From NCBI GenBank assembly GCA_039931435.1, contig JBDTRY010000001.1, positions 11,084-75,083 on the forward strand: DNA of 64,000 nt, given 5' to 3'. The position numbers and the translations under genes are program-made. This document shows positions 1 to 64,000 of this stretch, piece after piece; the first letter of the stretch is position 1; the number at the start of each line of letters is the position of its first letter. The notes beneath the pieces are model-generated. The model was given only the letters and a program-made list of their open reading frames with translations. It ran no database searches and had not been told where the DNA came from. Source of the DNA: Acidobacteriota bacterium. Its GTDB lineage: Bacteria; Acidobacteriota; Thermoanaerobaculia; Gp7-AA8.

Positions 1-3000
1 GTAGCCCGCAGGTCGCGAGGGTTCGTCGTTGGAATCGATGGCGTTGAGGTCGTAGACGCCGATGCCGAATCCGAACTGAGAGATCACGCCGTATGTCGTT
101 CGATTGCGGATGATGCGGAGACGATCGCCGGCGCGGGCAGCGATATTGGCGATGATCGCGGGAGTAAAGCTGGTCGAATCTCCAACCGCATCGCCAGACC
201 AGCGCATGTCCCGGGTGATGTTCTCAACCGTGATGCGCTGCAGGCGGTATGGATTCGCCGGATCGAAGGGCACCGTGACCCTGAGTCGTGCGAATCCTCC
301 ATCGAGCGGCTCGTCGCTGACGATCGACACGAGCGTGCGGAATGTCGCCAGGTCCACCTCTTCGCCAATGTCATCCTGAACGAGCAGCTGCAACTTCCGG
401 GGAATGGCCTCGGGGCGATCGGAAAGCACGGTGGCACTGCTCAGACCAAGTCCGCTGCTCACTCCCGGAGCCCAGGAAACGATCGCCGATGCGCCAGGCT
501 CGATGGACGCAGAACCACCCTCTCCGAAAAGGGACTCGAGTCGATAGGAACGGACAATTCCGAATTCCGGGGTCAGGCCTGTTGTGTAAAGGCGATTGTG
601 TCCGTCGCTGGCCACCGCCCAGTTGTCCGTGACTCCGGCGGGGATCGATGCAGCAAGCACCGGAGTGGCAGCGTGGGAAACGTCCCAGGCAGAGAGCCCG
701 CCGCTGAGAGCGGTGACGAAGAGCAGATTTCCGTTCAGGGACAGGTCGCGGATCTGGCCGCTGCTGATGTCGAACGATCCGAGATCGCCGCCCGGCTGCC
801 GAACCTGGAATCGCAGATCGAAGGGCTCAGTCAGCGGTGCAGTGGTCCCTCCGCCCGCCCGCGCCTGCCCGATGCGCATGCCATCCCGGTCTTGAATGTC
901 CTGACTGAGCCGCAGGCGGTAGAGGGCGCCGCGCGTCAGCGAGGATGGCAGATCGATGAGCAGCCGCCGGCCGTTGGAATCGAGCCGGTAGTGAACTCCG
1001 ACGACCGGGCCATAGGCAGGAACGTAACGAGGCGGAAGCGGATCGGGAGGACTCGCATCCTCTTCGAGGGTGAACAGCGACTGCAGGAACGAATCGACGC
1101 CGGCCTCGCTGCTGTCCGGCCCGGAGTTGATCGGCTCGCTGAATACAAGTGAAAGGAGGGTGCCCGGATCGACGTCGATCGTTGGCGCAGTGACAATGAC
1201 CTGATCGCCCACCGCAGCAGCTACCGCGTATTCGTTCGTGGCCAGGTCACGCGTGCGGTCGATCGTTCCACGTGTGGGGTCAAGAACGTTGATCGTGGCG
1301 TCCGCCGGAAGCTCGCTGGTGACGGGCACTTTGATTCTGGCGATTCCTCCCTGCAGCGTGACGTTCATTCCGGGGATCGAGGTGTCGGTGGCTCCCTCCC
1401 CGTTCAACAACACGGACTCGATGCGGAACGGAGTGCCGAAGACGGGATAGGGCCCGGCGGAATTGACGATGGGACTCTCGACCGTGACGCCGCTGCCGGG
1501 ATCGGTAACAGCGATGGGATCGTAGGCCTTTGAGAATGCCTGCTGTCCCGTGTTGGCATCGAAGCCCACGAGGGTGAACGGTTTGCCGCTGACGACCGGA
1601 AGGGCAACGCGACCGCGCTCGAGAAAGTAGGAGTGGGAGGCGTAGAGCGCTTCGTAGGTATCCCAGAAGAGGTCGTACTCAGGGTTCACGCCGTCGAGAA
1701 GAATCCATGCGGGGCTCGCCCCGGGCGGAACGTGCAGATCGACTACGGCGAAGATCCCGCTTCGTTCCAGCCCCAGCAGCGCATTCTTGACCTCGGTGCC
1801 GGTGAGGGTTTCGAGAGGCGAGAGGCGAGAGGCGAGAGGCGGGGGTTGAGAGGCGAGAGGTGAGAGGTGAGAGCTGAGAGGTGAGGCGTGAGAGGTGAGA
1901 GACGAGAGGCGAGAGGCGAGGGGTGAGGCTTGAGGCTCGTCGTTCATTGTCGCGCTGGTAGTCGCTGATTCGGTGGTGAAGTTGCCTCCGTCGAGGCGCA
2001 GGGTGTCGACGATCATGATTCGCGGGCCGCGAACGGATTGGCCCAGCGATCCGAGAAGGAAGTTGCGATTCGCAGTCAGAAGGCCGGAAGGAGTGGGAAG
2101 AGCGATCTCGAGCCGTTTCCTGGCGACGCATTCGATCGACGCCTGCGAACCACACCGGATCTCGACGCTGACGGCGGTGATGAAATCGAGGTCGTTGTCC
2201 AGGTTCGGGATGGCGGCGAACGGGTCTTTCCCTGTGGGTGCCACGTGGATTGTGGCCACGTCATCGAACGCCCCGGCCGGAACGTGAATCGTGATGCCGT
2301 CCTTCGAAGTGAAATCAGCGGCGTGATCCGGAGAGACGACAAACCCCTGGCCGTCCGACGTGACGAAAGGCGTGAGCGGAAGTACGGCCGCGACGTTCCC
2401 GGCACTGTTGATGACCTGAAGGTCGATGGAATCGGCGAGGGAGATCGAGTCGGGGCAGCGCGCACAACCGGCTTCAAACGAAAACGATCCATCGCTCGAA
2501 ACTGTAGCCTGATAGCGCGTTACGAAATCCACGCCACGTCGCACTGCCACCGCCTGCCATCCCGAAGTGATGGAGCCAGAGGTTCCGTAAATCCGGGACA
2601 CACCGTCCACAGGAATGGTGATGTGTATGCGGCGAGGGTCGACCGTGGAATCGGTGAGCTGGCTGATGGTCTCGAAGGTGAAGATCAGTGTCTGTCCGAG
2701 CGGCGTTCCGTTCGTGCCCCGGATTGCTGCCGACACGGTGACCATGTATCGGCCGTTGGGCTTCAGCCGCTCGCCGGGAGGTCGAGTCCACCCGAGACCT
2801 GCTGGATCGGCCGTGAGGATTCCGGGAACGATGGCGCCGGTGGCGTCGGTGAGCGACACCGCGCAAAGGCTCGTGCACGCGCCGGTCACCACCGAAGCCA
2901 CATCCAGGCCGGGGCTGACGTTGATGCGGATCGGCGTGGTCAGACTTACATTCTTCGCGCCATTTGCTGGCGTCGTGGATGTAATGACCGGGGGCTGCGG

Positions 3001-6000
3001 CGTGATGGGGAGATCGCCGATGCGCACAACCGATCCGAGGGCAGGGGCCGCGTTCGCGAGATATGCGGCGCCAGTTCCGGTGGTGGAGTGACGCGGCGTC
3101 AGGGCGAAGGGGGCGGCGGGCGCGGCCAGTACCGGTACGACGAAGAGACCGGAGGCGCGGGTGACGTCGGAGACGCCGAGCGCGGACGATCCTTGCGGCG
3201 TTCCGCCGGAAACGAGGGCATCGCCGAGGTAGATGCCGTCGCTGCGCAGGCGGACGGCGCCGGTGGCGAAGGCCAGAGGATTGTCCGCGACGAGCAGAAG
3301 GTAACGGCCTTCGTGGATGACGCCGTCGAGCGGAAGAATGGCGCGATCGATGGGAACAGTGGAAAGACGAGCGCCCGAAGGTGAAGGAGGAGGATCGATT
3401 GGGGCGACCTGTGCCACCATCCTGATGACGCGGCCGTAGGGCGTGGAGCCGAGAACTTCCGCGAGAATCAACTGCTCTGCGCCCGTCGCTGCATCGCGGG
3501 CAAAGGTGGCGCGGGCAGGCTTCAATAGCTCGAGCGGTGCGACAGCATTCTGCGCAGATGGATCAGCGGAATTTAGTGAGAGCTGGAAGCCGGCCAGGAT
3601 ACGAAATCCGGCGATCGCCCCGAACGACTGCAGCTCCTCCGCAGCGAGCGAGCTGGCCTGCGCGTGCAGCGCTTCATTCACGGCCCCTTCCGGAATCTCC
3701 ACCGCCACCCCGCTGTCCCCGGGCACGCGACCACCCTCGGGTCCCACCAGAGTTCCGCGGTCGAGCCTTCCGGGATAGGGCACCACGCGAACGTGATCGA
3801 ATCCGATCTCCAGGATGACCTGCGCAGCCCTGGGGCTCGGGGCGAGATGGAACCGGGCCTCGCCGGCGGCACCGTCGAGCGTGCGATAGATGAGGAGATC
3901 GGTGGCGAAGGGCGGATCGAGCACCGTCGAACCGTCCGCCAGGCGTAGTTCCTCATCCACCCAGGCCTGAACGGCCGTGCCGGATGGGAACTGTGGAGCC
4001 GGCGGCTGTGGCCCGTCGACGGAGATGCTGGCCACGGTCCTTCCCGTCGGGGCAACGATGGCCGGGTCGAGCGTGAAGCTTCGGGCGGTGAGAGAACATC
4101 CTTCCTCCAGCGAAGCACAGGAGTCGCTGATTCCCTGAAGCGGCGCGTTCCTCACCGGAGCCGGCGGAGAGACGCGTGGAGGCAGGTCACGATAGACAAG
4201 AGCGTACGATCCTGTAGTCAATATGTTGACTGTCACGGAGTCACCGCTGACACTCGCGGCGGGGTCGAGAACGATCCATTCGTCACGCTCGGAGTCGTAC
4301 TGAACGGCGGCCAGTGTCTGTGCTGCGCTGACGATGGCCGCTCCGGGAACGGCGAAGGTCAGGGCGGCGGAGGCCAGGCTGGAACGCTCCGGCTCCCGGC
4401 TCGAAGACACTTCGGCGGCTGCCAGCGGAGACCATCCGAGCGGAAGCAGACCGGGAAGGGCCTGGGCCCCGAGGGATGTGAGACGGATCGAGGTTCCGGG
4501 ATCGAGGCTGCCAGCGGGAACGTACAGAGTGACGCGACCACGCACGACGTCGGTACCTCCATCGCTCAGATCGAGATCGTCGCCGCTGGTGTCACCACTC
4601 TCCCCTCTCGTCTCGAGGCGTACATCGATGGGCACGACGCCCTGCCCCGCTGCGACGATAATCTGGCGCCAGGCTCCGGTGTGATCGGGCGCCGTAATTT
4701 GAATCGTGTGCGCGCCCTCGGGAACCCTGACCGTGTAACGGCCGCGGGCGTCGGTGGTTGCCGTGAATGTCTGTGCGGTGATCGTCGACTGCGCGGCGAG
4801 GGTTCTTCCCTCACCCGGCCCGGACACGGCGCGCGGGACTGAGCTCTTTGAGGTCTGGCTTCCCGTGACGCTCCCAACACTGAACGCATTCACGGGAACT
4901 TCTACGGTAACCGTTGCTCCGGCCAGCGGCCGGCCCGTGGTTGCGTCGAAGACTTCTCCGCTGATGAAACCGGATCCGTCTCCTGGCGGCGGCTCCTCGC
5001 CCTGGACCGTGAATGTCTGCGAGAACGCAGCGGTGAGGTTGTTTCCGGCCACGTCTTTCACGGCAGGGGTCACCGCCAGCGTGAACGTGATGGCGCTGAG
5101 GTCCTGTGCGGGTGCGATTGTCACCGAAGCGGGATTCAATACAGACACTGATCCGGATGCAGAGGTGCCAGAGGCCAGCTGCAAATGGACGGACCCCGAC
5201 GGTCCGACGGAGATGCTCGCCGGATCGACAGCTCCGGAGAAGGCGACGGTGATTCTGTTTGCTGTCCGATCGAAGGCGGCACTGAGCACCCGTACTCCGC
5301 CGCACACCGTCTGAAACGAGGATTCCGCCGCAGGCGAGAGCGAACCGTCGGCACCGGCAACGCGCACTCGCACGACGCGTACTCCTGCCTGTCCGGAAGC
5401 GGGAAGGCTGAACGAGAACCGCCCCGAGGAGTCGGCATCGGCGTTCAACACGAGAAGCCCGGACTGCAAACGAATTCTCGATCCCGATGGAGCGGATCCC
5501 GCGACGGTTACATTGCCGGTGCAGACGCCGATGATGGGGTCGAGCACGGGTGGTTGCAGCGGTGCAGTCGAGGCCACCGTAAATGAGGCGGCGAAGGGTG
5601 TGGCCAGGATGTTCCCGCCGAGGTCCTGGGCGCCGGTTGAAAGGGCGATGGTGTAACGCTCGCCGGCGGTGAGCAGGGCAGCGGGGCTGAAACTGAGCAC
5701 ATCGTTGTCGACATTGAAACTTCCGGTGACTGGCGTGCCACTCGAGGATCGAAGGGTGAAGGCGCCGCTGGTGGATGTGCCCTGCATGGCTGCAGAGAAA
5801 GAAACGAGGATGATCGCGCCGTTCTCGACGCTGAGTGCTCCATCCGCGGGAAACGTCTGCAGCACACGAGGAGCGGATGTCAGGTTCGTGACCCGGATGA
5901 GATCGACGGCCGAACGTCCGTCGGGCTGTCTCACTCTGGCCACGATCTGCGTAAGGCCGCTCGTCGAGAATGGCACGGTAGCGGTGAATCCCGACCCGCT

Positions 6001-9000
6001 GACGGCCGCGCTCGCACCGTTCACTTCCACCGTCGATCCCGGCGTTGCAGAGAAGGCACCGCTCACGGCGAGAGAAGCGCCCTCAGCGATTCCGAATACG
6101 GAGTTATCGAGCGGTTGGGCGATGGAAATGGATGGATCGCCGCTGACACCCGTGACGCTGATCAACGCCGAAGCCTGTCTGCCGAGCTGATCGCGTGCAG
6201 TGACGCTGATGGAGTTCACTCCGGCGGCCAGCGGTACATCCCCGCGGAAGGTTCCCGAAGAATCGTTGCGGCGGGTGGTGGTTCCAGGTGTCGACGCTCC
6301 AGTGGTCACATTGGTGAGAACAACAGTGGACGGATCGAGGCGGCTCCAGGTTCCCGAAACACGGAGGCTCGTACTACCTGTCGAGAAATTCTCCGCCGGT
6401 GCGGTGATGGTCAGGATTGGCTGTCCGGCGATTCTCGTCACACGCCGTGACGCCTGGCCCAGGCCATTGCCGGCATTGCGGCCACGGGCGACGAGAATAT
6501 TCGCTCCGTCGCTCAGGGGCACGTTCGCAGCGGTGAACGTACCGGCATTGATGACTGCGGAGACGCCGTTGACGTCAGCGGAGGTCGCGCTGGCGTCGAT
6601 CGTTCCCGAGACAGTGATTGACGTATCGGCCGTCGCCAGTCCCTCCTCCGGAGTGGTGATGGTGATCGACGGGTTGCCAGTGACGCGGAAAAAGGTCAGC
6701 GTCACAGGATTGCCCGTTGCAGCACCGGCGGCATCGGCGCATGAAATGGTGAAGACGTTCGCCCCTTCGCTGGGCAGCTCGAGGGTGGCAAGGAAGGACG
6801 ACCCGGCCATGGTTGTGCTGGCTCCGTTCACCTTCACCCCGGCGGCACCGCCGCTCTGCCCGGTGAGAAGCACCGAAGAGGCTGTGACCACGGAATGGTC
6901 GGCGGGATCGAAATCGCGAAGATCGCAGCCACCGACCGTGGAGTTTGCGCCGATGGAGAAATTGCGTTCCATCCGAGTTTCGTTCCCCGCGGCATCGCGG
7001 CCGGTGGCGATGGCCGTGTGGCCGCCGGGAACGTTGACCGTAGCCGGCGAAGTGACGGGAGCGCCGTCGATATTCAACCGCGAGGTGACCGTCGAAGCAT
7101 CCGTTGCGTTCACGGAGATCACAGCCTGGCTGGGGAAGGTGGCCCCTTCGGACAGAGGCTGGCCCGATTCCAGGATCTCCAGAGATGGCGGCGTGAAGTC
7201 CCCTCGCACATGCACAGAAATTTGTGCACCGGCAGCACTTCCTGCAGAGACCGTGACCGTAATCGTGTTCTCCCCTTCGGCCAATGGCAGAGCAGCGAGG
7301 ATGAAATCGCCCGCTGAATCGACCGCGACGTCGGTGGCATTGATTCGGACCGACGAGCTCCCGGGCTTGAGCAGCCTTCCGCTGACGCGTGTGCTCGTTC
7401 GATTGGTGATCAGACCCTCGGGAGGCCAGGTAAGAATGATTCCGGTCGTTGCCGTCTCGCGGGTGACCACTACCTGGTCACTGCCGATGTTGCCCGCTGC
7501 GTCCGCAGCGGTGGCGGTGATCACCGTTTCGCCGTAGTCCAGCGGGAGGGAGGCGAGCAAAAACGATCCCGAGGTCACGGCTGAGCGAATGCCGTTCACA
7601 GTGGCCGACGACGATTCGGTTGCGGTGCCACGAACCTCGACGGTGCTCCCCTGGACGGCACCGGCGACCGGCGATGTGATTTTCACCACCGGCGCGGATT
7701 GATCGATGACGAAGCTTGTCTGCGCGTGACCCGAATGCCCCTGCGCATCCGTGGCGTCCGCTGTGACGGAGTAGCTGCCTTCGGCAACAATCGACGTCCC
7801 TGGAGTGAACGCAGCTCCATTGAGTTGAGCGGAAATCGTGGCCGGTCCATCTGTGCGAACGGTCGGCGCGATGGGATGGTTGAAGAGCGTGCCCGGAGCG
7901 ATGGGCAACCCGTTCTCCACGATCTCCACGCCGGGCGCTTTTGTATCGACTGTCACCCGGTACTCCGTTCGCGAACTGTTTCCGGCACGGTCGGTGGCCA
8001 CGAGCGAGAAGCGATTGAGCCCCTCGATGAACGGAACTCCGCTGAGGGTGAAGGACCCATTGGCCGGAACTGCGCCCACCGGCGTTCCGATCAGCGCCAC
8101 TTCGACAGCATCGGCGTCGGTCGTTCCGCCGATCGACGAAGGCATCGTAGCGACGCTGCTCCCGTCCGTTGGAGTGAGATTGCGCACGACGGGCGGGGTG
8201 GTGTCGATCTCGAAGTCGACGGTGCGCTCGGCCCTGTTGCCTGCGCAATCGACGGCCACGAGGGTGAGACGGTGACTGCCCTCAGCGGAGATGGCGGTTC
8301 CCGGAACGAACGGTGTCCCGTCCAGCGTGGCCACCAGCGAGGCTGACGGGTCGAGATCGGAGGCGCGCACAGAAAGCGAGACGGGCTCGTTCGCGAGAGC
8401 CGCGTCGAACGGCAGACCGCCGCGAGTTACTTCGATTGCCGGGGCCGTGCGATCGATGATCACCGTCCGGACGATCGAGGTGCGATGACTGGCGGAATCC
8501 AGAGCCTCCACCGTCAGCGACGCCCGGCCTTCCGGCATGTCTGCCAGGGTTGCGGTGAACTGCCCCGTTCCTTTGTCCAGCACGACCGGAGCGCTCACGG
8601 TTCCGTTGCGTACCTCGACGCGGTCGATGTGAGGATCGCTGGCCGTGCCCGTGACGGAGAGCGATCCCGTGCTCACGCAGGCAGCAGCGCCCGGTGACGA
8701 AAGAACGAGCAGCGGTGGCTGTGAATCGACGACGAGATCGATCGATGCCGTGGCAACTCGGCCTGAAGTCGACCGAGCTGTGGCCGTGACTACGTTCGCC
8801 CCTTCATTGAGCGGGACCGCCGCCGAGAACGCGCCGGCAACGACGTCGAATGCGGCGTTCACTCCATTCACGGTCACGGACTGCGCGTTCGCCGCGCGGC
8901 CCGTCACGGTGACGAGCAGTACGGGAACGATCTGGCCGCCCGATCCGGGAGAGGCAATGGACACCGTGGGATCGCCGCTCCCGCTTGCATGGGAGATTGA

Positions 9001-10299
9001 AAAATTCAATCGTGCTGTGGCGCGGTTGCCTGCAGCATCGATGGCTTCCACTTCGATCGTGTGCGGCCCATCCGCGGAAACGACTGCCAGCGACGCATAG
9101 GGAACTCCGTCGAGCGTTGCCGACGAAGTGAAGGTGGAGGCGTCGGTGACGCGGATCTCAATCTGTACATCACGTCCGAAGGCTGCCCCTTCAGCGATGG
9201 GCAGTCCGGACTCGAAGAAGGCGATGACCGGGGGAATGGTGTCGACCGGCCCACCAGTCTTACTTATGATGAATCGCCACTCCACACTGGAGCTGTTGCC
9301 GGAGGAATCGGTCGCCTGGACGACCAGTGTGTGCACTCCCTCCGCGGTGATCGGGGCGAGCGATGTGTAGTCGTTGCCGTCGAGCCTGGCCGTGGAGGTG
9401 AAAGCCGACTGATCGGAAACGCGGATCTCGATGCGTACATCGCGATCGAAGACAGCGTCCTGTGTGAGCGGAGATCCCGACTCGAAGAGCTCGATCGTGG
9501 GCGGAAAGATATCGGCGGGAGTCTGGCCGGTCCCATTCGTGGCGGTGAGCGCGATGTCGTCGAACAGGGCGTCCGGCAGTCTCTGATCGTCGCCGGGCTG
9601 GACGGCTCGTGTCCGGCTGACCCGCGCGGCCCACAGTCCGAAAGTTCCGCCGGACGGACGGACGGCGCGGGCATCCAGAGCGTTGATACTCCACGTCTGC
9701 GGCTCGATCGTCCCGTCAGGCCAGAAACGAGCGCGAACGAGATTGCCATCGTCGAAGCTGTCGATGCTCACAGCGAAGCGGTACCACCGCGAGGTGGGGA
9801 TCGTCGTCGCTGCGTCCGTGACTCCTGACAACGGAGCGTCTCCAGCAAACAGCTGCATGCGCAGAGCGTTGCCGTTCTTCCCCGGCCAGAGCCCGATCAG
9901 GTAAGGCGCCGGCTTCTCTGGCAGAGAGGCCAGAAGTGCCACACCCACACGCGTCTCACCGGCGCCGCGGAACAGCCGGCCGCGCAACTCCATGTGTCCG
10001 CGCGCTGGCAATGAAAGATCGGGCCGCGCTGAGATCGTACCGATAGCCGGACTCTCTCCGGCAGGACTGCCAGAGCTCTGGCGAACTCCGTAAGCCTGGT
10101 TCTGCGGATCGAGCGGATCGCGCCAGACCACAAATGCAGAGGGCGGCGCAGGTTGCAACAGGGCGAGAGCGACGTCCGTCCACCCGGCCGGATGGGTACC
10201 GGCGGCGATCGACTGAAAGTCTTCCGTAACGGAGACGGCACTCTGAGCGAAGGCCGTAGCGGGAGCGAACGACGTCCACAAGAGAATTACGAGAGCCAT
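1..10299 (-). CDS. Giant secreted repeat protein B (partial; at least 3,433 codons, 3' end beyond window position 1). Signal peptide, Ig-like/CarboxypepD_reg-like repeats, PLASRLS heptad linker, LVIVD-type beta-propeller-like C-terminal segment.
   Basis: ATG at 10299..10297 gives MALVILLWTSFAPATAFA|QSAVSV, a Sec-type signal peptide. Hand translation of 10299->9600, 1980->1800 and 120->1 in this frame is stop-free. Every minus-strand ORF listed in the track between 1 and 10299 lies in one of the other two frames, as expected if this frame is one uninterrupted ORF cut by the window edge (the track omits edge-truncated ORFs). Last visible residues ...GVISQFGFGIGVYDLNAIDSNDEP resemble the VYDIS/VWDVSDPS beta-propeller motifs of the adjacent giant gene. 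Confidence 0.8.
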   Translation of the reverse strand, partial: MALVILLWTSFAPATAFAQSAVSVTEDFQSIAAGTHPAGWTDVALALLQPAPPSAFVVWRDPLDPQNQAYGVRQSSGSPAGESPAIGTISARPDLSLPARGHMELRGRLFRGAGETRVGVALLASLPEKPAPYLIGLWPGKNGNALRMQLFAGDAPLSGVTDAATTIPTSRWYRFAVSIDSFDDGNLVRARFWPDGTIEPQTWSINALDARAVRPSGGTFGLWAARVSRTRAVQPGDDQRLPDALFDDIALTATNGTGQTPADIFPPTIELFESGSPLTQDAVFDRDVRIEIRVSDQSAFTSTARLDGNDYTSLAPITAEGVHTLVVQATDSSGNSSSVEWRFIISKTGGPVDTIPPVIAFFESGLPIAEGAAFGRDVQIEIRVTDASTFTSSATLDGVPYASLAVVSADGPHTIEVEAIDAAGNRATARLNFSISHASGSGDPTVSIASPGSGGQIVPVLLVTVTGRAANAQSVTVNGVNAAFDVVAGAFSAAVPLNEGANVVTATARSTSGRVATASIDLVVDSQPPLLVLSSPGAAACVSTGSLSVTGTASDPHIDRVEVRNGTVSAPVVLDKGTGQFTATLADMPEGRASLTVEALDSASHRTSIVRTVIIDRTAPAIEVTRGGLPFDAALANEPVSLSVRASDLDPSASLVATLDGTPFVPGTAISAEGSHRLTLVAVDCAGNRAERTVDFEIDTTPPVVRNLTPTDGSSVATMPSSIGGTTDADAVEVALIGTPVGAVPANGSFTLSGVPFIEGLNRFSLVATDRAGNSSRTEYRVTVDTKAPGVEIVENGLPIAPGTLFNHPIAPTVRTDGPATISAQLNGAAFTPGTSIVAEGSYSVTADATDAQGHSGHAQTSFVIDQSAPVVKITSPVAGAVQGSTVEVRGTATESSSATVNGIRSAVTSGSFLLASLPLDYGETVITATAADAAGNIGSDQVVVTRETATTGIILTWPPEGLITNRTSTRVSGRLLKPGSSSVRINATDVAVDSAGDFILAALPLAEGENTITVTVSAGSAAGAQISVHVRGDFTPPSLEILESGQPLSEGATFPSQAVISVNATDASTVTSRLNIDGAPVTSPATVNVPGGHTAIATGRDAAGNETRMERNFSIGANSTVGGCDLRDFDPADHSVVTASSVLLTGQSGGAAGVKVNGASTTMAGSSFLATLELPSEGANVFTISCADAAGAATGNPVTLTFFRVTGNPSITITTPEEGLATADTSITVSGTIDASATSADVNGVSAVINAGTFTAANVPLSDGANILVARGRNAGNGLGQASRRVTRIAGQPILTITAPAENFSTGSTSLRVSGTWSRLDPSTVVLTNVTTGASTPGTTTRRNDSSGTFRGDVPLAAGVNSISVTARDQLGRQASALISVTGVSGDPSISIAQPLDNSVFGIAEGASLAVSGAFSATPGSTVEVNGASAAVSGSGFTATVPFSTSGLTQIVARVRQPDGRSAVDLIRVTNLTSAPRVLQTFPADGALSVENGAIILVSFSAAMQGTSTSGAFTLRSSSGTPVTGSFNVDNDVLSFSPAALLTAGERYTIALSTGAQDLGGNILATPFAASFTVASTAPLQPPVLDPIIGVCTGNVTVAGSAPSGSRIRLQSGLLVLNADADSSGRFSFSLPASGQAGVRVVRVRVAGADGSLSPAAESSFQTVCGGVRVLSAAFDRTANRITVAFSGAVDPASISVGPSGSVHLQLASGTSASGSVSVLNPASVTIAPAQDLSAITFTLAVTPAVKDVAGNNLTAAFSQTFTVQGEEPPPGDGSGFISGEVFDATTGRPLAGATVTVEVPVNAFSVGSVTGSQTSKSSVPRAVSGPGEGRTLAAQSTITAQTFTATTDARGRYTVRVPEGAHTIQITAPDHTGAWRQIIVAAGQGVVPIDVRLETRGESGDTSGDDLDLSDGGTDVVRGRVTLYVPAGSLDPGTSIRLTSLGAQALPGLLPLGWSPLAAAEVSSSREPERSSLASAALTFAVPGAAIVSAAQTLAAVQYDSERDEWIVLDPAASVSGDSVTVNILTTGSYALVYRDLPPRVSPPAPVRNAPLQGISDSCASLEEGCSLTARSFTLDPAIVAPTGRTVASISVDGPQPPAPQFPSGTAVQAWVDEELRLADGSTVLDPPFATDLLIYRTLDGAAGEARFHLAPSPRAAQVILEIGFDHVRVVPYPGRLDRGTLVGPEGGRVPGDSGVAVEIPEGAVNEALHAQASSLAAEELQSFGAIAGFRILAGFQLSLNSADPSAQNAVAPLELLKPARATFARDAATGAEQLILAEVLGSTPYGRVIRMVAQVAPIDPPPSPSGARLSTVPIDRAILPLDGVIHEGRYLLLVADNPLAFATGAVRLRSDGIYLGDALVSGGTPQGSSALGVSDVTRASGLFVVPVLAAPAAPFALTPRHSTTGTGAAYLANAAPALGSVVRIGDLPITPQPPVITSTTPANGAKNVSLTTPIRINVSPGLDVASVVTGACTSLCAVSLTDATGAIVPGILTADPAGLGWTRPPGERLKPNGRYMVTVSAAIRGTNGTPLGQTLIFTFETISQLTDSTVDPRRIHITIPVDGVSRIYGTSGSITSGWQAVAVRRGVDFVTRYQATVSSDGSFSFEAGCARCPDSISLADSIDLQVINSAGNVAAVLPLTPFVTSDGQGFVVSPDHAADFTSKDGITIHVPAGAFDDVATIHVAPTGKDPFAAIPNLDNDLDFITAVSVEIRCGSQASIECVARKRLEIALPTPSGLLTANRNFLLGSLGQSVRGPRIMIVDTLRLDGGNFTTESATTSATMNDEPQASPLASRLSSLTSHASPLSSHLSPLASQPPPLASRLSPLETLTGTEVKNALLGLERSGIFAVVDLHVPPGASPAWILLDGVNPEYDLFWDTYEALYASHSYFLERGRVALPVVSGKPFTLVGFDANTGQQAFSKAYDPIAVTDPGSGVTVESPIVNSAGPYPVFGTPFRIESVLLNGEGATDTSIPGMNVTLQGGIARIKVPVTSELPADATINVLDPTRGTIDRTRDLATNEYAVAAAVGDQVIVTAPTIDVDPGTLLSLVFSEPINSGPDSSEAGVDSFLQSLFTLEEDASPPDPLPPRYVPAYGPVVGVHYRLDSNGRRLLIDLPSSLTRGALYRLRLSQDIQDRDGMRIGQARAGGGTTAPLTEPFDLRFQVRQPGGDLGSFDISSGQIRDLSLNGNLLFVTALSGGLSAWDVSHAATPVLAASIPAGVTDNWAVASDGHNRLYTTGLTPEFGIVRSYRLESLFGEGGSASIEPGASAIVSWAPGVSSGLGLSSATVLSDRPEAIPRKLQLLVQDDIGEEVDLATFRTLVSIVSDEPLDGGFARLRVTVPFDPANPYRLQRITVENITRDMRWSGDAVGDSTSFTPAIIANIAARAGDRLRIIRNRTTYGVISQFGFGIGVYDLNAIDSNDEPSRPAGY
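1812..1937 (-). repeat. Heptanucleotide tandem repeat, (YGAGAGG) x 18 units (plus strand); 126 bp, partly degenerate (4 perfect CGAGAGG units at 1812-1839). It lies inside the coding frame of giant gene B and encodes 6 heptad repeats (PLASRLS/SLTSHAS/PLSSHLS/PLASQPP/PLASRLS).
   Basis: Read directly from sequence: cgagagg cgagagg cgagagg cgagagg cgggggt tgagagg cgagagg tgagagg tgagagc tgagagg tgaggcg tgagagg tgagaga cgagagg cgagagg cgagggg tgaggct tgaggct. All three minus-strand frames are stop-free across it (the track ORF 1679..2155 is another frame through the same repeat). Confidence 0.85.
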
Positions 10300-10468
10300 G
10301 AATCGACAGCTGATGACGCCATCAGCGATCCATTTCGCAGCTCCGTCCGCCGGTACCCAATCGCGCCACGGTCTGATGTTCAAACGGTCTCCCGGACTCT
10401 TCTTATCGAAGCGTTGACGTGCCTCGTATGCGGCAAAAATCGCATCATTCATTGGTCTCCGCATCGCC

Positions 10469-13400
10469 TCACGGCGCTGTGAGCGTAAAAATCTGCTCCT
10501 CGGTGGCAACGTAGATCGTGTTCAGGAACACCTCCACATCGACTGCATTGCCGGGCGTTTTCTGTGTGCCCAGCAGGAGAGGGTTTTGACGGTTCGTGAT
10601 GTCCAGAAAGGCCAGGCCGGAGGAACCACTTGCGACCAGCAGTTGATTGCCGGCGGTGACGGCCATGCCGCTGCCAGCCCCAGGCAATGGAACCAGCTTC
10701 ACGAATTGCGGGTCTGCCGGATCACTGAGGTCGACCACGGCCAGCGCGTTCGCATACTCGTAGTAATCGCCGGTGGCGTAGAGCGTCGTGCCATCAATGA
10801 AGCCGTTCACTGCATCGAAGTCCGGAATATCCAGCCTGCCCACAACAGACAACGCCGCAGGGTCCCGCCGGTCGATGACCGTGACATCCTGGACCACACC
10901 AGCCACCACGTCCGCGGAGATGGCCACGAGGTAATCGCTGCCCAGCAGTTTCAGGGACTGAACCCGCGGGAGTGAGGAAAGGGTGGAGACAAAACTCAGC
11001 GATGGCAGAGCGGAAATGTCGTAGACACTGATGCCCTCTCCCTCGGCTGTCGTAAATGCGTACGTGGAGTCCAGAGCCAGAGCGACGGTGGCCTCCTGGC
11101 TGGAGCTGGTCACCGGCGTTGGGTTCGGCTGCGAAAGATCGATTGCCGTCAGACCAGTGCCGGTGGCCAGAAGCCAATGGCCATTCAGAGCAACATCGCT
11201 AATCCACAAGCCCTCGTCCAGAACAGGGATCAGCCGGGAGGGAGTGACGGGCGTTACCTGCGAATCGAAGGCGAGCACCTGGTTCGAGCCATCACTGGCA
11301 AAGAAACTGAAGCCGCCGGAAAGAACGAGGTGTTGGGCATCGATTGCCAGCCGGCGGCCGATGAAGCTCGTGTCTCCGTCCGTATCGGTTGCAGTGATCC
11401 GACGCGTCGCCGTGCTGCTCGCGAATGGGACGGTTCCGATGATTCGTGTATTGGATTTGCCCGCACCATCCGTGGCCGTGAGCAGGATCGACTCCCCCGG
11501 GTCGGCGATGAGCGTCATCGTTAACGAGCCGTCGGCCGGTACGGATGCGGAAGCAGTCGTCCCGGAGCGGCTGGCCTGCACAGCGACGACGAGTGGTGGC
11601 TTCCCGCTGATCGATCCTGGTGCGCCTGTGACCGAAGCATTGCTGCCTGTACGGTCAATGACGATGGCACTGGGGTCTACGATGGGCGGGGCCGTGGACG
11701 TGTAGGAACGCAGTTCCGAATCCGCAGCAACATACAGGGTTCCACGATGCAGAAGTACGTCCCACGCGACCGAAGCAGTGGGCTCGAGAGAAATCGATCG
11801 CGGCGCGGCGAGATTGCTGACGTCCAACATCTCCGTGCCTCCGCTCTCCGCCACGACCGCCCGGGAACCGGCGAGATCGACTCCCCGGGCGCTTCCGGAG
11901 GTCGTGACGGCTCCGATCAACCGCGGGTTGGCCGGGTCGGTGAGGTCGACCGTACCCAATCGACCATCGGTTCCGGTGATAAAGAGAGTTGACCCTACGA
12001 TGCGACCGCGGAAGGCGCGCAGTCCGGGGATGCCCAAGGTGCTTATGACCCAGGGATAATCCGGATCGCGACGATCCATGATCAGGACGTCGTGGTCCCC
12101 CGAGACGTCCTCGGTGGCACTCAGGCCCACCAGATAATCATCGCCGTAGGGCAGTAGAGCGGTGATGGAGACAGCACTTGGATAGAGGAGATCCTCGAAC
12201 AGCCTCCTCGGCTCGGAAGGATCCGATACGTCCCAGACGTCGAGGTATGTACCCGAGGTAGTCTTCCACGAACCATAGAGATAGGTGCCCGCCAGGGCTA
12301 TAGCCTCGGTGGGTGCGGTCGTGGTGAGCGCATGAACGGACGGCGTACTTTGATCGAGTGCAAACGTACTCAGCGCGTTGGAGGCTACGAAGGCCCACCC
12401 CTTCGCGGCGAGAACGTCGTTGACCGGCCCGTTGCCCGTGGAGACGGTGGTCACGTAGGCCGGAGCGCCGGGGTCATTCAGATCGAAGATCACAACCTTG
12501 TCCGATCCGCCCTCGCCGGCATCGTCATGGCTGGCAAGGAGAAGGCGATCGCCGTCAGCAGCGACTTGTCGAGCGCGGAAATTACTGTCACTGATGTCCG
12601 CGGTGACAGGCACGGATATGAACGGATCGGGTGGGGCACTCCCTACGACGACAGGCCCGAGACTGTTCACCCCGTCCGAAGCGGTGACGGCCATCGTTTC
12701 GCCGGTGAGGCCAGCGATCGAGGCGCTGAACGAACCGTCGGCGTTCACGGAAACCGGTCCGGCCGTGGTCGACGCGGACTGATTGGTGACGGTCGCCGAG
12801 ATCGATCCCGTGCCGGTGATGGATCCCGGAGAACCCGTCAGGACAACAACGCCCGCAGAGGACTTCGTCAGGGCGATCGCGCTCGCCAGAATGTTCAGGT
12901 CAGCGGAGAAGGCGGGGACCGTTCCGATGGTCACCGGCCCGCGGGACAGACCTCCGCGATCGGAGGCCAGCAGGGTCAGGGTGTCGCCGGTGGCCGCGGT
13001 GATCGTCACGCCGAACGAGCCGTCGGCCGCAACCACTGTCGTCGCCGTGGCACCTGATTCCGCATCCATGACCTGAACGGCGAGCGGGGCTCTGCCCGTT
13101 ACGGTTTGGGCCGGGCCTGTAACCCGCGCCTCCGTTGCAGAAAGCGGCTGTATGGAAATCCCGCCAACTGCAATCGTGGGTGGCGACGGCGCATCGATGA
13201 AGACCAGTCCCTTGCCGTTCGCCACGTATACGCCTTCGGCAGTCCTCGCTGAATCCCAGGCATAGCCGTCGATGGCAGTCGTGGAAGTGATCAATGGTGT
13301 CGATGGATTGGATACATCGACAGTGACCAGCCCGGCGAATCCGCAGGCAATGGTCACGGTAGAGCCAGCAACTTCGAGCGTTTGACCGTTCGCCGGGAGA

Positions 13401-16400
13401 GTGACACGGCCTCGAACCACAGGGGTGGCTGGACTTGTGAGATCGACGACGATTAACTCCGCGGACGACTGATCGAGGAGATAAAGGAACGATCCGTTCA
13501 CCGTGCCTCTGGGCTCGAGAAGTTCGGGCAACGCCAGTTCGGCGACACTCGAGATAGCGTTGAGATCCCGGCGATCGAGGATTACGGCGCGGTCCACGAC
13601 CGGGCGATAAACGGATCGCCGCGTAAGAGCAACGAGGTGATCTGCGCCGAGAGGAATCAACTCCTCGATCACGGCATGGTTCAACCCGGTGCTGCTGGAG
13701 TAGCGCTTGATGAAAACCGGCGCAGCGGGGCTGGCCACGTTATAGACGGTGATATCGCCGTCGTATCCGCCGACGAACGCAATGTCTCCGGCGATGGCCA
13801 CGGCGTTCTGCGGATAGGAGCCACTCGACTGATTCGTCGCCGCTGTCGTCGACAACGAGCCCAGATTCACGGTGGACAGTCCACGATCGGCTATGAATGC
13901 CCAGTTTCCGGAGACTTTCACGTCGGAGATGACACCGTTCCCCACGGTGACCGTCCGCAGGTACGACGGGACGCTGGTCGAAGCATCGTAGAGAACGAGC
14001 TTGTCGGATCCGGCCGTGAGCGGAAACGATTCATCCGCGGCCACGAGGGTCGTCCCGGCCAGCTTGAGCGAACGTGGACCGTAGTTCGCATCGGAGACAC
14101 TCGCTGCAATCGGGAGCGCGGGCACGGCGGAGAATGGTCCGAGATCCAACGGACGGCCTCGCACCGCATTGCCATCAACGAGCGTAATCTCCAGCCGGTC
14201 GCCAGTAATGGCAGCGACCCCCACGGCGAAGGACCCATCTCCGGATACCATGGAAGTCCCAACGGCATTCGTTCGCGCATTGCGGAGTTCGACCTGCAGC
14301 GGCAACAGACCATGCGCTGCGCCCTGTTCGCCGCTCACCGCTGCCGCGGCAGACGAGGTCACGTGAATGAGTCCGTTCGCCAGTTCAGGTTCAAGGGCGA
14401 TCTCTTCGACCGTGGTCAGGCCTGTTTCGTGGGCGACAAACATCGCTCGTCCATCCGAAGCAATGTCCCAGGCCGGAGCACTGAGGGTCTGCGAGCCAAC
14501 GACAACCGGGTTGAACGGGTCGCTGATATTCAACTGCGTCAATCCCGCGGAACCGTCTGCAATCCACAGCGTCTGCTGCTGGGCCACGACAGCGTGCGGG
14601 CTTCCGCCGGGCGTCTCCACCAGGACTCTGAGCACCGGCGCATTGACGTCGGAGAGATCGATTACGGCCAGCTTGCCGTCAAGCCCTGCAGCGTAGAGCG
14701 CGTTCCCGGTCACCGCTCCGCGAAATGCACTGAAGAGCGGAATGCTCAACGCGCCGGTCTTCTTCAGATGTCCAGGATCGCGACGATCGAAGATGACGAC
14801 ATCGACGTCGCCTCCCCAGTACTCATCCGGATCGAGGCCGATCAGGTAGTCGGAACCGTAGGGAAGGAGCTGCGTGTAGATGCCTTCGGAGAATCCGGAC
14901 TGATCCTTCAGGAAGCGCGGCGACGAGGGATTCGAAATGTCATAGAGCCGGATGCGGCCGTCGTACTCACCGCCGGGAGCGGTGAAGGCGAACTCGCCCT
15001 GAACGAGAATTGCGCCATCCAGAAAAAGATCTCCCGTGCCAGGAGGCTGGCGCAGAACGGACGCCGGATCCCTGAGGTCGATCGTTTCCAGACCGTAGGA
15101 ATCGCCAATCAGTGCCCAGCCGTCCTTCAATGCCAGTGCGTACACGTTGGGTGGGATTGGAACTGAACGCTTGAGAACCGGACGGGAAGGATCGGAAATA
15201 TCAAAGTGCAGAATGCGATCGGGCGTGGACTGCTCGTCGGCCCAGTCCGTGTCGGAGACGATGAGGTCATTTCCTTCGACGGCCATGGCCCGGGCCCGGA
15301 ATCCCGTGGCCAGGACCGCAGGGTCGAACGAGTTGGAGAACGTTGCACCGAACGGTAGGCGTCCGACGCTCACCGGCCCGGCAGTTTTTCCACCGCCGTC
15401 CAGAACCTCGATGGTCAACTCGTCGCCCGGGCTGGCCGGCAGCGAACCGGCGAACGAGCCGTCGGAATTGACGGCGAGGCCGCTCAGAACTGAACCGCGT
15501 GCCGGATCGCGAAGAGTGACCTGCAGGGAAACCAGACCACGAATGGCTCCGGCCGTTCCGGTGACGGTTCCGTTTGCTCCGGAACGGTTCACAGAGATGG
15601 CGGCGAGATCGATGACAGGCGCAGTGCGCACGGGCACGATGGCCAGACCGGATTCATCGGCGACGAAGGCAAAATTTGCCGTGAGAGCCACGTCCACTGC
15701 GGGACCGGGCAGCGCGATGTATCCACGGACGCTCGACGCGAGCGGCTGCGATAGATCGAGCGTGACCAGCCCGCTCGTTCCGTCCGCGGCGAAGGCGTCC
15801 GTTTCGATCGAGGCGATGTTCCCGGCCGGCGCAAGCAGGGGCGCTCGGGCTGTGACCGCAGGCGCCGCCGGATCGCTCAGGTCGACGGAAACGACCTCGG
15901 CATTCGCGGAGCTGACCAGGAACAGAGTGCGGCCATGGATCGTGCCGGCTGCAGCATCGAAGGAAGGCACGTCGAGATCGGCAATCTTTCGAGGACTGCT
16001 CTCGTCCGCGAAATCAAAAACGACGACGTCGTGGCCCTGTCCGCCGGACTGTTCGGGCGAGATGGCCACGATGAAACGGGAGTCCAGGGCCACGAGGCTG
16101 CGGAAGTTCATGGGCGGGCTGAGGACGCCGTTGACTCCGCCGAGAAGCTGAAGAGCAGCGGGATCGCGGACATCAAGGACTGCAATTCCGGAGTTGGCGG
16201 CCACGTAGAGACGATCCCCGGCAGCGAGCATCGTCTCAGCGGTTGAGAACCGCGCCGAGGGGGAATTCGTGAACGTCCCGTCGGCGGGCCGGATTGAAAA
16301 GACGCGCGCCCCGACACTGTCACTGGTTGTCAGGGCAAGGACGTCTCCACTGGCGACGGTCACCGATCGAACCGGGTCAGGCAGAATCGTCGCGCGAAGC

Positions 16401-19400
16401 AGGGTAGGAACAGCGGGGTTGCTGCTATCGAGAATGGCGACGACCGGAGAGACACCGTCGGTGGCACTGGCAGGGTAGGAGGAGACAGCGATGACACTTC
16501 CATCATTAGCCACGCGGCGCGCCCTGAACGCTGCATCACTGGTCCAGGTGGACTTCTCGATCTGGGTGGTGCCGGTCTCCAGAGCCAGCGTTCCAACGAC
16601 AACGCGTGCCGAATCCAGAGGGAGCGGATTGGAATCCCGGGCGATGAGGGAGATCGTGTCACCGCTCTGGCCGTCCACGACGACGGCAAACGAACCGTCT
16701 ACGTTGGCTTGTGCAGAGTAGAGAGAGGATGTGCGGTCGTTCCTGGCAATAAGAAGAATGGGCAGATCGGGATCTGTGACCGCACCAGGATCTCCGATGA
16801 TCGAGAGGCCGGCCAGAGTGATCCTCGCTGCATCGAGTGCCGGTGCGCCGGCGTTTCCGGTGATCGTGCCCACATCGAGGAAAGCCGTCTCCAGCGGATA
16901 CGGATGCGAGTCGAGAGCCTTGATGGCCACGACATCGCCCCCCTGGCCAGTGACCGGAATGCTGAACGAACCATCCGCACCGGCAGTCCCGGTGAAGGTC
17001 TGGTCCGTGCGGTTGTTGCGCACGGTGATGGCCAGCGGCTGGTCCGGATCGAGAACGGCACCGGCGAGGCCCACGAGCGAATAGCCGCTGACGTTCCCGA
17101 CGAGGGAGATCTTCGTCGTGTCGACGAGAGGAGCGCCGGTGTTGGCACTGACCAGCGTGGAAGCGGAGTCCTTGTCGATCGTGGACGAACTCTCGAAGTA
17201 ATCGTTGGTCAGGACGTGAGCGTTGCGCAAAACGACCGAGTCGAAACGATCGAGGCCACGGAAGGGAGCGCCGACGGTGGCGCTCAGAGAATTCGCAGAA
17301 ACATCTACCGTGATCGTCTCCGTGTCATTGGCAAGTACAGGCCAGGTAACGCTTCGATCGCCGCCGACGACGAGCCGCAGTCCCTTGAGATGGTCCGGCC
17401 CGAGGAAACTGGCGCCGGTGGTGTGGACCGAATTCGAGGTGAGGGAGTCTGCCTGCCGCGAATCGATCATGACCAGATCGGTGGTCATCGTCGAAAGCGA
17501 TGAGTTAGAAACGATAAGGGAACCGTACGGCGCGGCCGTCGGCTTGAAGTAGATGGTTCCCGCCGCGCCACGCCTGGCGTCATTGGACTCCGTGTTATCG
17601 CCGCCCGACGCGGTGATATTGCTACCGGCGAGTGTCGAGGACGTGAATCGCAGGGCGACCCTCCCCCCTCCTCCGCCGGTGCCGCGCTGCAAGGATCCCT
17701 CCGGATGCACCCCCCGCCCTCCATCGGCATGAATCTGTCCGCTCCCGGACAGAGTCAGGGCGCGGATATTCACACTTCCACCGGCACCGGCTCCGTACGC
17801 GCTGTCCGCCCCGTTTGCTCGAACGAGGCCATCAAGAACAAAGCGGTTCGAATCGAACATGACCACACCGCCACCGCCACCGCAGCTTGTGCAATCACCT
17901 TCCCCGCCGGCAGCGCCGGGAGTATCGGGATCGAACAGCGATCCGAACGTGAACCCTCCGCCCGCGCCACCCCGCCCTCCGTGACTGCCGCCCACGCCCT
18001 GGGGGCTGCCACCAGCGAGGCTGCCTGGCCATGTACGTCCCACCCCTCCGACAGAATCGGAAAATCCGCGGCGGGACGCGTCCACGACTCCATTGCAGGA
18101 GACGAAGACATTGTCCGCGGTGACCTGCAGACGTTTGATCAGAGAGATCTGGGTAGGCGGATGCGTAACCGCGGCGCCGTCGAGAACCACGAAGTTGGTG
18201 AAGGAGTGCGGACCGTCGATCGTTGCCGTGCCACCCTGCACGATCAAAGTCTGGTTGTCCCAGGAGAGATCCGAGGCCGAAATCGTGGTGTCGTTGCCAA
18301 TCGTGCGGCCGGCCACAACGGTGATTGTTGACGTCGCTTCTTCCTCGAGGCCTGCAACGTTCGTGGCGTGGGCGTGAACGGTAACAACCGTCCCGGCAGG
18401 CGCATCCACCGGAATCGTGTACGTACCCTCGAACTGGCCGGAAGCTCCGGGAACAGGCGTGGCAGGGATGGCATCGGGCACGCCATCGACGAAAAACTCG
18501 ATCGTCTGCACCGGATTGGAAGTGTTCCCCGCGCTGTTCCCGATCGCGGAGATACGCAGGCGCATGGCATAGCCGGCGGGTGCCCTGGCTCCGTCGGAGC
18601 CGCACAGCCACGTGACGACCGGCGCCTTCGCATCGACCAGCGGCTGAATCAGCAATGCGATGGACTTTGTGGTGACGTTCGGCACGTAGTCACTGGCCAC
18701 GACCGTGAGCGACTTCGATACCGGATCGGTCCCATCGACGAAGGGCACCGGGATGTCCGCGGTGAAATCCGTGGCGTTGATCGAGGTCATGACCACCGGA
18801 GGCGTCCCCTCAAGCTCCGCGGTGACACTCTTCAGGCCCACTTCAGAATCCGTTGCCCGTACACGAACCTGGATCTTGTTTCCGGCTCCCTCTTCGAATA
18901 GCGCATCGTTCGCCGGACTGAGGATCGTCAGCGCTGGCGCTCCACTGTCTTCGAGGATGGCGAGCTGGGAAGTCACGTCCGCGCTGCTCTGCCCCGTGGA
19001 GTCGGTGACGTGGGCAGTGAAGGTTGCTTGAGACGGGCCCTTCAAAGCGGGCGGGAGGTCGAAATCGATCTCCGCCGCGGGCCAGGGATCGCCGGCGGTA
19101 TCGCGGCGCACTTCGACCGACTTCGAGGCCGCGTACGTGCTGCCGTCCGACTGCGTCCCGGCAACATTCACCTGAACGCTAACGAGGACGCCTTCATCGG
19201 CAAAGCGGACCTGGGCGTGCACCCGTTTCCCGGCGTAACTTTCAGTCGAGGGAGTGAGGATGACGCTCACATTGTCCGGGACATTGTCCTGAACGACACT
19301 CCAGGTGATCTCTGAGGGATCGCTCACGTTCAGCGACAGGTCAGTGGCGATGGCGCGCAGAGTGAGCGTCCCTTCGCCCGGCAGAGTGGGGGCCACGAAC

Positions 19401-22400
19401 TGATAGGCGAAGGGAGTGGCCGTCACCGCTGTGAGGAATGTGGCCGCCCCTCCCTCGACGAGGTAGTAGTCCACTCTGGCCACATCCAGGGCGGGAGATC
19501 CGACGGCGGTTCCGTTGCGAAGGTCGACGGCGAGCGTGTACTGCGTGCCGGCAATCAGCGGCTGTCCCGCGGACACAGGTGAGTTGAGGATGACGAACGG
19601 TCTCGTGGTATCCCGGGAGAAGAAGTGGAAGGTCTGCGTGTCCAGAGTATTGCCGGACAGATCGCGGACGCCGGAGAACACGACCCTGTAGAACGACTCC
19701 TGCTGCAGCGGATTATCCGGCGCGAAAAATAGCGATACGTTGTTGTTGGCAACGAAGACGCGGCCGCTGATCTCTTCGACCACGTTGCCGGCCACTCCCG
19801 CGGCGTCCAGCCGGTAGAGGTGGAACGCTCCCGCGCCGCCGCTCTGGAATGGTGCCGGATCGATGGCTTTGCTGAACTGGAACTCGAACGTCGTCGCTGG
19901 TTGCAGCGGCGTGGATGTGGAAGGAATGACTTTCACCACTCGCGGCTCGATGTAATCCGTGGTGATGAAGCTTGCCCCCGCTGCTGCTGCCAGCAGATGT
20001 CCGGAGAGATCCATGAGCTGTCCGGAGACAATCACGCGATAGAGCGTGTTGCTGCGAAGCGGGAATCGTTGGCCGGATGGCGGCGGAGGAGGAATGAGTG
20101 TGACGCGCTGCGAGCCGTCAGGAAGATTTTCGGTGTTGATCACGGTACTCACCGCTACGGAACCGTCAGCGGGAACGAGTTGCAGGCTGCTGCCGTTGAT
20201 CTGGTCGGGCCGGATCGCCTCGCTGAAGAGGATGACCACGGAACTGTCCGGCGAGACATTCGTCGAGCCGTCCGCGGGAGTGATGCTCAGTACTCGCGGC
20301 GCGGTGGAATCGAGTTTCACCGGTGGCGCTTCCAACGTGCGCTGGCCGCCGCCGATGCTCACGGTCTGCTGTGCGCCGATGGTGACGTCGTCCGCTCCGA
20401 GGTAGGTGAGGGTCACCAGAGTTCCCCCGGCAGGAACGGGAATCCCGGCGAGGGCGAACCGCCCGCTGGCCGTCGTCAGTGTTTCGACCACGATTCCAAA
20501 GCTGGCGATGACTCGCGTCCCGGAAGATGGGCCTCCTGCTTCCGCTTCCACAGAACCGCTGAGCGTGCCGTAGGAACCAAGTTCGATGGACAGCGTTGCG
20601 GGATTGGATTGGCTGGCCAACGTTCCGCTTGCCAGTCCGTTCAATCCGCCATCGAAGGATACGGCCTGCGCCGAGACGTTCCCCAGAGGCATGCCGGCAA
20701 CCGTCACGGTGCCGGACGGATCGGTGTATGCCTCGCGGACTCGACCCCCTCCGCTGACCGTCACGCGGGCACCGGCGGCCGGTGCACCTCCCTGGGTTAC
20801 GCGCACCTGCACCAATCCGAATGCGGGCAGAACGACCCGCAGCGGATCGACGGGGGATCCACGCGGAAAGACGCCGTTGTATCCGACCGTCCGCTCTGCG
20901 CCGCCGATCTCACGAGCAACGAGGGCATAAGGCTCCCGTTCGAGCATCCCCGGGATGCGCACGTCGTTGCCCTGAATTTCACGAGTCTGCTGGCAGACCG
21001 TCTGGAAGGAGACGATGGTGCAGAGCTGGCTGACATTGATCTGCACGAGGGGGGCGAGAACGCCCGAGTTGCCTCCGGCATCGTCCGGAAGAAAAACGCT
21101 GGCGTAGAGAGTCTGCGTAGGCTCGAGCTCCAGATTGACGAAGGGCCGCGGGTTTGACTGGGACAGAGAGGATGTGGCGGAAGCCCGCCGGTTCGACAGC
21201 GTGTCGCGTGCCGAGAGTGCGAATGTCCCCTCCCGCACACCCTCGAAGCTGAACGAGCCGGTCGCGTCAGTCGAAGCACGGGTCTGGAACGAACTGGCGG
21301 AGAGGGTGACCTGCGCTCCTGGAACACCGGCGCCTGCAGCCTCGGGATCGACCAACCTCCCGTCGACTCCGCCGCTGAATTGAAGAGTGATCGTCTGGTT
21401 TGCGCCCGCGCCGTTGACTACAGCGAATGGAGTCGTGGATCCGGATCGTCCGGCTGCCTTCGAGTAGGCCGAGGCAGTGTAGGTCCCGGCGGGAACGTCG
21501 AAGAACTTGGCAACTCCTGAGACATCGGATGACGTGAGATCGTAGGCCGCGCCTCCGCGCAGCAGAGTTACCTCGGCGTTCGATACCGGACCGTTGCCAT
21601 TGTTCGGATCGATGACGGTGATCGTCACCGGACCGAACCCTGCCGCGGCCACACCGATGAAAGCAGTGAGCTGCTCGCCCTCCACGGAAAGAGTCCCCGT
21701 CCAGTCTCCTCGCAGGTCGGGATTTGCAGGGTCGTAGGCCGTTGCCCGCAGCGGACCCTCGAAAAGATTGGCCACGGAGAATCGCCCCGAAGAATCCGCG
21801 CTCAGCGGATCGGCCGCGGTTCCGAAGTCGCGCGAGGGAAAGCCGATCTCCTTTACGAAGAACCGGGCAAGAGGAACAGGGGCGTTATCGCTGAGGTCCG
21901 CGGGAGTGTCATCGGGAATGGTCCTCGCCGGATCTGCGGGATCGGGTTTCAGATTGGCGAGGACGGCACGTCCTTCGATTCGCCCCTGCCGCCGCATGAC
22001 CACGCTCACATGTTCCACCGGTCCGCCCGCTGACGGAGTTGAGCCGTCTGCAAACCCCGTCCTGAAAATCGTGTTCTGCGTGGCTGTGGCGATCAACCGG
22101 AACGACCGTCCAGCGGACACGTTCTGAAACTCGAAGTGTCCATCGAGCGCCGTGGTCTGCGTTCCAAAGCTCTGGGCTCCGTCGTTGAGACTGATGCTCG
22201 CTCCGGCCACCGGCGTCACACCATCGATCTGATAGACCGTTCCGCTGACAGTGGAGAGCTTGTTCAATTGCAGAATGACGCTCTGCGCGTCACCATCGAA
22301 GGCCAGCTGCCCCAACGCTGAAGCGTACCCGTAAACGGGATGACTGCTCGTCACCACGTACTTCTGCAGTGCGGGAACTGCCGTGAAGGTCGCCGCTCCG

Positions 22401-25400
22401 GCCACGCCGTTCTCGGAAGTGGAACTCGTTCGATGCTTCGTAAGCGTCGACTGCTCGGCCTCGTCCCAGGCCTGATACGAGAGATCGACGTCACCGATGA
22501 CATCGATGTCCGCCCTGAGCGTGGCCCGGACGGTGCCCTGGCCAGGCAGACGCAATATCAGTGAAGCGATCTGTCCGGCGAAGGCAATCGAAGCAGTTCC
22601 GCTGGCGAACTGGTCGCCGTATGCTCCGCCCGGTCCCGGAGGAACCGCCCAGATCGTGGCTGAGCCGCCTGCGGGAACATTACGAAGCTCGTAGACTCCG
22701 GCCGCGGTGGCCTCGAGCAGCGTCGGCGGGAAGCCCGGCTGGAGAACACGGTAGCCGGCGACAGGAGAACCGGTCGCACTGAGGAGCCGCACGCGAATGG
22801 TTCCCGTCCCGTTGGAATTCCGGATGACGATGGGCAGCGAATTGGCGCGCGATGGATCGAGCGAGGGAACGGACACGGTAGCCGAGCGGCCTGTGCCAGG
22901 GTCGTAAGCGCGGACCTGCCTTCCGTTGAATGAGAGCGGAAGCGACGGAAATTCGTAGTGCCCGTTACCGTCGGCGACCGTGCTTCCCCCGTAATCGATG
23001 GCTACGATGGCGCCCGGCACGTTCTGATAACGGCTGAGGTCTCCGGGTGCCAGCGCATCCTCCCGCACGACATCTCCCTGCAGCGAAGCGGTGGCCGCCG
23101 CCGGATTGACGATCAGCGTGAGCGTCACATCACGGCTTTCGTCGGCGGCCAGGTCGAAATCCTGGACGGCGCTCTCCGGCGAGATCGTGAAGTCCGCGGC
23201 AAGGAGGCGAATGAGGCCGGCGGGCACGTTGGCAAAAACGAAGCGTCCGCCGGAATCAGCCGACGTTTCATTCACACCGTATCCCTGGCTGTAGAGACCT
23301 ACGCGCGCACCGGCCACTGCCATGCCGTTATCCGACCGCACCACCTGACCGCGGATAACTCCCACTCCCGGAAACGGCTGGCGGAAAATCGAGAGATCCT
23401 GATGGATGACCTCACCCGCGGATCGAATCTCGGCCGCGGCAAAACTGACGTTGCCCACGGCGTCGGTGGCACTGAAGGTAAGCGGCCCGGCGGGAAGATC
23501 TTCGACCGAATAGAAGCCAGTCTCGTCGGACGTGGTCTGCCGCAGTTGATCGAACATCGTGCTTCCCACCACGACCCGCGCGCCAGCGACCACACTTCCA
23601 TCATCGTAGTGTACGAAGCCCTCGGATCGGCCGCGGCCCAGGAAGACAAGGTTCACGAACTGCACACGCCCCGGCAGACGCACCGCGCCATCCAGCGACG
23701 TACGCCGTCCTGCAGTGCTCGTGGCACTCAGCGAATACGCTCCACTGAGACCGGCGTCCGGATTCCGAGGGACGAACTCGAACAGAAATGTTCCGTCGCT
23801 CTGTGTGATGTCGTACTGCACCCCTCCCCCGCTGTTCAGCTGCACCTCGGCATCGGCGATCGGTGAGTTGTCTGCGGCGAGCACCCTCCCGAACAGAATC
23901 CCCGCTGGCTGGTCGTTCTCCAGAACGGGAATCGAGGGATTGGTGAATGACACGGGCGATGCGGAGAGCGGGTCGAGCAGTGAGTCCACTGAAATCGCGT
24001 ATCGGCTGGGAGGATTGTCAGGAACGTTTCTGGAGAGAGCGTGATCGAAGCTGAGATTGATGATGCGGCCGTCCTCCTGCAACGCTGCCGAGGAGATCGG
24101 ACGGGAACCGTGGTACTGGACGCCATCAAACTGAAAGTCGAGGGTTGCGGCGAACTTGCTCAGGAGATCTTCTCCCGCGGGCACGGCCACAGGACGACTG
24201 AAAAGCACAGAGACAACGTGTCCCTGGCCATCCAGGTGAAGATCCTGATGGGCAGCAACCAGAGTCAGAGGAACTGGATTGACGGACTGAGAAGCGGCCG
24301 TGGCCACGAGGGCTCCGTCCGCATCGAGCAATCTCAGAGATCCGGCTCCGCGCACGAGGGAAAGATGAAGATCCCTTCCGCTTTCTCCATTGAAATCAAA
24401 GTGGGCGATGAGCGTCTGCCCATCAGCCGAGGCCGGAAAGACGACGTCGAGAGCCATGGGCCCGTTCAGGGCCGGAGTGACGACAAGCTCCAGATCTTCC
24501 GTCCAGCGGCCATCGACAGCGATTTCTCCCTGCCGCGATCCATCGCCGGCATTGACTGCAAGGATGTCCGCGAAGGGAAGTTCTCTGACCCAGCCTGCCG
24601 CACTTTCATTGGGCACATCGGCCCGCGCGCCCGAGCTCGCGCCTCGGATGGAGAGAGCATACGGGCGCGTCACGCCGCTGGCCGCTGGCCCGGACAGTGC
24701 GGCGAAAAGAAATGGAGATCGATGCGCCGTGAGGTTGGCGAACCTCTCGGCAATCGTCGAGAAATCGGGACCGGTTTGAAGTCCGGCAATCTCCAACTGA
24801 CGGCCGAGTGCGGCGCCGGCTGATCGTCCGGCGTCTTCCGCGCGACGGAGCTGATCCCATTCACGGAGTTCCGTCCTGTTGCCGAGGAGATCGAGCGTGA
24901 GATTGGCCCATGGATCGAGAGGCTCGGCACCGAGAAATACTCGTTGACCAGCGCGGGCGATATCCACGGCCCGCTGGAAGACATCCGTCTGAATGACCCG
25001 CGGAATGCTGGCCGTAGCCTGGGTGAGGGGCGAGGTGGCCACGCTGTAGCCCAGTCCGAGGAGCCCCATGTTGGCCTCGACGAATGATGAGTCGAGATAG
25101 CGGGCGTAGTAGGGAAGAACCAGCGTGGCCGGAGACAGAGGAATGCCGCTCTCGCTCACTCCCATGGTCAACTGCACCGCCGCCGCGAGGTTCTCACTGT
25201 CCACCGTTCCGGCGGTGGCGAAAACGCTTCCGGTCACCCCGGCACGAAGGTGGTAGAGGATCGACTTCGTCTCCCCTGCGGCGAGGGTGAGCTCGCTGGA
25301 CTGCGCACCATCGACCCGGCAGACATTCGCGCCGGGCGACTGGGCGCAGTCCGGGACAACATTGCCTACGCGAATGGTCTGCGATACGCCGCTGTGGTTG

Positions 25401-26668
25401 GTGATGAAGGAGGATGAGGAGTAGTCCTCACCCTTGCGCACCGTATCCGGATGAGAGAACGTGATGCTGAACCGGGGGTCATGCACCTGGATCGAGGCCC
25501 GCGCTGTGCCCCGCAAGGGCATATCGGCCTGACCGGGAGTCTGCAGCGTGGCCCGGATGTCTAGTTCCACCGTATGCACGCCCGGCTTGAGACCCTCCAT
25601 CACCCACTCAGCATTGCCCTCGGCCTGAGCCACAAGAAAATCAACGCCGCTCGCGGTATCGACGATCGGCACTGCTGCACCGAAGGTGACCGAGGGAGTT
25701 GTCTTCACTGTGCGCAACTCGGCGGGTGTAGTCATCGTGGCCCGGATGGAATCGAGCCTGATGCTGCTTCCCGCCGCAGTGTCATTCTGGACGGCGAGCA
25801 TGATGGAGAAGAACTGATGGAGAACCGCGAACTGGTTGGGGATGACCAGCGCCGCAGGGATGGAGTGCCGTGCCGGCGGACCTGAACCCGATAGAGGCGG
25901 TGCGTCCGGTTCCGGAATGGAGGGCCCGGCCTCGTAGAGCTCGATCGGAATCGTGGCCGGCGGTGTCCATCGCGGCGGCAGTGGCAGAGTGTCCGGGGGT
26001 AGCCGGTATGGATTCTCCGTGACCGGCAGGCGTGGCTCATGCGTCCGGGAGTCGATGATTACCGGGAACGGGACCTCCACGAGTTGTCCGTTTACCAGGA
26101 ACGAAAAGGTGTACTCGTAGACGTCGTAGTTCGTGGTATCGACGTTGATGCCTCGCGCTCTGATTTCTTCCGGGGTCAGCTGCCTGACCCGCACGCTGGT
26201 GGTGAAGAGATTGGTTACGGTGATCGTCACCAGGGAGGGTGAAGCCGGCTGAAGAAAATTGCTCCTGCTCATCAGGCGGATGTTCTGTAAAAAGTACACG
26301 CCTTCGCGGGAGAGCCCGGGAAGTTGAAACTGATGTCCCGGTGCTGTCTGAAACTGAATGGGAGCGTCGAGTCCGGGTCCGGTGAGCTCGCCGAGAACGA
26401 CCAGCCCCTCTACCACCGGTGCGGCATCGTTCTGCTTTCCGCCAAACTCGGTCTGAACGCTGACCGGAATGTCGATGGCCGTCGTCACCGACTCCGTGAC
26501 CACGCGCAATCCGGAGCCCTGGATCTGCAGATCTGCCGCGGCGATCGTCTGGGCGTAGCCGCTTCCGGCAGCGCAGAGATGGAGCACGGCCAGGAATAAC
26601 GAAATCCCCAGGGAACGCACAGCAATGCCGCTAAACCAGAGGGACGAAACACGATGGCCGACTGTCAT
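10469..26668 (-). CDS. Giant secreted repeat protein A (about 5,399 aa from the Met at 26668; the track ORF extends to 27034). Signal peptide, CarboxypepD_reg-like and Ig-like (Big) repeats, a Gly-rich beta-helix-like segment, then about 8 reiterated modules of LVIVD-type beta-propeller-like repeats alternating with Ig-like domains.
   Basis: Single 5,521-aa ORF in the track. Internal Met at 26668 starts MTVGHRVSSLWFSGIAVRSLGISLFLAVLHLCAAGSGYA|QT, which is signal-peptide-like. The upstream 122 codons run through palindromic repeat DNA and look non-coding. Motifs seen: SDGxF/GxYxF carboxypeptidase-regulatory-like repeats; ITPADGSTNVSPDSSVVILFSEAI Ig-like; VVIFDLNDP, VLIMDRRDP, VTVIDRRDP, VVIFDRRDP, AVILDRRDL (LVIVD-like) recurring about every 350 aa in the C-terminal half. 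Confidence 0.85.
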   Translation of the reverse strand: MTVGHRVSSLWFSGIAVRSLGISLFLAVLHLCAAGSGYAQTIAAADLQIQGSGLRVVTESVTTAIDIPVSVQTEFGGKQNDAAPVVEGLVVLGELTGPGLDAPIQFQTAPGHQFQLPGLSREGVYFLQNIRLMSRSNFLQPASPSLVTITVTNLFTTSVRVRQLTPEEIRARGINVDTTNYDVYEYTFSFLVNGQLVEVPFPVIIDSRTHEPRLPVTENPYRLPPDTLPLPPRWTPPATIPIELYEAGPSIPEPDAPPLSGSGPPARHSIPAALVIPNQFAVLHQFFSIMLAVQNDTAAGSSIRLDSIRATMTTPAELRTVKTTPSVTFGAAVPIVDTASGVDFLVAQAEGNAEWVMEGLKPGVHTVELDIRATLQTPGQADMPLRGTARASIQVHDPRFSITFSHPDTVRKGEDYSSSSFITNHSGVSQTIRVGNVVPDCAQSPGANVCRVDGAQSSELTLAAGETKSILYHLRAGVTGSVFATAGTVDSENLAAAVQLTMGVSESGIPLSPATLVLPYYARYLDSSFVEANMGLLGLGYSVATSPLTQATASIPRVIQTDVFQRAVDIARAGQRVFLGAEPLDPWANLTLDLLGNRTELREWDQLRRAEDAGRSAGAALGRQLEIAGLQTGPDFSTIAERFANLTAHRSPFLFAALSGPAASGVTRPYALSIRGASSGARADVPNESAAGWVRELPFADILAVNAGDGSRQGEIAVDGRWTEDLELVVTPALNGPMALDVVFPASADGQTLIAHFDFNGESGRDLHLSLVRGAGSLRLLDADGALVATAASQSVNPVPLTLVAAHQDLHLDGQGHVVSVLFSRPVAVPAGEDLLSKFAATLDFQFDGVQYHGSRPISSAALQEDGRIINLSFDHALSRNVPDNPPSRYAISVDSLLDPLSASPVSFTNPSIPVLENDQPAGILFGRVLAADNSPIADAEVQLNSGGGVQYDITQSDGTFLFEFVPRNPDAGLSGAYSLSATSTAGRRTSLDGAVRLPGRVQFVNLVFLGRGRSEGFVHYDDGSVVAGARVVVGSTMFDQLRQTTSDETGFYSVEDLPAGPLTFSATDAVGNVSFAAAEIRSAGEVIHQDLSIFRQPFPGVGVIRGQVVRSDNGMAVAGARVGLYSQGYGVNETSADSGGRFVFANVPAGLIRLLAADFTISPESAVQDFDLAADESRDVTLTLIVNPAAATASLQGDVVREDALAPGDLSRYQNVPGAIVAIDYGGSTVADGNGHYEFPSLPLSFNGRQVRAYDPGTGRSATVSVPSLDPSRANSLPIVIRNSNGTGTIRVRLLSATGSPVAGYRVLQPGFPPTLLEATAAGVYELRNVPAGGSATIWAVPPGPGGAYGDQFASGTASIAFAGQIASLILRLPGQGTVRATLRADIDVIGDVDLSYQAWDEAEQSTLTKHRTSSTSENGVAGAATFTAVPALQKYVVTSSHPVYGYASALGQLAFDGDAQSVILQLNKLSTVSGTVYQIDGVTPVAGASISLNDGAQSFGTQTTALDGHFEFQNVSAGRSFRLIATATQNTIFRTGFADGSTPSAGGPVEHVSVVMRRQGRIEGRAVLANLKPDPADPARTIPDDTPADLSDNAPVPLARFFVKEIGFPSRDFGTAADPLSADSSGRFSVANLFEGPLRATAYDPANPDLRGDWTGTLSVEGEQLTAFIGVAAAGFGPVTITVIDPNNGNGPVSNAEVTLLRGGAAYDLTSSDVSGVAKFFDVPAGTYTASAYSKAAGRSGSTTPFAVVNGAGANQTITLQFSGGVDGRLVDPEAAGAGVPGAQVTLSASSFQTRASTDATGSFSFEGVREGTFALSARDTLSNRRASATSSLSQSNPRPFVNLELEPTQTLYASVFLPDDAGGNSGVLAPLVQINVSQLCTIVSFQTVCQQTREIQGNDVRIPGMLEREPYALVAREIGGAERTVGYNGVFPRGSPVDPLRVVLPAFGLVQVRVTQGGAPAAGARVTVSGGGRVREAYTDPSGTVTVAGMPLGNVSAQAVSFDGGLNGLASGTLASQSNPATLSIELGSYGTLSGSVEAEAGGPSSGTRVIASFGIVVETLTTASGRFALAGIPVPAGGTLVTLTYLGADDVTIGAQQTVSIGGGQRTLEAPPVKLDSTAPRVLSITPADGSTNVSPDSSVVILFSEAIRPDQINGSSLQLVPADGSVAVSTVINTENLPDGSQRVTLIPPPPPSGQRFPLRSNTLYRVIVSGQLMDLSGHLLAAAAGASFITTDYIEPRVVKVIPSTSTPLQPATTFEFQFSKAIDPAPFQSGGAGAFHLYRLDAAGVAGNVVEEISGRVFVANNNVSLFFAPDNPLQQESFYRVVFSGVRDLSGNTLDTQTFHFFSRDTTRPFVILNSPVSAGQPLIAGTQYTLAVDLRNGTAVGSPALDVARVDYYLVEGGAATFLTAVTATPFAYQFVAPTLPGEGTLTLRAIATDLSLNVSDPSEITWSVVQDNVPDNVSVILTPSTESYAGKRVHAQVRFADEGVLVSVQVNVAGTQSDGSTYAASKSVEVRRDTAGDPWPAAEIDFDLPPALKGPSQATFTAHVTDSTGQSSADVTSQLAILEDSGAPALTILSPANDALFEEGAGNKIQVRVRATDSEVGLKSVTAELEGTPPVVMTSINATDFTADIPVPFVDGTDPVSKSLTVVASDYVPNVTTKSIALLIQPLVDAKAPVVTWLCGSDGARAPAGYAMRLRISAIGNSAGNTSNPVQTIEFFVDGVPDAIPATPVPGASGQFEGTYTIPVDAPAGTVVTVHAHATNVAGLEEEATSTITVVAGRTIGNDTTISASDLSWDNQTLIVQGGTATIDGPHSFTNFVVLDGAAVTHPPTQISLIKRLQVTADNVFVSCNGVVDASRRGFSDSVGGVGRTWPGSLAGGSPQGVGGSHGGRGGAGGGFTFGSLFDPDTPGAAGGEGDCTSCGGGGGVVMFDSNRFVLDGLVRANGADSAYGAGAGGSVNIRALTLSGSGQIHADGGRGVHPEGSLQRGTGGGGGRVALRFTSSTLAGSNITASGGDNTESNDARRGAAGTIYFKPTAAPYGSLIVSNSSLSTMTTDLVMIDSRQADSLTSNSVHTTGASFLGPDHLKGLRLVVGGDRSVTWPVLANDTETITVDVSANSLSATVGAPFRGLDRFDSVVLRNAHVLTNDYFESSSTIDKDSASTLVSANTGAPLVDTTKISLVGNVSGYSLVGLAGAVLDPDQPLAITVRNNRTDQTFTGTAGADGSFSIPVTGQGGDVVAIKALDSHPYPLETAFLDVGTITGNAGAPALDAARITLAGLSIIGDPGAVTDPDLPILLIARNDRTSSLYSAQANVDGSFAVVVDGQSGDTISLIARDSNPLPLDSARVVVGTLALETGTTQIEKSTWTSDAAFRARRVANDGSVIAVSSYPASATDGVSPVVAILDSSNPAVPTLLRATILPDPVRSVTVASGDVLALTTSDSVGARVFSIRPADGTFTNSPSARFSTAETMLAAGDRLYVAANSGIAVLDVRDPAALQLLGGVNGVLSPPMNFRSLVALDSRFIVAISPEQSGGQGHDVVVFDFADESSPRKIADLDVPSFDAAAGTIHGRTLFLVSSANAEVVSVDLSDPAAPAVTARAPLLAPAGNIASIETDAFAADGTSGLVTLDLSQPLASSVRGYIALPGPAVDVALTANFAFVADESGLAIVPVRTAPVIDLAAISVNRSGANGTVTGTAGAIRGLVSLQVTLRDPARGSVLSGLAVNSDGSFAGSLPASPGDELTIEVLDGGGKTAGPVSVGRLPFGATFSNSFDPAVLATGFRARAMAVEGNDLIVSDTDWADEQSTPDRILHFDISDPSRPVLKRSVPIPPNVYALALKDGWALIGDSYGLETIDLRDPASVLRQPPGTGDLFLDGAILVQGEFAFTAPGGEYDGRIRLYDISNPSSPRFLKDQSGFSEGIYTQLLPYGSDYLIGLDPDEYWGGDVDVVIFDRRDPGHLKKTGALSIPLFSAFRGAVTGNALYAAGLDGKLAVIDLSDVNAPVLRVLVETPGGSPHAVVAQQQTLWIADGSAGLTQLNISDPFNPVVVGSQTLSAPAWDIASDGRAMFVAHETGLTTVEEIALEPELANGLIHVTSSAAAAVSGEQGAAHGLLPLQVELRNARTNAVGTSMVSGDGSFAVGVAAITGDRLEITLVDGNAVRGRPLDLGPFSAVPALPIAASVSDANYGPRSLKLAGTTLVAADESFPLTAGSDKLVLYDASTSVPSYLRTVTVGNGVISDVKVSGNWAFIADRGLSTVNLGSLSTTAATNQSSGSYPQNAVAIAGDIAFVGGYDGDITVYNVASPAAPVFIKRYSSSTGLNHAVIEELIPLGADHLVALTRRSVYRPVVDRAVILDRRDLNAISSVAELALPELLEPRGTVNGSFLYLLDQSSAELIVVDLTSPATPVVRGRVTLPANGQTLEVAGSTVTIACGFAGLVTVDVSNPSTPLITSTTAIDGYAWDSARTAEGVYVANGKGLVFIDAPSPPTIAVGGISIQPLSATEARVTGPAQTVTGRAPLAVQVMDAESGATATTVVAADGSFGVTITAATGDTLTLLASDRGGLSRGPVTIGTVPAFSADLNILASAIALTKSSAGVVVLTGSPGSITGTGSISATVTNQSASTTAGPVSVNADGSFSASIAGLTGETMAVTASDGVNSLGPVVVGSAPPDPFISVPVTADISDSNFRARQVAADGDRLLLASHDDAGEGGSDKVVIFDLNDPGAPAYVTTVSTGNGPVNDVLAAKGWAFVASNALSTFALDQSTPSVHALTTTAPTEAIALAGTYLYGSWKTTSGTYLDVWDVSDPSEPRRLFEDLLYPSAVSITALLPYGDDYLVGLSATEDVSGDHDVLIMDRRDPDYPWVISTLGIPGLRAFRGRIVGSTLFITGTDGRLGTVDLTDPANPRLIGAVTTSGSARGVDLAGSRAVVAESGGTEMLDVSNLAAPRSISLEPTASVAWDVLLHRGTLYVAADSELRSYTSTAPPIVDPSAIVIDRTGSNASVTGAPGSISGKPPLVVAVQASRSGTTASASVPADGSLTMTLIADPGESILLTATDGAGKSNTRIIGTVPFASSTATRRITATDTDGDTSFIGRRLAIDAQHLVLSGGFSFFASDGSNQVLAFDSQVTPVTPSRLIPVLDEGLWISDVALNGHWLLATGTGLTAIDLSQPNPTPVTSSSQEATVALALDSTYAFTTAEGEGISVYDISALPSLSFVSTLSSLPRVQSLKLLGSDYLVAISADVVAGVVQDVTVIDRRDPAALSVVGRLDIPDFDAVNGFIDGTTLYATGDYYEYANALAVVDLSDPADPQFVKLVPLPGAGSGMAVTAGNQLLVASGSSGLAFLDITNRQNPLLLGTQKTPGNAVDVEVFLNTIYVATEEQIFTLTAP

Positions 26669-26764
26669 CCTGAGCGTCGAGCGAAGGATCTCTTCCACCT
26701 TCCCGGTTGCCAGCCCATTCCACGTTGAAGAGATCCTTCGCTCGCTGCGCTCCCTCAGGATGAC
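26664..26764. repeat. Imperfect inverted repeat (REP/MITE-like palindromic element). Left arm gtcatcctgagcgtcgagcgaaggatctcttc, right arm gaagagatccttcgctcgctgcgctccctcaggatgac, with a 31-bp loop. It overlaps the proposed start codon of giant gene A.
   Basis: Arms are reverse complements at about 26 of 32 positions. Two further degenerate copies of the same 26-mer at 26806..26832 (gtcatcccgaacgtgagtgagggatc) and, inverted, around 26890..26915. The arms translate to VILS..K/R.L-type peptides. Confidence 0.7.
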
Positions 26765-26984
26765 AAGTGCCTCAAGTGCGTTTCCTTCAAATGAACGCGT
26801 GGCTGCGTCATCCCGAACGTGAGTGAGGGATCGCGGAGGGATGGGTGGTTCGAAGCCCTCTCCTGCGTACCACCCGCCCCTCTCGGGCTCCTCGCTCACG
26901 CTCGGAGTGACGTGGCTTCCCCTGGGTGAGTTTCCTGCCAGGGAGCGACGAGCAACGGGACGGGCGATCATGCAGGGGCGTGCA

Positions 26985-27848
26985 TCACGGCTTGACCGCC
27001 GCGTCCGGGAGCGCGTCCATCTCGTGAAGCGCACGACCCGCTTTCACGAGATTCGATTCGACGAGCCGCGACCCGGCCGGAACGGCCAGCAGGTCGGGCG
27101 GAACAAACTCACTCCCCACACGCACGATTGAGTTCCTGAACTGCAGGTGCTGGCCGGAGCGATCGAAACGAATGACGATCTCCAACGGCAAGCCGATCTG
27201 TTCAGCGTTCGAGGTGCTCTGCGCCGAGACCGGGCCATCCGGCGACCCTGCCGCGGTAAACACCGCCGCGGTGGAGATGCCGGGGGTGGAAGGGTAGGCC
27301 GAGCCTGTGAGAACTTCGATGGCCGGACGGGACAGCCTCATCGTCCGATCGAGGGTGATCGTCACGGTTCCCTCTCCGTTTGCCAGGGTAACCTCGAAGA
27401 CGTCGCCCATCCGTCCGGCGATCGATCGCGGAGGAGTGGTGGCCATCGTTCCCTGCAGTGGCTGGGACGAAGATTGCGCTGGCCGCGAGGTCATAGCGCG
27501 GCCAGCTGCAGCAATCAATTGAAACGGCGTCACGCTCCAGGTGCCGGAGCGACGGTCGATTTCAGTCAACTGGTTCTTTGCGTAATCGGCGATGACCACC
27601 CGCGATCGATCGCGTGAGACAGACACCACCCGGTCGGCCAGGCAGTACTCGTCGACGGCGTCGATTTTCCCCGAGAGCGAATCGGAGACTTCGCGGGTGA
27701 GGTGCAGCGGTGAAGGAAAGAGCGCAGGTGGTTCGCCGGCAGCGACGCCCGTGCCGGCCATAGCACCAGCCACGAGCACCATGCTCGCCAGTTTCGTGAG
27801 ACGAGACTTCCAGCACGTCGCGTCCCTGAGCGACTTTCGAGTCCGCAT
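26985..27848 (-). CDS. Hypothetical secreted protein (287 aa), immediately upstream of and co-oriented with giant gene A.
   Basis: ORF in track. N-terminus ...LASMVLVAGAMAGTGVAAG is signal-peptide-like (an alternative start at the internal Met is possible). No family recognised. Confidence 0.5.
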   Translation of the reverse strand: MRTRKSLRDATCWKSRLTKLASMVLVAGAMAGTGVAAGEPPALFPSPLHLTREVSDSLSGKIDAVDEYCLADRVVSVSRDRSRVVIADYAKNQLTEIDRRSGTWSVTPFQLIAAAGRAMTSRPAQSSSQPLQGTMATTPPRSIAGRMGDVFEVTLANGEGTVTITLDRTMRLSRPAIEVLTGSAYPSTPGISTAAVFTAAGSPDGPVSAQSTSNAEQIGLPLEIVIRFDRSGQHLQFRNSIVRVGSEFVPPDLLAVPAGSRLVESNLVKAGRALHEMDALPDAAVKP

Positions 27849-28115
27849 TTTGGCCTTTGCCTAAGGAGTGATTTTGGAAGGCCAATCCCTACCCCGTGAG
27901 CGCGAAAATAGGCACATGGATGTAGGGTTTCTAGAACTTTCGGGTAACTCGGGACCCGTAGTTGAGGCGGACCGCGCCCGCTCCGAGATCGCTATTGACG
28001 ATCGCCTCATGAGGGTCGGAGACCCAACCACCCCCAGACGCACGAACGTCCAAATCTCGATGAGAGATGGCTGACCAATTCTGGACGGATGCCAGCCGTC
28101 ATACGTTACTAGCGC

Positions 28116-28556
28116 ATGAGCCTACGCGGCTGGGCAGTTGCGTTCATCTTTCTCGTTTGTGCCTCACAACACTTATTCGGGGCAACCCTGGATATTGACA
28201 CCGGATACTCCTCCGCCGTAGCTCCCCTTCCGAATGGGCTGGCCATCGTATGGAATCACTCCGAGTATGACGAGCTCCAGCACGTGAAAACAACGGTTAT
28301 GGGCGGCAAAGTGATCAGTGGGAAGCTCGTCAGTTCTCGCCCTCTCGAGAGCGGCGAGTACCTTTACAAACTCCGCCTGGGTTGCCACGATCAGGACTGT
28401 CTCGCCACGTGGAGTGTCCCCTCGGCATTTGGGTTGACGATCAGAGGGATCTGGTTGTTTTCCAGTCTTCCCGCCTTCGACATCGCTGAAACGGTGTGCG
28501 AGTACGCCACTCCGGAGTGGAACGGCGACAGTTTCATTATCACCGCAGGCTTCTGA
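28116..28556 (+). CDS. Hypothetical small secreted protein (146 aa) with signal peptide.
   Basis: ORF in track. MSLRGWAVAFIFLVCASQHLFGA signal peptide. Shares the motif GLAIVWNHSEYDE with the two following ORFs (RILIVWDDETKEKE, FRVVWTIPSDSGS). Confidence 0.5.
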   Translation: MSLRGWAVAFIFLVCASQHLFGATLDIDTGYSSAVAPLPNGLAIVWNHSEYDELQHVKTTVMGGKVISGKLVSSRPLESGEYLYKLRLGCHDQDCLATWSVPSAFGLTIRGIWLFSSLPAFDIAETVCEYATPEWNGDSFIITAGF

Positions 28557-28559
28557 GCC

Positions 28560-28997
28560 GTGCACTATTACGGTTTAGTGCCGCGGGCGATCAAAGCCAT
28601 CCGGCTTCAGCCAGGGTCGGACACGGTGTCCTCCGTATCGGTTCCGGTCGATATCTCGGCCGCTGCCAATTCTCCGCGGTCGGCAGCTTGTTCAGCTTTG
28701 TCCTGCCTTCTCTCGTGGATCGAGTTCCCGCCGTTCGACCCGGCCGGCTTCGATCCGCCCCCCGCTTCGGTCGGACAGGCCGTCCTCATGGACCGAGATG
28801 GATTTATACGAACCGCCGTTCCAATTCAGCTGACCAGAAGAGGATCTATCGGAAACCGGGGAAACCTGCAGACCGCGGAAAACGGGGGGCGAATTCTCAT
28901 CGTATGGGATGACGAGACGAAGGAAAAAGAAAGTTCAACTTCTGGCTCTCCTGATGACCGATACCGGAATCGATCTTCGCGGCCGGGAGGGCGGTGA
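28560..28997 (+). CDS. Hypothetical protein, N-terminal part of a possibly frameshifted gene (GTG start 4 nt after the preceding stop).
   Basis: ORF in track. Contains DRDGFIRTAVPI and NGGRILIVWDDE motifs that recur in the overlapping +1-frame ORF 28909..29301. The overlap region contains the A-run ggaaaaagaaag. Confidence 0.35.
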   Translation: MHYYGLVPRAIKAIRLQPGSDTVSSVSVPVDISAAANSPRSAACSALSCLLSWIEFPPFDPAGFDPPPASVGQAVLMDRDGFIRTAVPIQLTRRGSIGNRGNLQTAENGGRILIVWDDETKEKESSTSGSPDDRYRNRSSRPGGR

Positions 28998-29301
28998 AGG
29001 ATTTCCGATCGATTCCCAGGAAACATCCGCCTCGCTGCGGGCTGTACTGCGGGACGACAACGGTTTTCGCGTCGTGTGGACGATACCATCTGACAGTGGA
29101 AGCACTCCCGAATCCGCTTTTGTGGATCGGGATGGTCACGTCTTGCCGCCCCGTTTTGAGGCTGCGCTGGACAAGCGCTTCGGTTTCACCGACATCGTTC
29201 TGAGCCCGGTTGAAGGCCTGGCAATCACCGGCCTACTGAATGGCCATGTACTGCTCATCCTTCCAGACGTTCAGGGTAGAACTCGCCCGGTTCGGAACTA
29301 A
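28909..29301 (+). CDS. Hypothetical protein, C-terminal part of a possibly frameshifted gene.
   Basis: ORF in track. Motifs DDNGFRVVWTIPSDSG and AFVDRDGHVLPPRF are paralogous to motifs in 28560..28997 and 28116..28556. Confidence 0.35.
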   Translation: MTRRRKKKVQLLALLMTDTGIDLRGREGGEGFPIDSQETSASLRAVLRDDNGFRVVWTIPSDSGSTPESAFVDRDGHVLPPRFEAALDKRFGFTDIVLSPVEGLAITGLLNGHVLLILPDVQGRTRPVRN

Positions 29302-29738
29302 CGGCGAAAGTGTTTCGGACCCAAACTAATTCGTGAATCGAAATGGCTCCTGCGATCTCATTCATCGCCAGCCTCGTTCATGATTGAATCCGAATCGTCT
29401 CGTACTCTCGAGGCTCAGAATGGAGTCGGAACGCTCGCCGTTCCGCGGTCCCATGGGCGAAGCGGCCGGCGCATTCGGTCAAAGCATGGCCAGGGCCTGG
29501 CGGGGCGTTGTGGCTCGGAATCATCACCAGACGTCGCTTGAGCATATTGCAATAGAAATTCGCCGGGCAAGAGGGGTGGCAGGGTGTCAGATCATGGACG
29601 CAGACTGGAAACGACCCGTGGAAACGAGTTTCAGGAACTTTTCTTCACTGACGACTGCTGGTTGAACGCTGAGTATCCTGCGCTGGATGGCGACGGGTTG
29701 CGTGACGATTCGGCCCAGCCGGACTATCATGCATAGCG

Positions 29739-29945
29739 ATGAATGAGATCATCTTTCTGGTCGAGGAAGCCCCTGAGGGTGGCTATACAGCTCGCGCTGT
29801 GGGCGAATCGATTTTCACTGAAGCGGACGATGAGGACGCGCTCGAAGCCAACATTCGTGACGCGGTGCGCTGTCACTTCGAGGATTCGGAAATGCCTCGA
29901 GTTGTCCGCCTTCATTTCACACGCGAGGAAGTGATCCAGGTTTGA
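29739..29945 (+). CDS. hicB: HicB-family type II antitoxin (68 aa, UPF0150-like).
   Basis: MNEIIFLVEEAPEGGYTARAVGESIFTEADDEDALEANIRDAV is a typical HicB N-domain signature. The stop overlaps the hicA start (ATGA-type coupling). Confidence 0.65.
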   Translation: MNEIIFLVEEAPEGGYTARAVGESIFTEADDEDALEANIRDAVRCHFEDSEMPRVVRLHFTREEVIQV

Positions 29946-30184
29946 GATTGCCGCGCGATGTCAGCGGCGAAGATCTGGCCAGGCTCCTCGGCCGCCTCGG
30001 TTACGAAATCACCCGCCAGACGGGCAGCCACATGCGACTTACGATCACTTCGCCGACCCAGCATCATGTCTCTATCCCCCGCCATGATGCCCTGCGCGTG
30101 GGTACGCTGTCCTCGATTGTCGACGACGTGGCCTCACATTTGAGAATCACGCGCATCGAGCTACTCGACAAACTCTTTGGCTGA
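29942..30184 (+). CDS. hicA: HicA-family type II toxin (80 aa, YcfA-like mRNA interferase).
   Basis: GEDLARLLGRLGYEITRQTGSHMRL... carries the conserved GSH motif of HicA. Small basic protein paired with the HicB-like ORF. Confidence 0.75.
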   Translation: MRLPRDVSGEDLARLLGRLGYEITRQTGSHMRLTITSPTQHHVSIPRHDALRVGTLSSIVDDVASHLRITRIELLDKLFG

Positions 30185-30257
30185 TTCACTGGAAGCTCGT
30201 TTCTCGACTGAAGCGTCGATTTCGCGTGCAGGCAGCCACGACACCGCCTATGCGCGT

Positions 30258-30875
30258 TTACCGGATTGACGGCAACTGCACCTTCAGTTCGACGTCGCCG
30301 AGGCGCACGAGGTCGCCGTCGGTGAGCGGTGTGGCCGTTTCGTCGAGACGCTGTCCTCCGATAAACGTGCCGTTCTTGCTGTCCAGGTCCTGAATGGTGA
30401 TCTGGCCGGAGTCATCGATGACGACCCGGGCATGTTCCCGTGAAACGGTCGGCGCTTCGATGACGATGTCCGCATCGGAGTCGCGGCCCAGAGTCGAGGC
30501 ACCCGGCGGCAGTGGCAGTCGATGCTTTGCCCAGATCAGGGCCGGTCCGCCGTCGTCGCCGGGAGCGACGTGCAGGCGTACCGGCCTTTCCATCACACGC
30601 AGGTACTCCCCTGTGGAGACCAGGTCCAGTCCGGAGTTCCCTGTCTCCAGCGTGGACCGCAGCTCATCGATGAGCATGTTGATGCTGGAGTCGAGCACGG
30701 GAGTCCCAGCCCATAGCTGGCGGCGGACGTCGTCCCGGGCCACGGGAGCGGGATGATTGGTCAGGATCATCTCCAGAACGTCGAGGGCACGAGGAGAGAG
30801 CGGCACGACCGCGTCGCCGCGGAGAAGAACCCCGCGCTCGAGATCGATCGTGTATCCGGCGAATTGCAACGTCAT
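30258..30875 (-). CDS. Transcriptional regulator with an N-terminal OmpR/PhoB-type winged-helix DNA-binding domain and a C-terminal FHA domain (EmbR-like architecture without the BTAD domain).
   Basis: N-terminus ...PLSPRALDVLEMILTNHPAPVARDDVRRQLWAG... (trans_reg_C-like). C-terminus TLGRDSDADIVIEAPTVSREHARVVIDDSGQITIQDLDSKNGTFIGGQRL (FHA). Confidence 0.75.
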   Translation of the reverse strand: MTLQFAGYTIDLERGVLLRGDAVVPLSPRALDVLEMILTNHPAPVARDDVRRQLWAGTPVLDSSINMLIDELRSTLETGNSGLDLVSTGEYLRVMERPVRLHVAPGDDGGPALIWAKHRLPLPPGASTLGRDSDADIVIEAPTVSREHARVVIDDSGQITIQDLDSKNGTFIGGQRLDETATPLTDGDLVRLGDVELKVQLPSIR

Positions 30876-30910
30876 CCGCTCAGTCCTTCCCGGCTATGAC
30901 TCGTGATGGT

Positions 30911-30927
30911 TCGATTATCGAACCGCG
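30911..30927. promoter_or_regulatory. Perfect 17-bp palindrome GGTTCGATTATCGAACC, 36-52 bp upstream of the FHA-regulator start codon and about 45 bp downstream of the parC stop. Candidate operator or terminator-like hairpin (no U-tract).
   Basis: Read directly: ggttcgat t atcgaacc. A second short hairpin cgcag-gctttc-ctgcg lies at 30945..30960. Confidence 0.4.
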
Positions 30928-30972
30928 GCCTGTCACAGTGCAACCGTCGCAGGCTTTCTGCGGTTCGCACAC

Positions 30973-33294
30973 TCAGCCCAGTTCGATCGAATTCACGTTC
31001 TGGAATCCGCGCGGGAGTTTAAGACCGCGTAAGGCACGGCCACCGAAGTAGGCGTCGAGGTCGTCAGCCTTGAGCGTCGTGAATCGCTTTCCGGCGTGCA
31101 CCACCAGGCTTCCCCCCTCAGGAATGACCACCGCACCGAGCATCCGTTCGCCCTGCGATGGGCGCACGTTCATGATGCGCACGCCTTTGCCCCGGGCCAG
31201 CTGCGGAAGTTCCGAGGCGAAGAAAACGAGGAGCTTGCCCTCGGAACTCACGGCGGCTACGAGATCCGTCTGCACATTGAACACGCGCTGGGGAATGAGC
31301 ACCTTCCCGTTCTTTCCGACATTGACGATCGATTTCCCGGCGCGCTGTCTGGTGAACAGCTCATCGAGAGTAACGATGAAACCGTTGCCGTCGCTGGTGC
31401 TGACGAGGTAAAGATCTTCTCCTGCTCCCATCATCACTCCGGCGAATGTGGCGCCCGGCGGCGGATCGAAGTTGCTGCTCAAGGGCTCACCCTGGCCGCG
31501 CGCAGAAGGCAGGCGATGCGCGGGAACGGTGTAGCTCCGGCCAGTGGTGTCCAGAAAGAAGGCCTGCTGGTTGCTGCTGCCTTTCGCAGAATGGAGGTAG
31601 GCGTCGCCGGCTTTGTAGCTCAGCGAAGCGGGATCGATGTCGTGACCCTTCCCGGCGCGAACCCAGCCCTGTTCGGAAATGACTACCGTGACCGGTTCGG
31701 CTGCCACGAGCTGCGTCTCGTCGAGGGCCCGCGCCGCCTCCCGCTCCACGATCGGCGAGCGGCGATCATCGCCGAATTCTTCAGCATCGCGCTCCAGCTC
31801 CTCGCGCACCTGACGGCGCAGCTTCGTCTCCGATTTCAGGAGCTTCTCCAGTTTGTCCCGCTCGGCCATGAGCTTGTCCTGCTCGCCGCGGATCTCCATT
31901 TCCTCCAGGCGCCCGAGGTAGCGCAATTTCAACTCGAGGATGGCCTCCGCCTGGACGTCGCTGAGGCTGAAGCGCTTCATCAGCACCGGCTTCGGCTTCT
32001 CCTCGGTGCGGATGATGCGGATCACTTCATCAACGTTGAGGTAGGCGACGAGGTAGCCCTCGAGGATGTGCATGCGCTTCTCGACGGCGTCGAAGCGGAA
32101 CTGCAGACGGCGGCGCACGGTCTCGATGCGGAAGGTCAGCCAGTCGCTGAGGATTTGCCGCAGCCCGAACTGCCCGGGCCGGCCATCGAGGCCGATCATG
32201 GTGAAGTTGACGCGGTACGTGCGCTCGAGATCGGTCAGGGCGAAAAGATGCGTCATCAACTCTTCGACGTCCACGCGGTTGGAGCGGGGCACGATGACCA
32301 GGCGCGTGGGATTTTCGTGATCCGACTCGTCACGAAGGTCCTCGACCATGGGCAGCTTTTTGGCCTGCATCTGCCCGGCGATCTGCTGGAGCACCTTCGC
32401 TCCCGACACCTGATGCGGAAGGGCGGTAATGATCACGTCACCGTCTTCCCGTTCCCAGCGGGCGCGCATGCGGATCGAGCCGGCCCCTGTCTCGTACATC
32501 TCCAGGATCTCTTTGCGCGGCGTGATGATCTCGGCGTCGGTCGGGTAATCGGGTCCGAGGATGTATTCGCAGAGAAGCTTCGTCTTGATGTCTGGTTCTT
32601 CGAGGAGGGCGATGGCCGCGCCGACGACCTCCCGGACGTTGTGGGGAGGGATGTCCGTGGCCATGCCCACGGCGATCCCCGATGCACCGTTCAGAAGTAC
32701 GTGCGGAAGGCGCGCGGGCAGAAGCTTCGGCTCCTCGAGAGTGCCGTCGAAATTGCCGCCCCACTCCACGGTTCCTTGTCCCAGTTCCGCGAGCAGGACC
32801 TGAGCGAAGCGCGTGAGCTTGGCCTCGGTGTAGCGCATGGCTGCGAACGATTTAGGATCGTCCGGCGAGCCCCAGTTTCCCTGGCCCTCGATGAGGGGAT
32901 AGCGATAGCTGAAGGGCTGGGCCATGAGCACCATGGCCTCGTAGCAGGCGCTGTCCCCGTGCGGATGGAACTTGCCGATGACGTCGCCGACGGTGCGGGC
33001 GGATTTCTTGTATTTGGCCTGCCAGGAGAGACCGAGCTCGGACATGGCGTAGATGATTCGGCGCTGGACGGGTTTCAGTCCGTCTTCGAGATGGGGCAGC
33101 GCCCGGTCGAGAATGACGTACATCGAATAATCGAGGTAAGCCTTCTCGGCGAAGCGGGCCACGGGGAGTCGTTCGACGTCGAGCGCGGAGGAGCCGGAGG
33201 CAGGCATCCCGAACGAGAGTTGCTCGGAATCGGAGGTTTTACTTCTGCGCTTGCGAGCTTTGGGGGGATTGGGTTTCCTGGGCATCGACTTCAA
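30973..33294 (-). CDS. parC: DNA topoisomerase IV subunit A (ParC-type), 773 aa.
   Basis: [17 protein letters not shown]..., [53 protein letters not shown] and [24 protein letters not shown] are near-identical to the E. coli ParC active-site region (the NWG..DDPKSF form is ParC-type rather than GyrA NFGS.DGD). Confidence 0.88.
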
Positions 33295-33384
33295 TCAGAG
33301 CGTAGCGGATATCGCGCGCGGAGGATAGCACGGGGGCGATTGCGGCGCGGACCGGCACCCGCGGGGGTGCGCAGAGCAACGCGT

Positions 33385-33720
33385 CAGTCCCTCGGCCCCG
33401 CTCCGCCTGGAGAGCGGGGGTGTGGCGAGCGAACGCGAGCCGGGTGAGGGGCGCGGCGCACGATTAGGACGAAGTACGAATGTTGAATGAAGAGACTCAG
33501 TCCCTCGTCCCGCCTCCGGGAACAGGGTGGCGAGCGAACGCGAGCCTGGTGAGGGGCGCGGCGCACGAGAAGGACGAAGTACGAATGTTGAATGGAGAAT
33601 GTTGAATGTTGAATGCAGAGACTCAGTCCCTCGTCCCGCCTGCGGGAGCAGGGTGGCGAGCGAACGCGAGCCGGGTGAGAAGCGCGATTCGGAACAGGAG
33701 CCAACGCGTCCAAGCATTTG
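33385..33720. repeat. Tandem direct repeat, 3 copies of a roughly 110-120-bp unit (core ...cagtccctcg.cccgc...ggtggcgagcgaacgcgagccgggtgaggggcgcggcgcacga...gacgaagtacgaatgttgaatg), in the intergenic region upstream of parC.
   Basis: Three aligned copies starting about 33393, 33500 and 33620. Copy 2 carries an extra gaatgttgaatgttgaatg triplication. The third copy is truncated and diverged at its 3' end. Confidence 0.8.
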
Positions 33721-33892
33721 CTCGTGTCGGGGAGGAGGGCACGCTAATTCAGGAGTTCTTCCGGCACCCCTCCGGGGTGCACGACAACTTTTCGTGGGTG
33801 ACGGTTCGGATCCAGTGGTGGCGCGCCTCCGGCGCTTACCACCGGCTAATCTCTGGCACGCCTCCGGCGTGACCTCGGGCCTTTCGGCATCG

Positions 33893-34385
33893 TCAGCGCC
33901 AGATGATCACGGGATCGTTCACCTTCTTCGAGCCGTCCGGGTGTGTGACTACGATGCTGTACTTGTAACCGATGGCCGGTTCACACGGGCTCTTCGACTT
34001 CTTCACTTTCAGCGAACACTTTTTCTTCTTGTCTGCAGTGTTGCCCCGGCCATTCTTGTCCTGACATACGACAGGATCGAACGAATCTTCGATCGGATTG
34101 CTGACGACCTGAATATCCAGGTTGTCCGGAGAGTTTTCGCCGAGGTCCCAGTCCACCGTGTCGTCTTTTCCAGAAACATAGACGATGAACATGGTCTCTG
34201 GAATGGAACCATCGGAACTCACCGGCACCGTTTGCTGCATGATCTGGGGCGGCGGTGGTGGAGGAGGAGGCGCGGGAGGCGGAGGACCAGCCGCCGGGTA
34301 GGAGGAACGGCAGGCCGCTGATGTAATGACCATAAATCCCAGGATGGCCGCCGGAATCAATGAACGTATGCGATTCGATCTCACG
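33893..34385 (-). CDS. Small lipoprotein with poly-proline linker (about 164 aa from the GTG at 34385; the track ORF extends to 34579).
   Basis: AAAGGAG followed 7 nt later by GTG at 34385. N-terminus MRSNRIRSLIPAAILGFMVITSAAC (lipobox-like), then PPPPAPPPPPPPP. C-terminus ...YKYSIVVTHPDGSKKVNDPVIIWR. Confidence 0.55.
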
Positions 34386-34484
34386 ATAGATTCTCCTTTT
34401 TCATAAATTGGAGCCATTGATAGACGCCCGCGATCCGACGTTCCCGGGAGCACTCCGGGATTGATGGCCGGTTGTGAGGCCCGC

Positions 34485-34910
34485 TCAGCGCCAGATGATG
34501 ATCGGATCGTTCCTGTCAGGAGAACCTGCCGCATGGGACACGACGATTGTGTATCGGAACTCTGTCGGCGGTTGCCCATAGGGCTTGTCGTTTTTCACCT
34601 TCACCCAACATTTCGCGTCGGTCTGACAATGCTTGTCGAATACCTTATTCGCAGCAGCAGAGTCCTTCCACTCGATGTCGAGCTTGTCCCCGGCAACGGC
34701 GGAAAGAACATAATCGATCTTTGGGTTCTTTTTCGAGACCTCTACGGTTTCATCCTCCGCCGGGATTGAAGCATCGCTCTGAACATGGATTTCTCTATTT
34801 CCAGCCGTTTGCCCGCTGGTTCGAATCCAGGAACAGCAACCGGCCGTCGTGATTGCCAAAAACAGAATCACTGCTGAATTCACAGTCTGCAGAACAGAAC
34901 TCGATCTCAT
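34485..34910 (-). CDS. Small lipoprotein, paralog of 33893..34385 (141 aa).
   Basis: MRSSSVLQTVNSAVILFLAITTAGC lipobox. C-terminus FRYTIVVSHAAGSPDRNDPIIIWR matches the neighbour's ...YKYSIVVTHPDGSKKVNDPVIIWR. Confidence 0.55.
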   Translation of the reverse strand: MRSSSVLQTVNSAVILFLAITTAGCCSWIRTSGQTAGNREIHVQSDASIPAEDETVEVSKKNPKIDYVLSAVAGDKLDIEWKDSAAANKVFDKHCQTDAKCWVKVKNDKPYGQPPTEFRYTIVVSHAAGSPDRNDPIIIWR

Positions 34911-34932
34911 CGTGCCTCCTCGTTCGGATTCA

Positions 34933-37512
34933 TCAGCCGGCGATAGCAGCGGGCCGCCGTCGTCCCATCAGCCCGTCGAACTCGGGATCCTTGTCGATTT
35001 GCCACGAAGGATACCCCGCTTCTTTCGCTTTCCGGAGCCAGTCCAGCGCCGCTTCCCGCTTGCCGGCGATGGTGGAGACCACAGCTTCGGCGTAGAAGTT
35101 CGTGGGGTCGGCCGGACTGATGGCAATGGCGCGGTCCGCATGCCGAACGGCGTCGTCCACCTGACCGATTTTGCTGAGGGACAGGGCCAGCACCGCGTGC
35201 GCCTGTGCATCATTGGGATTGACCTTCAAAGCATCGTTGGCAAGGGCCACCGCCTTTTCATACGTCGTCGCCGCTTTTGTTTTCAGGGCCGGAGTCCAGC
35301 GGTAGGCGTCGGCGAGATTCAGCCAGAGCAGGTAGTCTCTCGGCGAGAGTTGGACGGCCGTCTCCAGCGATTGCGCGGCAGCCCCAAAGCGACCGAGCAG
35401 GTAGAAGCAGAAGGCACGGTTGGAGAGGGCGTCGGCGTTCGCTTCGATTCTGATGGAATGCGAATAGGCTTCCAGCGCATCCTCAACCTTTTCCCGCGAC
35501 AGATAGACGTTCCCCAGCTGGAGGTAGCCCCGTGCGTTATCGGGAGTGAGACGGGTGACGGTCTCGAACATCTTCGTCGCTTCGTTGAGATTTCCCTGTT
35601 TGGCGTAGAACACACCCAGCCTGCTGTAGCCTCCCCAGAACCCGGGACGGAGAGCGATGGCCCGTTCGTACATTTTCCGGGCCTCGTCGGAATCGCCGTG
35701 CGCTTCGTAGGCCTGGGCAAGGCCGATGGTGGCCTGGGGCGAATCCGGCGACTGCGACAGGGCCCGTCTGAATTCATCGATGGCCCGCTGAGTATTCCCC
35801 GTGGCCAGACTGAGCTCGCCACGCGTGGAGCTGACTTCGGAGTTTGCCGGGTCGAGTGCCGCAGCCCGGTCAGCCTCGCGCAGGGCCACCTGCGCAGCGG
35901 CAGGATCGTGGGAGAGGTTGTATCGATAGAGAAAAGCGCGGCCCAGGGCGGCATGAAGGAGCGCTGAACGTTCAGCCTGCGGCGACATGTTCTGCAGCAG
36001 GCGGATGGCTTCGTCGACCGAGTCGGCGCGCTCGTAGCGCTGCAACAGACCAATGGCGCTGAGATACCGCTGCTGATCGTCAGCATTCTCCAATCCGGTT
36101 GTCGGCTGGCGGACGGCGTTCTGCACATTGAGATCGAGAGCGTCCACCACTCTGTCCGCCAGACGATCCTCGAGCGCGAAGATGTCTGTGTCCGGTCCCT
36201 GTACGGTGGCACCGGCGATACTCCCCCGCTCGGGGTGCACGAGCATGTAGGTGATGCGAATCTGCCCGTTCGAGCGCTGCACCGTGCCCCGCAGAATGAG
36301 ATTCGCACCGAATTCTGTGGCGATCTTACCGAGGTCGGTCTCATCGCGAACGGACGATGTCACGGACGCGGGCATGACCTGAATGCCGGGAAGCCCGGCC
36401 AGGCGCGCGCTGACCGTCTCCGAGACGCCGTCGCTGAATAGCTGACCTCCGGGCTGGCCGCTCAAGTCCTTGAAGGGCAGCACCGCCAGATATTTTCTGT
36501 CCGGAATCTCCTGGGTCTGTGCCTCATGAATTCCCAGCCAGGCCAGCGCGGCCAGCGCGGCGGCGATGAGCACTCCGCCGAAGACGAGACGGGGAGTTTT
36601 CCCGGCCGGTACTCGCAAGCGAGTCGAGGCGGCGCGGGGCTGCGTCGGTGATGGAAGATGCTGCAAAGATTTCTGAAGATCGCGCGTCAGGTCGGATGTC
36701 GAACCATACCGGTCTTCAGAACGCTTGCCGAGCAGCCTCTCGATGATCCAGCAGAGGGTCTCCGGAACCTGGCGGTTGATCTGCTGAATGTTCGGCGGAT
36801 CTTCGCGCATAACCGCGGATAGCGTTTCGATGGTCGTGGCCCGTTGGAAGGGACGCAGTCCTGTGAGCATTTCGAAGAGAATCGTCCCCAGTGCGAACTG
36901 GTCGGTTCGAAAATCGACGGGATCTCCCACGGCCTGTTCCGGCGACATGTACCCCACCGTTCCCAGGATCGTTCCCGGTTCGGTGATGCGTTTGGACAAG
37001 CGCGCCGTATCGTCGCCGTGCTCGGGACTCTCATCGAGCTTGGCCAGGCCGAAATCGAGGATCTTCACTGTCCCGGCGGCACCAACCATGAGGTTGTCCG
37101 GCTTCAGATCGCGGTGAACGATTCCGCGGGCGTGGGCCACGGCCAGTCCCTCGCTGACACAGATGGCAATCTCCAGTGCGCGCTTCACCGGCATCGGCGC
37201 TTCGTGGTCGATGATCTTGTGAAGGCTCTCCCCTTCCACGAGCTCCATGACGATGAACGGTTGGCCGCTGGTGCGTCCCACGTCGTAGATGGTGACGATC
37301 GAGGGATGGGAGAGCATCGATGCGGAACGGGCTTCGCGCTCGAAGCGCTGATACAGTTCCGAATCTTCGGTGACCGTGGAGGGCAGGACCTTCAAGGCCA
37401 CTTTGCGGCCGAGGTGCGTATCGCGGGCGCGATAGACCTCCCCCATTCCTCCGGAACCGATCAGGTCGAGGATCTCGTAAGGGCCGATGTGGGAGCCCGG
37501 TTCCATTGTCAT
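34933..37512 (-). CDS. Ser/Thr protein kinase (Hanks-type) with a transmembrane segment and a C-terminal TPR-repeat domain (859 aa).
   Basis: GSGGMGEVYRARD...KVALKVL, HRDLKPDNLMV, DFGLAK, GTVGYMSPEQ. Hydrophobic LVFGGVLIAAALAALAWL. C-terminal half rich in TPR-like A/L/Y repeats. Confidence 0.88.
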   Translation of the reverse strand: MTMEPGSHIGPYEILDLIGSGGMGEVYRARDTHLGRKVALKVLPSTVTEDSELYQRFEREARSASMLSHPSIVTIYDVGRTSGQPFIVMELVEGESLHKIIDHEAPMPVKRALEIAICVSEGLAVAHARGIVHRDLKPDNLMVGAAGTVKILDFGLAKLDESPEHGDDTARLSKRITEPGTILGTVGYMSPEQAVGDPVDFRTDQFALGTILFEMLTGLRPFQRATTIETLSAVMREDPPNIQQINRQVPETLCWIIERLLGKRSEDRYGSTSDLTRDLQKSLQHLPSPTQPRAASTRLRVPAGKTPRLVFGGVLIAAALAALAWLGIHEAQTQEIPDRKYLAVLPFKDLSGQPGGQLFSDGVSETVSARLAGLPGIQVMPASVTSSVRDETDLGKIATEFGANLILRGTVQRSNGQIRITYMLVHPERGSIAGATVQGPDTDIFALEDRLADRVVDALDLNVQNAVRQPTTGLENADDQQRYLSAIGLLQRYERADSVDEAIRLLQNMSPQAERSALLHAALGRAFLYRYNLSHDPAAAQVALREADRAAALDPANSEVSSTRGELSLATGNTQRAIDEFRRALSQSPDSPQATIGLAQAYEAHGDSDEARKMYERAIALRPGFWGGYSRLGVFYAKQGNLNEATKMFETVTRLTPDNARGYLQLGNVYLSREKVEDALEAYSHSIRIEANADALSNRAFCFYLLGRFGAAAQSLETAVQLSPRDYLLWLNLADAYRWTPALKTKAATTYEKAVALANDALKVNPNDAQAHAVLALSLSKIGQVDDAVRHADRAIAISPADPTNFYAEAVVSTIAGKREAALDWLRKAKEAGYPSWQIDKDPEFDGLMGRRRPAAIAG

Positions 37513-37666
37513 GAACCTGTTACAGCGATTATAGAGTGTCGCCCGCGATCGGACGGCTGAAGGGTCGGAGCTTGCAGCACTGGATTCGAAGACCGCGCCG
37601 GTCAGCGCATCCGCCCCCTTTTCACGGGGCGGTGCCCGACCATCCTTCAGTTCGCAAAATAGCGAG

Positions 37667-38818
37667 CTACGTAATCATTTCCTGGTCGATACGAATGTTC
37701 CGGCGCTCCAGTTCCCGGACGAAGGCATTGGGTTCGATGGCTTGTTCCTGGGGAATCGCTCCCTTCCGGCGGGTCTCGCCGTTGGCCATCATCTGGGCCA
37801 CGATCGAAGCGGGAAACGCCGTTGTGCGCATCATGGCGCTGACGTTGTTCTCTTCGTCGTACTCGTCGATGATCTGGTAGCGAAGTTCGCGGCGTCGTCC
37901 TTCCGTACCGGCCATGAAGGAGAGCCGGACCAGAACGACATCCGGTCCATCGGCGGGGAGATTGTCGACGAGGAGCTTCCCGAAGAGTCTGCGCGGGGCG
38001 ATGGAGATCCCGTCGATCGCCACCGGCTCGCTGCGGCCCAGCCCGAGGTCGAGCATGGCCTTGAATCGCTCGCAGTGGCCGGGGTAACGAATGGTCTTGT
38101 AGTCGAGATTGCGGATGCGCGTGCCCAGGGATTGCGGCAGCGTCGATGTTCCCCCGGAGGTTTGAAACGCTTCCATGCGGCCCCAGGGTTCAGGGAAATC
38201 GAGAGTCTCCAGTTCCGTCATCGATTCGACGGTGATCAGTTTCCCGTCGCGCACGACCCTGGCCGCCTCGACGTATTCGTTGATCAGCCCCTCCACGGAG
38301 AAGACAATCTGATAGTCGAGGGGCGGTTGCGGATCCTTCGGCAGACCGCCCACGCGGATGTGGAGGGAATCAGCTTCCGGGAACCGCTCCAGCCCGTGCA
38401 TGGCCAGGACCGAAACCATGCCGGGGGCAAGACCGCAGTCAGGAATGATGTTGATGCCAGCGGCACGCGCTTCCTCGTCCAGGGCCAGTTCGGCGGCCAC
38501 GACATCGTTGTTTCCACCGAGATCGCAAAAATTGGTTCCGGCGCGGATGGCCGTCCGGGCCAGATCGACATTGTGTTTGTAGACCACGCAACTGATCACG
38601 GCGTCGTGACCACGCATGAGATCTTCCACGGCGGCGGGATCGTTCACGTCGATCTGACGAGCCTGGAGCGTTTCATGGCCGATCTCGCGGCAGACCTGCT
38701 CTGCGCGTTCCCCGTCGATATCTGCGATGGTCACCGAGTCCGTGTTCGAGTTGCAGGCGAGATCGAAAGCTGCGCCGAATCCCATGCGGCCGGCGCCGAG
38801 AACCAGAATCCTGGTCAT
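37667..38818 (-). CDS. Saccharopine dehydrogenase family NAD(P)-binding protein (383 aa).
   Basis: MTRILVLGAGRMGFGAAFDL Rossmann motif. Overall match to the Sacchrp_dh/LOR family as I recall it. Confidence 0.7.
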   Translation of the reverse strand: MTRILVLGAGRMGFGAAFDLACNSNTDSVTIADIDGERAEQVCREIGHETLQARQIDVNDPAAVEDLMRGHDAVISCVVYKHNVDLARTAIRAGTNFCDLGGNNDVVAAELALDEEARAAGINIIPDCGLAPGMVSVLAMHGLERFPEADSLHIRVGGLPKDPQPPLDYQIVFSVEGLINEYVEAARVVRDGKLITVESMTELETLDFPEPWGRMEAFQTSGGTSTLPQSLGTRIRNLDYKTIRYPGHCERFKAMLDLGLGRSEPVAIDGISIAPRRLFGKLLVDNLPADGPDVVLVRLSFMAGTEGRRRELRYQIIDEYDEENNVSAMMRTTAFPASIVAQMMANGETRRKGAIPQEQAIEPNAFVRELERRNIRIDQEMIT

Positions 38819-38860
38819 TGCACTCCTTTGAGATCGCCGGCAGGCAGATTCGCCGCCGTC

Positions 38861-39346
38861 TTACTGCCCCGAGTCGTCGGCGCTGGGGCCGTAGATCGAT
38901 GGAACGGTGGCGCCCATGGGACGCAAATAGGTAGAGAGTTGTCCGCGATGGTGCACCTGATCGAACAGAATCATCCAGGCGTGCCGGAAGCCGGTCTCGC
39001 GCATCAGTTCCTGACCGCCGACGACGAAGGGGATCTCCCTCTCCCAGGATTCACGGCCCAGCGCCTTCAGCCGCGCCACGATCTGGTCATGTCCCTTATC
39101 CCATTCGGCCAGAATCTCGCTCATCGTGGCCGGAATGGGCATGTGGCCCCACTCGAACTTTCCGCTTTCCAGCGCGCGAGCCAGACCGGCCTCCTCGTTC
39201 ACCAGCACCCAGGCCAGTTCGCCGGCCGATCTCGAATTGGGATGCGGACGGTAGTCCATTTGATCTTCGGGGATTTTGGCCATGACCTTGCGGGTGATGG
39301 AGCCTTCGTCCTCGAAAAACTTGAGGAAGAGTTGCTGCTCGTCCAT
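38861..39346 (-). CDS. DinB/YfiT-like (DinB_2) family protein (161 aa).
   Basis: Four-helix-bundle family hallmarks: ...RSAGELAWVLVNEEAGL..., ...HHRGQLSTYLR.... Confidence 0.65.
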   Translation of the reverse strand: MDEQQLFLKFFEDEGSITRKVMAKIPEDQMDYRPHPNSRSAGELAWVLVNEEAGLARALESGKFEWGHMPIPATMSEILAEWDKGHDQIVARLKALGRESWEREIPFVVGGQELMRETGFRHAWMILFDQVHHRGQLSTYLRPMGATVPSIYGPSADDSGQ

Positions 39347-39486
39347 TTAGAAGTCCTTTATTGATCTGGGAATCGCCCAGCCGAAAGCCAGTGATCCGCT
39401 CGAGAATCACGGAGAGATCGCTGTGATCCTGGACCTCACAATATGAAGATCCGGCTGGAAGATCAACCGCCCTGCCCGTTTCACGT

Positions 39487-40980
39487 TCAGGGCCCGGGCT
39501 TCTGGCGCGATTCTGCAACTGCCACCACCACCGGTCCCGCAGAGAGGATGGGGTGCAGTGTAAATTGCACACTGAGGGCACGCTGTTCGTCGGAGCCCAG
39601 CTCTCCAATCCAGAAAAACCGGGCCCCGGCGGCGTCCGGCAACGAAGCGGCCTCACCGGCCAGTTCGGAAACGGGCTGGCCCGCTTCCCGCCAGCCTGGA
39701 TGGCGCTGCTGCCGCGAGGGAAAGGTCAGCACTTCAGGGGACCATCGCCCATCGCGCTGGCTGATCACTTCGAGATATTCGAGGCCGGAAACGACGATCG
39801 TTGATCGCTCCGGCAGTCTGCGTCGGGCCGACTCAGCGATGAGCCGGTACGGGTGATCCGGGCGGGAACGGTGCTCGAGGACGCCGGTGTAGATCGAATA
39901 GCCACCCGTTGCCACAAAGACACCGACGAGCACAGAGCGCAGTAGCTGCGGAAGCTCACGAAGCGAGAAGGCAAGCCAGAGCATCAAAGGCACGGCCAGT
40001 ACCGATTCGAATCGCAAAGGGTAGTACATCGTTTTGCCGGCCAGGGCGCCAATCGCTGCAATAAGCAAGGGAGTGAGAGTCATGACTCCGAAGAGGCGCG
40101 CTTTCATGCTTCGCATCGACCCGATCATCACTACGGCGGCAACGGCCAGGAGAGAAATCATCTGGATCCAGACCGCCGGCGGCGGCAGAAAGACGGCGGG
40201 AAACGGAGCAGCAAACCCGAGATGGCGCAACTCCGTAAGGACGAGGCCGGGGCCGGACTGTTCGGAGGCCATCCAGCGGATGGCATCATGGGGCTGCCGC
40301 GAGGCCAGCCAGAAAAAGGGACTGTAGGCCACCCCGACGAGAAGAGACCCGGAAAATGCGTCCCGAATCATGCCTTCTCTGCGCACCAGAAGGGCAACGA
40401 CGAACGGTACGGCAAGAAAGAGCACTCCGTAGTAGTGACAGCAGGCCGCCAGAAAAAAACAGGCGAACGATGTGACGAGCGAACCTCTGGATCCGGTTTC
40501 GGTCCAGCGATGCACTGCCAGGACGCCGAAGGCCACGAGCATTCCACAAAGTGCATAGGCTCGTGCTTCGGTCGCAAAGTACACGCTGGCGGGAAAGAAC
40601 GACAGGAGCACGGCGGCGATCCATCGCGACTCTTTCAGCCGTTTTGTGCTCAGAACGGCCAGCACTGAAAGGAACGAGAACAGAAGCGAGACGAGCCTGA
40701 GCGTCGGCACCTGGGCGATGCTTGAATCCGTTCCGCGAAGGAGGTGCACCGGAAGCGCAACGATCCAGTAATAGAGCGGCGGACCCGAGTCCCCAAGCAG
40801 CGCGCGCACGATACCGCCCGGAGAGCGGCGCGCGATCCACACCGTGAACAGCTCATCGAAAAATGGGGAACGGACGTAGCACAACATCAGGCGCAGCGTC
40901 AGGAACACCAGCAGGATGAGGACGGCGGCGGCGAGAAAGGCCGTCTTCTCCCGCCGCGAGCCGCTGACGGAAGTGGTCAC
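39487..40980 (-). CDS. Polytopic membrane glycosyltransferase, GT39/ArnT (PMT_2)-like (497 aa).
   Basis: About 11-13 hydrophobic segments. Early-loop DELFT motif (the DE signature of GT-C ArnT/PMT-like enzymes). The start overlaps the cheY stop by 4 bp. Confidence 0.55.
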   Translation of the reverse strand: MTTSVSGSRREKTAFLAAAVLILLVFLTLRLMLCYVRSPFFDELFTVWIARRSPGGIVRALLGDSGPPLYYWIVALPVHLLRGTDSSIAQVPTLRLVSLLFSFLSVLAVLSTKRLKESRWIAAVLLSFFPASVYFATEARAYALCGMLVAFGVLAVHRWTETGSRGSLVTSFACFFLAACCHYYGVLFLAVPFVVALLVRREGMIRDAFSGSLLVGVAYSPFFWLASRQPHDAIRWMASEQSGPGLVLTELRHLGFAAPFPAVFLPPPAVWIQMISLLAVAAVVMIGSMRSMKARLFGVMTLTPLLIAAIGALAGKTMYYPLRFESVLAVPLMLWLAFSLRELPQLLRSVLVGVFVATGGYSIYTGVLEHRSRPDHPYRLIAESARRRLPERSTIVVSGLEYLEVISQRDGRWSPEVLTFPSRQQRHPGWREAGQPVSELAGEAASLPDAAGARFFWIGELGSDEQRALSVQFTLHPILSAGPVVVAVAESRQKPGP

Positions 40981-41351
40981 GTCTGAAGCAGGTCGGAGAT
41001 CGTTCGCACCAGCTGAGAAGACTGGATGGGTTTGGTGAGGTAGGCATTCGCTCCCAGGGCCATCCCCTTTTCACGATCTTCGTCGGCTCCTTCGGTGGTG
41101 ATGATGATGATCGGTATCTTGCCGAACTTGTCGCTCTGGCGAACGATGGAGACGAACTTCAGGCCATCCATCACCGGCATGTTGATGTCGGTGAGGATCA
41201 GATCGACCTTCGACTCCCCCAGCTTCTTCAGAGCATCCGCGCCGTCGACCGCTTCGATGATCTTCGCGTTACGGAAGCGCTTCAGGGAGAACGAGATCAA
41301 CTGCCGCATCGTCGGTGAATCTTCGACGATCAGAAAAACAGAATTGTCCAT
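40977..41351 (-). CDS. cheY: Single-domain response regulator (CheY-like receiver), 124 aa.
   Basis: FLIVEDSPTMRQL...DLILTDINMPVMDGL...AYLTKP receiver motifs. Confidence 0.85.
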   Translation of the reverse strand: MDNSVFLIVEDSPTMRQLISFSLKRFRNAKIIEAVDGADALKKLGESKVDLILTDINMPVMDGLKFVSIVRQSDKFGKIPIIIITTEGADEDREKGMALGANAYLTKPIQSSQLVRTISDLLQT

Positions 41352-41629
41352 CGCTGACTACCCGCCCTTCGAAGATCGCGCCGCTGTCGTCACAGAATGC
41401 CGGAAGAAACCAGGAGCCGCCCGAACACCGGCAACGACCCGGCGGGAATTCCACGACTTTGTGCACTCCCGGACGCTGAAGCGAGGGTTCGTACGGCTGC
41501 GCTTCCCTCGACCTTTCCGGAAGTGAATCGCCCCAGCCGAGCTCCGGGATGCCATCGAGAAAACCCCGCGTCCGGGACCTTCAATATCAAGGCCTCGAAT
41601 GTAGCACAAGGACCGAGGGCCACAAAGTT

Positions 41630-42682
41630 TCATTCCTCGTGACAGAGACGATTGATCGCCGCGGTAATTTCGTGGAGAGGCAGCACGTGCTGCACCGCTC
41701 CCGTTCCAATGGCACCTCGGGGCATTCCAAAGATGATGGCCGTTTCCGCGGATTCGGCAATCGTCTTTCCTCCTCTGCCGCGGACAGTGCGGATTGCTTC
41801 GGCACCGTCCGCACCCATTCCGGTGAGAATGATGGCCAGCACGCGCTCGGCGCAGGCCCGGCTGGCGCTCTCGAAAAGCCGGTCGACCGACGGAGCGTAA
41901 AGATCGCCCTCCGCCGGTTCGTATATATCGAGCATCAGCCCGGCGCCATCCCTTCTGACCTCGGTCTGCATGCCACCGGGAGCGACGTAAACCGTTGCGG
42001 CACGGAGGCGTTCGCCATCCACACCTTCCTTGACCGTGTAGGAACTTATCCGATCCACCCGTTCCGCAAACAAGCGTGTGAATACCGCGGGCATGTGCTG
42101 GGCTACGACGAACGGCACATTGATGCGAGGAGTACGCTGAAACAGCGTCTGCAATGCTGGAGGTCCTCCGGTCGAAGCTCCGATGACGACGACATCCACG
42201 AGGAGTTTTAGCCCGCTCTCGGCCTGAGGGGCGAGCGGTAGCCCGGATGCCTGCATGCGCGCGGCAAGATTGTCGAGACGTACGTCGTGAGCCGCTCGAA
42301 CCTTCGCCAGAAGATCCTCACGAACCTCCTCGAGTCGTGGAGAGATCGGTCCTCCCGGCTTGACGATAAATTCGGCTGCGCCCAGCTCCAGAGCCTTGAA
42401 TACGGATTGCGCATCCGCTCTCGAGGACACGGCAATGACCGGCGTCGGTTGATTGGCCATGAGCCAGCGCAGGAATCCGAACCCGTCGATGCCTGGCATC
42501 TCGATGTCCAGAGTGATCACATCCGGTGTATGACGAAGGGTCTGCTTGATCCCCGATTCGCCATCGGCAGCGGTGGCCACGACCTTCACCTCGCCACTCG
42601 ACTCCAGCAGTCTGGAGATCGTCACTCGGTTGAAGGCGGAGTCGTCAATGACAATGGCGCGAATCATCCGGCGTTCGATCAT
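41630..42682 (-). CDS. cheB: Chemotaxis response regulator protein-glutamate methylesterase CheB (receiver + CheB methylesterase).
   Basis: N-terminal receiver (AIVIDDSAFNR...LDIEMPGIDG). C-terminal VVIGASTGGPPAL and HMP motif regions. Confidence 0.9.
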   Translation of the reverse strand: MIERRMIRAIVIDDSAFNRVTISRLLESSGEVKVVATAADGESGIKQTLRHTPDVITLDIEMPGIDGFGFLRWLMANQPTPVIAVSSRADAQSVFKALELGAAEFIVKPGGPISPRLEEVREDLLAKVRAAHDVRLDNLAARMQASGLPLAPQAESGLKLLVDVVVIGASTGGPPALQTLFQRTPRINVPFVVAQHMPAVFTRLFAERVDRISSYTVKEGVDGERLRAATVYVAPGGMQTEVRRDGAGLMLDIYEPAEGDLYAPSVDRLFESASRACAERVLAIILTGMGADGAEAIRTVRGRGGKTIAESAETAIIFGMPRGAIGTGAVQHVLPLHEITAAINRLCHEE

Positions 42683-43533
42683 CCTTTCTGGTAAACCATA
42701 TCGTGCTCAAGGTGACGAAGCCGGAACTGAGTGGAGAGGGTGATCAGGGACTCGGAATGACCGAGAAGCAAATAGCCGCCCTCGCCGAGCCGTTCGTGAA
42801 AGCTGGCAATGACACTGCGCTTGGAGGCATCATCGAAATAGATAATGACGTTGCGACAGAAAATGATGTCCACCGTGCCCACCAGCGACACCCGTGGATG
42901 ATCGTAAAGGTTGAGCCGCCCGAATGACACCCGTTTGCGGATGGCGTCGGAGATCTGCCAGGTGCCGTCCGGCTCTCTGACGAAATACTTCTCGCGCAAC
43001 TCTGGGGTCGTAGCTCTGAACGAGTTCTCGCGATAGCGGCCCTTTCGCGCCCGAGCCAGAACCTGCTGGTTGATGTCGGAGGCAAAAATCTCGAAGGAAC
43101 CACGCTCGTAGTGACCGTGCTCGGTCAGAAGCATGGCGATGGTGTAGGGCTCCTCACCCGAGGAGCAGCCGGCCGACCAGATTCGCACCTTGCGTCCCCG
43201 GGCTCTGGACAGCACTTCCGGAACAATCTCCAGGGCGAAGGCCGAGAGCTGCATCGATTCACGGAAGAAGTAGGTTTCGTTCGTGGTGATCTGGTCGAAG
43301 ATCCGATCGAATTCTCCATCGGCTCGCGGGTCGTACTGGAGAAAGTAGTAGTACTTCTGGAGGGTGTCGAAGTTCAGCTCGCGAGCGCGGGGGGAGAGCC
43401 GCTTCTGAAGCAGGTACTTCGAAGAATCGGCGAAGTAAATTCCGCTGCGGGCGTAGATGGCGTCGCGAAGCTGCCGGAAAACGTCGTCCGGCAGGTCCAG
43501 CTGATGGTTCAGGGTGAAGTCGAAGGCGCCCAT
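42679..43533 (-). CDS. cheR: Chemotaxis protein methyltransferase CheR.
   Basis: TNETYFFRE, RIWSAGCSSGEEPYTIAML SAM-binding motif. 4-bp overlap with cheB. Confidence 0.9.
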   Translation of the reverse strand: MGAFDFTLNHQLDLPDDVFRQLRDAIYARSGIYFADSSKYLLQKRLSPRARELNFDTLQKYYYFLQYDPRADGEFDRIFDQITTNETYFFRESMQLSAFALEIVPEVLSRARGRKVRIWSAGCSSGEEPYTIAMLLTEHGHYERGSFEIFASDINQQVLARARKGRYRENSFRATTPELREKYFVREPDGTWQISDAIRKRVSFGRLNLYDHPRVSLVGTVDIIFCRNVIIYFDDASKRSVIASFHERLGEGGYLLLGHSESLITLSTQFRLRHLEHDMVYQKG

Positions 43534-43554
43534 GGGAGTGTGGGAAAAGGAGAG

Positions 43555-45795
43555 TCAGTGCACCGAGGCGCTTTCTTTCATGGCCTGTAGAGTTGCAGCG
43601 ATGAGCGCTTCGTGCCGGCTGTCGGCGGTTCTCCATGCCTGCTCGAGCTGATCGCGGAACAGGTCTTTGCGGCGGACGAAGAGCTCGAGGATGTCGTCGA
43701 GGATGGAGCGATTCTCGAGTGCTCGATAGAGATAGCTGAAGGAGCTGCGATCGGCCAGTTTTCCCAGCGCTACCACCGCCGAGTGCTGAACGTATGTGTC
43801 GGCGTCGCCGACGAGCAAGGCGTGAATTTCCTCGAGCGCCCGTTCATCGCCGCGCTGGCCGAGGGCCAGAACGCCGGCGGCCCGCAAACGCCATTCGTCA
43901 GAATGCAGGCAGCGCAGCAGCTCACGGAAAATCTCGTCTCCGGGAATCCGGGACAGTGCCAGAATCCCGGCGCGGCGAATCTCCAGGTCTCGGGCATGAA
44001 GGCTGGAGAGCAACTGATCCGCGGCGCGCCGGCTGCCGATTTTTCCCAGCGCCTCGATGGCGGCGATCTTCACCGGAGCAGGATCGCTCTCGAGGTGCGC
44101 GATGAGGGGATCGATGGCCACCGGGTCCCGATACTCGCCCAGGGCGTTTGCCGCTGCCGTTCGAATCCAGAGATCCTCATCCTCGAGGGCGCTGATCAAC
44201 GGCTCGATCCCGTGACTGGGGCGCAACAGGACGATGGCCTGAATGGCAGCGATTCGCACCGAGGTCGCTTCGTCCGCCAGCGACAGCACAAGCTGATCAG
44301 CGAAACGCTCCTCGCTGAACCTTCCCATGAGCGAAACCGCCTTCTGACGGATGGCAGGGTCGCCATCCTTGGACGCCAGCAGCAGTTCCTGCGGAAATCC
44401 TTCTCCCTGGATGTTCACAAAGATCGAAAGCGAATTGACCTTCACCGGTGTGGTCCCGGCGGCCATCAGTCTGCGGATCTTCCCCAGTAATTGCGGCTTC
44501 ACCTGCGGAAAGGCAGCGACGAGGGCGCATACGGAATCCACCGCGGCCTGCTGACAACCGGGGTCGCCGTCGTCGAGCTTAGCCAGCAGGTAGTCGATTG
44601 CCGAGGGGTCGCCCAGTTGTCCCAGACTCTCCAGGGCCAGGCGGCGGATCATGGCACTGTCGTGATCGATGAAGCCAATCAGCGTAGGCACCGCTTCGTT
44701 GCCGGCGGTCAGGTTGACGACCCGAAGGAGAATGGCCGTCACCTCGTCCTCTTCCGTCGAACGCAGCTTGTTCAGAACAGACATCGATGCCGCGGGTCCG
44801 AAGTCGACGAGCGCCTGAGCCACGACCTCCGCGCTCTCCGGATCCTCGAGGGAGTCGAGCAGAACGGGTACAGCGCGATCGTCGCCGGTCCACCCCAGGA
44901 TCTGGAGGATGAAGTTCTTTACGTCGCGCTTGGGAGTGGAATGGAGATGCTCGACGAGCGGCACGATCTTCTCGCTCGGAAACGCTTCACGAAACTTGCG
45001 CTGAATCAATTGCCTTTCCATTGCCTGGACGATGCGAGGCTTGTCCGCTTCAGCGACTCGAATCAGGGCTCGCAAAGCGGTGAGGTTCAGTTTCTCTTCC
45101 TGGGAAATGATTCTGAGAAGAAAGCTGACTGTTCCCACGTCTCCGATCTTGGAGACCGCTTCGAGAATCGGCTTTCGCAGCGACTTCTCCGAATACAGGG
45201 GAAGAATGGAAGGCAGAGCCGTGCGATCTCCAATCTCGCCAAGAGCCTCGATCACGTGGAACTTCAGCCAGAGGTCCGGTGACTGCAGTGTCTCCAGCAG
45301 CGGGCCGATGGAACTGGCGCGGCGGTACTTGCCCACCGACGACACCACGGCCGAGAGAAGATTGATGTCCGATTCTTTTCGCAGGAACGCCAGGAGTGTT
45401 TCAAAACCGTCGTCGTTCCGCAGATCGCCCAGAAGATTGATCAGGGCCAGACGTACGTCGACGTCATTTCCCCGGCCGAGCTCGAAGATAATGAATGGCA
45501 CCGCTCCGTCACCCACCCTGATCAATGCCTCGGTTGCGGAATTTCTCTTTCCGGCATTGGCGGGGTCGTGCAGAGAATGAAGAAGGCGCAGCAACACTGT
45601 TTCCCGGGGATTGCTGAGAATTCCATCCACGACGGTTTTTCGCACGCGCCAGTCGCGGTCGCCCAGCAGTTCGAAAAGCAGAGGGAGATCCTCGTCCGTC
45701 ATCGAGCCGGCCACCTGCATGGCGGCCTTCTGACGCACGTCGGCGTTCGCCGATCGCGCCCGCTCCTGCACGTGCCCTTCAACGCTCATCGACAA
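43555..45795 (-). CDS. HEAT-repeat (PBS-lyase-type) protein, 746 aa, embedded in the Che-like cluster.
   Basis: Reiterated ...DWRVRKTVVDGIL..., ...DPSAIDYLLAKLDDGDPGCQQAAVDSV..., ...RIAAIEALGKIG... HEAT/PBS-lyase-like units throughout. Confidence 0.7.
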   Translation of the reverse strand: MSMSVEGHVQERARSANADVRQKAAMQVAGSMTDEDLPLLFELLGDRDWRVRKTVVDGILSNPRETVLLRLLHSLHDPANAGKRNSATEALIRVGDGAVPFIIFELGRGNDVDVRLALINLLGDLRNDDGFETLLAFLRKESDINLLSAVVSSVGKYRRASSIGPLLETLQSPDLWLKFHVIEALGEIGDRTALPSILPLYSEKSLRKPILEAVSKIGDVGTVSFLLRIISQEEKLNLTALRALIRVAEADKPRIVQAMERQLIQRKFREAFPSEKIVPLVEHLHSTPKRDVKNFILQILGWTGDDRAVPVLLDSLEDPESAEVVAQALVDFGPAASMSVLNKLRSTEEDEVTAILLRVVNLTAGNEAVPTLIGFIDHDSAMIRRLALESLGQLGDPSAIDYLLAKLDDGDPGCQQAAVDSVCALVAAFPQVKPQLLGKIRRLMAAGTTPVKVNSLSIFVNIQGEGFPQELLLASKDGDPAIRQKAVSLMGRFSEERFADQLVLSLADEATSVRIAAIQAIVLLRPSHGIEPLISALEDEDLWIRTAAANALGEYRDPVAIDPLIAHLESDPAPVKIAAIEALGKIGSRRAADQLLSSLHARDLEIRRAGILALSRIPGDEIFRELLRCLHSDEWRLRAAGVLALGQRGDERALEEIHALLVGDADTYVQHSAVVALGKLADRSSFSYLYRALENRSILDDILELFVRRKDLFRDQLEQAWRTADSRHEALIAATLQAMKESASVH

Positions 45796-45931
45796 CCACG
45801 TCTGCTGATCGATAGTGTGAAGAAATCGCCGGCCGCTTTGGAGGAATGGTCCGAGCTGCCGAAAGCAGACGGGCCTGCACCGGGAAAGCGATCAGTGGAG
45901 CGCACCTCCGGAGATTCAATGGCCATGAACA

Positions 45932-46651
45932 TCAGTTCTCATCCTGCAGAACGCGGTCCACGTTCAGAAGCATGATCAACTCCCCCTCCCGCCGGAATAC
46001 GCCCCGGATCCTGCCACTCTGCTCTGCCGAAATAAGCGCCGGTTCCTGCCGGGTCTCGGAACTGCTCACTGAGGTTACCCTTCCGATGCGGTCGACGATG
46101 AACCCTGATCGTCCGGCTATCTCTTCCACGATGAGAAAGCGGGAGTCCGAACTCTGCCTTGCCTCCCGGTGGCCAAGCCTGCTGCTGACATCAAGAATCG
46201 TCACGATTGTACCGCGCACGGAGATGATCCCCAGCACGTCAGGCCGGGCGTTCGGGACGCGAGTGATCTCGCGGGGCTCCATGATCTCGGCGATGTCCGA
46301 GACCGGGAGCGCAAACTGCTCGGTCCCGATCATGAAGGTCAGGATTTCCATCTGGTCACTCGAAGTCTCGGAGGCCACCTCGACGTCGGCGATCGCCGCC
46401 GCCCGGGCCTGGCGCGCCAGGACGTCCTGCTTGAAGCGATCGAGGCGGGACACGGGCTGCGGCTCGATCTGTGATTGTTCGACCTCCGGCTTCGTCGATT
46501 CCTTCGATTTCACAGGCGATAACGCAGCAGATCGGGATGGCTCGACGGGCTCAGAGGAACGTGACGATGACGGGAGCGCAGAGGCCGCAGCTGCCGCATC
46601 GCGCTCTTTCTTTTCGCGGGCCTTTTTCCGGATCTTTACGAGATCGACCAT
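45932..46651 (-). CDS. cheW: CheW-like coupling protein with a roughly 110-aa low-complexity N-terminal extension.
   Basis: EILTFMIGTEQFALPVSDIAEIMEP...VLGIISVRGTIVTILDV...LLNVDRVL CheW-domain motifs. Confidence 0.75.
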   Translation of the reverse strand: MVDLVKIRKKAREKKERDAAAAASALPSSSRSSEPVEPSRSAALSPVKSKESTKPEVEQSQIEPQPVSRLDRFKQDVLARQARAAAIADVEVASETSSDQMEILTFMIGTEQFALPVSDIAEIMEPREITRVPNARPDVLGIISVRGTIVTILDVSSRLGHREARQSSDSRFLIVEEIAGRSGFIVDRIGRVTSVSSSETRQEPALISAEQSGRIRGVFRREGELIMLLNVDRVLQDEN

Positions 46652-47466
46652 CAGCGATCCTCCTTCGCTCCGAGGCGGTGCTCGGCCGCGGAAGATCGGA
46701 TCCGTGCTCGATCGATGTTCGTGGCATCGTCACCGAAGGCATCGAGGAGCGCGGTCGTGGCCACGGCGTTGATCAGTCGGGGAACACCTCCGGTAAGGCG
46801 ATGAAGGAGATCGAGTGCTTCCGCTTCAAAGGGATTTCTGCTCCCGCCCGCCACGCGAATGCGGTGATCCACATACTTCGCGGTTTCGTCGGGTTCCAGG
46901 GCGTGAAGCCGGAAGCGGATTCCAATTCGTTGCCGCAGGGCCTCGTATTGGGGACGGTCCAGGCGGTCATCGAGTTCGGGCTGTCCGATGAGAACGACTG
47001 ACATCAGATTCTGATCGTCGAGCTGAAAGTTCGTCATCAATCGGATCTCGTCGAACGCGGCCCGGCCCGGGATGAGTTGCGCTTCGTCGATGATCAACAA
47101 GGGATGGCGGTCCTGCTCGTGCAATTCGTAGAGGCGTTCGTGGATGCGGTCCAGCAATGCGGCACGCGTACGATCGGCGGGCAATTCCAGCCCCGAGGCG
47201 ATGGCGCGCAGAAGCTGCGCTGGAGTGAGACGAGGGTTGATGAGGAGGATAACGGGGCGCGAGTCGCCGACCCTGTCCACCAGAGCACGGGAAATGGTCG
47301 TTTTCCCGCATCCGATTTCTCCGGTGAGAAGAGCGAGCTCATTTTCCTCCACGGCGTACTCGAGCCGAGCCAGCGCCTCTCGATGCTGTCCGGTCTCGTA
47401 CAGAAAAGAAGGGTTCGGGGTTTTTCCGAACGGCTTTTCCCTGAATCCGAAGAACTCGCAGAACAG
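46651..47466 (-). CDS. ExeA/GspA-like AAA ATPase (AAA_22); start uncertain. The track ORF begins at a GTG at 47352, but homology extends upstream to a CTG at 47466 immediately after the cheA stop.
   Basis: GEIGCGKTT Walker A, LIIDEAQ Walker B. Upstream in-frame sequence LFCEFFGFREKPFGKTPNPSFLYETGQHREALARLEYAV matches the canonical ExeA N-terminus (M..FFGL.EKPF..TPDP.F....HREAL) as I recall it. No ATG/GTG/TTG lies between the in-frame TGA (47472..47470) and this region. Confidence 0.6.
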   Translation of the reverse strand: MFCEFFGFREKPFGKTPNPSFLYETGQHREALARLEYAVEENELALLTGEIGCGKTTISRALVDRVGDSRPVILLINPRLTPAQLLRAIASGLELPADRTRAALLDRIHERLYELHEQDRHPLLIIDEAQLIPGRAAFDEIRLMTNFQLDDQNLMSVVLIGQPELDDRLDRPQYEALRQRIGIRFRLHALEPDETAKYVDHRIRVAGGSRNPFEAEALDLLHRLTGGVPRLINAVATTALLDAFGDDATNIDRARIRSSAAEHRLGAKEDR

Positions 47467-47469
47467 ACT

Positions 47470-49461
47470 TCACCTCCGGGAGACCGCGGTTCGACTTTCA
47501 CGCCGCGCCGTTCGCGCTTCCGCCAGGCCGGAGACGAGAGAGGCGACGTCGACGACCAGGGCGATCTGGTTTTTCCCGATCTCCGTTGCTCCGGCAATTC
47601 CGGGAATGCCCCGAATGCGATTACCGACCGCCCGGATCACCACTTCCTGTTGCCGCACGACTTCATCGAGCACCAGTCCGGCCAATCGATCGCCGAGACG
47701 TACCACGGCAACGAACTTTCTGCCGTTCTGTGAGGACGCTTCGACTCCGTAGGCGTCGGAGAGACGGAGGAGCGGAATCTCCGCATCACGCAGCGCCAGA
47801 ATTTCCCGGCCTTCGACAGTTGTGATCTCTTTCTCCTGGATCTTCACCACCTCGCTGATCGACGTCAGAGGAAGGGCGAAGGTCTCGTTTCCGACACGCA
47901 CCAGCAGTGCGTGCAGGATGGCCAGAGTGATGGGTAGTGTCAATCGAATCGTCGTTCCACTTCCCCGATCACTGAGCACCTCGATCGAGCCCTTCAGCTC
48001 GTGAATATTCTTGCGCACCACGTCCAGACCCACCCCTCGGCCGGACACCTCGCTCACCGCCTCGGAGGTGGACAGGCCCGGCGAAAAGATCAGTTCGCGC
48101 GCTCTCTCGAAATCGACGACCTCATCCTGGCCGATGAGATTGCTGCGAACGGCGGAGCGGCGAACGGACTCCACGTCGATTCCCTCGCCGTCGTCCGAGA
48201 TATCGATGATCACGAAGCTTCCCTGCTGGTAGGCTCGTATACGCACTTCCCCTTTCACGGGCTTTCCTGCCGCCACTCGCTTCTCGGAGGTCTCGATCCC
48301 GTGATCGATGGCGTTGCGCACGACGTGCATGAGGGGATCGGCCAGTTCTTCGATCATGACCTTGTCCAGCTCAGTCTCGCCGCCGGCGGTGAGCAGTTCG
48401 ATTTCCTTCCCCAGCTCTTCTGCTGCCTTGCGGGCCGCTCTTCCCACACGCGTGTAGAGCTGTGAGATCGGAACCATCCTCAGGTCGACGATGGCACGCC
48501 GGAGTTGATTCAGTCGCCGCTCGAGATCTCCGGAGATGCGTCCCAGCTCCCGAGCGGTTCTTCGGTCCAGGGAGGATCCGGATACGGCAATGAGCTCGTC
48601 CAGTCTGGCTTTTTCCAGGATCAACTCCCCGACAACATCCATGACGTTATCCAGCCGGGAGATATCTACGCGGACGTTCTGCGACAAGGAACGAATGCTG
48701 GCCAACCCCTCTTCGCCGTCGGGTGAGCGAGGTTCCGGAGCAGACTGTAAGAGACGAACCTGTGCCTCCGGCGAGAGCGCCACCAGCTCTTTCCCGGAGA
48801 GGAGCGCTCCGACCAACAGCCGAAATCCGATTCCCGCTCCCGCGGCGGTGGGCAGAGTGGAGATGACCTCGCCTTCGGCGTTGAGGCGCGCGGTCAGGGC
48901 CCGCAGTTTCTCGTCGAAGTCCAGAAAGTCGTACTGGACCGTGAGCGAAAAAATGCTTCGGCCGATCCGCACATTTTCCTGGAGTCTGTATTCCTCATAT
49001 TCGGTCAGTGACTTGCGCGTCTGGGCATCGAGATCAAGGCCGGCGAGCAGATCGGCCTTTTTGCCAGTGGGATCCCCGGCGGCCGCCCTTTCGATCCTTT
49101 CCAGGATCTCCCTTCGCTCCCCGGTCTCCGCTCCGCTGGAAGCTGCCGAAACCATCCGTATCAGTTCGGCGTGGCAATCGAGCAACAGCGCGAGAAGTTC
49201 GGACGAGACCTGCACCTTGCCAAGACGAAGGCGGTCCAGAAGATCCTCGAGTTGGTGAGTGAGCGTTGCCAGACCTGTGAAGCCCAGCATTCCTGCCAGC
49301 CCCTTCAGAGAATGGATGGCGCGGAAGATATCGTTGATGATGGCCGGACTTACCGTGCCCCGTTTTTCATCGAGCTCGGCGAGATCAACGGCAAAGGACT
49401 CGAGCAGCTCTTCGGCTTCGGATGTGAATTCGCGCCGGGCCCGCTCCTCTTCTTTCTCCAT
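47470..49461 (-). CDS. cheA: Chemotaxis histidine kinase CheA.
   Basis: Hpt (AIHSLKGLAGMLGF), dimerisation, HATPase (DDGEGID, GRGVGLDVV) and C-terminal CheW-like domain. Confidence 0.9.
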   Translation of the reverse strand: MEKEEERARREFTSEAEELLESFAVDLAELDEKRGTVSPAIINDIFRAIHSLKGLAGMLGFTGLATLTHQLEDLLDRLRLGKVQVSSELLALLLDCHAELIRMVSAASSGAETGERREILERIERAAAGDPTGKKADLLAGLDLDAQTRKSLTEYEEYRLQENVRIGRSIFSLTVQYDFLDFDEKLRALTARLNAEGEVISTLPTAAGAGIGFRLLVGALLSGKELVALSPEAQVRLLQSAPEPRSPDGEEGLASIRSLSQNVRVDISRLDNVMDVVGELILEKARLDELIAVSGSSLDRRTARELGRISGDLERRLNQLRRAIVDLRMVPISQLYTRVGRAARKAAEELGKEIELLTAGGETELDKVMIEELADPLMHVVRNAIDHGIETSEKRVAAGKPVKGEVRIRAYQQGSFVIIDISDDGEGIDVESVRRSAVRSNLIGQDEVVDFERARELIFSPGLSTSEAVSEVSGRGVGLDVVRKNIHELKGSIEVLSDRGSGTTIRLTLPITLAILHALLVRVGNETFALPLTSISEVVKIQEKEITTVEGREILALRDAEIPLLRLSDAYGVEASSQNGRKFVAVVRLGDRLAGLVLDEVVRQQEVVIRAVGNRIRGIPGIAGATEIGKNQIALVVDVASLVSGLAEARTARRESRTAVSRR

Positions 49462-49462
49462 G

Positions 49463-49840
49463 TCAGGTAGTCACCCCCAACAGCTTTCTCAGTTTCTCCA
49501 GCAGGTCACGCTCCTGAAATGGCTTGACCAGATAATCCTCGGCGCCCAGTTCCATGGCCCGGCGGCGGTCTTCCTCGGACTTTTCGGTGGATATAACCAT
49601 GATGGGGACGGTACGGTAGACGCCGTGATTTTTCAGAAAGCTGACCAGCTCCAGCCCATTGATGTCCGGCATGTTGATGTCGGTAAGGATTGCGCTGAAG
49701 GCATGGTGCGGGAGGAGTTTCAGTGCTTCGAAGCCGCTCTCCGCCTCGAAGATTTCCAGGTCCACCATGGCCTCCTGTTCGATGAGATTCGTCAGGAAAG
49801 CGCGCATCGAAGGTGAGTCCTCAACGACCAGTATCTTCAT
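49463..49840 (-). CDS. cheY: CheY-like single-domain response regulator (125 aa).
   Basis: KILVVEDSPSMRAF...AILTDINMPDINGLEL...DYLVKP. Confidence 0.9.
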   Translation of the reverse strand: MKILVVEDSPSMRAFLTNLIEQEAMVDLEIFEAESGFEALKLLPHHAFSAILTDINMPDINGLELVSFLKNHGVYRTVPIMVISTEKSEEDRRRAMELGAEDYLVKPFQERDLLEKLRKLLGVTT

Positions 49841-51546
49841 AACAAATCCTCGTGACGGCCCGAGCGCAACCTCGTCCCCGATTCCAGAGCCCGCCCGGCC
49901 TGTGAGAGGAAAACCTCGAGGGCTCCCAGCTCACGCATTGGACTCCTGTGTACACCATTGTCTCCATAAAAGACTCCGGCCACACCCTCTCCCGTTCCTA
50001 TGGGAAAAACGGCCACGTCGGTCGGTTGCGCGCTCCCAAGTTGCGAAATGAGCGTGACATTGGCCTCCGTCCGGTGAAGCTTCCCACGGTGTGAGCGGCC
50101 CGAAGCTAGCACTTCGCTGAGGACGGAAGGATCGGATCGGGCAATCCTGAGCTTTCGTACCCGTTCGTTGACTTCATCGCCATCGCCTGAGGGTCCGAAG
50201 CCGGCCGCCCCGACAAAGAACTGCCCCTCGGGCAGAAACACCGCGCCGCGATCGAGGAACTCGCTGGCCACCCGCAGAAGGATCTGCGCCACCGACTGCA
50301 CGTCCTGATCGGCCGTCAACTCCGTGATCAGACTCTCGAGGAGCGAGCAGCGCCGCTCCATGAGGTCGTGCCGGGCATCCTCGAAGAATCTCTGTCCGGC
50401 ATCCTCCACTCCGGCCGTCAGCAGGTAGTTCGCCCAGTCCGACATCGCCGTGGCAACGAAACCCGACAAACGCTGCAGAAGTGCGGAGGGATCGGCCCAT
50501 GCTGACTCGGATTCAGGGACGACCAGATCCAGGTGCGGGTCGAACATGGGAATGGCCGCGGCCACTTCAAAGTCTCCGAAGAGAATGCCAATGGGCAGAC
50601 GGTGATTCGCCTCCTTCACCAGTCGCAGAAGGCCGACCGAACGTCTGTCGTTCTGCACATCGGCCACGGTGACGAAGTAGCGGCGGTCGTCGATCAGTCT
50701 CTGGATCTCGGCCCGCGCCTCATCGATGGCCGAAAACTGCCGTACTTCGGTACCGCCGGCCGACAGCGTTCTGCGCAATGCCACGCGGATGCGTGCGTCG
50801 GGCTCGAAGACGACCACCGCCGCGCCTGCACCGGCGTTCTGCTGGCGCACGGTGAAGCGGGCCTCTCCAATCAGCGCTCCGGTACTGGGGTCGACGTAGG
50901 CATCGGCGGGCTTTGCCGGAGGCGCTTCGGCCGAACGGGATGCACTGAAAATCCGGTCGGCGAAGGAGTTCTCCTGATGAGCGGCGTCCGTGCGAGGGGA
51001 AGGCCCCCGCAGAAAATCGCTTCCGGCGCGCATCCGCTCTTCGAGCCCGGCCAGCGGTTTGACTTCGGGAGCGGCCAGAAAATGCTGGGGCGCAAAGCCG
51101 CCGGAGGGAAGCCGCTGCTCGTCGTATTCCAGTTCGTCCGCGCCACCCGACTCGGAGAGGACGAACCTGAATTCGCCTCGGGCCGAAGCCAGCAGAGGAG
51201 TGACTACCGACGAAATCCAGCTTTCGATCGCCTCCGCAGGGGCCAGCTCCGGATCCTCGTTCTGGCCGTGGGCACGGAGGAAGCTCCTCAGATCGGCACG
51301 ATCCGAAGCACCCGCGGCGACAATCAGCCCCCTGGAGATGGTGATTGCAGAGAGCCGCTCCCCGTCGCGAATCTCCAGGGTCCCGGAGCGGCGACTGAGG
51401 TGAACGATCTGAAGGATGTCCCCGAGAGAAAGATCCTCGAGCCGGCCGGCGAGGCTCATCCCAGTCTCCCGGAAGCCGCTCGCCACCACGCCACAAGATT
51501 CACCCGATCCCCCAACTCGACTCGGACTGAAAGGCAGCTGTCCCAT
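49837..51546 (-). CDS. DUF4388 (PATAN-like) domain protein with a long C-terminal region of unknown function, 569 aa.
   Basis: N-terminus LEDLSLGDILQIVHLSRRSGTLEIRDGERLSAITISRGLIV is typical of DUF4388. 4-bp overlap with the preceding cheY. Confidence 0.5.
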   Translation of the reverse strand: MGQLPFSPSRVGGSGESCGVVASGFRETGMSLAGRLEDLSLGDILQIVHLSRRSGTLEIRDGERLSAITISRGLIVAAGASDRADLRSFLRAHGQNEDPELAPAEAIESWISSVVTPLLASARGEFRFVLSESGGADELEYDEQRLPSGGFAPQHFLAAPEVKPLAGLEERMRAGSDFLRGPSPRTDAAHQENSFADRIFSASRSAEAPPAKPADAYVDPSTGALIGEARFTVRQQNAGAGAAVVVFEPDARIRVALRRTLSAGGTEVRQFSAIDEARAEIQRLIDDRRYFVTVADVQNDRRSVGLLRLVKEANHRLPIGILFGDFEVAAAIPMFDPHLDLVVPESESAWADPSALLQRLSGFVATAMSDWANYLLTAGVEDAGQRFFEDARHDLMERRCSLLESLITELTADQDVQSVAQILLRVASEFLDRGAVFLPEGQFFVGAAGFGPSGDGDEVNERVRKLRIARSDPSVLSEVLASGRSHRGKLHRTEANVTLISQLGSAQPTDVAVFPIGTGEGVAGVFYGDNGVHRSPMRELGALEVFLSQAGRALESGTRLRSGRHEDLL

Positions 51547-51610
51547 GCCTGTGAAGGGACCGATTGGAGCCGCTCGCCAGTGTCCGGGCGGCAGTCCTCC
51601 GTCATCGCTC

Positions 51611-52030
51611 TCAGTTGGTCTGCTGAAGATTGTACCGTTTCAGCACGCCATCGAGAATTCCGTTGATGAACTGAGACGATTTCTGGGTGCCGAACTTCTT
51701 GGCAATTTCGATGGCCTCATCGATGATCACAAGCTTCGGCGTGTCGGATTCGTGGAGGAATTCGTAGATGGACATGCGGATGATGTTGCGATCGACCACG
51801 GCCATGCGGGACAGGCGCCAGTTGTCGGCCTGAGCAACGATCATCTCGTCGATCCGCGTGGATTCGTGAATGGTCCCTTCGAACAGCTTCACGGCAAAGT
51901 CGCGAACCGAGGGCGTGACCTTGTGCAGGTCCTCGAAGGTCAGCACGATCGTGCCCGGCACGTTTCCCGACATGTCGTACTGAAAGAGCATCTGAAGAGC
52001 AAGCTCACGTGCTTTGCGTCGCGCACCCAT
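51611..52030 (-). CDS. nusB: Transcription antitermination factor NusB.
   Basis: ARELALQMLFQ..., ...PKLVIIDEAIEIAKKFG..., FINGILD motifs. Downstream of ribH as in many bacteria. Confidence 0.9.
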   Translation of the reverse strand: MGARRKARELALQMLFQYDMSGNVPGTIVLTFEDLHKVTPSVRDFAVKLFEGTIHESTRIDEMIVAQADNWRLSRMAVVDRNIIRMSIYEFLHESDTPKLVIIDEAIEIAKKFGTQKSSQFINGILDGVLKRYNLQQTN

Positions 52031-52052
52031 GAAAAGAACAGTTCCTTCCGGC

Positions 52053-52520
52053 TCAGCCGATTACTTTGTGAAGATTAGCCATCTCGATAGCTGCCAATGC
52101 TGCTTCCCAACCCTTGTTTCCACTCGCAGGTCCCGATCGCGCCCGAGCCTGGTCGACGGTGTTGCAGGTAATCACCCCGAAAGCGACCGGCACTCCGGAA
52201 TCCACCGACACCCGCGAGATCTCCATGGTCACCTGGGAAGCGATGTGATCGAAATGCGGAGTGTCCCCCCGGATCAGTGCCCCGATTGCCACCACGGCAT
52301 CGTAGCGGTTCAAACGAATGAGCTTCGCAGCCATCCCCGGGACCTCGAAAGCGCCGGGAACCCTGAAAATCTCCAGGGAGTCGTCGCTGGCACCATGCTG
52401 GAGCAGACAATTCGTGGCCCCTGCGAGAAGGCCAGCCACGATCTCATCATTGAACCTGCTGGCAACGATTGCAAAGCGCAAGCCTTCCGCGTGGTGATCA
52501 CCCTCGAATTGTCTGACCAT
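52053..52520 (-). CDS. ribH: 6,7-dimethyl-8-ribityllumazine synthase.
   Basis: RFAIVASRFNDEIVAGLLAGA...FRVPGAFEVP...AVVAIGALIRGDTPHFD motifs. Confidence 0.9.
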   Translation of the reverse strand: MVRQFEGDHHAEGLRFAIVASRFNDEIVAGLLAGATNCLLQHGASDDSLEIFRVPGAFEVPGMAAKLIRLNRYDAVVAIGALIRGDTPHFDHIASQVTMEISRVSVDSGVPVAFGVITCNTVDQARARSGPASGNKGWEAALAAIEMANLHKVIG

Positions 52521-52635
52521 GGCAACGGAGCGGGATTATATGCGAGCGGAGAGGATCGCGCCCTGCAGCCCCTTCCATGAAAAAATGGATGGATGCGTGG
52601 CCGCCGGCAATTCAGGTCGGTTATCCCGCCAGCTT

Positions 52636-54456
52636 CTACCCGCCGGACTTGGCGGTCATCCGGAACTCGGGTGCGCTCTTCTTCTGCGCAAAATAGCGGA
52701 CGATCCCCTCCTCCAGCGCCTCCGCCACCGACTGCCGGTAGACCCTCGTTTTTGCCAGTGCCCGGTCCTGATCGTTACCGAAGTTGCAGATCTCCAGAAG
52801 CATGCGCGTGGGAATCATGTTGTAGCGGATCACAGCCGGCACCCACTCCCTGCCATCACGAACGACGTTATCGCGCAGAGCGTTGAAGGGATGCACCGGG
52901 AGACCGTTGTCGCGAAATGAGTCCAGCAATGTTTCGGCGAACTCCGTGGAGAGTCCTTCCGCAAGCAGAGCCTGCTCCTCGGTCTGTCTCACCGTCGGGT
53001 GCTCACGGACTTCGGACCGAGCCAGATACACCGAATCACTTTTCGAAAATGTGCCCTGTACGTACTGCTCCCCTGGAATGTAGGCCATGGCTCCGCGCAA
53101 CGATGCGTGCAGCGAATCGGCGTGGATGGAAATGAACACGACCTTTTCAGGCGATGTGCTCTTCCTGATGGCACGACTGAAAATGGAATTGGCCAGGTAC
53201 CAGCGCAGGTGAACTCCGACCACCGTATTCTCCAGGAGATAATTGGGCGACGTGAGGACGACGTGATCGTTCTGACGCGTCAGCAGATCCGAGTTCGGCA
53301 CTTTGTATCCGAGCGAGGGTGAGCGAGTGGTGATGAACACCTTCGCCCTGGTCTTCTTCTCCAGAAGTGCCTTGAGCCTGCAGGCCACGTCGTAGACGTA
53401 GTCGGACTCCCACACATCCTCATGTGAGGTTCCGATGTCCCGCCCTCCGTGACCCGGATCCAGAATCACGTAGACACCGCTCAGGTCCTTCGCTTCGACG
53501 CGTTTGGCAAGCCGGGCGCTCTCGCGCCGGGACTGCTCGTCAGCAAGGCGCTTCGGATCGCCAGCCGGACGATATTCGGGAAGTAACAGTTCCATGGGAA
53601 TCTTCACCGGAAAGCCGGCCGGAATGCGGGAGACGTCGGCGATTCCGTTGAAGCGGACTACCTGGTCCACAACGTCATTCACGTCCTTCGCGTAGACCCG
53701 GCCACTGAACCGGATGGCCACCGACGAGTACAGAGCCTCGCCCCGCTTGAGTTTGTAGACGGCGAATGGATGTCCTGCCACACTCCCGTAGTCGAGCGTC
53801 ACAGGCTCCCCTTCCGAAGGGGGAAGCACGGCCGCAGCGATAACATCCTGTCTGCCGGAACGTGATTCTGTGGGATCGTCCTCAGCCTCCGCCACTCTCG
53901 ATGTCGCAGGAGCTTCATCCACGAACTCCGGCGAGAGCAATTTTCGAGGAATGCGAATGAGATCGCCCGGACGGGTGGAGAACCGCTGCATCGAATTTGC
54001 CGAGCGGATGGAGGCGTAGTTGGCTCCGTCGCCGGTGAACCATTCGGCGATTTTCCAGAGCGACTCACCCTCCAGCGACTTATCCCAGGTCACCCGATGG
54101 ATCATTCCATCCGCGAAAGATCGATCGGCCGGAAAGAGCGCAGCGAGGATGGCTCGTCGCATCTCGGGTTTGACCAGGCCGAGCGGGATGCGCACATCGC
54201 GGCCGGCGCTCAATCGATGGTTCATGCCGTTGAGGTCGGCGATCGCCTTCCAGTTCACCGCATTGCCGGTTGCCCGCAGTGCCAGCCGGGTCCAGGCATC
54301 GCCGGGCTCGGGAGTAACGACAAGAAAGATGGAGAGATCGGAATCGAGAACGACGTGCTGATTTTTTCCGAAGGGGGCCGACAGCTCACCTTCCGACGCC
54401 AGGACTGCGCCCGAACAGAGCATTGCGACTGTCAGCATCACCCACCACGTACGCAC
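52636..54456 (-). CDS. N-acetylmuramoyl-L-alanine amidase (Amidase_3, AmiC-like) with an N-terminal signal peptide and three LysM-like repeats.
   Basis: VYVILDPGHGGRDIG...VFITTRSP...ISIHADS amidase_3 motifs. Three LysM-like segments in the N-terminal half. Confidence 0.8.
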   Translation of the reverse strand: MRTWWVMLTVAMLCSGAVLASEGELSAPFGKNQHVVLDSDLSIFLVVTPEPGDAWTRLALRATGNAVNWKAIADLNGMNHRLSAGRDVRIPLGLVKPEMRRAILAALFPADRSFADGMIHRVTWDKSLEGESLWKIAEWFTGDGANYASIRSANSMQRFSTRPGDLIRIPRKLLSPEFVDEAPATSRVAEAEDDPTESRSGRQDVIAAAVLPPSEGEPVTLDYGSVAGHPFAVYKLKRGEALYSSVAIRFSGRVYAKDVNDVVDQVVRFNGIADVSRIPAGFPVKIPMELLLPEYRPAGDPKRLADEQSRRESARLAKRVEAKDLSGVYVILDPGHGGRDIGTSHEDVWESDYVYDVACRLKALLEKKTRAKVFITTRSPSLGYKVPNSDLLTRQNDHVVLTSPNYLLENTVVGVHLRWYLANSIFSRAIRKSTSPEKVVFISIHADSLHASLRGAMAYIPGEQYVQGTFSKSDSVYLARSEVREHPTVRQTEEQALLAEGLSTEFAETLLDSFRDNGLPVHPFNALRDNVVRDGREWVPAVIRYNMIPTRMLLEICNFGNDQDRALAKTRVYRQSVAEALEEGIVRYFAQKKSAPEFRMTAKSGG

Positions 54457-54543
54457 GAACCACCCTCCACCCCGCTGACGGGAGAAAACTCATGATAGCA
54501 GGCCGCCCCTCGCCGAGCGCGGGAGGCCAATCTTCCCCGGCAC

Positions 54544-55992
54544 TTATCTGAATTCCGGAGGGACGACTTGCGCGAACCCGGTACGGGTCTGATATCGATT
54601 GGCGACACCAAGCAGACGGCCCTCGGAAAAATGTGGACCCATGATCTGCAGCGACAATGGAAGACCATTGTCGGTGAAGCCCGAAGGAACGGCCACAGCA
54701 GGAATGCCGATCAGATTCGCCGGCGCTGTGAAAATGTCGGAAAGGTACATGGCCAGCGGATCGCTGGTCTTCTCGCCGATAAGGAACGCCGGTCCGGGAG
54801 TGGTGGGGGTGAGCAGACAATCCACCTGCGACAGAGCGCTGGCGAAGTCGGTACGCATGCGCTGGCGGACGCGCTGAGCCCGTCCGTAGTACGCGTCATA
54901 GTAGCCGGAGGACAACGCAAACGTGCCCAGCATGATCCGTCGCTTTACCTCGGGGCCGAATCCCTGACCTCGTGAGTTTCGATAGAGCTGCTGCAGGTCC
55001 GAGGAATCTGCACTGCGGAACCCGTATCGCACCCCGTCGAATCTGGACAGATTTGCGCTGGCTTCGGCGTTGGCCACGACGTAGTAGATGGCGATGGCCG
55101 AAGAGAGTATGGGCAGGCTGATCTCCTCTACGACCGCCCCCTCGCTGCGAAGGACCGTCAGGGCATCGTTGAAGTTGTCACGCACCTCCGTAGAGAGGGA
55201 CGCCAGGGCTTCGCGAACTACTCCGAATCGCAATCCGCTGATGTCGTTGTCGATCGCCGCAACGTAGTCCGGGACAGGTTCCCGGCTGGAGGTGGAGTCG
55301 GCCGGATCGTGGCCCGCTATTTCGCGGAGGATCCAGGCGCAGTCCGCGGCGGTTCGCGTGACGATCCCGATCTGATCGAGCGACGAGGCAAAGGCCACCA
55401 GTCCCGAGCGGCTGATCCGCCCGTAGGTCGGCTTGAGGCCTACGACACCACACAGCGCCGCCGGCTGCCGTACAGAGCCTCCAGTTTCCGAGCCGAGGGC
55501 GGCGGGGACAAGCCGTGCCGCTACCGCTGCAGCAGATCCTCCTGAGGAACCCCCTGCTACCCGCTGCAGGTCCCAGGGATTCCGCGTCACGCCGAATACC
55601 GAATGCTCCGTGGACGAGCCCATGGCGAATTCATCGAGGTTGGCTTTCCCGGCTACGAAAGCCCCGGCGCCTTTCAACTTCCCCACGACTGTGGAATCGA
55701 CGGGTGATTGAAACGCGCCCAGTATGCGCGAACCGCAGGTGGTGGGTTCGTCGCGCGTGACGATGTTGTCCTTGATTGCGAATGGAACTCCGGCCAGCGA
55801 TCCTGACGTCGTTGCCGAGGCCCTGGCGCGCGCCTTTCCCTCGTCAAAATGAATCAATGAATGAAGACGGCTCTCGTGTTCGCGAATTCGCCCGAGCCAG
55901 AGTTCTGCATAACGGGCCCGTTCGAGGCTGCCCGCGCCGATGGCCGCCGACACCTCAGAGAGACTCGACCCGAAGAAATCATCAGTGCTCAT
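54544..55992 (-). CDS. gatA: Glu-tRNA(Gln)/Asp-tRNA(Asn) amidotransferase subunit A.
   Basis: Amidase signature GGSSGGSAAAVAA...GSETGGSVRQPAALCGVVGLKPTYGRISR. Confidence 0.9.
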   Translation of the reverse strand: MSTDDFFGSSLSEVSAAIGAGSLERARYAELWLGRIREHESRLHSLIHFDEGKARARASATTSGSLAGVPFAIKDNIVTRDEPTTCGSRILGAFQSPVDSTVVGKLKGAGAFVAGKANLDEFAMGSSTEHSVFGVTRNPWDLQRVAGGSSGGSAAAVAARLVPAALGSETGGSVRQPAALCGVVGLKPTYGRISRSGLVAFASSLDQIGIVTRTAADCAWILREIAGHDPADSTSSREPVPDYVAAIDNDISGLRFGVVREALASLSTEVRDNFNDALTVLRSEGAVVEEISLPILSSAIAIYYVVANAEASANLSRFDGVRYGFRSADSSDLQQLYRNSRGQGFGPEVKRRIMLGTFALSSGYYDAYYGRAQRVRQRMRTDFASALSQVDCLLTPTTPGPAFLIGEKTSDPLAMYLSDIFTAPANLIGIPAVAVPSGFTDNGLPLSLQIMGPHFSEGRLLGVANRYQTRTGFAQVVPPEFR

Positions 55993-56282
55993 TCGCCACC
56001 GATGATGCGAGGGACGACGAAGAATCCGTTGGAGAACGATGGCGCATTTCCCGCGACCGCAGCCGTTGGCAGCGAGGGCGTCACTTCGTCTTCGCGGAGA
56101 ACTGGTAGCGAAAGCGCCATCTCCGGCTCCGGCTCCGGCGGTGCCAACTCGATCGCTTCCAGCTGGGCGATGTATTCGAGAATGGACGAGAGCTCGCCAG
56201 CCATCGAGGTGATCTCCGCGGGGCTCAACTCGATGTGAGCGAGCGCAGCGATTCGCGTTACTTCGTCGGAATCGATTTTCAT
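55989..56282 (-). CDS. gatC: Glu-tRNA(Gln) amidotransferase subunit C (97 aa from the ATG at 56282; the track ORF extends to 56357).
   Basis: MKIDSDEVTRIAALAHIELSPAEITSMAGELSSILEYIAQL matches the GatC N-terminus. 4-bp overlap with gatA. Confidence 0.8.
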   Translation of the reverse strand: MKIDSDEVTRIAALAHIELSPAEITSMAGELSSILEYIAQLEAIELAPPEPEPEMALSLPVLREDEVTPSLPTAAVAGNAPSFSNGFFVVPRIIGGE

Positions 56283-56514
56283 GAGCTTCAGTAACTCTCT
56301 TTCCCGTTCCCCGTCCGTCACCCGATCATCAGGACCGGGAACGTCGCAGGGCAGCATGACATGCGGCGGGCACTTTTCGAGAATGATGAACTCGAACTCC
56401 GACGTCCGCGGAGGGAAAGCAAAGGTGCCAGCCGCACCGCGTGGGGACCGGCGAGATGCGCGTCACCGTCGCCATTGACGATGACTCTTTACAGGCCTCT
56501 CGAGGGCAGAGGAG

Positions 56515-56739
56515 TCAGGCCAGATCTGCGAGCTTGTCGAGAATTTCCTGTTCGCTGGGGAATCGCCCTTCGTCATGTTTCGAGAAGATTGTCGTCCCGC
56601 CTGATTCGACCCTGAATACGCCGCCGCGGCCACGGGTCAGGGTAGCATCCACATCGAATTTCTTTTTGATCGCGGCCGCCAGACTGGAGGCTCTCGGGTA
56701 GTAGTTTCAAACGACGCAGTATTCGATCTGGACGTTCAC
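56515..56739 (-). CDS. SelW/Rdx-family selenoprotein (74 aa) with an in-frame UGA (Sec) codon at 56709..56707. Invisible to the ORF track.
   Basis: GTG at 56739 (GAGGAG 6 nt upstream; GTGA overlap with the PP2C stop) gives MNVQIEYCVV-U-NYYPRASSLAAAIKKKFDVDATLTRGRGGVFRVESGGTTIFSKHDEGRFPSEQEILDKLADLA*. The IEYCxxU...GGVF.V..G..IFSK...GRFP pattern is the SelW-like/Rdx signature with Sec in the CxxU redox motif. Confidence 0.65.
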
Positions 56740-57506
56740 GCGTTCTCCTCGATCATTCGCACCACCACTGCGGTGATGTTGTCATATCCGCCGTGTTCGT
56801 TCGCCGAATCGACAAGTTGACGGCAGGCCGTCTGGAGATCCTCAGCCCCGGATACGATCTCCAGAATCTCCCGTTCGGAAACCATGCCGGTCAATCCATC
56901 CGAACAGAGAATGTACAGATCGCCGGCCAGGCATTCTATCTCCCGCACTTCGGGGAGCACCTGAAGCGACCCGCCCAGGGCCCGGGTGATCACATTGCGT
57001 AAGGGATGATGCTGCGCTTCTTCCTCGGTGAGGATGCCAGCCTCGATCTGTTCGAAGACCCAGGAGTGATCGTTCGTGACCCGCGACAGTTTGCCATCCC
57101 GAATCAGATAGCCGCGCGAGTCACCGAGGTGAACAAACGAGGCAACTTTGCCGTTGACGCCTGTGGCCACGACGGTCGTTCCCATGCCTCGCAAGGCCGG
57201 GTCCTGACGCATGGCCTCGAGGACCTTCGTGTTGGCAAGCTGAAAGGCCGCCAGAAGCCGGTTCGTACAGCGGCTCAGGGTCTCATCGTAAGCGTGGGGC
57301 CAGGTGCCGTCGGCATCCTCGTCCGGCTGGACCATGAAGTCCGCAATGGAGTCCACGGCAATTTTCGAGGCGACCTCTCCTGCGGCATGACCTCCCATGC
57401 CGTCAGCGACGACGAAGCATTGCGCCTCCGGTTCGACCCGGAAGGAGTCCTCGTTGTGCTGGCGCTGTCTGCCAACGTCACTAAGTCCGAACGCCTCGAT
57501 CCGCAT
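56736..57506 (-). CDS. PP2C-family Ser/Thr protein phosphatase (256 aa).
   Basis: LSDVGRQRQHNEDSF...VVADGMGGHAAGEVAS...GDSRGYL...LCSDGL PP2C motifs. Confidence 0.88.
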   Translation of the reverse strand: MRIEAFGLSDVGRQRQHNEDSFRVEPEAQCFVVADGMGGHAAGEVASKIAVDSIADFMVQPDEDADGTWPHAYDETLSRCTNRLLAAFQLANTKVLEAMRQDPALRGMGTTVVATGVNGKVASFVHLGDSRGYLIRDGKLSRVTNDHSWVFEQIEAGILTEEEAQHHPLRNVITRALGGSLQVLPEVREIECLAGDLYILCSDGLTGMVSEREILEIVSGAEDLQTACRQLVDSANEHGGYDNITAVVVRMIEENA

Positions 57507-57511
57507 TCACC

Positions 57512-58159
57512 CTAACCCTTCTTGAAGAGATCCCGGAACCTGCCGGTAGATTCGCCTTTGCTCTGGCGCAGTTCCGCAAGAGCCTGTTTCACGTCGGTGC
57601 TGGTCTGATCCCATTTCAAGGCGTCTTCGAGATACCGCTCTGCCTTCGCTGTCAATCCTGCCCGCTTGCAGAGTAAACCTGCCGCTTTCAGATATACAGG
57701 ATTGTACGGCTCGAGTTGCACGGCACTCTCGATGGCCTGGACTGCCTGCCGCATCATGTCGGGGCTGCGCGTGGAAGCCATGGAAAGGTAGTGAAAGGCT
57801 TTGGGATCGCTGGGATTGTGTTTGACGGCCATATCGAAGTCTTCGCGTGCGGCAGCGAAGTGTCCTTCGTTATAGGCCTTCACACCTTTGGCCAGATAGG
57901 CCCTGGCGATCTGCAGAGGATCCGTCGAGGACTTGGCCGAGCCCGGCAGTTCCTTGTCGTGCTGCCGGCGCCGATCAGGATTGGTAAGAATGTTCACCGC
58001 CTCTGTCAGGGTCTGAAAGAGTTTTTCCACGTCACCCTTGTTGCGGCCTTTATAACGGTCGGGATGGTGCTCCCGGGCCAGTTCGCGAAAACGCTGACGA
58101 ATCTGCGCTTCGGAGGCGCCACGGTCCACGCCCAGAATTTCGTAGTAGTTGACTTTCAT
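57512..58159 (-). CDS. J-domain (DnaJ-like) protein with C-terminal TPR repeats (215 aa).
   Basis: YYEILGVDRGASEAQIRQRFRELAREHHPDR with HPD motif. TPR-like C-terminal half. Confidence 0.8.
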   Translation of the reverse strand: MKVNYYEILGVDRGASEAQIRQRFRELAREHHPDRYKGRNKGDVEKLFQTLTEAVNILTNPDRRRQHDKELPGSAKSSTDPLQIARAYLAKGVKAYNEGHFAAAREDFDMAVKHNPSDPKAFHYLSMASTRSPDMMRQAVQAIESAVQLEPYNPVYLKAAGLLCKRAGLTAKAERYLEDALKWDQTSTDVKQALAELRQSKGESTGRFRDLFKKG

Positions 58160-58168
58160 AGTCCCTAA

Positions 58169-59263
58169 TCAATGCCTGGCGCGTAGCTCTCCGACTCTTG
58201 CTGCAGTTTTCCTGATGGTATCCGACACGTTCCGATCTTTGGCCAGGAACCGCAGATCCTTCAAGGTTAGACGATTGACGAGTGGTAGAGCAACGCCTAT
58301 CGGCGTCTTTGAATTGCGAACGAGCGCCAGAACGATGGGATACTTTGAGGTCCAGGTGCGATTCGTGGCGATGACGCGGAGCACCTCATCATCGACGTTG
58401 CGCAGTTGTGCGAACCCCTCAATCTCCGAATCCGAGCACCTTCCGTTGCGTAGAACCGCGGAAGAGACCAGCTTGTTTCGATCGCGGACGAGGATGTTTC
58501 GCTCCGGCCTGCCACCCTTATATGCGCACTTGATCCGCTGGGCCACACTCATAGCCAGAATACGATTGAAGACCGGGAGATTGTCCGGAGCGACACCCTC
58601 CATGGGAATGGCGGCCGGCTCCTCTCCGTCGACAGACTCAGCGGTGGCTCTCTCAAGCAGATCGGCGATCTGCTGTTTGTCCTCGTCGCTGAGCTCGTCG
58701 AGCTCTTCCTCGACCTCCTGCCTGATGGCCTCGAGACGGGCCTTCTTTTCGAAAAACTCTTCCCGGACCTCCAGGGCCCGCCGGCGAATGTGGCTGGACA
58801 ACTGGGGGTTCCGGAGCAGGGCTTCGAGAATATCGGGATGACGGATGATCCGCTCTTCGTTGATGACGATCACTTCCTGAAGATACGGAGTTACTGTTCG
58901 TGCCAGCGAGGCCACCGTTTCATCGGCCGTGATTCGGTTGCGAAGGACTGCTTCGATGATCGCGGGATCGCTGGCAGCGAACGCCAGCCTGTCCAGTCCG
59001 ACGGATTCAGCCAATTCGCTTCTGGCATAAGCGAGCACGATTTTTGCCGGCAATTCGTTGAGCGTCTGCCGCGCTGTAGTGACAATCTCCTCGTCGTCAC
59101 CGCCGGCAAGGAAGGCCAGGACGGCCACGACGTCGTCCTGAGGGAGGGGGAGCAAACCCTTCGCTGCATAGATGACGAACTCTCGAGGGAGCGACCCCTC
59201 CACAACCCTCTGAACGATCGAAGATCCCGACAACTCCAAAACAGGAGGAGCGGTCCCGGGCAT
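58169..59263 (-). CDS. Hypothetical protein (364 aa), alpha-helical repeat-like.
   Basis: ORF in track; no family recognised. Confidence 0.45.
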   Translation of the reverse strand: MPGTAPPVLELSGSSIVQRVVEGSLPREFVIYAAKGLLPLPQDDVVAVLAFLAGGDDEEIVTTARQTLNELPAKIVLAYARSELAESVGLDRLAFAASDPAIIEAVLRNRITADETVASLARTVTPYLQEVIVINEERIIRHPDILEALLRNPQLSSHIRRRALEVREEFFEKKARLEAIRQEVEEELDELSDEDKQQIADLLERATAESVDGEEPAAIPMEGVAPDNLPVFNRILAMSVAQRIKCAYKGGRPERNILVRDRNKLVSSAVLRNGRCSDSEIEGFAQLRNVDDEVLRVIATNRTWTSKYPIVLALVRNSKTPIGVALPLVNRLTLKDLRFLAKDRNVSDTIRKTAARVGELRARH

Positions 59264-60123
59264 CAGCGAACTCCGCTCGCGGGACCGAGGGTGATAACCG
59301 ACGTGCGGTCGAAGATCCGATCGTGGACCACGTCGCCGCGACGGCCCAGTGGCATGAGCGCCTTACCGTTCAGTTCCAGCGTCAGGCCTCCGGCGTTTCC
59401 TATCGTTGCAAATTTGAACTCGTTCTGCGCCTGAAAGGACTTTTCGTCGCCCGCGGAAACTTCCCCGGTAAGCACGGCTCGCCCGTCAGCCTGCAGGTCC
59501 ACCCAGGTGTTCTCCGTGGCACGGATGGTCAGAGAAATCGGCGCTGTGCTGGAAGGCCTCGTGGACGGCGAGACAAACGGCGATGCTGCAGGAGTGGCGC
59601 TGGTAGCGGTATCGGCGCCGGAGGCCGTGAGCGGCGCCGCCGACACTTCGGCGACCGGTGGCTTCGGAACAAAATTCGTTTTAGGGCGGTACATGGAATA
59701 CCAGATCGCCGCCGCTGCCAGAGCGAGGATGATGAACGCCACAATGATGATGATTGCGTTCCGCCGCACCCGTTCGCGGCTCTCTCTCAATTTCTGCAGA
59801 GCGGCGCTGTCGTTGGAGATGAGAGGCGTCGGCATCTCATTGATTCCCTTGCGCGCCGAGCGCTCGAAGAAGACGTACCGATCGACCATCTCCTCCGGAT
59901 TGAGACCGAGATAGCGAGCATAGGCCCGCACGAATCCCCGGGTGAATGCGGGCGCCGGCAGAGCGCTGAATTCATTGCGCTCGAGCGCTTCCAGAAAGCC
60001 CTTCCGGATTTTGGTGGCCTCCGCGATTTCCTCGACGGAAATCCCTCGGATCTCACGCTCTTTCCGAAGTTCTTCTCCGAAAGAATTCGTAGCCTGCCTC
60101 TGGGGCTCTTCAGGTTCAGCCAT
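59263..60123 (-). CDS. rodZ: RodZ-like cytoskeleton protein (N-terminal XRE-type HTH, transmembrane segment, C-terminal DUF4115-like domain).
   Basis: GEELRKEREIRGISVEEIAEATKIRKGFLEALE (RodZ HTH). Hydrophobic IIIIVAFIILALAAAAIW. Ser/Pro-rich linker and C-terminal beta-rich domain. Confidence 0.7.
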   Translation of the reverse strand: MAEPEEPQRQATNSFGEELRKEREIRGISVEEIAEATKIRKGFLEALERNEFSALPAPAFTRGFVRAYARYLGLNPEEMVDRYVFFERSARKGINEMPTPLISNDSAALQKLRESRERVRRNAIIIIVAFIILALAAAAIWYSMYRPKTNFVPKPPVAEVSAAPLTASGADTATSATPAASPFVSPSTRPSSTAPISLTIRATENTWVDLQADGRAVLTGEVSAGDEKSFQAQNEFKFATIGNAGGLTLELNGKALMPLGRRGDVVHDRIFDRTSVITLGPASGVR

Positions 60124-60208
60124 CTCTCAAGTTTCTCATTCTACGCCGATTGAGTACGAGTGCAGGAATGGGCAGCATCCGCAGGTGCCTGCCGGCAGGA
60201 ACAATCCG

Positions 60209-60967
60209 CTAGGATTCCTCCACGAGACTCTCGATGCATCGCCGCACGTACACCGACGTACGAGGATCAAGCAGAATGTTGTGGAGATCGCGGCGCGAAA
60301 GATGACGAAGCTGCGCTGCCGCAACCGCGTGTGGAGAACGCGGGTGTACTGCCAATGCGCGCCTGATCGAATGCCGTCGTGACCACTTCCCGTCACCGGC
60401 AACTGCGGTCAACTTCTCGGGGGTAGAGTTTTCACCATCGATGAACCAGAGAAGTTCCTCTTCGGGAAGCCGTGGGTTCGCCAATATGGCCTGAAAGACC
60501 CGGGGGTGTGGATCGAGCAGAAACGTGCGGATCAAGGCGCGGCTGCAGATTTTCGCCGAGGCGATCCGCTCACCAGGAGTACGTGAGGAGATCTCCCCAA
60601 CGAGCCTGGCCTCGACGGCGCGGCGCACGGCGGGATGAACGCGGACATCGGTGGCCAACCGGACGAGATCCGACCAATAGAGATAGTGCACAAACTTCAT
60701 GGCCTGCGGCTGGGGCGTGGCGCGGTGGCGAACGAGCGTGAGACGCACTTCGTAATGCGCGGTGAGCCTGCCGTTCTGTGCGATGAGCTGGCAGACACTG
60801 GCCGGGCAGCTCCCGTTTGCCAGAGCAGCCATGGCCTGATCCTCGTTCATCGATCCATGCCATTTCTCGACGAAGGCCACGAGCTCGCTATGGCTCATGT
60901 CACGAATCGTGCGAGGGCTCGTTTCTGAATCGGATGGCATTGCACCTCGCTCGAGGACGACCGCCAT
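60209..60967 (-). CDS. Hypothetical protein (252 aa).
   Basis: ORF in track; no family recognised. Confidence 0.4.
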   Translation of the reverse strand: MAVVLERGAMPSDSETSPRTIRDMSHSELVAFVEKWHGSMNEDQAMAALANGSCPASVCQLIAQNGRLTAHYEVRLTLVRHRATPQPQAMKFVHYLYWSDLVRLATDVRVHPAVRRAVEARLVGEISSRTPGERIASAKICSRALIRTFLLDPHPRVFQAILANPRLPEEELLWFIDGENSTPEKLTAVAGDGKWSRRHSIRRALAVHPRSPHAVAAAQLRHLSRRDLHNILLDPRTSVYVRRCIESLVEES

Positions 60968-61161
60968 TCCGGGAACTGCCGGTACATTGGAATTGTCCCT
61001 CGAGGGTGAGCGGCCCTTTGAGAATAGCGTATTCTTGCGAACGTATGGAATCGATCGGCAGACCAGGGCGTGCAGCCGGTATCGCCCTCGAAGTTTCTGT
61101 TCGTGTCAGATTCCTCCGCCGCCGAAGTCCACGCCGCCTGGTGAAGCCCGATCGCTGAACA

Positions 61162-62529
61162 ATGCCCCGACGAAGATCAGGTACAGAGAAGGTTCGCCCG
61201 GACCCGGGCCCGGAAACTCATGAACGATGGCTCTGGCGTGTCGTGGCCCTGCTCGTGCTGGCCATTCCTCTGATGTTTTCACCGAGTGGAAAAGATCTGT
61301 TCAACCTGCCCAAGGACATACTCTTTCGGGCAGGAATGATCGCCATCGCCGCCATTCTCGTCATGGCCTGGCCGTCAAGCGCGAGCCTATTCTCGCGGCG
61401 CGACTGGCGTAAGCCCTCAGTGGCAATCGCCCTCGGTGCCCTCGCCTGGACTGCAGTGGCCGCTGTGTTCTCGAGCGATCGAGGCATCAGCGCCGTTTCG
61501 CTGGCCACCACTGCAGCCCTGACTCTGTTTTATCTGCTCACGCTCCGTCTTGCAGTGAGGCAGGAACTGCAGGCCATATGGCTTCTTCTCGTTCCGGCGA
61601 TTCTGAACGCACTCATGGTCATGATGCAGGAGTCGGGACTGCAGCCGCTGAACGTAGAAAGACTCAGCTACGATCCTCATCTTTCCACGACGGGATTTCT
61701 GGGAAATCCGAATGTAGCCGGAGCATTTCTGACGGGCCCGGCTCTTGCCGCCGTCGCCCTCGCTGTGGCCACGCGCGGCCGGCGTCGTTACGTGGCGCTG
61801 GCAACGGCTGCGGTTCTCCTGGTGGGAATCCTTGCCAGCCGCACGCTCACCTCTCTTCTTGCCTACGGCACTGGCATGGCAGCCATGGTTGCCGTTTCAT
61901 CGTGGCGAATGGCTCTCAAACTGGCCGCCCCGGCGCTCATCGCCGCAGTCATCTTCATCAATCTTTACGCGCCACTTCGTTACCGTGTGCGCAGTCTCAT
62001 CCACAGCGCCCGGACCGGCGAATACAACCTGCTCCTCACGAACCGTCTCACGCCATTCCTCGCTGCCGGAACGATGGCAGCGGACCATCCTCTGCTGGGG
62101 ATCGGTCCCGGTACATTCGGCCACCATTACTTTGACTACAAAATCCTGGCGGAGGCCCGTCATCCGGGGCTTGTCACCGACATCCAACGTTCGAGCTGGT
62201 CGTTCAGTTTCAGCGAGGTCCACAACGATCATCTGGAAGTGCTCGCTGAGACCGGCCTCCCGGGATACCTGCTCTTTCTCGGCGCCCTTTTCATTCTGGC
62301 AGCCGGCTCCCTTCCAGAACTGGATCAGAGACTGCGTGTACTCACCGGAGCCGATCCGCCGGTCCCGTCCGGAGATTCGCGGCGTCTGCACTTTGCAAGA
62401 ATTCTGGCGCTGCCGCTGGTGGCGTCATTTTTCGTGCTGGCACTTGCACAATTTCCGCTGCAGTTGATCAGCACGGCTACCGCTTATCTTTTTCTCGCCG
62501 CCCTCTGCCGCTCCTGGTGCGGATGGTGA
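61162..62529 (+). CDS. O-antigen ligase/polymerase family (Wzy_C/WaaL-like) polytopic membrane protein.
   Basis: Multiple transmembrane segments and the ...SEVHNDHLEVLAETGLPGYLLFLGALFIL motif characteristic of the O-antigen ligase family. Confidence 0.7.
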   Translation: MPRRRSGTEKVRPDPGPETHERWLWRVVALLVLAIPLMFSPSGKDLFNLPKDILFRAGMIAIAAILVMAWPSSASLFSRRDWRKPSVAIALGALAWTAVAAVFSSDRGISAVSLATTAALTLFYLLTLRLAVRQELQAIWLLLVPAILNALMVMMQESGLQPLNVERLSYDPHLSTTGFLGNPNVAGAFLTGPALAAVALAVATRGRRRYVALATAAVLLVGILASRTLTSLLAYGTGMAAMVAVSSWRMALKLAAPALIAAVIFINLYAPLRYRVRSLIHSARTGEYNLLLTNRLTPFLAAGTMAADHPLLGIGPGTFGHHYFDYKILAEARHPGLVTDIQRSSWSFSFSEVHNDHLEVLAETGLPGYLLFLGALFILAAGSLPELDQRLRVLTGADPPVPSGDSRRLHFARILALPLVASFFVLALAQFPLQLISTATAYLFLAALCRSWCGW

Positions 62530-63044
62530 AAGCAGCTCGCGTCGTTGCCTCGGCCGCGGTCATCGTCTATTCAGCCTGGCTTGGCTATCGGCTGTGCGTC
62601 GTCCCCTACCGATGCAACCTTGAGGAGAAGCGGATCGAGGGCCTGACCGTCGAGTCCATGCAATCGAGCGGGGCCTCCTCCGTCGTTCGAGCGCGACAGA
62701 ACCTCGAGGAGCTGGACTCCCGGACCTCGTGTGCCGATCAGAACATCTTCATGATCCGCGCGGCAAACCTCAGGACACTGGGGCGAATCGACGAATCGAT
62801 CGTCATGTACAAATCCGCGTTGGCTGAGGAGAAGCGACCCGAAGTCTACTTTCAGCTTGGTATGGCCGAGTTTGCGGCCGGGCAGAGAAACGCCGCGGTC
62901 GACAGCTTCGTCCAGACTCTGCTTTTCCAGCCATCGCTGGAGATGGAGGTTCCTGCTGAACTTCGCAGTGAGGTGCGAGGGAAGGTCGAAAGCGAAAGGG
63001 CCCTGCGCGCTGCATCATCTCCGAAAATGCGAACGGACATCTAG
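62517..63044 (+). CDS. Hypothetical membrane-anchored protein with TPR-like repeats (175 aa).
   Basis: ORF in track; N-terminal hydrophobic segment. Overlaps the preceding gene by 13 bp. Confidence 0.4.
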
Positions 63045-64000
63045 TCTCCGTAGCACATCGGCAATTCTTTCCGAGGCTTTGCCGTCGCCGTAGGGATTGT
63101 GGGCCTGGCTCATGGCCAGGTAGTGCCCGTCCTCATTCAGCAGGCGCCCCGCCTCCTCGACGATTGTCTCGACGTCTGTTCCCACCAGCCGCACGGTGCC
63201 CGCTGTCACTGCCTCGGGACGCTCGGTGGTCTGGCGCATCACCAGGACCGGTTTTCCCAGACTCGGCGCCTCCTCCTGAATGCCACCGGAATCAGTGAGG
63301 ATGAATGCGCAACGGCGCATGAGGCTGACGATGGGCAGGTAATCCACCGGCTCGATCAGGTGAATACGCCCGCCCCTCCGAGCAGAGCCGCTGCCCAGGA
63401 TCCGGCGCACAGGCTCCTGGACGTTGGGGTTGAGATGGACGGGATAAACGATCTCCACGTCCTCGTTCTCACGGGCAATCCGATCCAGCGCCGCGCAGAT
63501 TGATTCGAAACCTTCGCCGAAGTTCTCCCGCCGGTGGCCCGTGACCAGAATGAGGCGACGGGCGGGGTCCAGCCACTGGAACTGCTTCGCCAGCTCCTCC
63601 TGCACTTCCGGATGTTCATCGATGTAGATGACGGTCTGCAGGAGGGCATCGATGACCGTGTTCCCGGTGACATGAATACGTTCCGGGACGATGCCTTCGC
63701 GCAGAAGATTCTCTCGCGAGAGTTCGGTCGGGGCAAAATGGAGGTCCGCCACCTGTGTCGTCAGCACGCGGTTCACCTCTTCCGGCCAGGGGGCGAAGCG
63801 ATTGCCCGTACGCAGACCCGCTTCGATATGTCCGAGCGGAATCCTGGCGTAGAACGACGCCAGTGCGGCGGCGAGGGTTGTGGTCGTGTCCCCCTGCACG
63901 AGGACGAGGTCAGGTTTTTCGTCGGACAGAGTGGCACTGACACCAGCGAGAGCCGCGGAGGCGATCTCGCTGAGACCCTGGTTCCGAGTCATGATCTTAA
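63015..64000 (-). CDS. wecB: UDP-N-acetylglucosamine 2-epimerase (non-hydrolysing), 5' end beyond the window.
   Basis: ...[37 protein letters not shown]...[20 protein letters not shown]... The first visible residues correspond to about residue 60 of WecB, so the true start lies past 64000. Confidence 0.85.

Follow-up and report, generated by a model that had tools for sequence, protein, structure and literature searches.

Layout of the locus

The window analysed here is a 64,000-nt stretch of an Acidobacteriota genome (contig JBDTRY010000001.1), and its positions 1 to 27848 hold three co-oriented genes on the minus strand, named S, A and B in the order in which they are read (Table 1). Gene A lies within a single uninterrupted ORF (27034..10469), its signal-peptide start is placed at ATG 26668, which gives a protein of 5,399 aa, and this protein is identical to the public gene call P0059. 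The gene B frame contains zero stop codons from 10500 to 1 and continues for 3,433 codons from ATG 10299, past the window edge; TTG 10383, further upstream, may be an alternative start, because homologues reach 7–19 residues further N-terminally. The two giant genes proposed in the earlier note are therefore confirmed by the ORFs, and the stops or frameshifts feared for gene B between 9600 and 2000 do not occur in the frame. Gene S is a 287-aa ORF with a signal-like N-terminus, 100% identical to the NCBI protein annotated in the MAG under locus tag ABI718_00035, the NCBI call starting at M23 (nt 27782) and comprising 265 aa. Its earlier description as a signal-peptide protein immediately upstream of the giants holds for the ORF and its N-terminus, but not for the distance, which is 316 nt.

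Table 1. Features of the S-A-B locus, with positions in the window, strand and basis of assignment
Feature	Position	Strand	Basis
Gene S, 287 aa, signal-like segment, LolA/RseB-like predicted fold	26985..27848	-	ORF list; predicted fold
S-A spacer, 316 nt, two long hairpins	26669..26984	-	Folding calculation
Gene A, 5,399 aa, Sec-signal giant	10469..26668	-	ORF; identity to P0059; Pfam; family comparison
A-head (A aa 41-289)	25802..26548	-	AF2 model; phmmer
Gene A N-terminal body (aa 290-900)	23969..25801	-	Model; homologue search; Pfam null
Gene A stalk (aa ~920-2790)	18299..23911	-	Pfam
Gene A Gly-rich GGxGG segment (aa 2791-3180)	17129..18298	-	Sequence; coverage in family members
Gene A tip (aa 3181-5399)	10472..17128	-	Pfam; module self-comparison
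A-B spacer, 169 nt	10300..10468	-	ORF coordinates
Gene B, first 3,433 codons, up to the window edge	1..10299	-	Open frame; Pfam; collinear homologues
Gene B pre-RHS region (aa 2550-3433)	1..2652	-	Homologues P0010-P0013 and 12 genome loci

The S-A spacer contains an 18-bp perfect stem (26678–26695 paired with 26727–26744) whose end lies about 10 nt short of the gene A start codon, and the spacer as a whole folds with an MFE of -147 kcal/mol and a z-score of -4.4, none of 100 shuffles folding as well. A comparison with Rfam gave no meaningful match (three lay far below the gathering score, with E of 0.26–0.72), and the stem sequence was not found in 44 related loci. The gap between the called S and A genes is 25–27 nt in homologous loci, or else the two overlap by 4 nt; among the JGI loci, 44–145 nt separate the matched segments of S and A. 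The A-B spacer shrinks to 85 nt if gene B starts at TTG 10383, and a search of it revealed neither a terminator-like nor a sigma-70-like site, in agreement with the gap of about 170 bp lacking a convincing terminator that had been noted before.

Domains of the three proteins

The A-head consists of a β-sandwich domain D1 (aa ~51–210), a disordered Pro-rich linker (aa ~217–283) and the opening strand of the domain that follows (AF2 model, pLDDT 80). Its family comprises at least 692 cluster representatives (phmmer, E<=1e-3), the match always falling at positions ~25–290, that is, always N-terminal in the host protein, and most of the listed representatives that look complete are 3,000–7,367 aa long. 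The N-terminal body that follows is modelled as β-sandwich domains around a helical bundle of ~130 aa (aa ~520–647); it has no Pfam match and belongs to no known family, and Foldseek returned only generic strings of Ig/MG domains with a TM of about 0.1. Its 45 homologues are mostly partial, and all of those with a given source name come from Thermoanaerobaculia or Acidobacteriota. The CxEQ thioester motif was not found in gene A.

The profile matches anticipated in the earlier note are present in gene A. The stalk carries CarboxypepD_reg (transthyretin-like, 155.8 bits) in 8 significant Pfam stretches, together with two Big_5 domains (71.7 bits), Big_7 and further Ig-like domains; in the tip, LVIVD (PF08309) reaches 133 bits, where the cut-off is 20.2, and Big_6 and Beta_propel reach 68 and 31.5 bits. 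The Gly-rich GGxGG stretch reported at ~17600..18080 is real and corresponds to aa ~2860–3025; the segment around it, which is covered in most members of the giant family, may be a β-helix, and it gave neither a significant Pfam match (fn3_6 reached 16.9 bits, below the cut-off) nor a PDB sequence match. The tip combines Ig domains of the Big_6-like kind with five modules of ~400 aa in tandem (aa 3276–3672, 3684–4087, 4109–4494, 4596–4994 and 4990–5399), mutually 29–33% identical, each with an Ig-like domain of ~90 aa and an LVIVD β-propeller of ~310 aa. The body of gene A (aa 1–3180) is common to the family, and the LVIVD tip occurs in only 14 of 141 members; other relatives end in Calx-beta (another member) or in discoidin (F5/8 type C) domains, and this variation fits what would be expected of a target-binding or tethering end. 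A scan of gene A for LPXTG, PEP-CTERM, an RTX repeat or an extra transmembrane segment found none, which upholds the lack of a sorting signal reported earlier. As a whole, gene A has the appearance of a long surface fibre of Ig-like and transthyretin-like domains with β-propellers.

The visible part of gene B begins with a signal-like segment (aa 1–19) and a domain without family match (aa 20–265) that is unrelated to the A-head. Pfam places at aa ~270–1470 an Ig-like array of Big_13, eight Glucodextran_B, Big_7 and Big_3_3, followed at aa 1474–1895 by Big_5, a Big_6-like domain, Big_5 and CarboxypepD_reg, then by a conserved region unassigned to a family (aa 1900–2430), another Big_5 (aa 2435–2545) and the conserved pre-RHS region. 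The combination of LVIVD and Ig-like repeats once attributed to both giants is hence a property of gene A, whereas gene B has the Ig-like domains but no significant LVIVD match in Pfam, only one weak LVIVD-like blade at aa 3185–3225; the peptides quoted as LVIVD-like (VVIFDLNDP, VTVIDRRDP) both lie in gene A, and none in gene B.

Gene S gave zero matches to Pfam and NCBIfam. Its AF2 model (pLDDT 82, pTM 0.77) retrieved 81 PDB matches at E<=1e-3 with Foldseek, among them LolA, RseB/MucB, VioE and ependymin, the first three with a probability of 1.0; the TM-scores are 0.28–0.42 by query and 0.17–0.63 by target, and sequence identity is 6–14%, so that the predicted likeness to LolA would hold at the superfamily level only, with the fold alone in common. 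The protein is probably periplasmic, because its N-terminus is signal-like. No lipobox Cys is conserved in gene A homologues, and gene A is not a lipoprotein; the classical function of LolA is therefore not applicable to gene S.

Conserved gene order and the Rhs tails of gene B homologues

An S homologue lies upstream of the A-head gene in 29 of the 30 loci examined (8 of the 8 examined first and 21 of the 22 JGI loci with room downstream), a synteny that the earlier note had suggested checking; loci of the short chimeras described below are among them. Upstream of S, no gene is conserved across loci. Among the loci where the start of the gene B homologue is visible, a long co-oriented A-type ORF precedes it in L005, L007, L009, L011, L014, L015, L017 and contig_21817, L010 being the one locus where A is not established. 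The C-termini directly upstream of B are of the LVIVD type in L007, L011, L014 and L017, and the A-type ORFs upstream of it end in discoidin-like sequence in L005, L009 and L015, with F5/8 type C confirmed by Pfam for L005 only. The full order S-A-B-RHS is seen in contig_21817. S, A and B are, then, a conserved co-oriented module across soil Acidobacteriota (Thermoanaerobaculia).

Homologues of gene B in Thermoanaerobaculia MAGs are uninterrupted ORFs of 5,800–6,600 aa, and aa 1–3427 of gene B are collinear, at 43–44% identity, with those of L011 (5,827 aa) and L017 (5,816 aa). The five complete homologues (L007, L011, L012, L013 and L017) are single stop-free ORFs that extend 2,479–2,802 aa beyond the point where the window cuts gene B, and in homologues ~580 aa separate the pre-RHS region from DUF6531, after which come RHS repeats, an Rhs-associated core and a toxin. 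The extensions scanned with Pfam (L007, L011 and L013) contain DUF6531 and RHS_repeat (62.7–86.5 bits against a cut-off of 22), with an LHH nuclease in L013 and sub-threshold Hint/intein-like matches in L007; those scanned with NCBIfam (L011 and L013) contain Rhs_assc_core (TIGR03696) and YD repeats. The Rhs tail of L012 and L017, which the domain scans left out, rests on BLAST to P0056 and, in L017, also on a DPxGY...DPxNxxDPxG motif. A sequence comparison links the L011 extension to solved structures of T6SS Rhs cores (8qjb, E 9e-10). Pairwise identity of the tails is 39–65% up to the DPxGY...DPxNxxDPxG motif, beyond which they are unrelated, as expected for polymorphic toxins.

A small ORF starts 0–13 nt after the gene B homologue in four of the five complete loci, L011 being without one, and likewise after the RHS gene in the frameshifted copy of contig_21817. 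The ORF downstream of the L013 homologue belongs to the SMI1/KNR4 (SUKH-1) immunity family (E 3.5e-21), and that downstream of a short chimeric gene in L020, described below, to an Imm33-like family. Because its collinear homologues continue into RHS repeats, Rhs core and toxin, gene B is in all likelihood a giant polymorphic toxin of the Rhs type with a Sec signal, and its toxic end would lie beyond the window.

A candidate antagonism module and its alternatives

From the observed gene structures, domains and conserved gene order, and from the Rhs, toxin and immunity content of homologues, we put at roughly 70% the probability that the region holds the first three genes of an S-A-B-(immunity) module serving contact-dependent antagonism as a Sec-dependent polymorphic toxin system. 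In such a system, gene B would encode, by homology, ~5,900 aa, with a signal peptide, an Ig-like stalk of ~1,900 aa and the conserved pre-RHS region, followed past the window edge by a DUF6531 plug, an RHS/YD shell and an Rhs core ending in a DPxG...DPxG self-cleavage motif, and finally by a strain-specific C-terminal toxin of 250–500 aa and a small immunity gene. Gene A would provide a second fibre of similar length, with the conserved first ~3,200 aa and a tip for target binding or tethering, and the S protein would chaperone or anchor the A-head (the first ~250 aa of A) after Sec export. Physical cooperation of A and B is what we infer, as is a route of the S, A and B proteins across the outer membrane; the A-B adjacency could reflect co-regulation alone, and none of the outer-membrane export components T2SS, TpsB, T6SS or T9SS was found among the scanned genes of the window or along the inspected flanks of related loci.

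Short chimeras also occur, natural proteins of 850–900 aa in which the A-head is fused to an Rhs tail and a toxin. One of them, P0056, is 62% identical to gene A up to the junction (...AVLHQF), and the junction is identical in all. Because they join the A-head to an Rhs tail and toxin, each with its own S, they suggest that S and the A-head form a trafficking module able to carry a toxin. The chimeras might also be deletion products. In an alternative, unlikely explanation, A (with S) is an adhesive fibre and B a self-sufficient Sec-type Rhs toxin, the two being independent neighbours, co-located or co-regulated, and the chimeras remnants of deletion. Such independence is in keeping with gene B's own signal peptide and N-terminal domain, and with a chimera junction that falls on a short, locally similar stretch (LVAxFKAGAS vs AVLHQF), which could have promoted deletion. 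Nevertheless, at least eight loci retain A ahead of B, even with 40–45% sequence divergence and exchanged A tips. The chimeras, even without a full RHS shell, are conserved and intact (42–53% mutual identity), and L018, L020 and L021, the three loci inspected, each have an S homologue upstream of the chimera and a distinct, unrelated small ORF downstream of it, which argues for selection.

The adhesin or S-layer-like apparatus favoured in the earlier note, with A and B as non-toxic giant proteins for attachment or biofilm and S as an accessory secreted protein, now appears quite improbable. Most of A and B is made up of domain types common in adhesins (Ig-like, transthyretin-like and propeller), the tips in the gene A family are of lectin or adhesion type (LVIVD, Calx-beta, F5/8 type C), and the visible part of gene B has no toxin domain; however, the complete gene B homologues run into Rhs toxins with variable C-termini, small ORFs follow in four of the five, known immunity families were recognised behind the L013 homologue and the L020 chimera, and neither an SLH domain nor a sorting signal was found. 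Least probable is a Tc-toxin-like (ABC) complex, with A as a TcA-like translocator and B as a fused TcB-TcC cocoon docking via a β-propeller, since the resemblance to tcA followed by tcB-tcC (a large gene, then a possibly propeller-bearing RHS-toxin gene), the weak blade ahead of the RHS part of gene B and the five repeated tip modules of gene A are set against the absence of Pfam matches to SpvB, TcdB middle domains, VRP1 and the TcA-TcB binding domain in A, B and homologues, against a gene A that is nearly all β-sandwich and propeller without a long helical pore-forming region (the sole helical bundle in its modelled N-terminal 860 aa is that of ~130 aa, and Pfam scans give no sign of a pore-forming helical domain), and against the location of the five modules in a single chain, with no evidence for a pentamer.

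The antagonism module can be compared with several known systems. Bacillus subtilis WapA, a Sec-exported Rhs/YD toxin, is comparable to gene B. The combination of signal peptide, RHS and β-propeller is a recognised Sec/T2SS polymorphic-toxin class in Table 1 of Zhang et al. 2012 (PMC3482391). Gene B homologues share with this class a signal peptide at the N-terminus in place of PAAR, VgrG or TPS, the RHS/YD repeats, Rhs-associated core and DPxG...DPxG motif, hypervariable C-terminal toxins (e.g. LHH) and an adjacent immunity gene (SUKH-1, and Imm33-like beside the chimera), but differ in their size of 5,800–6,600 aa, an Ig-like stalk and conserved regions together taking up ~3,400 aa before the RHS part, in the second giant gene A and gene S upstream, and in a diderm host. 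Teneurins combine a transthyretin-like domain, an FN-plug, an NHL propeller, a YD shell and a toxin; with them and with Tc toxins the module, as seen in gene B homologues, shares an RHS/YD shell behind a DUF6531 plug, possibly a propeller, a large partner gene upstream and transthyretin-like (CarboxypepD_reg) domains, whereas the Tc signature domains are absent.

Like the LVIVD surface proteins of archaea and bacteria, gene A has LVIVD propellers at its tip, but here the conserved body of ~3,200 aa bears interchangeable tips of several kinds, and the propellers are only one kind. The signal-like N-terminus and predicted fold of gene S recall the periplasmic open β-barrels LolA, LolB and RseB (MucB), from which it differs by its lack of a sequence-family match, its modest TM-scores and a partner without a conserved lipobox. 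As in TPS/CDI systems (TpsA-TpsB, CdiA-CdiB), a small conserved partner gene stands 5′ of a giant filamentous protein, and a conserved N-terminal domain is found with a polymorphic C-terminal toxin; nevertheless, gene S is soluble, LolA-like and 265–287 aa long, while the partner there is an Omp85 barrel of ~550 aa, and the A-head is a β-sandwich in contrast to the TPS β-helix, with FhaB/haemagglutinin repeats absent. The known trafficking modes do not list any pairing of a LolA-like gene and the leader domain of a polymorphic toxin; in the first 300,000 characters of the main text of PMC3482391, 'LolA' occurs 0 times. Read through its relatives, gene B would be an enormous Rhs-type toxin of bacterial warfare rather than a plain adhesin.

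Gene structures of the module and the family of protein A

The giant gene A, proposed in an earlier note on this DNA, is real: it occupies one minus-strand open reading frame (ORF) and, from the ATG of its signal-peptide start, encodes 5,399 aa that are residue-for-residue identical to a protein of the public collection (P0059). The fear voiced there that stop codons or frameshifts might interrupt gene B was unfounded, as the minus-strand frame from 10500 to 1 is without a stop codon; from its ATG (MALVILLWTSFAPATAFAQ...), B comprises 3,433 open codons and runs out of the window, and, because the homologues reach 7–19 residues further N-terminally, TTG 10383 is an alternative start. Both giants begin with signal-like peptides, and A and B are as closely spaced as first described, with 169 nt between them and no terminator-like site. 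The small secreted-protein gene, S, is also a real ORF, carrying the locus tag ABI718_00035 in an NCBI MAG with the label 'Acidobacteriota bacterium', although it does not lie immediately upstream of A, from which it is separated by 316 nt.

Coordinates of features of the module, its surroundings and related loci (window positions unless residues, aa, or another locus are named)
Feature	Position	Strand	Basis or remark
S, small secreted-protein gene	26985..27848	minus	
S-A spacer	26669–26984	minus	
A, giant gene	ORF 27034..10469; start ATG 26668	minus	
A, signal peptide	aa 1–40		
A, N-terminal region	aa 41–900		no Pfam match
A, CarboxypepD_reg domains	aa ~920–2110		Pfam, 155.8 bits, 8 significant stretches
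A, two Big_5 domains	aa 2120–2350		Pfam
A, Big_7 and other Ig-like domains	aa 2360–2790		Pfam
A, Gly-rich segment	aa 2791–3180		no match in Pfam or PDB-sequence searches
A, Big_6-like Ig domains and five tandem ~400-aa Ig-plus-LVIVD-propeller modules	aa 3181–5399		
B, giant gene	from ATG 10299, cut at 1	minus	
B, signal-like N-terminus, then 245-aa domain of no recognised family	start of B		no Pfam or PDB-sequence match
B, Ig-like array (Big_13, eight Glucodextran_B stretches, Big_7, Big_3_3)	after the 245-aa domain		Pfam
B, three Big_5 and one CarboxypepD_reg, interspersed with two long conserved regions of no recognised family			Pfam
B, low-complexity run	aa ~2790–2830 (1810–1932)	minus	
GC-poorer stretch	~27900–29700		
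ORF of 146 aa	28116–28556	plus	
HicB-like/HicA pair	29739–30184 (HicB-like ORF 29739–29945, HicA ORF 29942–30184)	plus	
Genes upstream of the module	30258–37512	minus	
Che-like signalling cluster	40977–49461	minus	
PIN/PrlF pair in a B homologue	L004 (contig_21817) 7003–7659	opposite to the homologue	
C-terminal domain of a B homologue	L007 ~19100–19600		
Short chimeras	L018 2382–5063; L020 4411–6975; L021 1852–4548		

LVIVD repeats (PF08309) had been attributed to both giants, and the attribution stands for A but not for B. The second half of A gives 133 bits against a cut-off of 20.2, every 540-aa piece from aa 3241 on gives 37–54 bits, and the five modules share 29–33% mutual identity; both LVIVD-like peptides quoted earlier also sit in A. 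B returned no hit at E≤0.05, as a whole protein or in chunks, and the repeat is absent also from three scanned extensions of its homologues, i.e., their parts past the window-edge cut of B (L007, L011, and L013); a blade-like match of B aa 3185–3225 to a model built from A's modules reaches only 5.7 bits.

The AF2 model of the N-terminal 860 aa of A (pLDDT 80) comprises a beta-sandwich (D1), a disordered Pro-rich linker, more beta-sandwiches, and a small helical bundle, and its Foldseek search gave just generic strings of Ig or alpha-2-macroglobulin MG domains, with TM about 0.1. An alpha-2-macroglobulin reading was rejected because A has neither the CxEQ thioester motif nor an A2M Pfam hit, and a lipoprotein reading because its Cys at position 32 lies outside a canonical lipobox and is missing in homologues. 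The same 860 aa have 45 homologues, most of them cut by contig ends, and all the source names given are Thermoanaerobaculia or Acidobacteriota. An exhaustive search with aa 41–290, the A-head, returned 692 cluster representatives at E≤1e-3 (407 at E≤1e-10), for a family of at least 692 protein clusters, clustered at 50% identity; the match is invariably N-terminal and, among the matches listed, most of the complete-looking ones are 3,000–7,367 aa long. The first ~3,180 aa of A are common to the giants of the family and the LVIVD tip occurs in only 14 of 141; one giant has Calx-beta repeats as its tip, Pfam finds F5/8 type C domains in the A-type gene that precedes B in L005, and its counterparts in L009 and L015 have similar discoidin-like C-terminal tails. 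Given this shared body and these differing tips, A is, to judge from its sequence, one member of a large fibre family in which the body is conserved and the tip varies.

Protein B and the C-terminal ends of its homologues

Homologues exist for the last 801 residues of B that are visible; on a 497-kb MAG contig (contig_21817), DUF6531 and RHS genes come after the homologue. Since this contig is rich in frameshifts, a wider scan was made with an alignment of the B tail against one genome per species, and it yielded 12 loci, every one of them from Thermoanaerobaculia or an Acidobacteriota MAG; the single B-tail sequence as query found no relatives, and a profile of the tail against PDB sequences found marginal, irrelevant chains only. 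With its many frameshifts, the B homologue of contig_21817 is a copy in decay or else an artefact of long-read assembly, and an opposite-strand PIN/PrlF toxin-antitoxin pair interrupts it at about B aa 1807–1848.

The complete B homologues (L007, L011, L012, L013, and L017), all from short-read assemblies, are single stop-free ORFs of 5,816–6,629 aa that extend 2,479–2,802 aa past the window-edge cut, and B aa 1–3427 are collinear with two of them at 43–44% identity. Pfam scans of the extensions of L007, L011, and L013 detected DUF6531 and RHS_repeat at 62.7–86.5 bits, and NCBIfam scans of L011 and L013 detected YD repeats, including YD_repeat_2x, and the Rhs-associated core; TIGR03696 scored 37–48 bits against a cut-off of 32.5 in L011, L013, and the short chimeric protein P0056. 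The domain scans covered these three extensions, and the Rhs tail of L012 and L017 is assigned by BLAST to P0056 plus, for L017, the motif described next. A sequence search with the L011 extension hit solved Rhs core structures of T6SS (8qjb at E 9e-10). The extensions close with the canonical motif ...RARW...PDPxGY.DS.NLY....DP.N..DP.G., and the strict DPxG-(x)n-DPxG self-cleavage pattern is present in eight of nine sequences (homologues and short chimeras), L012 carrying the variant DPMGYKDSSNLYAFCHGDPVG. Identity is 39–65% before the motif, and the 252–495-aa C-termini beyond it are mutually unrelated, that of L013 being an LHH nuclease (PF14411, E 1e-15). A small ORF starts 0–13 nt 3′ of four of the five complete homologues and of the contig_21817 RHS gene, unrelated between loci, with the exception of L011, where none was found directly downstream; the ORF after the LHH toxin encodes an SMI1/KNR4 (SUKH-1) protein and that after the short chimera of L020 is Imm33-like. 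These features of the B homologues are, as far as sequence can tell, the defining marks of polymorphic toxin systems, and we infer from the collinear homologues that the RHS, toxin, and immunity end of the window's own B would lie off-window.

Two further observations concern the same proteins. The 495-aa C-terminal domain of L007 gave Hint/intein-splicing-like matches below Pfam cut-offs (21.2 and 26.4 bits); some polymorphic toxins carry Hint/intein modules as auxiliary elements for processing. In B itself, a SPLASRLS-like repeat run (PLASRLSSLTSHASPLSSHLSPLASQPPPLASRLSPL) lies inside the conserved pre-RHS region, and a single copy resembling it is present in the homologue P0012.

The N-terminus of B is signal-like and without a known trafficking domain, whether PAAR/VgrG (T6SS), TPS (T5SS), or LXG/WXG (T7SS), which places B, as a predicted toxin, in the Sec-dependent polymorphic-toxin class. 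The combination of signal peptide, RHS, and beta-propeller appears as a recognised Sec/T2SS class in Table 1 of PMC3482391. Delivery through T6SS, T5SS, or T1SS was rejected because PAAR, VgrG, TPS, and RTX elements are all absent.

Conserved gene order, protein S, and the surroundings

Synteny of the small upstream gene, a check proposed in the earlier note, proved conserved: an S homologue is followed by an A-head gene in 21 of the 22 JGI loci having room downstream, and it lies directly 5′ of such a gene in three short metagenomic contigs, contig_21817, and three short-form loci, while no gene upstream of S is kept across the loci compared. An A-type ORF directly precedes the B homologue in L005, L007, L009, L011, L014, L015, L017, and contig_21817. 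The conserved block is S-A-B, to which most loci add a small downstream ORF, and its first three genes are in the window.

The AF2 model of S (pLDDT 82, pTM 0.77) gave 81 Foldseek hits in the PDB at E≤1e-3, mostly LolA, RseB/MucB, VioE, and EPDR1 (ependymin), with a probability of 1.0 and TM-scores of 0.28–0.42 by query and 0.17–0.63 by target. The model thus points to a LolA/LolB/RseB-like fold (an open antiparallel beta-barrel plus helices), a likeness at fold level only; no Pfam or NCBIfam hit at E≤0.01 assigns S to the LolA, LolB, or MucB_RseB sequence families, and its genetic partner A has no conserved lipobox.

The S-A spacer contains two long hairpins (MFE −147 kcal/mol, z-score −4.4), one of them an 18-bp perfect stem that ends about 10 nt ahead of the A start codon. 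In related loci the called genes are 25–27 nt apart or overlap, and JGI matched segments are 44–145 nt apart; the stem has no meaningful Rfam match and was not found in 44 related loci. The spacer might have arisen by insertion of an element, or serve as a translational/attenuation structure.

The other window genes scanned (Che-like, amidase, RodZ, O-antigen ligase, ParC-like, and kinase) include none of a secretion system; the window has no tRNA and no Rfam hit at gathering score, a permissive Rfam scan giving three chance-level hits. The stretch next to S has a GC content of 0.576 (about 0.63 otherwise) and no convincing genes, its 146-aa ORF having a signal-like N-terminus and no Pfam hit, and may represent either the module's promoter/regulatory region or DNA in decay. 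A toxin-antitoxin pair sits between the housekeeping genes and the S-A-B block, with a HicB-like ORF recognised by eye and a HicA toxin ORF (PF07927, E 6e-11) overlapping by 4 nt. The genes further upstream of the module encode an FHA plus Trans_reg_C (OmpR-type winged helix) protein, a ParC/GyrA-like topoisomerase subunit, and an 859-aa Ser/Thr kinase with TPR repeats, and the Che-like cluster encodes a response regulator, CheB, CheR, a 746-aa HEAT-repeat protein, and a CheA-CheW fusion.

Short chimeras, a possible delivery apparatus, and its rivals

Four intact proteins of 854–898 aa (P0055–P0058), with 42–53% mutual identity, have the A-head up to ...AVLHQF, joined at one common junction to the ~340-aa end of a B-type Rhs shell, including the DPxG motif, and to unrelated putative toxins of 268–304 aa. 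In each of the three short-form loci examined, the chimera (850–900 aa) is preceded by an S gene of its own and followed by a distinct small ORF; transposase genes lie near the chimeras in L018 and L021. In longer intermediates (1,146–1,994 aa), D1 is all that is shared. By combining A-head, Rhs tail, and toxin next to their own S, the short chimeras probably tie A-head and S to toxin trafficking and link the A and B gene families.

Tentatively, and with a probability of roughly one in four, S and the A-head would constitute a new Sec-dependent Acidobacteriota route for trafficking or anchoring giant fibres and Rhs toxins at the cell surface, with A, more than an adhesin, as the obligatory delivery partner of B in a two-fibre apparatus for contact-dependent killing (or predation) with exchangeable target-binding tips and toxins. 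In the mechanism proposed for the module, S would bind the A-head or pass it on following Sec export, A and B would stretch out as fibres of roughly 100 nm, as estimated from domain counts, the variable tip of A would contact the target surface, the distal RHS cocoon of B would hold a self-cleaved, strain-specific toxin, and kin would be protected by the immunity protein encoded downstream of B.

The most likely of three rivals, itself doubtful, is that A and B are functionally independent neighbours. That both are purely adhesins is improbable. The adhesin or S-layer-like interpretation of the earlier note was not borne out, in that the complete B homologues carry RHS and variable C-termini and, unlike sorted surface or S-layer proteins, A and the visible part of B have no LPXTG, PEP-CTERM, or SLH motif (no Pfam hit for the last), in line with the earlier observation that A lacks a sorting signal. 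The T1SS RTX giant adhesins of the LapA/MpIBP type have C-terminal RTX nonapeptides and a T1SS signal without a Sec signal, whereas A and B start signal-like, give no HemolysinCabind hit, and contain GGxGxD once, by chance; RTX, thioester, or extra transmembrane features were found in neither A nor the visible part of B. A Tc-like ABC complex is very improbable, since SpvB, TcdB_toxin_midN/midC, VRP1, and the TcA-TcB binding domain are absent from the Pfam scans of A, B, and three homologue extensions.

Rhs polymorphic toxins are a major currency in bacterial warfare, known to be delivered by T6SS, T5SS/CDI, T7SS, Tc-like complexes, and Sec export in monoderms, and Acidobacteriota are dominant, poorly cultured soil bacteria. 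B is seemingly a new, very large member of the already known Sec-signal Rhs toxin type. That it is invariably paired with a second giant fibre and with a LolA-like protein, itself the partner of a new N-terminal leader domain, is undescribed as far as literature searches show, those on Rhs in Thermoanaerobaculia, on LVIVD with RHS, and on giant proteins of Acidobacteriota having found no account of the S-A-B locus. Genes of this kind are named 'carboxypeptidase regulatory-like' or 'Ig-like domain-containing' by annotation pipelines, and their toxin end is concealed where contigs break. The module would place, in an abundant, unstudied soil lineage, a Sec-signal Rhs toxin of ~5,900 aa (size by homology) alongside a fibre of ~5,400 aa and a LolA-like protein, no known outer-membrane exporter lying nearby, and its short forms (S, A-head-Rhs tail-toxin, and candidate immunity ORF) are small enough for experimental tests. 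If S and the A-head do form a trafficking module, the catalogued modes of toxin export would grow by a new leader-and-partner pair, and the way in which Acidobacteriota compete would be explained.

Follow-up and report, generated by a model that had tools for sequence, protein, structure and literature searches.

A heptanucleotide tandem repeat near the left edge of the window, the whole 64-kb stretch of DNA analysed here, is probably a linker that was born by replication slippage and is now decaying within the reading frame of a giant gene, rather than a genetic on/off switch. A CCTCTCG microsatellite would have arisen in the coding DNA where a giant, secreted protein of Ig domains has a disordered segment that is exposed at the surface and under little constraint. 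The present in-frame array of 18 units has since decayed by point substitution with no regard to codon position, and it would now serve as a passive linker. A slip of one or two units would give a truncated and probably defective protein, an occasional deleterious mutation and not a programmed switch. The array would be one of a broader class, in which genomes of the Thermoanaerobaculia type carry many heptamer arrays, mostly intergenic, as in the relatives and presumably here. Those within genes would lie in open frames only, several of them in the same few loops and linkers.

Structure of the tract

Direct reading of the plus strand confirmed the 18 head-to-tail 7-nt units, 126 nt in total, that a preliminary description of the region had reported (Table 1). 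This agrees with TRF, which gave a period of 7, 15.6 copies, 82% matches and a score of 120 over positions 1812-1920, together with overlapping descriptions of periods 14 and 28. The consensus is CGAGAGG on the plus strand and CCTCTCG on the coding (minus) strand. Eleven of the 18 units fit YGAGAGG exactly (seven CGAGAGG and four TGAGAGG) and the remaining seven are one to three bases off (CGGGGGT, TGAGAGC, TGAGGCG, TGAGAGA, CGAGGGG and two copies of TGAGGCT). The 14-mer (CGAGAGG)2, with two or fewer mismatches, has 10 matches in the window, eight of them inside the tract, against 2.1 expected from shuffled sequences; no shuffle reached 10. The unit is not G-rich and the formation of quadruplexes is impossible.

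Four perfect CGAGAGG units do lie at the 5' end of the plus-strand tract, as had been described. This run is the sole perfect simple sequence repeat (SSR) of the window with a unit of at least 5 nt and at least four copies, and it is the only part of the tract with appreciable slippage potential.

Table 1. Features of the heptanucleotide tract and of the gene that contains it (window coordinates).
Feature	Position	Strand	Basis
Giant gene B (3,488 aa or more), C-terminally incomplete at the edge of the window	1..10464	-	Pfam, homologues
Heptanucleotide array, 18 units, about six PLASRLS-like heptads	1812..1937	-	TRF period 7, 82% matches; 23 substitutions
Four CGAGAGG units, the longest perfect run, at the 3' end as the gene reads	1812..1839	-	
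Second perfect run, two CGAGAGG units	1903..1916	-	
Pair of matching variant units (coding strand AGCCTCA AGCCTCA) at the tract's 5' end	1924..1937	-	
Predicted disordered segment holding the tract, between confident beta-rich domains	1816..1959	-	AlphaFold2
First stop in the alternative frame with offset 1, 22 codons past the tract	1743..1745	-	
First stop in the alternative frame with offset 2, 44 codons past the tract	1679..1681	-	

Compared with an ideal (CCTCTCG)18, the 23 substitutions are evenly spread over the codon positions (7, 9 and 7 at the first, second and third). Unit positions 4 to 6 (CTC) are unchanged in 18, 17 and 18 of the 18 units, and position 7 is divided between nine G and nine A. 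The repeat is therefore without protein-level constraint and its conservation tracks the DNA unit instead. Neighbouring units are more similar to each other than under a shuffled unit order (p = 0.012), which has the appearance of a slippage signature, and the paired AGCCTCA units suggest that a unit may have been doubled after mutating.

A 21-nt (three-unit) periodicity, which would be a sign of frame-preserving growth, was looked for in the tract and none was found. Because a 7-nt unit is not a multiple of three, growth by single units within an ORF must cross frameshifted intermediates. The lack of a three-unit periodicity thus makes it probable that the history of the array included out-of-frame states or multi-unit jumps, as would that of a switching locus.

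Giant gene B and its reading frame

The tract sits in the only long open frame of the minus strand (1..10521), which exits the left edge of the window. The start codon of giant gene B lies somewhere between 10464 and 10299 and the N-terminus is signal-peptide-like. The Ig-rich body of the preliminary description is borne out by eight Glucodextran_B domains and by Big_5, Big_13 and Big_3_3 in Pfam; CarboxypepD_reg and ZU5-like beta-sandwiches are also present. The propeller-like C-terminal segment of that description is not, as in the part C-terminal of the tract that lies within the window Pfam gave only a weak Big_5 match (E 0.012) and no propeller. LVIVD is recorded for a single homologue (P0003). 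Its homologues are incomplete and come from MAGs that carry the label Thermoanaerobaculia or Acidobacteriota.

The tract is translated in frame as EPQASPLASRLSSLTSHASPLSSHLSPLASQPPPLASRLSPLET, with the PLASRLS-like heptads that had been reported, and makes up residues 2862-2904 of 3,507 visible codons. This places it about 82% along the visible ORF and, given that homologues extend about 330-400 residues past the window edge, at roughly 75% of the estimated full-length protein. The CCTCTCG unit is free of stop codons in each of its three forward frames, all of which encode the same PLASRLS heptad in shifted register. An array that restores the frame is thus simply translated as a flexible spacer rich in Pro, Ser, Leu and Ala.

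All three minus-strand frames are indeed open through the tract, and the true frame stays open for a further 603 codons within the window. The alternative frames, for which long openness downstream had been raised as a point to settle, both close soon after the tract. Gain or loss of one or two units would therefore truncate the protein after 22 or 44 codons with the loss of at least 603 residues, so the arithmetic of the preliminary description, in which a change in unit number shifts the frame, is correct.

The same reading frame bears on whether the unit number and frame are real at all, or the product of a collapsed, expanded or chimeric assembly of a low-complexity stretch. The window probably comes from an assembly of the metagenome type, since none of its proteins has a database record and the homologues all come from MAGs, and a tandem repeat of about 126 nt is near the length of a short read. 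Such an artefact is nevertheless extremely improbable, as the 603 open codons match homologues in conserved blocks directly after the tract, the degeneracy of the units is sufficient for their unique placement, and comparable in-frame arrays are found in independent assemblies from different projects.

In an AlphaFold2 model spanning window positions 1165-2637, based on a shallow alignment of nine sequences with the insert in the query only, residues 227-274 (the tract and a few flanking residues) have a pLDDT of about 29-36, below 50, and the flanking blocks one of 85-97. The tract thus appears to have the properties of a disordered linker, with predicted disorder, a site that varies in length and no constraint at the codon level.

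The linker site in homologues

At the site of the tract, approximately 38 homologues (35-46% identity) have 19-39 residues and no repeat, the exception being P0001 of lineage L002, which has 55 residues. Many retain the motif '[LR]R[VI]xVxS' at this site. The window protein is longer here than the homologues by about 35-40 residues, and the expansion of the tract would accordingly be specific to its lineage. A search of the protein database and of metagenome contigs returned nothing above about 46% amino-acid identity, and a metagenome scan yielded 32 loci, none close to the window locus.

An array at the same linker site is also found in the sister lineages L002 and L139, where it is identical in 32 of 33 nt, has an equal number of units and encodes the same peptide (LAPRPSSLAPS, 11 of 11 residues), although the two loci are merely 66% identical in nucleotide sequence and the flanks of the linker are unalignable. 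Common ancestry of this array and that of the window was considered and set aside, as a neighbour-joining tree places the window on a lone deep branch and not as their sister. From the sequences it is more likely, though not proven, that the two arrays were derived independently, and arrays at this site are present in two separate clades.

All 13 heptamer arrays that were found in this gene family are in open frame, and for 12 of them the frame continues for hundreds of codons to either side. Three non-sister lineages each have an array in one 'ARATF...LILAELL' loop, which is replaced by the array at near-equal length (33-36 nt versus 39 nt).

The tract as a possible contingency locus

Phase-variable genes often encode surface proteins of the kind that giant gene B specifies, which is giant, secreted and built of Ig domains. 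If slipped-strand mispairing added or removed one or two CCTCTCG units, the gene could switch reversibly between the full-length protein and one without its last roughly 950-1,100 residues, such that a subpopulation would show a different cell-surface protein. The tract does consist of a unit that is indivisible by three, in an ORF, with the frames open inside it and stops within 22 and 44 codons beyond it, so that a change in unit number would alter expression. Four perfect units persist, the growth of the array probably crossed out-of-frame states, and two almost identical paralogous copies of another repeat in this genome differ in their number of heptamer units.

There is also precedent in Haemophilus influenzae, for which heptamer tracts inside ORFs have been proposed as mediators of phase variation (PMC2651432). 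In strain PittAA, (AATTTTG)14 lies 3.5 kb into the 7.3-kb hmw1A adhesin ORF and is associated with a frameshift (PMC2651432). AACAACC is repeated 8-13 times inside an HI1369 homologue, and tracts of this unit lie within a TonB-dependent receptor gene (PMC2651432). Like these, the tract of the window has a 7-nt unit in a very large surface-protein ORF, is not 5'-proximal and shifts the frame when its unit number changes.

Even so, a switch is unlikely here. The number of repeats sets the rate of switching and it is the long perfect tract that is hypermutable (PMC11868660, PMC2651432). The heptamer tracts of H. influenzae comprise 8-38 units and are given as (unit)n, with variant units unmentioned (PMC2651432), whereas the tract of the window is degenerate (82% matches) with perfect runs of only four and two units. 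Those in hmw1A and HI1369 (8-14 units) vary between strains and some are out of frame (PMC2651432); the arrays related to that of the window are all in frame and the unit number of the one in L002 and L139 has stayed constant across 66% nucleotide identity.

Position also argues against a switch. Repeats that are 5'-proximal are typical of phase variation, with N-terminal enrichment in the species thought to use it (PMC3315296), and the tract is late in its ORF, where a shift of frame removes the C-terminal part of the product rather than abolishing it. The alternative frames join no other long frame, and the tract occupies a predicted disordered segment whose length varies among homologues and whose substitutions show no codon-position bias. 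Several such loci, as in a phasome, are not found within the 64-kb window, where every homopolymer is shorter than 8 and hypermutable SSRs are otherwise absent; its other perfect SSRs are two hexamers of three copies each.

The 'signature of a phase-variable locus' claimed in the preliminary description therefore holds for the frame arithmetic, and fails on repeat perfection, on position, on the other SSRs of the window and on the frame pattern of the family. The alternative that it had offered, a decayed simple-sequence linker, fits better with the 82% matches, the predicted disorder, the lack of codon bias and the in-frame arrays of the family. Against a passive linker is the fact that four perfect units are left and slippage is still possible.

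Heptamer arrays in the window and in other genomes

The window contains a second good array of period 7, GAATGTT in 4.7 copies at 33583. An intergenic 105/126-nt repeat is present in two copies that are 93-94% identical and differ by exactly 21 nt, or three GAATGTT units, so heptamer unit number does change in this genome.

In a genome scan, (CCTCTCG)3 or longer turned up in at least 120 stretches, which represent many phyla. Among loci picked for carrying CCTCTCG, there are 188 arrays of period 7 (77 with other units), compared with five for period 6 and 15 for period 8. The excess is weak when the homologous loci, which were not selected in this way, are taken with the window: 22 arrays of period 7 versus 11, 14 and 31 of periods 6, 8 and 9. 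The arrays are typically of about 4-5 units, with occasional inverted pairs, and lineages prefer particular units. When a long ORF is taken as at least 120 open codons on both sides, 16 of 125 (CCTCTCG)n arrays run through one and 109 do not.

Arrays were considered as the cause of frameshifted genes elsewhere. Thirteen were flagged as possible switches, and the five that were inspected look intergenic, lying between adjacent genes. L001 has a broken orthologue, but the interruption does not coincide with a heptamer array.

Among genomes of the Thermoanaerobaculia type, CCTCTCG units are found in the window, in L001 (three arrays) and in L006, L007, L026, L053, L054, L081 and L082. GAATTGA, which is equivalent to ATTCTCA, is found in L007, L081 and L131. 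Within a genome, a unit is shared by two of two arrays in L131, two of three in L142 and four of four, within one mismatch, in L001.

This sharing within genomes, the recurrent arrays in the 'ARATF...LILAELL' loop and the presence of arrays at the tract linker in two clades raise the idea of heptamer families specific to Thermoanaerobaculia-type lineages (CCTCTCG/CGAGAGG, GAATTGA/TCAATTC and variants). These would be spread by active copying or conversion and would repeatedly fill the same surface loops of giant Ig-domain proteins, possibly diversifying the loops or switching the proteins on and off. As a whole this proposal is doubtful. CCTCTCG as a special dispersed element was rejected, as the flanks of the arrays have no conserved sequence, other heptamers are abundant in the same loci and three control heptamers of matched composition occur at a similar frequency in viral contigs.

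It has also to be considered whether the repeat is maintained for itself. The selected feature could be the peptide, a spacer of the (S/P)LA(S/P)R(L/P)S type or a site of processing or modification, or it could be a nucleic-acid signal, with a CTC/GAG motif at a 7-nt period bound by a protein or acting on the mRNA. The conservation of the L002 and L139 array within an unalignable linker and the invariance of the CTC core among otherwise variable positions could reflect selection on the sequence itself and would speak against neutrality. Thermoanaerobaculia-type genomes also have identical or related units at more than one site and in common with each other. Cold-shock proteins can bind direct heptamer repeats, with one protein per heptamer (PMC4679880). 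Such maintenance has a low probability, however. The protein works without the repeat, given the approximately 38 homologues that lack it, and the substitutions have no codon-position bias. The copying of variant units by slippage can explain part of the conservation of the core. In viral contigs, to which the composition-matched comparison applies, the target unit was found in five and control heptamers in four, eight and 11. An Rfam scan of the whole window at gathering thresholds matched no family, and this explanation names no binding partner or modification system.

Comparison with known repeats

Low-complexity or disordered linkers derived by slippage occur in large multidomain surface proteins, normally from repeats of 3 nt or multiples thereof. 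The tract resembles them in its predicted disorder, in the variable length of its site, in its richness in Pro, Ser, Ala and Leu and in its lack of codon-level constraint. It differs in that its 7-nt unit gives a protein period of 21 nt (7 aa) and each single-unit step shifts the frame.

Heptanucleotide repeats are reported to be the most abundant class of long SSR in many bacterial genomes and to be mostly intergenic (Mrazek et al. 2007, as summarised in PMC4679880; PMC4692102). Known examples include the STRR of cyanobacteria, GGGAATC in Xanthomonas and GGGGA(T/C)T in Nostoc (PMC4692102), and TAACTGA in the Beggiatoaceae (PMC4679880), and a preference for four units has been reported (PMC4692102). 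A search of the accessible literature for the CCTCTCG unit or its peptide found no paper. Like the long SSRs of prokaryotes (units of 5-11 nt), the tract is made of head-to-tail 7-nt units in at least three copies, beyond chance. In the loci picked for its unit, period 7 far outnumbers periods 6 and 8, lineages favour particular units, inverted pairs occur occasionally and most arrays are intergenic. Unlike intergenic long SSRs, the tract is deep in a coding sequence, translated and decayed, and it well exceeds the usual 4-5 units, which makes it an atypical heptanucleotide long SSR.

As a slippage-born passive linker the tract is of small import, one more microsatellite tolerated as a flexible spacer. 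If its length varied within populations, this would be a rare case of SSR phase variation in a free-living soil bacterium and not in a host-adapted pathogen. The wider pattern is that of heptamer units common to Thermoanaerobaculia genomes, with arrays recurring in the same loops of a giant protein family; published work has yet to explain how heptamer repeat families specific to a lineage originate in bacteria. The tract itself is slightly unusual in that, with a 7-nt unit, it persists only as long as its overall length is in frame, and it shows how a stop-free heptamer with one heptad in all three frames can be absorbed into a protein.

The tract and its reading frame

The heptanucleotide tract in giant gene B, a minus-strand gene for an Ig-domain surface protein, is a real feature, far beyond chance. 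Its 18 consecutive 7-mers, read on the plus strand, comprise 7 copies of CGAGAGG, 4 of TGAGAGG and 7 variants with one to three changes. TRF describes it as period 7 with 15.6 copies, 82% matches and a score of 120, with overlapping period-14 and period-28 descriptions. Allowing up to 2 mismatches, a dimer pattern has 10 matches in the window, 8 of them inside the tract; the expectation from shuffling is 2.1 for the window. The unit listing, TRF and the shuffle test bear out the preliminary description of an 18-unit tract within the gene B frame, with four perfect CGAGAGG units at its plus-strand 5' end.

The sole long frame over the tract is stop-free and leaves the window at the left edge. 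It encodes at least 3,488 residues, with a signal-peptide-like N-terminus, eight Glucodextran_B-type domains, Big_5, Big_13 and Big_3_3 (Ig-like) domains, and CarboxypepD_reg. The coding-strand unit is CCTCTCG, and the tract occupies open-frame codons 2862-2904, translated as EPQASPLASRLSSLTSHASPLSSHLSPLASQPPPLASRLSPLET. Three units of 7 bases make a period of 21 nt and seven residues, so that all three frames give one heptad in different register. All three minus-strand frames are open across the tract, as had been reported from the sequence, and the accompanying frame arithmetic is right: a change of one or two units either way would cut at least 603 residues from the protein. Homologues extend approximately 330-400 residues past the window edge, so that the actual loss would be approximately 950-1,100 residues. 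The alternative frames do not stay open for long, having stops 22 and 44 codons downstream, respectively. An assembly error is very improbable, since the frame runs on into conserved sequence.

Coordinates of the features in the window and in homologous loci
Feature	Position	Strand	Remarks
Gene B open frame	1-10521	-	
Heptamer tract	1812-1937	+	coding strand minus
Perfect units	1812-1839; 1903-1916	+	four; two
Stops of the alternative frames	1743-1745; 1679-1681	-	
Beta-sandwich region around the tract	1165-2637	-	
Equivalent of 'ARATF...LILAELL' loop	~3472-3516	-	codons ~2336-2350
Ser/Thr/Gly/Ala-rich insertion	~4745-4900	-	codons ~1875-1925; CarboxypepD_reg loop
Second giant gene	10469-27034	-	5,521 aa; directly upstream of gene B, same strand
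Tandem repeat of ~105-126 nt	33384-33690	+	about 2.7 copies; apparently intergenic
L001 arrays	9680; 18720-18744		four arrays in all: one CACTCGC, three CCTCTCG, one of these (x3.6, 18720-18744) in a downstream RHS gene
L002 array	1880-1909		CTCGCCC x4.3 (LAPRPSSLAPS); tract's linker site
L139 array	1388-1417		CTCGCCC x4.3 (LAPRPSSLAPS); tract's linker site
L139 additional array			CCCCTGC
L130 array	2152-2175		CAGCACT; loop, near-perfect
L131 arrays	979-1010; 2192-2222		two ATTCTCA arrays; second in loop, near-perfect (TTCTCAA)
L142 arrays	838-866; 2182-2213		three arrays, CAATCCT, AATTTTC, ATCCTCA; 2182-2213 in loop, near-perfect (ATCCTCA)

Sequence evolution of the tract

Compared with (CCTCTCG)18, the tract has 23 substitutions, 7, 9 and 7 of them at codon positions 1, 2 and 3. 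The third position is thus not favoured, and nothing points to purifying selection at the amino-acid level. Unit positions 4-6 (CTC) are conserved in 18, 17 and 18 of the 18 units, and position 7 is G in nine and A in nine. The variation tracks the DNA unit, not the codon position. Neighbouring units resemble each other more than they do when unit order is shuffled (p = 0.012), a pattern that local duplication of units would produce, and two identical variant units, AGCCTCA AGCCTCA, are side by side. Units three places apart in the tract show no excess similarity. Nothing therefore indicates growth by frame-preserving 21-nt steps, which is compatible with a history passing through out-of-frame states.

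Heptamer slippage in the source genome is evident elsewhere in the window, in the copies of a longer tandem repeat at 33384-33690. These are 93-94% identical, at spacings of 105 and 126 nt, and each contains a GAATGTT run, of 1.7 units in one copy and 4.7 in the next; the additional 21 nt are exactly three units. This repeat has no Rfam match.

The site in the protein

The nearest proteins in a database of 5.8 billion sequences are partial and 35-42% identical, and come from MAGs with the label Thermoanaerobaculia or Acidobacteriota; another 32 loci at comparable distance came from a metagenome scan. Alignments place the tract between the conserved blocks '...GPR(L/I)M.VDTLR...G.F(T/S)T' and 'TLTG.D.K.YL...SG.Y'. 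At this site approximately 38 homologues have 19-39 repeat-free residues, the exception being P0001/L002 with 55, and the window protein has about 35-40 extra residues. Many homologues keep a '[LR]R[VI]xVxS' motif here, of which 'SRLSSLTS' in the window may be a remnant.

An AlphaFold2 model of residues 2629-3119 (alignment of 9 sequences, mean pLDDT 82) gives the tract and a few neighbours (model residues 227-274) a pLDDT of 29-36 and no secondary structure, between flanking blocks at 85-97. Given these low values between confident blocks, and the repeat-free homologues, the tract encodes an insertion, lineage-specific and probably disordered, within a linker or loop that is variable. The nearest folds to the flanking beta-sandwiches are ankyrin ZU5-ZU5(-UPA) tandems (Foldseek probability 0.96-1.0, low TM), with a faint Pfam match to ZU5 in the region (E 0.11). 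ZU5-like domains are uncommon among bacterial surface proteins.

The best-supported reading, and in our judgement the probable one, is the alternative that the preliminary description had offered, a decayed simple-sequence linker. A CCTCTCG microsatellite would have arisen in gene B by slippage and been tolerated because the site is a predicted disordered, length-variable linker and the unit is stop-free in every frame; it would now be decaying, serving as a passive spacer.

In its CarboxypepD_reg domain, the gene B protein carries an insertion of some 55 residues, located in the loop that precedes the 'GRYTV' strand. The matching region of L131 and L142 contains heptamer arrays (979-1010 and 838-866), and this inserted stretch may be an array of greater age that has decayed completely. 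The stop codon of the second giant gene is only a few bases from the first candidate start of gene B. Its product matches CarboxypepD_reg (eight), Big_5, SpaA, SdrD_B, LVIVD (four), Big_6 and Beta_propel.

Arrays within the gene B family

Homologous loci not selected for repeats contain 12 further coding heptamer arrays of approximately 3.4-4.7 units. With that of the window, 13 of 13 are in an open reading frame, and for 12 of them that frame stays open over hundreds of codons in either direction. At L001 9680, the remaining one, only 71 open codons follow, because further on the gene is interrupted at a site with no repeat. The same 'ARATF...LILAELL' loop holds arrays in L130, L131 and L142, which a neighbour-joining tree places in separate clades. 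There, 33-36 nt replace the usual 39-nt loop, so that the arrays substitute for loop sequence with no added length. The equivalent loop in the window has no repeat.

The sister loci L002 and L139 are 62% identical in amino acids and 66% in nucleotides. Their arrays agree at 32 of 33 nt and have equal unit number, while the surrounding linker is unalignable; an array at this site can thus be very stable even when short and imperfect. This conservation could reflect motif selection, or else conversion or transfer of a small segment. Together with the invariant CTC core of the tract it would favour a selected peptide or nucleic-acid motif, but some 38 homologues have no repeat at the site, and such a motif is decidedly improbable.

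That stability also counts against the tract being a phase-variable locus, as first proposed. The arithmetic of frame switching holds and there is precedent in Haemophilus influenzae hmw1A (PMC2651432), making this possible in principle. However, characterised cases have 8-38 units, whereas the longest perfect run in this decayed tract is 4. The tract is also late in the gene (compare PMC3315296), no other hypermutable repeat is found within the 64-kb window, and every family array is in an open frame. Phase variation is therefore unlikely, if less so than a selected motif.

In L001 1-23789, which belongs to a 497-kb contig of Thermoanaerobaculia type, the giant gene's orthologue is broken up into about nine ORFs. 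A PIN/MazE-type toxin-antitoxin pair is inside this series, followed by RHS/YD-repeat genes, one with an in-frame array. A frame break near 9930-10001, away from any repeat, could mark either an error of long-read sequencing or a true pseudogene.

Heptamer arrays in other genomes

The exact 21-mer (CCTCTCG)3 is found in at least 120 genome stretches from many phyla, with several per genome in some. The flanks of the listed matches have nothing in common, and a mobile element with conserved ends was rejected. Among these matches, TRF identified 188 arrays of period 7, 77 of them with other units, but only 5 with period 6 and 15 with period 8. Of 125 CCTCTCG arrays, 16 are embedded in a long ORF that stays open for at least 120 codons in both directions. 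A screen flagged 13 as frame switches; the five inspected all sit between adjacent genes. The unit was found in 5 viral contigs and three composition-matched control heptamers in 4, 8 and 11; being about as frequent as these, CCTCTCG is not special in itself. In the searchable library, the literature search for the unit or its peptide found no paper. PMC4679880 and PMC4692102 describe heptanucleotide repeats as the commonest type of long SSR in many bacterial genomes, mainly intergenic and often of about four units, with polymerase slippage a possible cause. The results for CCTCTCG match these descriptions.

Seven Thermoanaerobaculia and Acidobacteria loci (L053, L026, L081, L007, L006, L003 and L028) have several heptamer arrays per 8 kb, often as inverted pairs 50-350 nt apart. 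The recurring units are CCTCTCG/CGAGAGG, GAATTGA/TCAATTC (the ATTCTCA of L131) and GAATGAA, and arrays of one genome tend toward a common unit.

Follow-up and report, generated by a model that had tools for sequence, protein, structure and literature searches.

The 64-kb stretch of DNA analysed here (the window) comes from an uncultured Acidobacteriota bacterium and carries a genuine and intact operon for chemotaxis-like signalling. Its unusual additional genes, for an ExeA-like AAA+ ATPase, a large HEAT-repeat protein and a PatA-like regulator, belong to the conserved core of a chemosensory system spanning several phyla. We consider it probable that the region forms a single operon for a non-flagellar pathway of the "alternative cellular function" type, with a distinct cross-phylum architecture that is trimmed here, and that the AAA+ ATPase assembles or positions the signalling array. 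What the sequence itself shows is which genes are present, that their catalytic motifs are intact, that their junctions are tight or overlapping and that the set is conserved.

Gene content and junctions of the operon

Ten co-directional, closely spaced genes were located on the minus strand between positions 39487 and 51459 (table 1), encoding in order a PATAN protein, a CheY (REC1), CheA, an ExeA-like AAA+ ATPase, CheW, a 746-aa HEAT-repeat protein, CheR, CheB, a second CheY (REC2) and a GT-C-fold glycosyltransferase. A preliminary description of this DNA had listed the same genes in the same order; all ten lay at or near the coordinates given there, with strong Pfam matches, and the domain annotation that it had suggested as a check matched HEAT_2, HEAT_PBS, DUF4388 and AAA_22. 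The 4-bp overlaps that it had reported were placed at 49837-49840 (PATAN/cheY), 42679-42682 (cheR/cheB) and 40977-40980 (cheY/glycosyltransferase), and its 278-bp gap was recovered from the gene coordinates. No remnant of the coiled-coil GAF gene was detectable in this gap, nor did any promoter or terminator signal rise above chance there. The coiled-coil GAF gene was present in 41 of 51 loci but missing from the window, where the CheB-REC2 spacing was at its minimum (282 bp by tblastn coordinates; median in relatives, 928 bp).

Table 1. Features of the operon in window coordinates
Feature	Position	Strand	Evidence and remarks
PatA-type regulator, 540 aa	49837..51459 (most likely start)	-	Pfam DUF4388 2.9e-12
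CheY-like single-domain response regulator REC1	49463..49840	-	Response_reg 4.6e-30; 4-bp overlap with PATAN gene
CheA histidine kinase	47470..49461	-	Hpt 1.6e-14, H-kinase_dim 1.2e-10, HATPase_c 4e-18, CheW 4e-26
GGAGG Shine-Dalgarno-like sequence	47473..47477	-	Within cheA 3' end, 6 nt before AAA-gene CTG; read from sequence
Cytoplasmic-only AAA+ ATPase resembling ExeA/GspA, 271 aa	46651..47466	-	AAA_22 2e-24
CheW with N-terminal extension (CheW-Next)	45932..46651	-	CheW 2.2e-31; CheW domain at residues 102-238
Large HEAT/PBS-lyase-type repeat protein, ~745 aa	43555..45795	-	HEAT_2 1.4e-73 (9 stretches), HEAT_PBS 5.4e-34
CheR methyltransferase	42679..43533	-	CheR 1.6e-60, CheR_N 3.7e-13
CheB methylesterase with N-terminal receiver	41630..42682	-	CheB_methylest 1.3e-56, Response_reg 6.6e-23
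Intergenic gap	41352..41629	.	278 bp; site of coiled-coil + GAF gene in most relatives
Second CheY-like single-domain response regulator REC2	40977..41351	-	Response_reg 3.6e-28; 4-bp overlap with glycosyltransferase gene
GT-C-fold polytopic membrane glycosyltransferase, 497 aa	39487..40980	-	AF2 + Foldseek fold match

CheA consists of P1 Hpt, P3 dimerisation, P4 HATPase and P5 CheW-like domains, carries the phosphorylation motif HSLKG and lacks a C-terminal receiver. The motifs VVEDS, TDINMP, ISTE and VKP of REC1 and IVEDS, TDINMP, ITTE and TKP of REC2 were taken to represent the usual pattern of receiver active-site residues. CheB scored 344.6 bits against NF001965, exceeding the cut-off of 293, and its catalytic Ser/His/Asp motifs and receiver Asp motif were unchanged in an alignment to 1a2o, in whose numbering we take them to be Ser164, His190, Asp286 and Asp56. 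Since the catalytic residues are kept, the sequence would imply that a methylated substrate must exist for CheB. CheZ, CheC, CheD, CheX and CheV were all absent from the cluster.

The sole CheW of the window cluster had been described as having a long low-complexity N-terminus, and indeed ~100 low-complexity residues precede its CheW domain: a conserved basic N-terminal peptide, MVDLVKIRKKAREKKE, is followed by a low-complexity linker of ~85 residues. The N-terminal motif D-L/I-x-K-I-R-K-K occurred in 60 of 61 AAA-adjacent CheWs across phyla, against a background of 2 in 292 ORF segments, while the second CheW (158 aa) of the outgroup cluster L088 has no N-terminal extension. The succession of peptide, disordered linker and CheW domain is the same layout as that of Vibrio ParP, which is likewise tripartite (PMC5706961).

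The AAA gene begins 3 nt past the cheA stop with a CTG codon (47466-47464) and overlaps cheW by 1 nt; in many loci the stop codon of cheA and the start codon of the AAA gene overlap as well (ATGTTTGA). It thus comprises 271 codons, versus 233 in the earlier call. Because this CTG is preceded by GGAGG, NCBI's gene call is probably 38 residues too short. The conserved ExeA-type N-terminus FCEFFGFREKPFGKTPNPSFLYETGQHREALARLEYA directly follows the cheA stop, and orthologs begin MFCEFFGF at the same position. Across loci the start codon was ATG (76), GTG (3) or ACG (2), with CTG in the window alone among these; the GGAGGTGA..CTG arrangement also occurs in the sibling contig L166. The protein matched TIGR03015 over its full length (217 bits vs a cut-off of 324.5) and contains Walker A (GEIGCGKT) and Walker B (IIDEAQ) motifs. 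Its AF2 model (pLDDT 88.6) had ORC/Cdc6, MuB and TnsC as closest folds (TM up to 0.76), a fold of ATP-dependent oligomerising matchmakers; these nearest structural neighbours act on DNA.

For the PATAN gene, the end at 51546 in the preliminary description came from a mechanical open reading frame and was not upheld. Alignment with 27 orthologs placed the start at M30 (MSLAGRLEDLSL), most likely position 51459, in agreement with the NCBI call of 540 aa (P0421). The designation as a PATAN-like DUF4388 protein was correct and could be refined to PatA-type, with a PATAN (DUF4388) domain, a middle domain that resembles a degenerate receiver and, at the C-terminus, a weak GAF-like domain (GAF_2 at 5e-5, under the cut-off). 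Response_reg was matched in 25 of 28 PATAN orthologs but not in the window protein, whose middle domain aligned weakly to a REC profile (hhalign, E 3.7e-4). Moreover, a helical insertion of ~27 residues found in most orthologs is missing from the window copy. The HEAT gene starts at TTG 45795 or ATG 45789, and the NblB and CpcE models matched its product under their cut-offs.

The glycosyltransferase matched nothing in Pfam, NCBIfam or PDB sequences, but its AF2 model (pLDDT 94.1) was matched by Foldseek to STT3, PglB, ArnT (5ezm, TMq 0.61), DPY19, ALG9, AftD and Pmt4. Of the earlier label "GT39/ArnT-like", the ArnT-like fold therefore holds, while membership of GT39 was met by no sequence model. 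The FFDE stretch conserved close to the N-terminus has an invariant D42 and an almost invariant E43. We found 217 homologs, and the family is restricted to Thermoanaerobaculia, where the gene directly follows REC2 in 23 of 32 loci; it is absent from the outgroup cluster L088. The operonic coupling proposed earlier thus stands as far as the 4-bp overlap is concerned but does not extend outside Thermoanaerobaculia, and the link could reflect mere operon packing.

Distribution of the cluster and of its receptors

The same gene order was found in ~80 Thermoanaerobaculia species (synteny, L001-L082). Counting for each gene only the loci of sufficient length to include it, CheA was present in 67 of 68, CheW in 73 of 73, HEAT in 63 of 63 and CheR in 62 of 62. 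Identities across Thermoanaerobaculia were ~77% for REC2 (55-65% in outgroups), ~75% for REC1, ~72% for CheR, 61% for CheB and ~61% for the HEAT protein (25-29% in outgroup clusters). Among AAA relatives at 44-60% identity, CheA lay upstream in all 40 cases and CheW downstream in 32 of 38, and their clusters contained HEAT in 17 of 21 and MCP genes in 12 of 21; relatives below ~44% identity were not che-linked (0/5 and 0/6). The name-bearing outgroup AAA sequences belong to Thermodesulfovibrionales and "Deltaproteobacteria" MAGs. Across phyla the architecture reads PatA-type PATAN, CheY, CheA, AAA, CheW with N-peptide, [MCP(s), second CheW], HEAT, CheR, CheB, [coiled-coil GAF], CheY. The preliminary description had named MCP and flagellar genes just beyond the window, together with a lack of HEAT/AAA conservation, as counting against it. 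It was not refuted in this way, as both genes were present in essentially every orthologous cluster examined, and its view of the HEAT, AAA and PATAN genes as operonic parts of a non-canonical che pathway is supported. Its analogy to Myxococcus Che7 was not supported as orthology: the two have in common only that a HEAT protein is encoded among che genes, and to our knowledge Che7 lacks both an AAA and a PATAN protein.

The large ORFs of the window, the 64 kb of this genome that the analysis covered, contained no MCP, flagellar or pilus domain, and tblastn with the Tsr signalling domain gave no match there, which agrees with the earlier statement on MCP and flagellar genes; the same query detected MCPs in related loci and is therefore a valid control. 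In none of ~80 related species did an MCP lie closer than ~10 kb to the AAA gene. In contrast, sister clusters from other phyla have one or two MCPs, together with a second CheW, inserted after the AAA-linked cheW and before the HEAT gene, and the full cluster of L088 includes an MCP. The earlier term "receptor-less" is thus accurate for the neighbourhood but not in principle. Since related clusters have MCPs, the window holds a reduced version of a cluster family that is coupled to receptors, and judged from these comparisons the receptor-less state is derived in this lineage. Relative to the others, the window cluster has no MCP, no second CheW, no GAF gene and no Zn-ribbon receiver gene, and its last gene is the Thermoanaerobaculia-specific GT-C glycosyltransferase.

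Alternative readings and a proposed role for the AAA+ ATPase

ExeA, GspA and MshM are thought to help assemble type II secretion or type IV pilus machines. The cluster could accordingly be a divergent Tfp-type system that controls twitching or secretion together with the PATAN protein, and in which the AAA protein is an output or effector aiding T2SS or type IV pilus assembly rather than an array factor. We regard this as unlikely, although the AAA protein gives a full-length match to the ExeA/PEP-CTERM-ATPase model, its homologs carry source names such as "type II secretory pathway ATPase ExeA", and the operon opens with a PatA-like regulator gene and then cheY, an order like that of pilG-pilH and pixG-pixH. 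Moreover, the PATAN domain binds PilB1 and PilC (bioRxiv 10.1101/2021.06.11.447907) and co-occurs with GspE_N. However, long ExeA/GspA relatives (500-700 aa) have a TM segment and a peptidoglycan-binding domain, both lacking here; no T2SS, T4P or secretin genes were found in the window or among the called genes of L001; CheA is not of the hybrid or multi-Hpt ChpA/PixL type; and the AAA gene invariably sits between cheA and cheW and has codons overlapping with theirs, which argues for a partner of the core complex.

Even less likely is a receptor-independent pathway of Thermoanaerobaculia, in which the in-cluster MCP was lost and the HEAT protein, the Zn-ribbon receiver or CheW-Next became both the input and the CheR/CheB substrate. 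The absence of nearby MCPs fits this, as do the high conservation of CheR and CheB and a Zn-ribbon-REC gene that sits, in most Thermoanaerobaculia relatives, exactly at the MCP position of the outgroups. But that gene too is missing from the window, and we know of no established methylation substrate of CheR and CheB besides MCPs. Furthermore, MCP genes commonly lie scattered at a distance from che clusters, as noted for Geobacter (PMC2577667).

An ordinary flagellar chemotaxis operon, with receptors and flagellar genes elsewhere and the extra genes as passengers, is very improbable despite the complete set of CheA, CheW, CheY, CheR and CheB. The extra genes are positionally conserved across phyla with overlapping junctions, no flagellar genes were found in the window or among the called genes of L001, and the cluster combines two CheYs and a PatA-type regulator, with no CheZ, CheC, CheD, CheX or CheV. 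Least credible is a decaying, non-functional remnant, suggested by the missing genes, the non-ATG start and the undetectable REC domain of the PATAN protein, since all ten ORFs and the CheB active site are intact and long-term maintenance is implied by independent contigs, L166 sharing the trimmed layout and GGAGG with CTG at only 72% nucleotide identity and L165 likewise having the short form of PATAN (69% protein identity).

In the pathway that we favour, methyl-accepting receptors encoded elsewhere in the genome would signal to CheA via the single CheW and be adapted by CheR and CheB. The AAA+ ATPase, presumably translationally coupled to CheA and CheW-Next, would bind the N-terminal peptide of the latter, as adjacency and analogy suggest, and its ATP-dependent assembly would nucleate, stabilise or position the signalling array. 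This job would be that of Vibrio ParC with ParP and of Rhodobacter PpfA, ParC and PpfA being ParA-type rather than AAA+ ATPases and unrelated to the window ATPase. The basic peptide equally could have membrane, DNA or a different partner as its ligand, and the DNA-acting neighbours of the AAA model may point to an activity other than array assembly. CheA would pass phosphate to both CheYs and to CheB; the first CheY would act with the adjoining PATAN protein, the second may target the co-translated glycosyltransferase or the cell envelope, and the HEAT protein would serve as a scaffold or CheY target. This multi-phylum chemosensory architecture, with its AAA+ ATPase, HEAT protein and PatA-like regulator, is seemingly undescribed.

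Layout of the operon and its neighbourhood

Pfam annotation resolved the che cluster into ten co-directional ORFs (see the table). The preliminary description had noted 4-bp overlaps at the PATAN/cheY, cheR/cheB and cheY/membrane-protein gene junctions and a gap of 278 bp between cheB and the second cheY, all of which agree with the ORF coordinates. Moreover, the first cheY (REC1) lies 1 nt from cheA, and the AAA gene overlaps cheW by 1 nt. The neighbours of the operon are housekeeping genes: ribH, nusB, a LysM-amidase gene and gatCA were found upstream, and genes for DinB, a saccharopine dehydrogenase and a Ser/Thr kinase with TPR repeats downstream. No MCP, flagellar or pilus domain was detected by Pfam in the other large ORFs of the 64-kb window. 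The tRNA and Rfam scans of the window gave no match, and the promoter and terminator scans gave no signal above chance.

Several other features of the window were recorded. One giant ORF presumably encodes a surface or adhesin-like protein, genes for Ser/Thr phosphorylation surround the che cluster, envelope and shape genes lie at one end, and at the other are eight ORFs that may be real genes or shadow ORFs.

Features of the che operon and of the rest of the window. The last column gives the related loci with the gene, counting only loci whose contig is long enough to show it; P0001 is the NCBI call for the AAA protein.
Feature	Coordinates	Strand	Size	Evidence or content	Related loci
Che operon, ten co-directional ORFs	39487-51546	(-)		Pfam annotation	
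DUF4388/PATAN	49837-51459 (probable gene)	(-)	mechanical ORF 569 aa	Pfam	
Response_reg (REC1)		(-)	125 aa	Pfam 4.6e-30	
CheA		(-)	663 aa	Pfam Hpt, H-kinase_dim, HATPase_c, CheW	67/68
GGAGG before the AAA start	47477-47473	(-)			
cheA stop, TGA	47472-47470	(-)			
CTG, probable AAA start	47466-47464	(-)			
GTG start of P0001	47352	(-)	233 aa	NCBI call	
AAA_22		(-)	mechanical ORF 233 aa	Pfam 2e-24	
CheW with N-terminal extension		(-)	239 aa, CheW domain 102-238	Pfam 2.2e-31	73/73
HEAT_2/HEAT_PBS protein		(-)	746 aa, nine HEAT_2 stretches	Pfam HEAT_2 1.4e-73, HEAT_PBS 5.4e-34	63/63
CheR		(-)	284 aa	Pfam 1.6e-60	62/62
CheB, receiver and methylesterase		(-)	350 aa	Pfam; NF001965 above cut-off	45/58
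Response_reg (REC2)		(-)	124 aa	Pfam 3.6e-28	
Polytopic membrane protein (last gene, predicted GT-C fold)		(-)	497 aa	Pfam: no match	23/32 (after second cheY)
Giant ORF	10469-27034	(-)	5521 aa	LVIVD repeats, Big_6, beta-propeller, several CarboxypepD_reg-like domains	
Eight ORFs	1-10000	(+)	150-450 aa	no Pfam match	
Ser/Thr-phosphorylation genes	30258-30875, 34933-37512, 56736-57506	(-)	kinase 859 aa	FHA and Trans_reg_C protein, Pkinase and TPR protein, PP2C phosphatase	
Envelope and shape genes	57512-63992			DnaJ-TPR, RodZ (HTH_25 and RodZ_C), Wzy_C O-antigen-ligase-like membrane protein, UDP-GlcNAc 2-epimerase	

Start and family of the AAA+ ATPase

The frame directly after the cheA stop encodes FCEFFGFREKPFGKTPNPSFLYETGQHREALARLEYA, the conserved N-terminus of the AAA family. 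The N-terminus of the orthologs (MFCEFFGF) coincides with the start point of this extension, and the extended protein covers positions 2-258 of the 269 of TIGR03015. The start codon is ATG in 76 of 81 related loci, GTG in 3 and ACG in 2, while in the window it is CTG, with GGAGG 6 nt on its 5' side. The GGAGGTGA..CTG arrangement recurs in L166, an independent sibling contig of only 72% DNA identity. Considering the conserved N-terminus, the starts of the orthologs, the spacing of GGAGG and the same arrangement in L166, we read the CTG at 47466 as the true start of a 271-aa product. The NCBI product is probably 38 residues too short, and the public annotation would be wrong owing to the CTG start. 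The ORFs of cheA and AAA share a frame, and a CheA-TGA-AAA fusion by read-through was rejected as the main reading because the genes of relatives are separate, often with out-of-frame overlaps, and start with ATG, and because GGAGG in the window is ideally spaced before the CTG.

The separate 271-aa protein read from the CTG carries the AAA_22 domain, the ExeA-type N-terminal motif FFGL..PF..PDP.FLY and the Walker A and Walker B motifs. Its chain ends at residue 271, right after the AAA+ lid, and no TM segment, GspA_C39-like or PG_binding_1 domain was found in it. In its predicted structure (pLDDT 88.6), the closest folds were ORC/Cdc6, MuB and TnsC (TM up to 0.76), AAA+ proteins that form oligomers with ATP and bring in partners and are not known to unfold substrates. 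The same AAA_22 domain and N-terminal motif occur in ExeA/GspA, MshM and the XrtA/PEP-CTERM ATPase (TIGR03015). However, the score against TIGR03015 was 216.9 bits, under the curated cut-off of 324.5, and no linkage to gspB/exeB, T2SS, MSHA, PEP-CTERM or exopolysaccharide genes was found; in the loci of the subfamily AAA has cheA on one side and cheW on the other. The lack of a TM or peptidoglycan-binding domain and of secretion-gene linkage, together with the sub-cut-off score, argues that the protein is not an ExeA/GspA secretion ATPase.

The distribution of the family was also investigated. More than 7,000 close homologs of about 270 aa were found; the best 120 had 67-73% identity, and the organism-named sequences among them belonged to Thermoanaerobaculia or Acidobacteriota. 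Among GTDB species representatives there were 398 relatives, the best 80 all from Thermoanaerobaculia or Acidobacteriota. By an exhaustive profile search the AAA protein falls within the ExeA/GspA superfamily, a very large one with 28,633 cluster representatives (E<=1e-3). The nearest were short (265-287 aa, 42-56% identity), with named members from Thermodesulfovibrionales (Nitrospirota), "Deltaproteobacteria bacterium" and "bacterium BMS3Abin14". The next-ranked relatives were long (500-700 aa) and carried PG_binding_1 and GspA_C39-like domains. In most loci, stop and start codons overlap at the borders of the AAA gene with cheA and cheW, and such wedging of a gene between its neighbours is typical for subunits of one complex.

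Conservation, receptors and putative outputs of the cluster

The common layout, found by tblastn of the window proteins against the loci of the GTDB relatives, was LysM-amidase, ribH, nusB, PATAN, cheY, cheA, AAA, cheW, HEAT, cheR, cheB, cheY and GT-C. The genes of the che core were found in nearly all loci (see the table), with cheB less regular as the cluster splits after cheR in some genomes. A gene for a Zn-ribbon and receiver protein lies between cheW and HEAT in 68 of 71 loci (11569-12432 in the related contig L001), where the outgroups have an MCP, and one for a coiled-coil and GAF protein lies between cheB and the second cheY in 41 of 51 (18372-19175 in L001) and is also conserved in the outgroups. 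The sub-lineage of the window, L165 and L166 is without both, and no remnants of either gene were found in the intergenic gaps of the window. L166 and the window run collinear for 12 kb, with the same short gaps and a nucleotide identity of about 72%; L165 also has the short form of the PATAN protein, at 69% protein identity. Since both share the trimmed features at such divergence, the trimmed layout appears to be a maintained lineage variant and not a one-off decay. L166 contains many fragmented genes, probably through frameshifts in long-read assembly, which lie behind the apparent REC-glycosyltransferase fusion P0124. This database protein was rejected as a fusion because its sequence is scrambled at the junction and at the C-terminal end, and because it comes from this mostly fragmented contig.

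Metagenome contigs were scanned with an alignment of the short outgroup AAAs and the flanking genes were tested, counting HEAT and MCP only in outgroup loci with at least 7 kb downstream. Where the AAA was 44-60% identical to that of the window, CheA was found upstream in 40 of 40 loci, CheW downstream in 32 of 38, HEAT in 17 of 21 and an MCP in 12 of 21. Below 44% identity none was found (CheA 0/5, CheW 0/6, HEAT 0/1, MCP 0/1). The co-occurrence of AAA and HEAT with cheA raised in the preliminary description thus held in the 44-60% relatives. Since outgroup clusters across phyla keep both, the AAA and HEAT genes are core parts of a che architecture in several phyla.

Two outgroup clusters illustrate this architecture. 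By Pfam, the order on L088, a 374-kb contig, was DUF4388 (373 aa), CheY, CheA, AAA, CheW (242 aa, with an N-terminal extension), MCP (835 aa), CheW, HEAT (657 aa), CheR, CheB, coiled-coil GAF and CheY. No glycosyltransferase was found after this cluster, and the GT-C gene is an addition specific to Thermoanaerobaculia. The L088 receptor (11566-14073) has HAMP and MCPsignal followed by a C-terminal phosphonate-binding PBP domain, an architecture that we regard as unusual. On L110, a groundwater metagenome contig, the order was DUF4388 with GAF, CheY, CheA, AAA, extended CheW, multihaem cytochrome, porin, substrate-binding protein, two MCPs and CheW. The inserted genes (8933-12858), for a multihaem c-type cytochrome, an MtrB/PioB-like outer-membrane porin and an ABC substrate-binding protein, hint that the cluster of that lineage may be connected with extracellular electron transfer.

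In the window, the CheA domains Hpt (P1), dimerisation (P3), kinase (P4) and CheW-like (P5) all exceeded their Pfam cut-offs. By the criteria for a chemosensory two-component system, CheA, CheW, CheY, CheR and CheB were all present, and a detectable receptor was the exception. The motifs that hold Ser164, His190, Asp286 and the receiver Asp56 in 1a2o, which we take to be the catalytic residues of CheB and its receiver residue, are unchanged in the alignment, and across the class CheR is about 72% and CheB about 61% identical. Given these intact motifs and this conservation, a methylated substrate should exist, most simply MCPs encoded elsewhere; as noted for Geobacter, MCP genes are often scattered away from che clusters (PMC2577667). 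No MCP was found in the 64-kb window by Pfam or by tblastn with the Tsr signalling domain, nor in the loci of about 20 kb of about 80 related species; the query is a valid probe, since it picks up MCPs in related loci. The earlier label "receptor-less" therefore suits the window, but it fits the Thermoanaerobaculia branch only, as outgroup clusters hold MCPs. The window holds a trimmed form that is receptor-free within the cluster, and its context, together with the absence of flagellar genes, suggests the label "ACF-type".

As to the outputs, the alignment of the PATAN protein with 27 orthologs begins at M30 (MSLAGRLEDLSL), so the first gene would encode 540 aa, the same as the NCBI call P0421. 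The PATAN domain (PF14332) scored 47.1 bits (cut-off 25). In Pfam scans of the orthologs, PATAN was matched in 28/28 and Response_reg (PF00072) in 25/28, on which basis the gene is probably PatA-type; precomputed PF00072 matches also exist on many homologs. In the window copy Pfam gave no receiver match, and neither detectable receiver similarity nor a helical insertion was found; a 45-column hhalign match to the REC profile is weak, as is the GAF-like match at the C-terminus. The gene overlaps that of a bona fide CheY. In cyanobacteria PATAN serves as the output domain and contacts PilB1 and PilC by binding; PATAN is also found together with GspE_N domains (bioRxiv 10.1101/2021.06.11.447907), and by this analogy a pilus- or secretion-type ATPase would be a reasonable candidate for the target. 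No gene for such an ATPase was found near the operon. The HEAT protein is about 61% identical, which is high for a repeat protein and suggests several binding partners; by likeness to Cpc7 it may act as a scaffold or as a CheY target.

The protein of the last gene gave no match in Pfam (even at E<=5), NCBIfam or PDB sequences, and its family profile gave none against PDB. Its AlphaFold model on 61 homologs (pLDDT 94.1) has a predicted multi-helix membrane domain and a C-terminal alpha/beta domain. Foldseek returned 23 PDB matches at E<=1e-3, with E-values down to 2.7e-8, and those listed were all GT-C (STT3, PglB, ArnT, DPY19, ALG9, AftD, Pmt4). Near the N-terminus is an FFDE stretch that, across 61 sequences, shows no change at F40 and D42 and hardly any at F41 and E43; it would be the acidic catalytic motif, both its placement in the first extracytoplasmic loop and its role in catalysis being putative. 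The protein thus shares the predicted GT-C fold and a conserved acidic stretch with ArnT, PglB/STT3 and PMT, but it has no sequence-level family match, and its family is small and class-restricted. The preliminary name "GT39/ArnT-like" can be kept as ArnT-like in predicted fold (TM 0.61), but no sequence model supports GT39. PF13231 was found on 1 of 120 listed homologs, and the NCBI name "glycosyltransferase family 39 protein" was reproduced by no model; the terminal "GT39" label is one of fold only. The 4-bp overlap of REC2 with this gene hints, by adjacency only, that REC2 may have an output in envelope glycosylation in Thermoanaerobaculia.

The AAA+ and CheW pair and its relation to known systems

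The CheW encoded after AAA, the only one in the window cluster, has three parts: a conserved basic N-terminal peptide, a variable P/E/A/S-rich linker and the CheW domain. The peptide (M-x-D-L/I-x-K-I/L-R-K-K) was found in 60 of 61 AAA-adjacent CheWs from the window, Thermoanaerobaculia and the outgroups, against 2 in a background of 292 ORF segments from the window. In clusters with a second CheW, as on L088 (plain, 158 aa), this other copy is without the extension. PpfA is a ParA/MinD-type ATPase of a che operon of Rhodobacter sphaeroides that positions arrays; like PpfA and the ParC/ParP pair of Vibrio and Pseudomonas, the window has an NTPase in the che operon beside a CheW-like protein. 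Vibrio ParP binds the ParA-type ATPase ParC through its N-terminal domain, and a proline-rich linker leads to a C-terminal CheW-like domain that inserts in the array (PMC5706961). The extended CheW shares with ParP the layout of N-terminal segment, long linker and CheW-like domain, a likeness of architecture only, and fits the ordinary Pfam CheW model. In contrast, ParC and PpfA are ParA/MinD-type ATPases, whereas the window ATPase is AAA+ (AAA_22), of the ExeA/ORC/MuB/TnsC type. Because its ATPase is of a different class, the module is not a ParC/ParP system.

Other known systems were compared. As in the cyanobacterial Tax/Pix and the Pseudomonas Pil-Chp systems, a PATAN regulator followed by a single-domain CheY heads the operon. 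However, the cluster lacks a PilJ/PixJ-type receptor and its CheA is neither hybrid nor multi-Hpt, so the system is probably not Tfp-class; the PATAN protein also differs from their regulators in an additional GAF-like C-terminus and a degenerate receiver. We know of no AAA or HEAT protein in Tax/Pix or Pil-Chp. The non-motility Che7 cluster of Myxococcus xanthus also contains a PBS-lyase-type HEAT protein (Cpc7), along with a single-domain CheY and, of its own, a receptor (Mcp7) and a desaturase (Des7); AAA and PATAN proteins are not known from it. Pfam showed neither an MCP nor a desaturase domain in the window cluster. The suggested likeness to Che7 thus extends to the HEAT protein, with its strong HEAT_2 and HEAT_PBS matches, and nothing further that is shared supports the term "Che7-like".

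In the full-text literature, whose coverage leaves out most subscription journals, no account was found of an ExeA-like ATPase within a che cluster, nor was this cluster described in that on Thermoanaerobaculia/Thermoanaerobaculum chemotaxis, DUF4388 and chemotaxis, HEAT chemosensory proteins or Cpc7/Che7. A survey of Geobacter che clusters (PMC2577667) and papers on CheA and CheW architecture mentioned neither an AAA nor a HEAT component. The operon as first observed was confirmed with refinements, and its interpretation was supported in part. Its che architecture, seemingly undescribed so far, is widely conserved and combines an integral AAA+ ATPase with a CheW like ParP, a large HEAT protein and a regulator of PatA type.

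The functional statements throughout are ones we infer from genomics and structure prediction. By analogy with ParC/ParP, we tentatively propose that the AAA+ ATPase binds the N-terminal peptide of the extended CheW and, using ATP, assembles, stabilises or positions the array, a reading to which we give somewhat less than an even chance. The broader version is doubtful: the pair would be an unrecognised, non-ParA module for array assembly or positioning in Acidobacteriota, Nitrospirota and other phyla, and Thermoanaerobaculia would also have given up the receptor of the cluster and possibly every canonical receptor.

Chemosensory arrays are a textbook model of large signalling assemblies, and to our knowledge dedicated factors for placing or building them are found only among ParA-type ATPases (ParC with ParP, and PpfA). 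The obligatory pair of AAA+ ATPase and extended CheW is of note to chemotaxis specialists and directly testable. Moreover, the PATAN, HEAT and GAF proteins offer a defined set of partners for the outputs of non-motility che pathways in abundant soil and sediment bacteria. If the proposal is true, the fixed place of a second, unrelated ATPase family next to cheA and cheW, in uncultured species that number in the hundreds, would mean that array assembly or positioning has been solved more than once. The cytoplasmic branch of the ExeA/GspA family, which is large and little understood, would then gain a testable function.

Follow-up and report, generated by a model that had tools for sequence, protein, structure and literature searches.

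SelW-like proteins are a long-known family of bacterial selenoproteins with an NCBIfam model of their own. In Sargasso Sea data they formed the most abundant selenoprotein family, represented by 48 genes, and a 2006 count gave 10 Sec-containing members in sequenced bacterial genomes (PMC1088965; PMC1794560). Annotation often misses SelW genes completely (PMC4607533). The described bacterial members (NF041051 SelTWH_Campy and TIGR02174; surveys by Zhang and Gladyshev) are approximately 70–80 aa long, carry an N-terminal CxxU motif, and contain a SECIS element within the ORF, right after the UGA. These features recur in a gene on the minus strand of the 64-kb stretch of DNA analyzed here (hereafter, the window), and in this sense the gene is an ordinary member of the family. 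It differs from the described members in coming from an Acidobacteriota metagenome-assembled genome (MAG), in barely passing the Campylobacter-derived equivalog cutoff of NF041051 (88.3 vs 88 bits), and in being paired, within its clade, with a gene for a PP2C-family phosphatase.

Bacterial Rdx proteins with Cys in place of Sec are represented by several solved structures (2FA8 Atu0228, 2OJL, 3DEX, 2OKA, 2OBK, and 2P0G). They are approximately 25–30 residues longer as deposited and lack a SECIS element, and we know of none with an established biochemical function. Mammalian SelW (2NPB) and MIEN1 (2LJK) belong to the same Rdx family and share its thioredoxin-like fold, with CxxU or CxxC placed between β1 and α1. 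The SECIS of eukaryotic SelW resides in the 3′-UTR and operates with SBP2 and eEFSec, unlike the in-ORF hairpin that operates with SelB. In E. coli fdhF, the minimal SECIS consists of 17 nt folded into a hairpin, GGUUGCAGGUCUGCACC, whose loop nucleotides G23 and U24, together with a bulged U, contact SelB. The SECIS elements of SelW, SelD, and Fdh resemble this minimal element, and bacterial SECIS elements have been described as hairpins of 5–6 bp (PMC4607533) with a small apical loop that contains a G (PMC1088965) and lies 16–37 nt from the UGA (PMC10778597).

The reading frame and its family

Translation of the minus strand from 56739 to 56515 yields VNVQIEYCVV, a UGA codon, NYYPRASSLAAAIKKKFDVDATLTRGRGGVFRVESGGTTIFSKHDEGRFPSEQEILDKLADLA, and a terminal stop (TGA, 56517..56515), which together make up a coding sequence of 74 codons plus stop. 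The preliminary description had proposed a 74-codon frame at this place whose sole internal UGA falls at the CxxU position, and exactly such a frame is present. The UGA is codon 11 (56707..56709) and is read here as Sec (U11); three codons earlier lies an invariant Cys8 (TGC, 56716..56718), giving the motif C8-V-V-U11, in which Cys8, the likely resolving cysteine, corresponds in the alignment to the leading Cys of the CxxC motifs of 2fa8 and 2ljk. Translation would begin at a GTG codon (56739..56737), 5 nt downstream of a Shine–Dalgarno-like GAGGAG (56745..56750, minus strand) located within the 3′ end of the PP2C gene. In nearly all homologous loci the start codon likewise lies exactly 10 codons ahead of the UGA, commonly behind GGAG or GAGG. 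The 63 codons past the UGA stay open, and the family motifs GGVF.V, IFSK, and GRFP are all kept.

We consider it very likely that the locus, part of an Acidobacteriota MAG with Thermoanaerobaculia as relatives, holds an intact gene that has escaped annotation and encodes a SelW-like (Rdx) selenoprotein of 74 residues. Gene callers miss it because its active-site Sec is encoded by a UGA "stop".

Profile searches, for which Sec was entered as Cys, placed the protein in the Rdx (SelT/SelW/SelH) family. The match to Pfam PF10262 (Rdx) was far above chance level (E=1.9e-18; 66.8 bits, cutoff 22.6) and extended over profile positions 1–73 of 74, in agreement with the SelW/Rdx membership suggested beforehand. 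The NCBIfam models TIGR02174 (CXXU_selWTH; 55.5 bits, cutoff 34.2) and, marginally, NF041051 ("SelT/SelW/SelH family (seleno)protein") were also matched above their curated cutoffs. The domain is thus covered in full, with CxxU directly after β1. Seven PDB entries were retrieved as sequence relatives (2ljk, 2fa8, 2ojl, 3dex, 2oka, 2obk, and 2p0g), all with CxxC aligned to CxxU; MIEN1 (2ljk) gave the best match (E=8.8e-8), and the Cys-type bacterial proteins gave E-values of 3e-7 to 1e-3. A redox-active motif has been described for MIEN1 (PMC3527542).

The fold was modeled on P0001, a Sec-type homolog that is 58% identical without gaps and serves as a proxy for the protein of the window. The model (pLDDT 91.8) comprises β1 (residues 3–8), α1 (14–28), three further strands, and then C-terminal helices, with the CxxU motif between β1 and α1; a thioredoxin-like βαβββα fold is therefore predicted for this proxy. 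Its top 21 PDB matches are all SelW-related Rdx crystal structures (TM 0.85–0.92, rmsd 1.1–1.8 Å). The Cys-type bacterial structures named above superpose on it at TM 0.87–0.92 and rmsd 1.1–1.7 Å, and the match to mammalian SelW and MIEN1 is weaker (TM 0.63–0.76); MIEN1, mouse SelW, and then thioredoxins come later among the matches.

The UGA column and the downstream hairpin in relatives

TGA occupies the Sec column in all 16 other Sec-type genes (L001–L010 and L038–L043), each of which has an intact IEYC segment upstream of it. The sources of these genes, namely Acidobacteriota, Cloacimonetes, Gemmatimonadetes, Longimicrobiales, Anaerolineales, and unassigned metagenome contigs, span at least five lineages, and related genome loci with TGA at this exact column were found in four MAGs (Cloacimonetes, Gemmatimonadetes, Longimicrobiales, and Anaerolineales). 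Such a distribution points to an ancestral codon rather than a fresh mutation. Database protein homologs give a different impression: 10 of the 12 (P0003–P0012) are N-truncated calls that begin just past the Sec column, and the remaining two (P0001 and P0002) are recorded with W at that column. For nine of the 12 the DNA was read, and an M-x-[IV]-x-I-x-Y-C-x-x-TGA segment was found intact upstream in every case. The main value of the present case lies in annotation. Relatives are mostly stored either as N-truncated proteins or with Trp wrongly assigned to the Sec residue; small selenoproteins are known to be missed systematically by gene callers, and this locus is one more example.

A further 29, more distant, metagenome loci carry a Cys codon at the Sec column. 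These Cys-type relatives were obtained with a scan pattern that demanded a real Cys codon at this position, and they served as a control set. Homologs with Cys and homologs with Sec at the UGA column, for which the preliminary description had proposed a check, are accordingly both at hand (16 TGA and 29 Cys loci). Compared in this way, the UGA aligns with Cys in homologs, is conserved among orthologs, and is flanked on both sides by conserved coding sequence, a combination that suggests a Sec codon. On two soil metagenome contigs, Cys-type and TGA-type Rdx copies stand in tandem (L009, 265..850; L010, 431..960); the Cys-type copies read CVVC or CVLC and the Sec-type copies CGM-TGA, forming a natural Sec/Cys paralog pair.

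Comparison with relatives also identified a SECIS-type hairpin at 56675..56691 on the minus strand (GCCUCC-AGUCU-GGCGGC; GCCUCCAGUCUGGCGGC), 17 nt in length, with a stem of 6–7 bp that includes a U·C mismatch. The stem begins 16 nt past the UGA, close to the distance of about 15 nt given for a SECIS-like hairpin in the preliminary description, and the element is conserved among relatives. The UGA and the apical loop (AGUCU/GUC), which holds G56684 and U56683, are separated by 21 nt. When the U of the UGA is numbered 1, the hairpin covers positions 19–35.

Past the UGA, the Sec-type genes are all co-linear. In an alignment of 15 sequences, 90% of the pair cells hold standard pairs, compared with 29–59% in controls with the 3′ arm shifted by 1 to 3 columns; because the structure was itself derived from the same sequences, this comparison is biased in its favor. 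Changes on both sides were seen at three of the six stem pairs: pair 22–32 is U·C in nine sequences including the window, G–C in three, U–A in two, and A–U in one, and locus L004 swaps three stem pairs (AUU/AAU) with the hairpin kept. This covariation is modest, as the sequences are related and it comes largely from L004 and the one variable pair. Loop nucleotides G26 and U27 are invariant in all 15 aligned sequences. Part of the nucleotide conservation in the hairpin could stem from the conserved peptide ASSLAA; U27, for its part, is a synonymous site, and every Sec-type gene has either AGU (Ser) or GGU (Gly) as its loop codon, although AGU is rare, at only 8.5% of Ser codons in the window; synonymous sites nearby vary freely.

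The Cys-type control set differs in the same region. GU is found at positions 26–27 in 16/16 Sec-type genes versus 2/22 Cys-type genes in the same codon register, and the median minimum free energy of the 17-nt hairpin is −6.2 kcal/mol in the former versus −2.9 kcal/mol in the latter (Mann–Whitney p=1.9e-4). With the register fixed, hairpin energies range from −5.4 to −11.6 kcal/mol among Sec-type genes and are positive for most Cys-type genes. A similar hairpin persists in the Cys-type exceptions L009, L010, L014, and L036, which seem to have undergone Sec-to-Cys conversion recently. In L014, L016, and L017 (around 5007..5260 in L014) and in L036 (2644..2900), the Cys-type Rdx genes have a SECIS-like hairpin with a GU loop, which looks like a fossil SECIS element left after such a conversion; beyond 'KGTNGV', the genes of L014, L016, and L017 no longer follow the family, as though a frameshift had occurred.

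Folding downstream of the UGA, as proposed in the preliminary description, gave no sign of unusual stability: the 63 nt after the UGA fold at −9.7 kcal/mol, with z=+0.46 relative to shuffles. Single-sequence energy is uninformative here, and the case for the hairpin comes only from comparison with relatives. Rfam yielded no match, either for the whole window at gathering thresholds or in a permissive search of 56200..56800.

The element resembles the fdhF hairpin in being a short hairpin just past the UGA with a small G–U apical loop; it is likewise 17 nt long, shares GUCUG, and has an unpaired U on its 5′ arm. It differs in that its loop G–U lies 3 nt (one codon) farther from the UGA (26–27 vs 23–24) and in that its unpaired U belongs to a U·C mismatch, whereas that of fdhF is bulged. 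SelB binding is a prediction for the element in the window. With conservation in register, compensatory changes, and an invariant loop G–U, the hairpin fits the description of a bacterial SECIS, and its geometry, as read from the sequence, fits the published limits cited above.

Proposed selenocysteine decoding and other readings of the UGA

In the proposed mechanism, SelB–GTP–Sec-tRNA(Sec) would bind the 17-nt hairpin, with the G–U in its small apical loop, and Sec would be inserted at codon 11 in place of termination. The product would be a minimal thioredoxin-like protein (β1, CxxU loop, α1, β2–β4, α2), in which Cys8 and Sec11 would cycle between a reduced form and a selenenylsulfide, and it may act as a thiol/selenol oxidoreductase on some partner. 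The intact, conserved gene and its putative SECIS indicate that the organism decodes Sec. Such decoding is plausible, given that selenoproteins have been reported in Acidobacteria (three families, four proteins; PMC1794560, Table 2), and it predicts selABCD elsewhere in the genome of this Acidobacteriota MAG.

Genes for selA, selB, selD, and tRNA-Sec were found neither in the 64-kb window nor in any fetched flank. tRNA scans of the window and 15 loci gave no tRNA-Sec; Pfam and NCBIfam searches for selA, selB, and selD among approximately 30 window ORFs gave chemotaxis, cell-envelope, and housekeeping genes instead; and a scripted search of the window for a second gene with an in-frame UGA returned only adjacent-gene and antisense artefacts. 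The lack of Sec machinery within 64 kb would suit a pseudogene in which the active-site Cys codon (TGC/TGT) mutated to TGA, leaving a 10-residue peptide, or in which Sec decoding was lost and the gene is decaying. Such an origin would also suit the unexceptional energy of the hairpin and the absence of the gene from the protein collection, in which no match at or near 100% identity to the Rdx protein was found, though the neighboring GatA is present (MEO8215475.1, 100% identical). We nevertheless regard a pseudogene as quite unlikely. A decaying gene would hardly share its TGA with 16/16 relatives from several lineages, keep its post-UGA frame open with all family motifs (Pfam coverage to profile position 73), and retain its start codon and Shine–Dalgarno sequence, and the hairpin sequence is identical in L006, L008, and L043.

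The Sec reading must also be weighed against decoding of the UGA as a standard amino acid (Trp, Cys, or Gly), through reassignment or near-cognate read-through. The W recorded for P0001 and P0002 might seem to speak for this; in the DNA, the position is a TGA that was translated as Trp in both (L005, 892..1113; L038, 597..821), an artefact of gene calling, and the P0001 record runs through its own terminal TGA as well ('...GARW'). TGA terminates 12 of the 16 confident genes in the window and is therefore the normal, main stop codon there, on which ground reassignment was rejected. The position is moreover that of the catalytic residue of CxxC/CxxU, where Trp or Gly would be non-functional, and the conserved hairpin is specific to TGA-bearing genes. 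Taken together, decoding as a standard amino acid is highly improbable.

It is just as improbable that one of the conventional, stop-free ORFs listed at the locus (a 45-aa minus-strand fragment, 56515..56652, with a GTG at 56652, and two ORFs, 84 and 86 aa long, on the plus strand) is the real gene, even though database homologs P0003–P0012 are annotated as similar N-truncated products, since in the DNA the conserved IEYC..TGA segment directly precedes every one of those truncated entries and the plus-strand ORFs are antisense to a strongly supported gene and have no Pfam match. The 45-aa ORF was rejected as a true product because it covers only positions 35–73 of the Rdx profile and lacks β1, the redox motif, and α1. 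The 86-aa ORF, which the preliminary description had already called spurious, exists at 56441..56701 and was rejected for want of a Pfam match.

The PP2C neighbor and the surrounding genes

The gene upstream of Rdx (56736..57506, minus strand) encodes a PP2C-family Ser/Thr phosphatase (Pfam PP2C_2, E=2.9e-16; PP2C, E=2e-10) that is 67% identical to its counterpart in L006. Its stop codon (TGA, 56738..56736) overlaps the Rdx start in a GTGA at 56739..56736, an overlap of 4 nt, and the GAGGAG precedes it at 56750..56745, both as first described. With the overlap and an internal ribosome-binding site in place, Rdx is probably co-transcribed and translationally coupled with the PP2C gene.

The gene order is RodZ-like (59263..60123), a 364-aa protein that has no Pfam match (58169..59263, minus strand), DnaJ/TPR (57512..58159), PP2C, Rdx, gatC, and gatA. 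This order recurs in L006 and, as far as Rdx, in L043, so that Rdx would form the distal gene of a conserved block running from the RodZ-like gene through the 364-aa protein, DnaJ/TPR, and PP2C. Both L006 and L043 have a counterpart of the 364-aa protein at this place in the order (355 and 368 aa, respectively), marking it as a conserved member of the block. The next labeled relatives of GatA are Thermoanaerobaculia proteins with 64–68% identity.

A PP2C gene lies upstream of Rdx in all six members of the clade of the window, and directly so in L006, L039, L040, L041, and L043. The spacing varies, from a 1-nt overlap in L040 to gaps of 6 nt in L041, 14 nt in L006 and L043, and 115 nt in L039. 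The more distant Acidobacteria MAG L008 has a gene for an FAD-binding oxidase, rather than PP2C, upstream of Rdx. Flanks scanned in other lineages contain a response regulator/kinase (L001), CsgG/TPR and PFK (L002), PFK (L003), and CobU and a tRNA synthetase (L004); beyond close relatives, adjacency of PP2C and Rdx was thus absent in L008 and in these four loci. The co-expression of the two genes that the preliminary description drew from their overlap therefore stands in part: the adjacency is kept in the clade and an operon is a reasonable reading, but the overlap itself is not conserved and the pairing does not extend to L008 or to the four other lineages. Since PP2C stands beside Rdx within the clade only, the arrangement amounts to clade-level synteny, which is compatible with an operon and is no evidence of shared function.

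The cited bacterial selenoprotein literature yielded no description of a PP2C–Rdx pairing. Its conservation in the clade is the only mildly new element of the locus and would matter only with a demonstrated functional link; as synteny at the level of one lineage, it offers a small lead on the function of bacterial SelW-like proteins. That the SelW-like protein is a dedicated redox partner of a Ser/Thr phosphatase module in this Thermoanaerobaculia-like clade is a speculative, and on balance unlikely, proposal. If true, selenium or redox status would be wired into phospho-signaling, e.g., by Sec-dependent reduction or oxidation of PP2C or its substrates, and the module would constitute the first defined physiological partner for bacterial SelW-like proteins.

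On the other side of Rdx, the longest gatC ORF (55989..56357, minus strand; 122 aa, ATG at 56357) is probably over-extended. As the GatC domain begins at residue 44 and homologs are 92–96 aa long, the likely start is the ATG at 56282, which leaves a 232-nt spacer (56283..56514) between the Rdx stop and gatC. This spacer folds no better than shuffles (z=−0.19), and a terminator search within it gave one hairpin (56438..56424), within chance expectation. The stop codon of Rdx and the start codon of gatC overlap in L008 and L041.

Other genes for Ser/Thr phospho-signaling on the minus strand of the window, besides PP2C, encode an FHA and Trans_reg_C protein (30258..30875) and an 859-aa Pkinase and TPR protein (34933..37512). 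In L008, a large Pkinase gene lies approximately 3 kb downstream of Rdx-gatCA. A chemotaxis-like cluster (41630..51546, minus strand) comprises CheB, CheR, a 746-aa HEAT-repeat protein, CheW, an AAA_22 ATPase, CheA, a single-domain response regulator, and a DUF4388 protein. The first part of the window (1..27034) is taken up by two giant tandem ORFs, which probably encode huge surface or adhesin-like proteins. One, at 10469..27034 on the minus strand, spans 5521 aa with CarboxypepD_reg, LVIVD-repeat, Big_6, and beta-propeller domains; the other, at 1..10521 on the same strand, is an open frame of at least 3507 aa that runs off the window start and contains a Big_5 domain.
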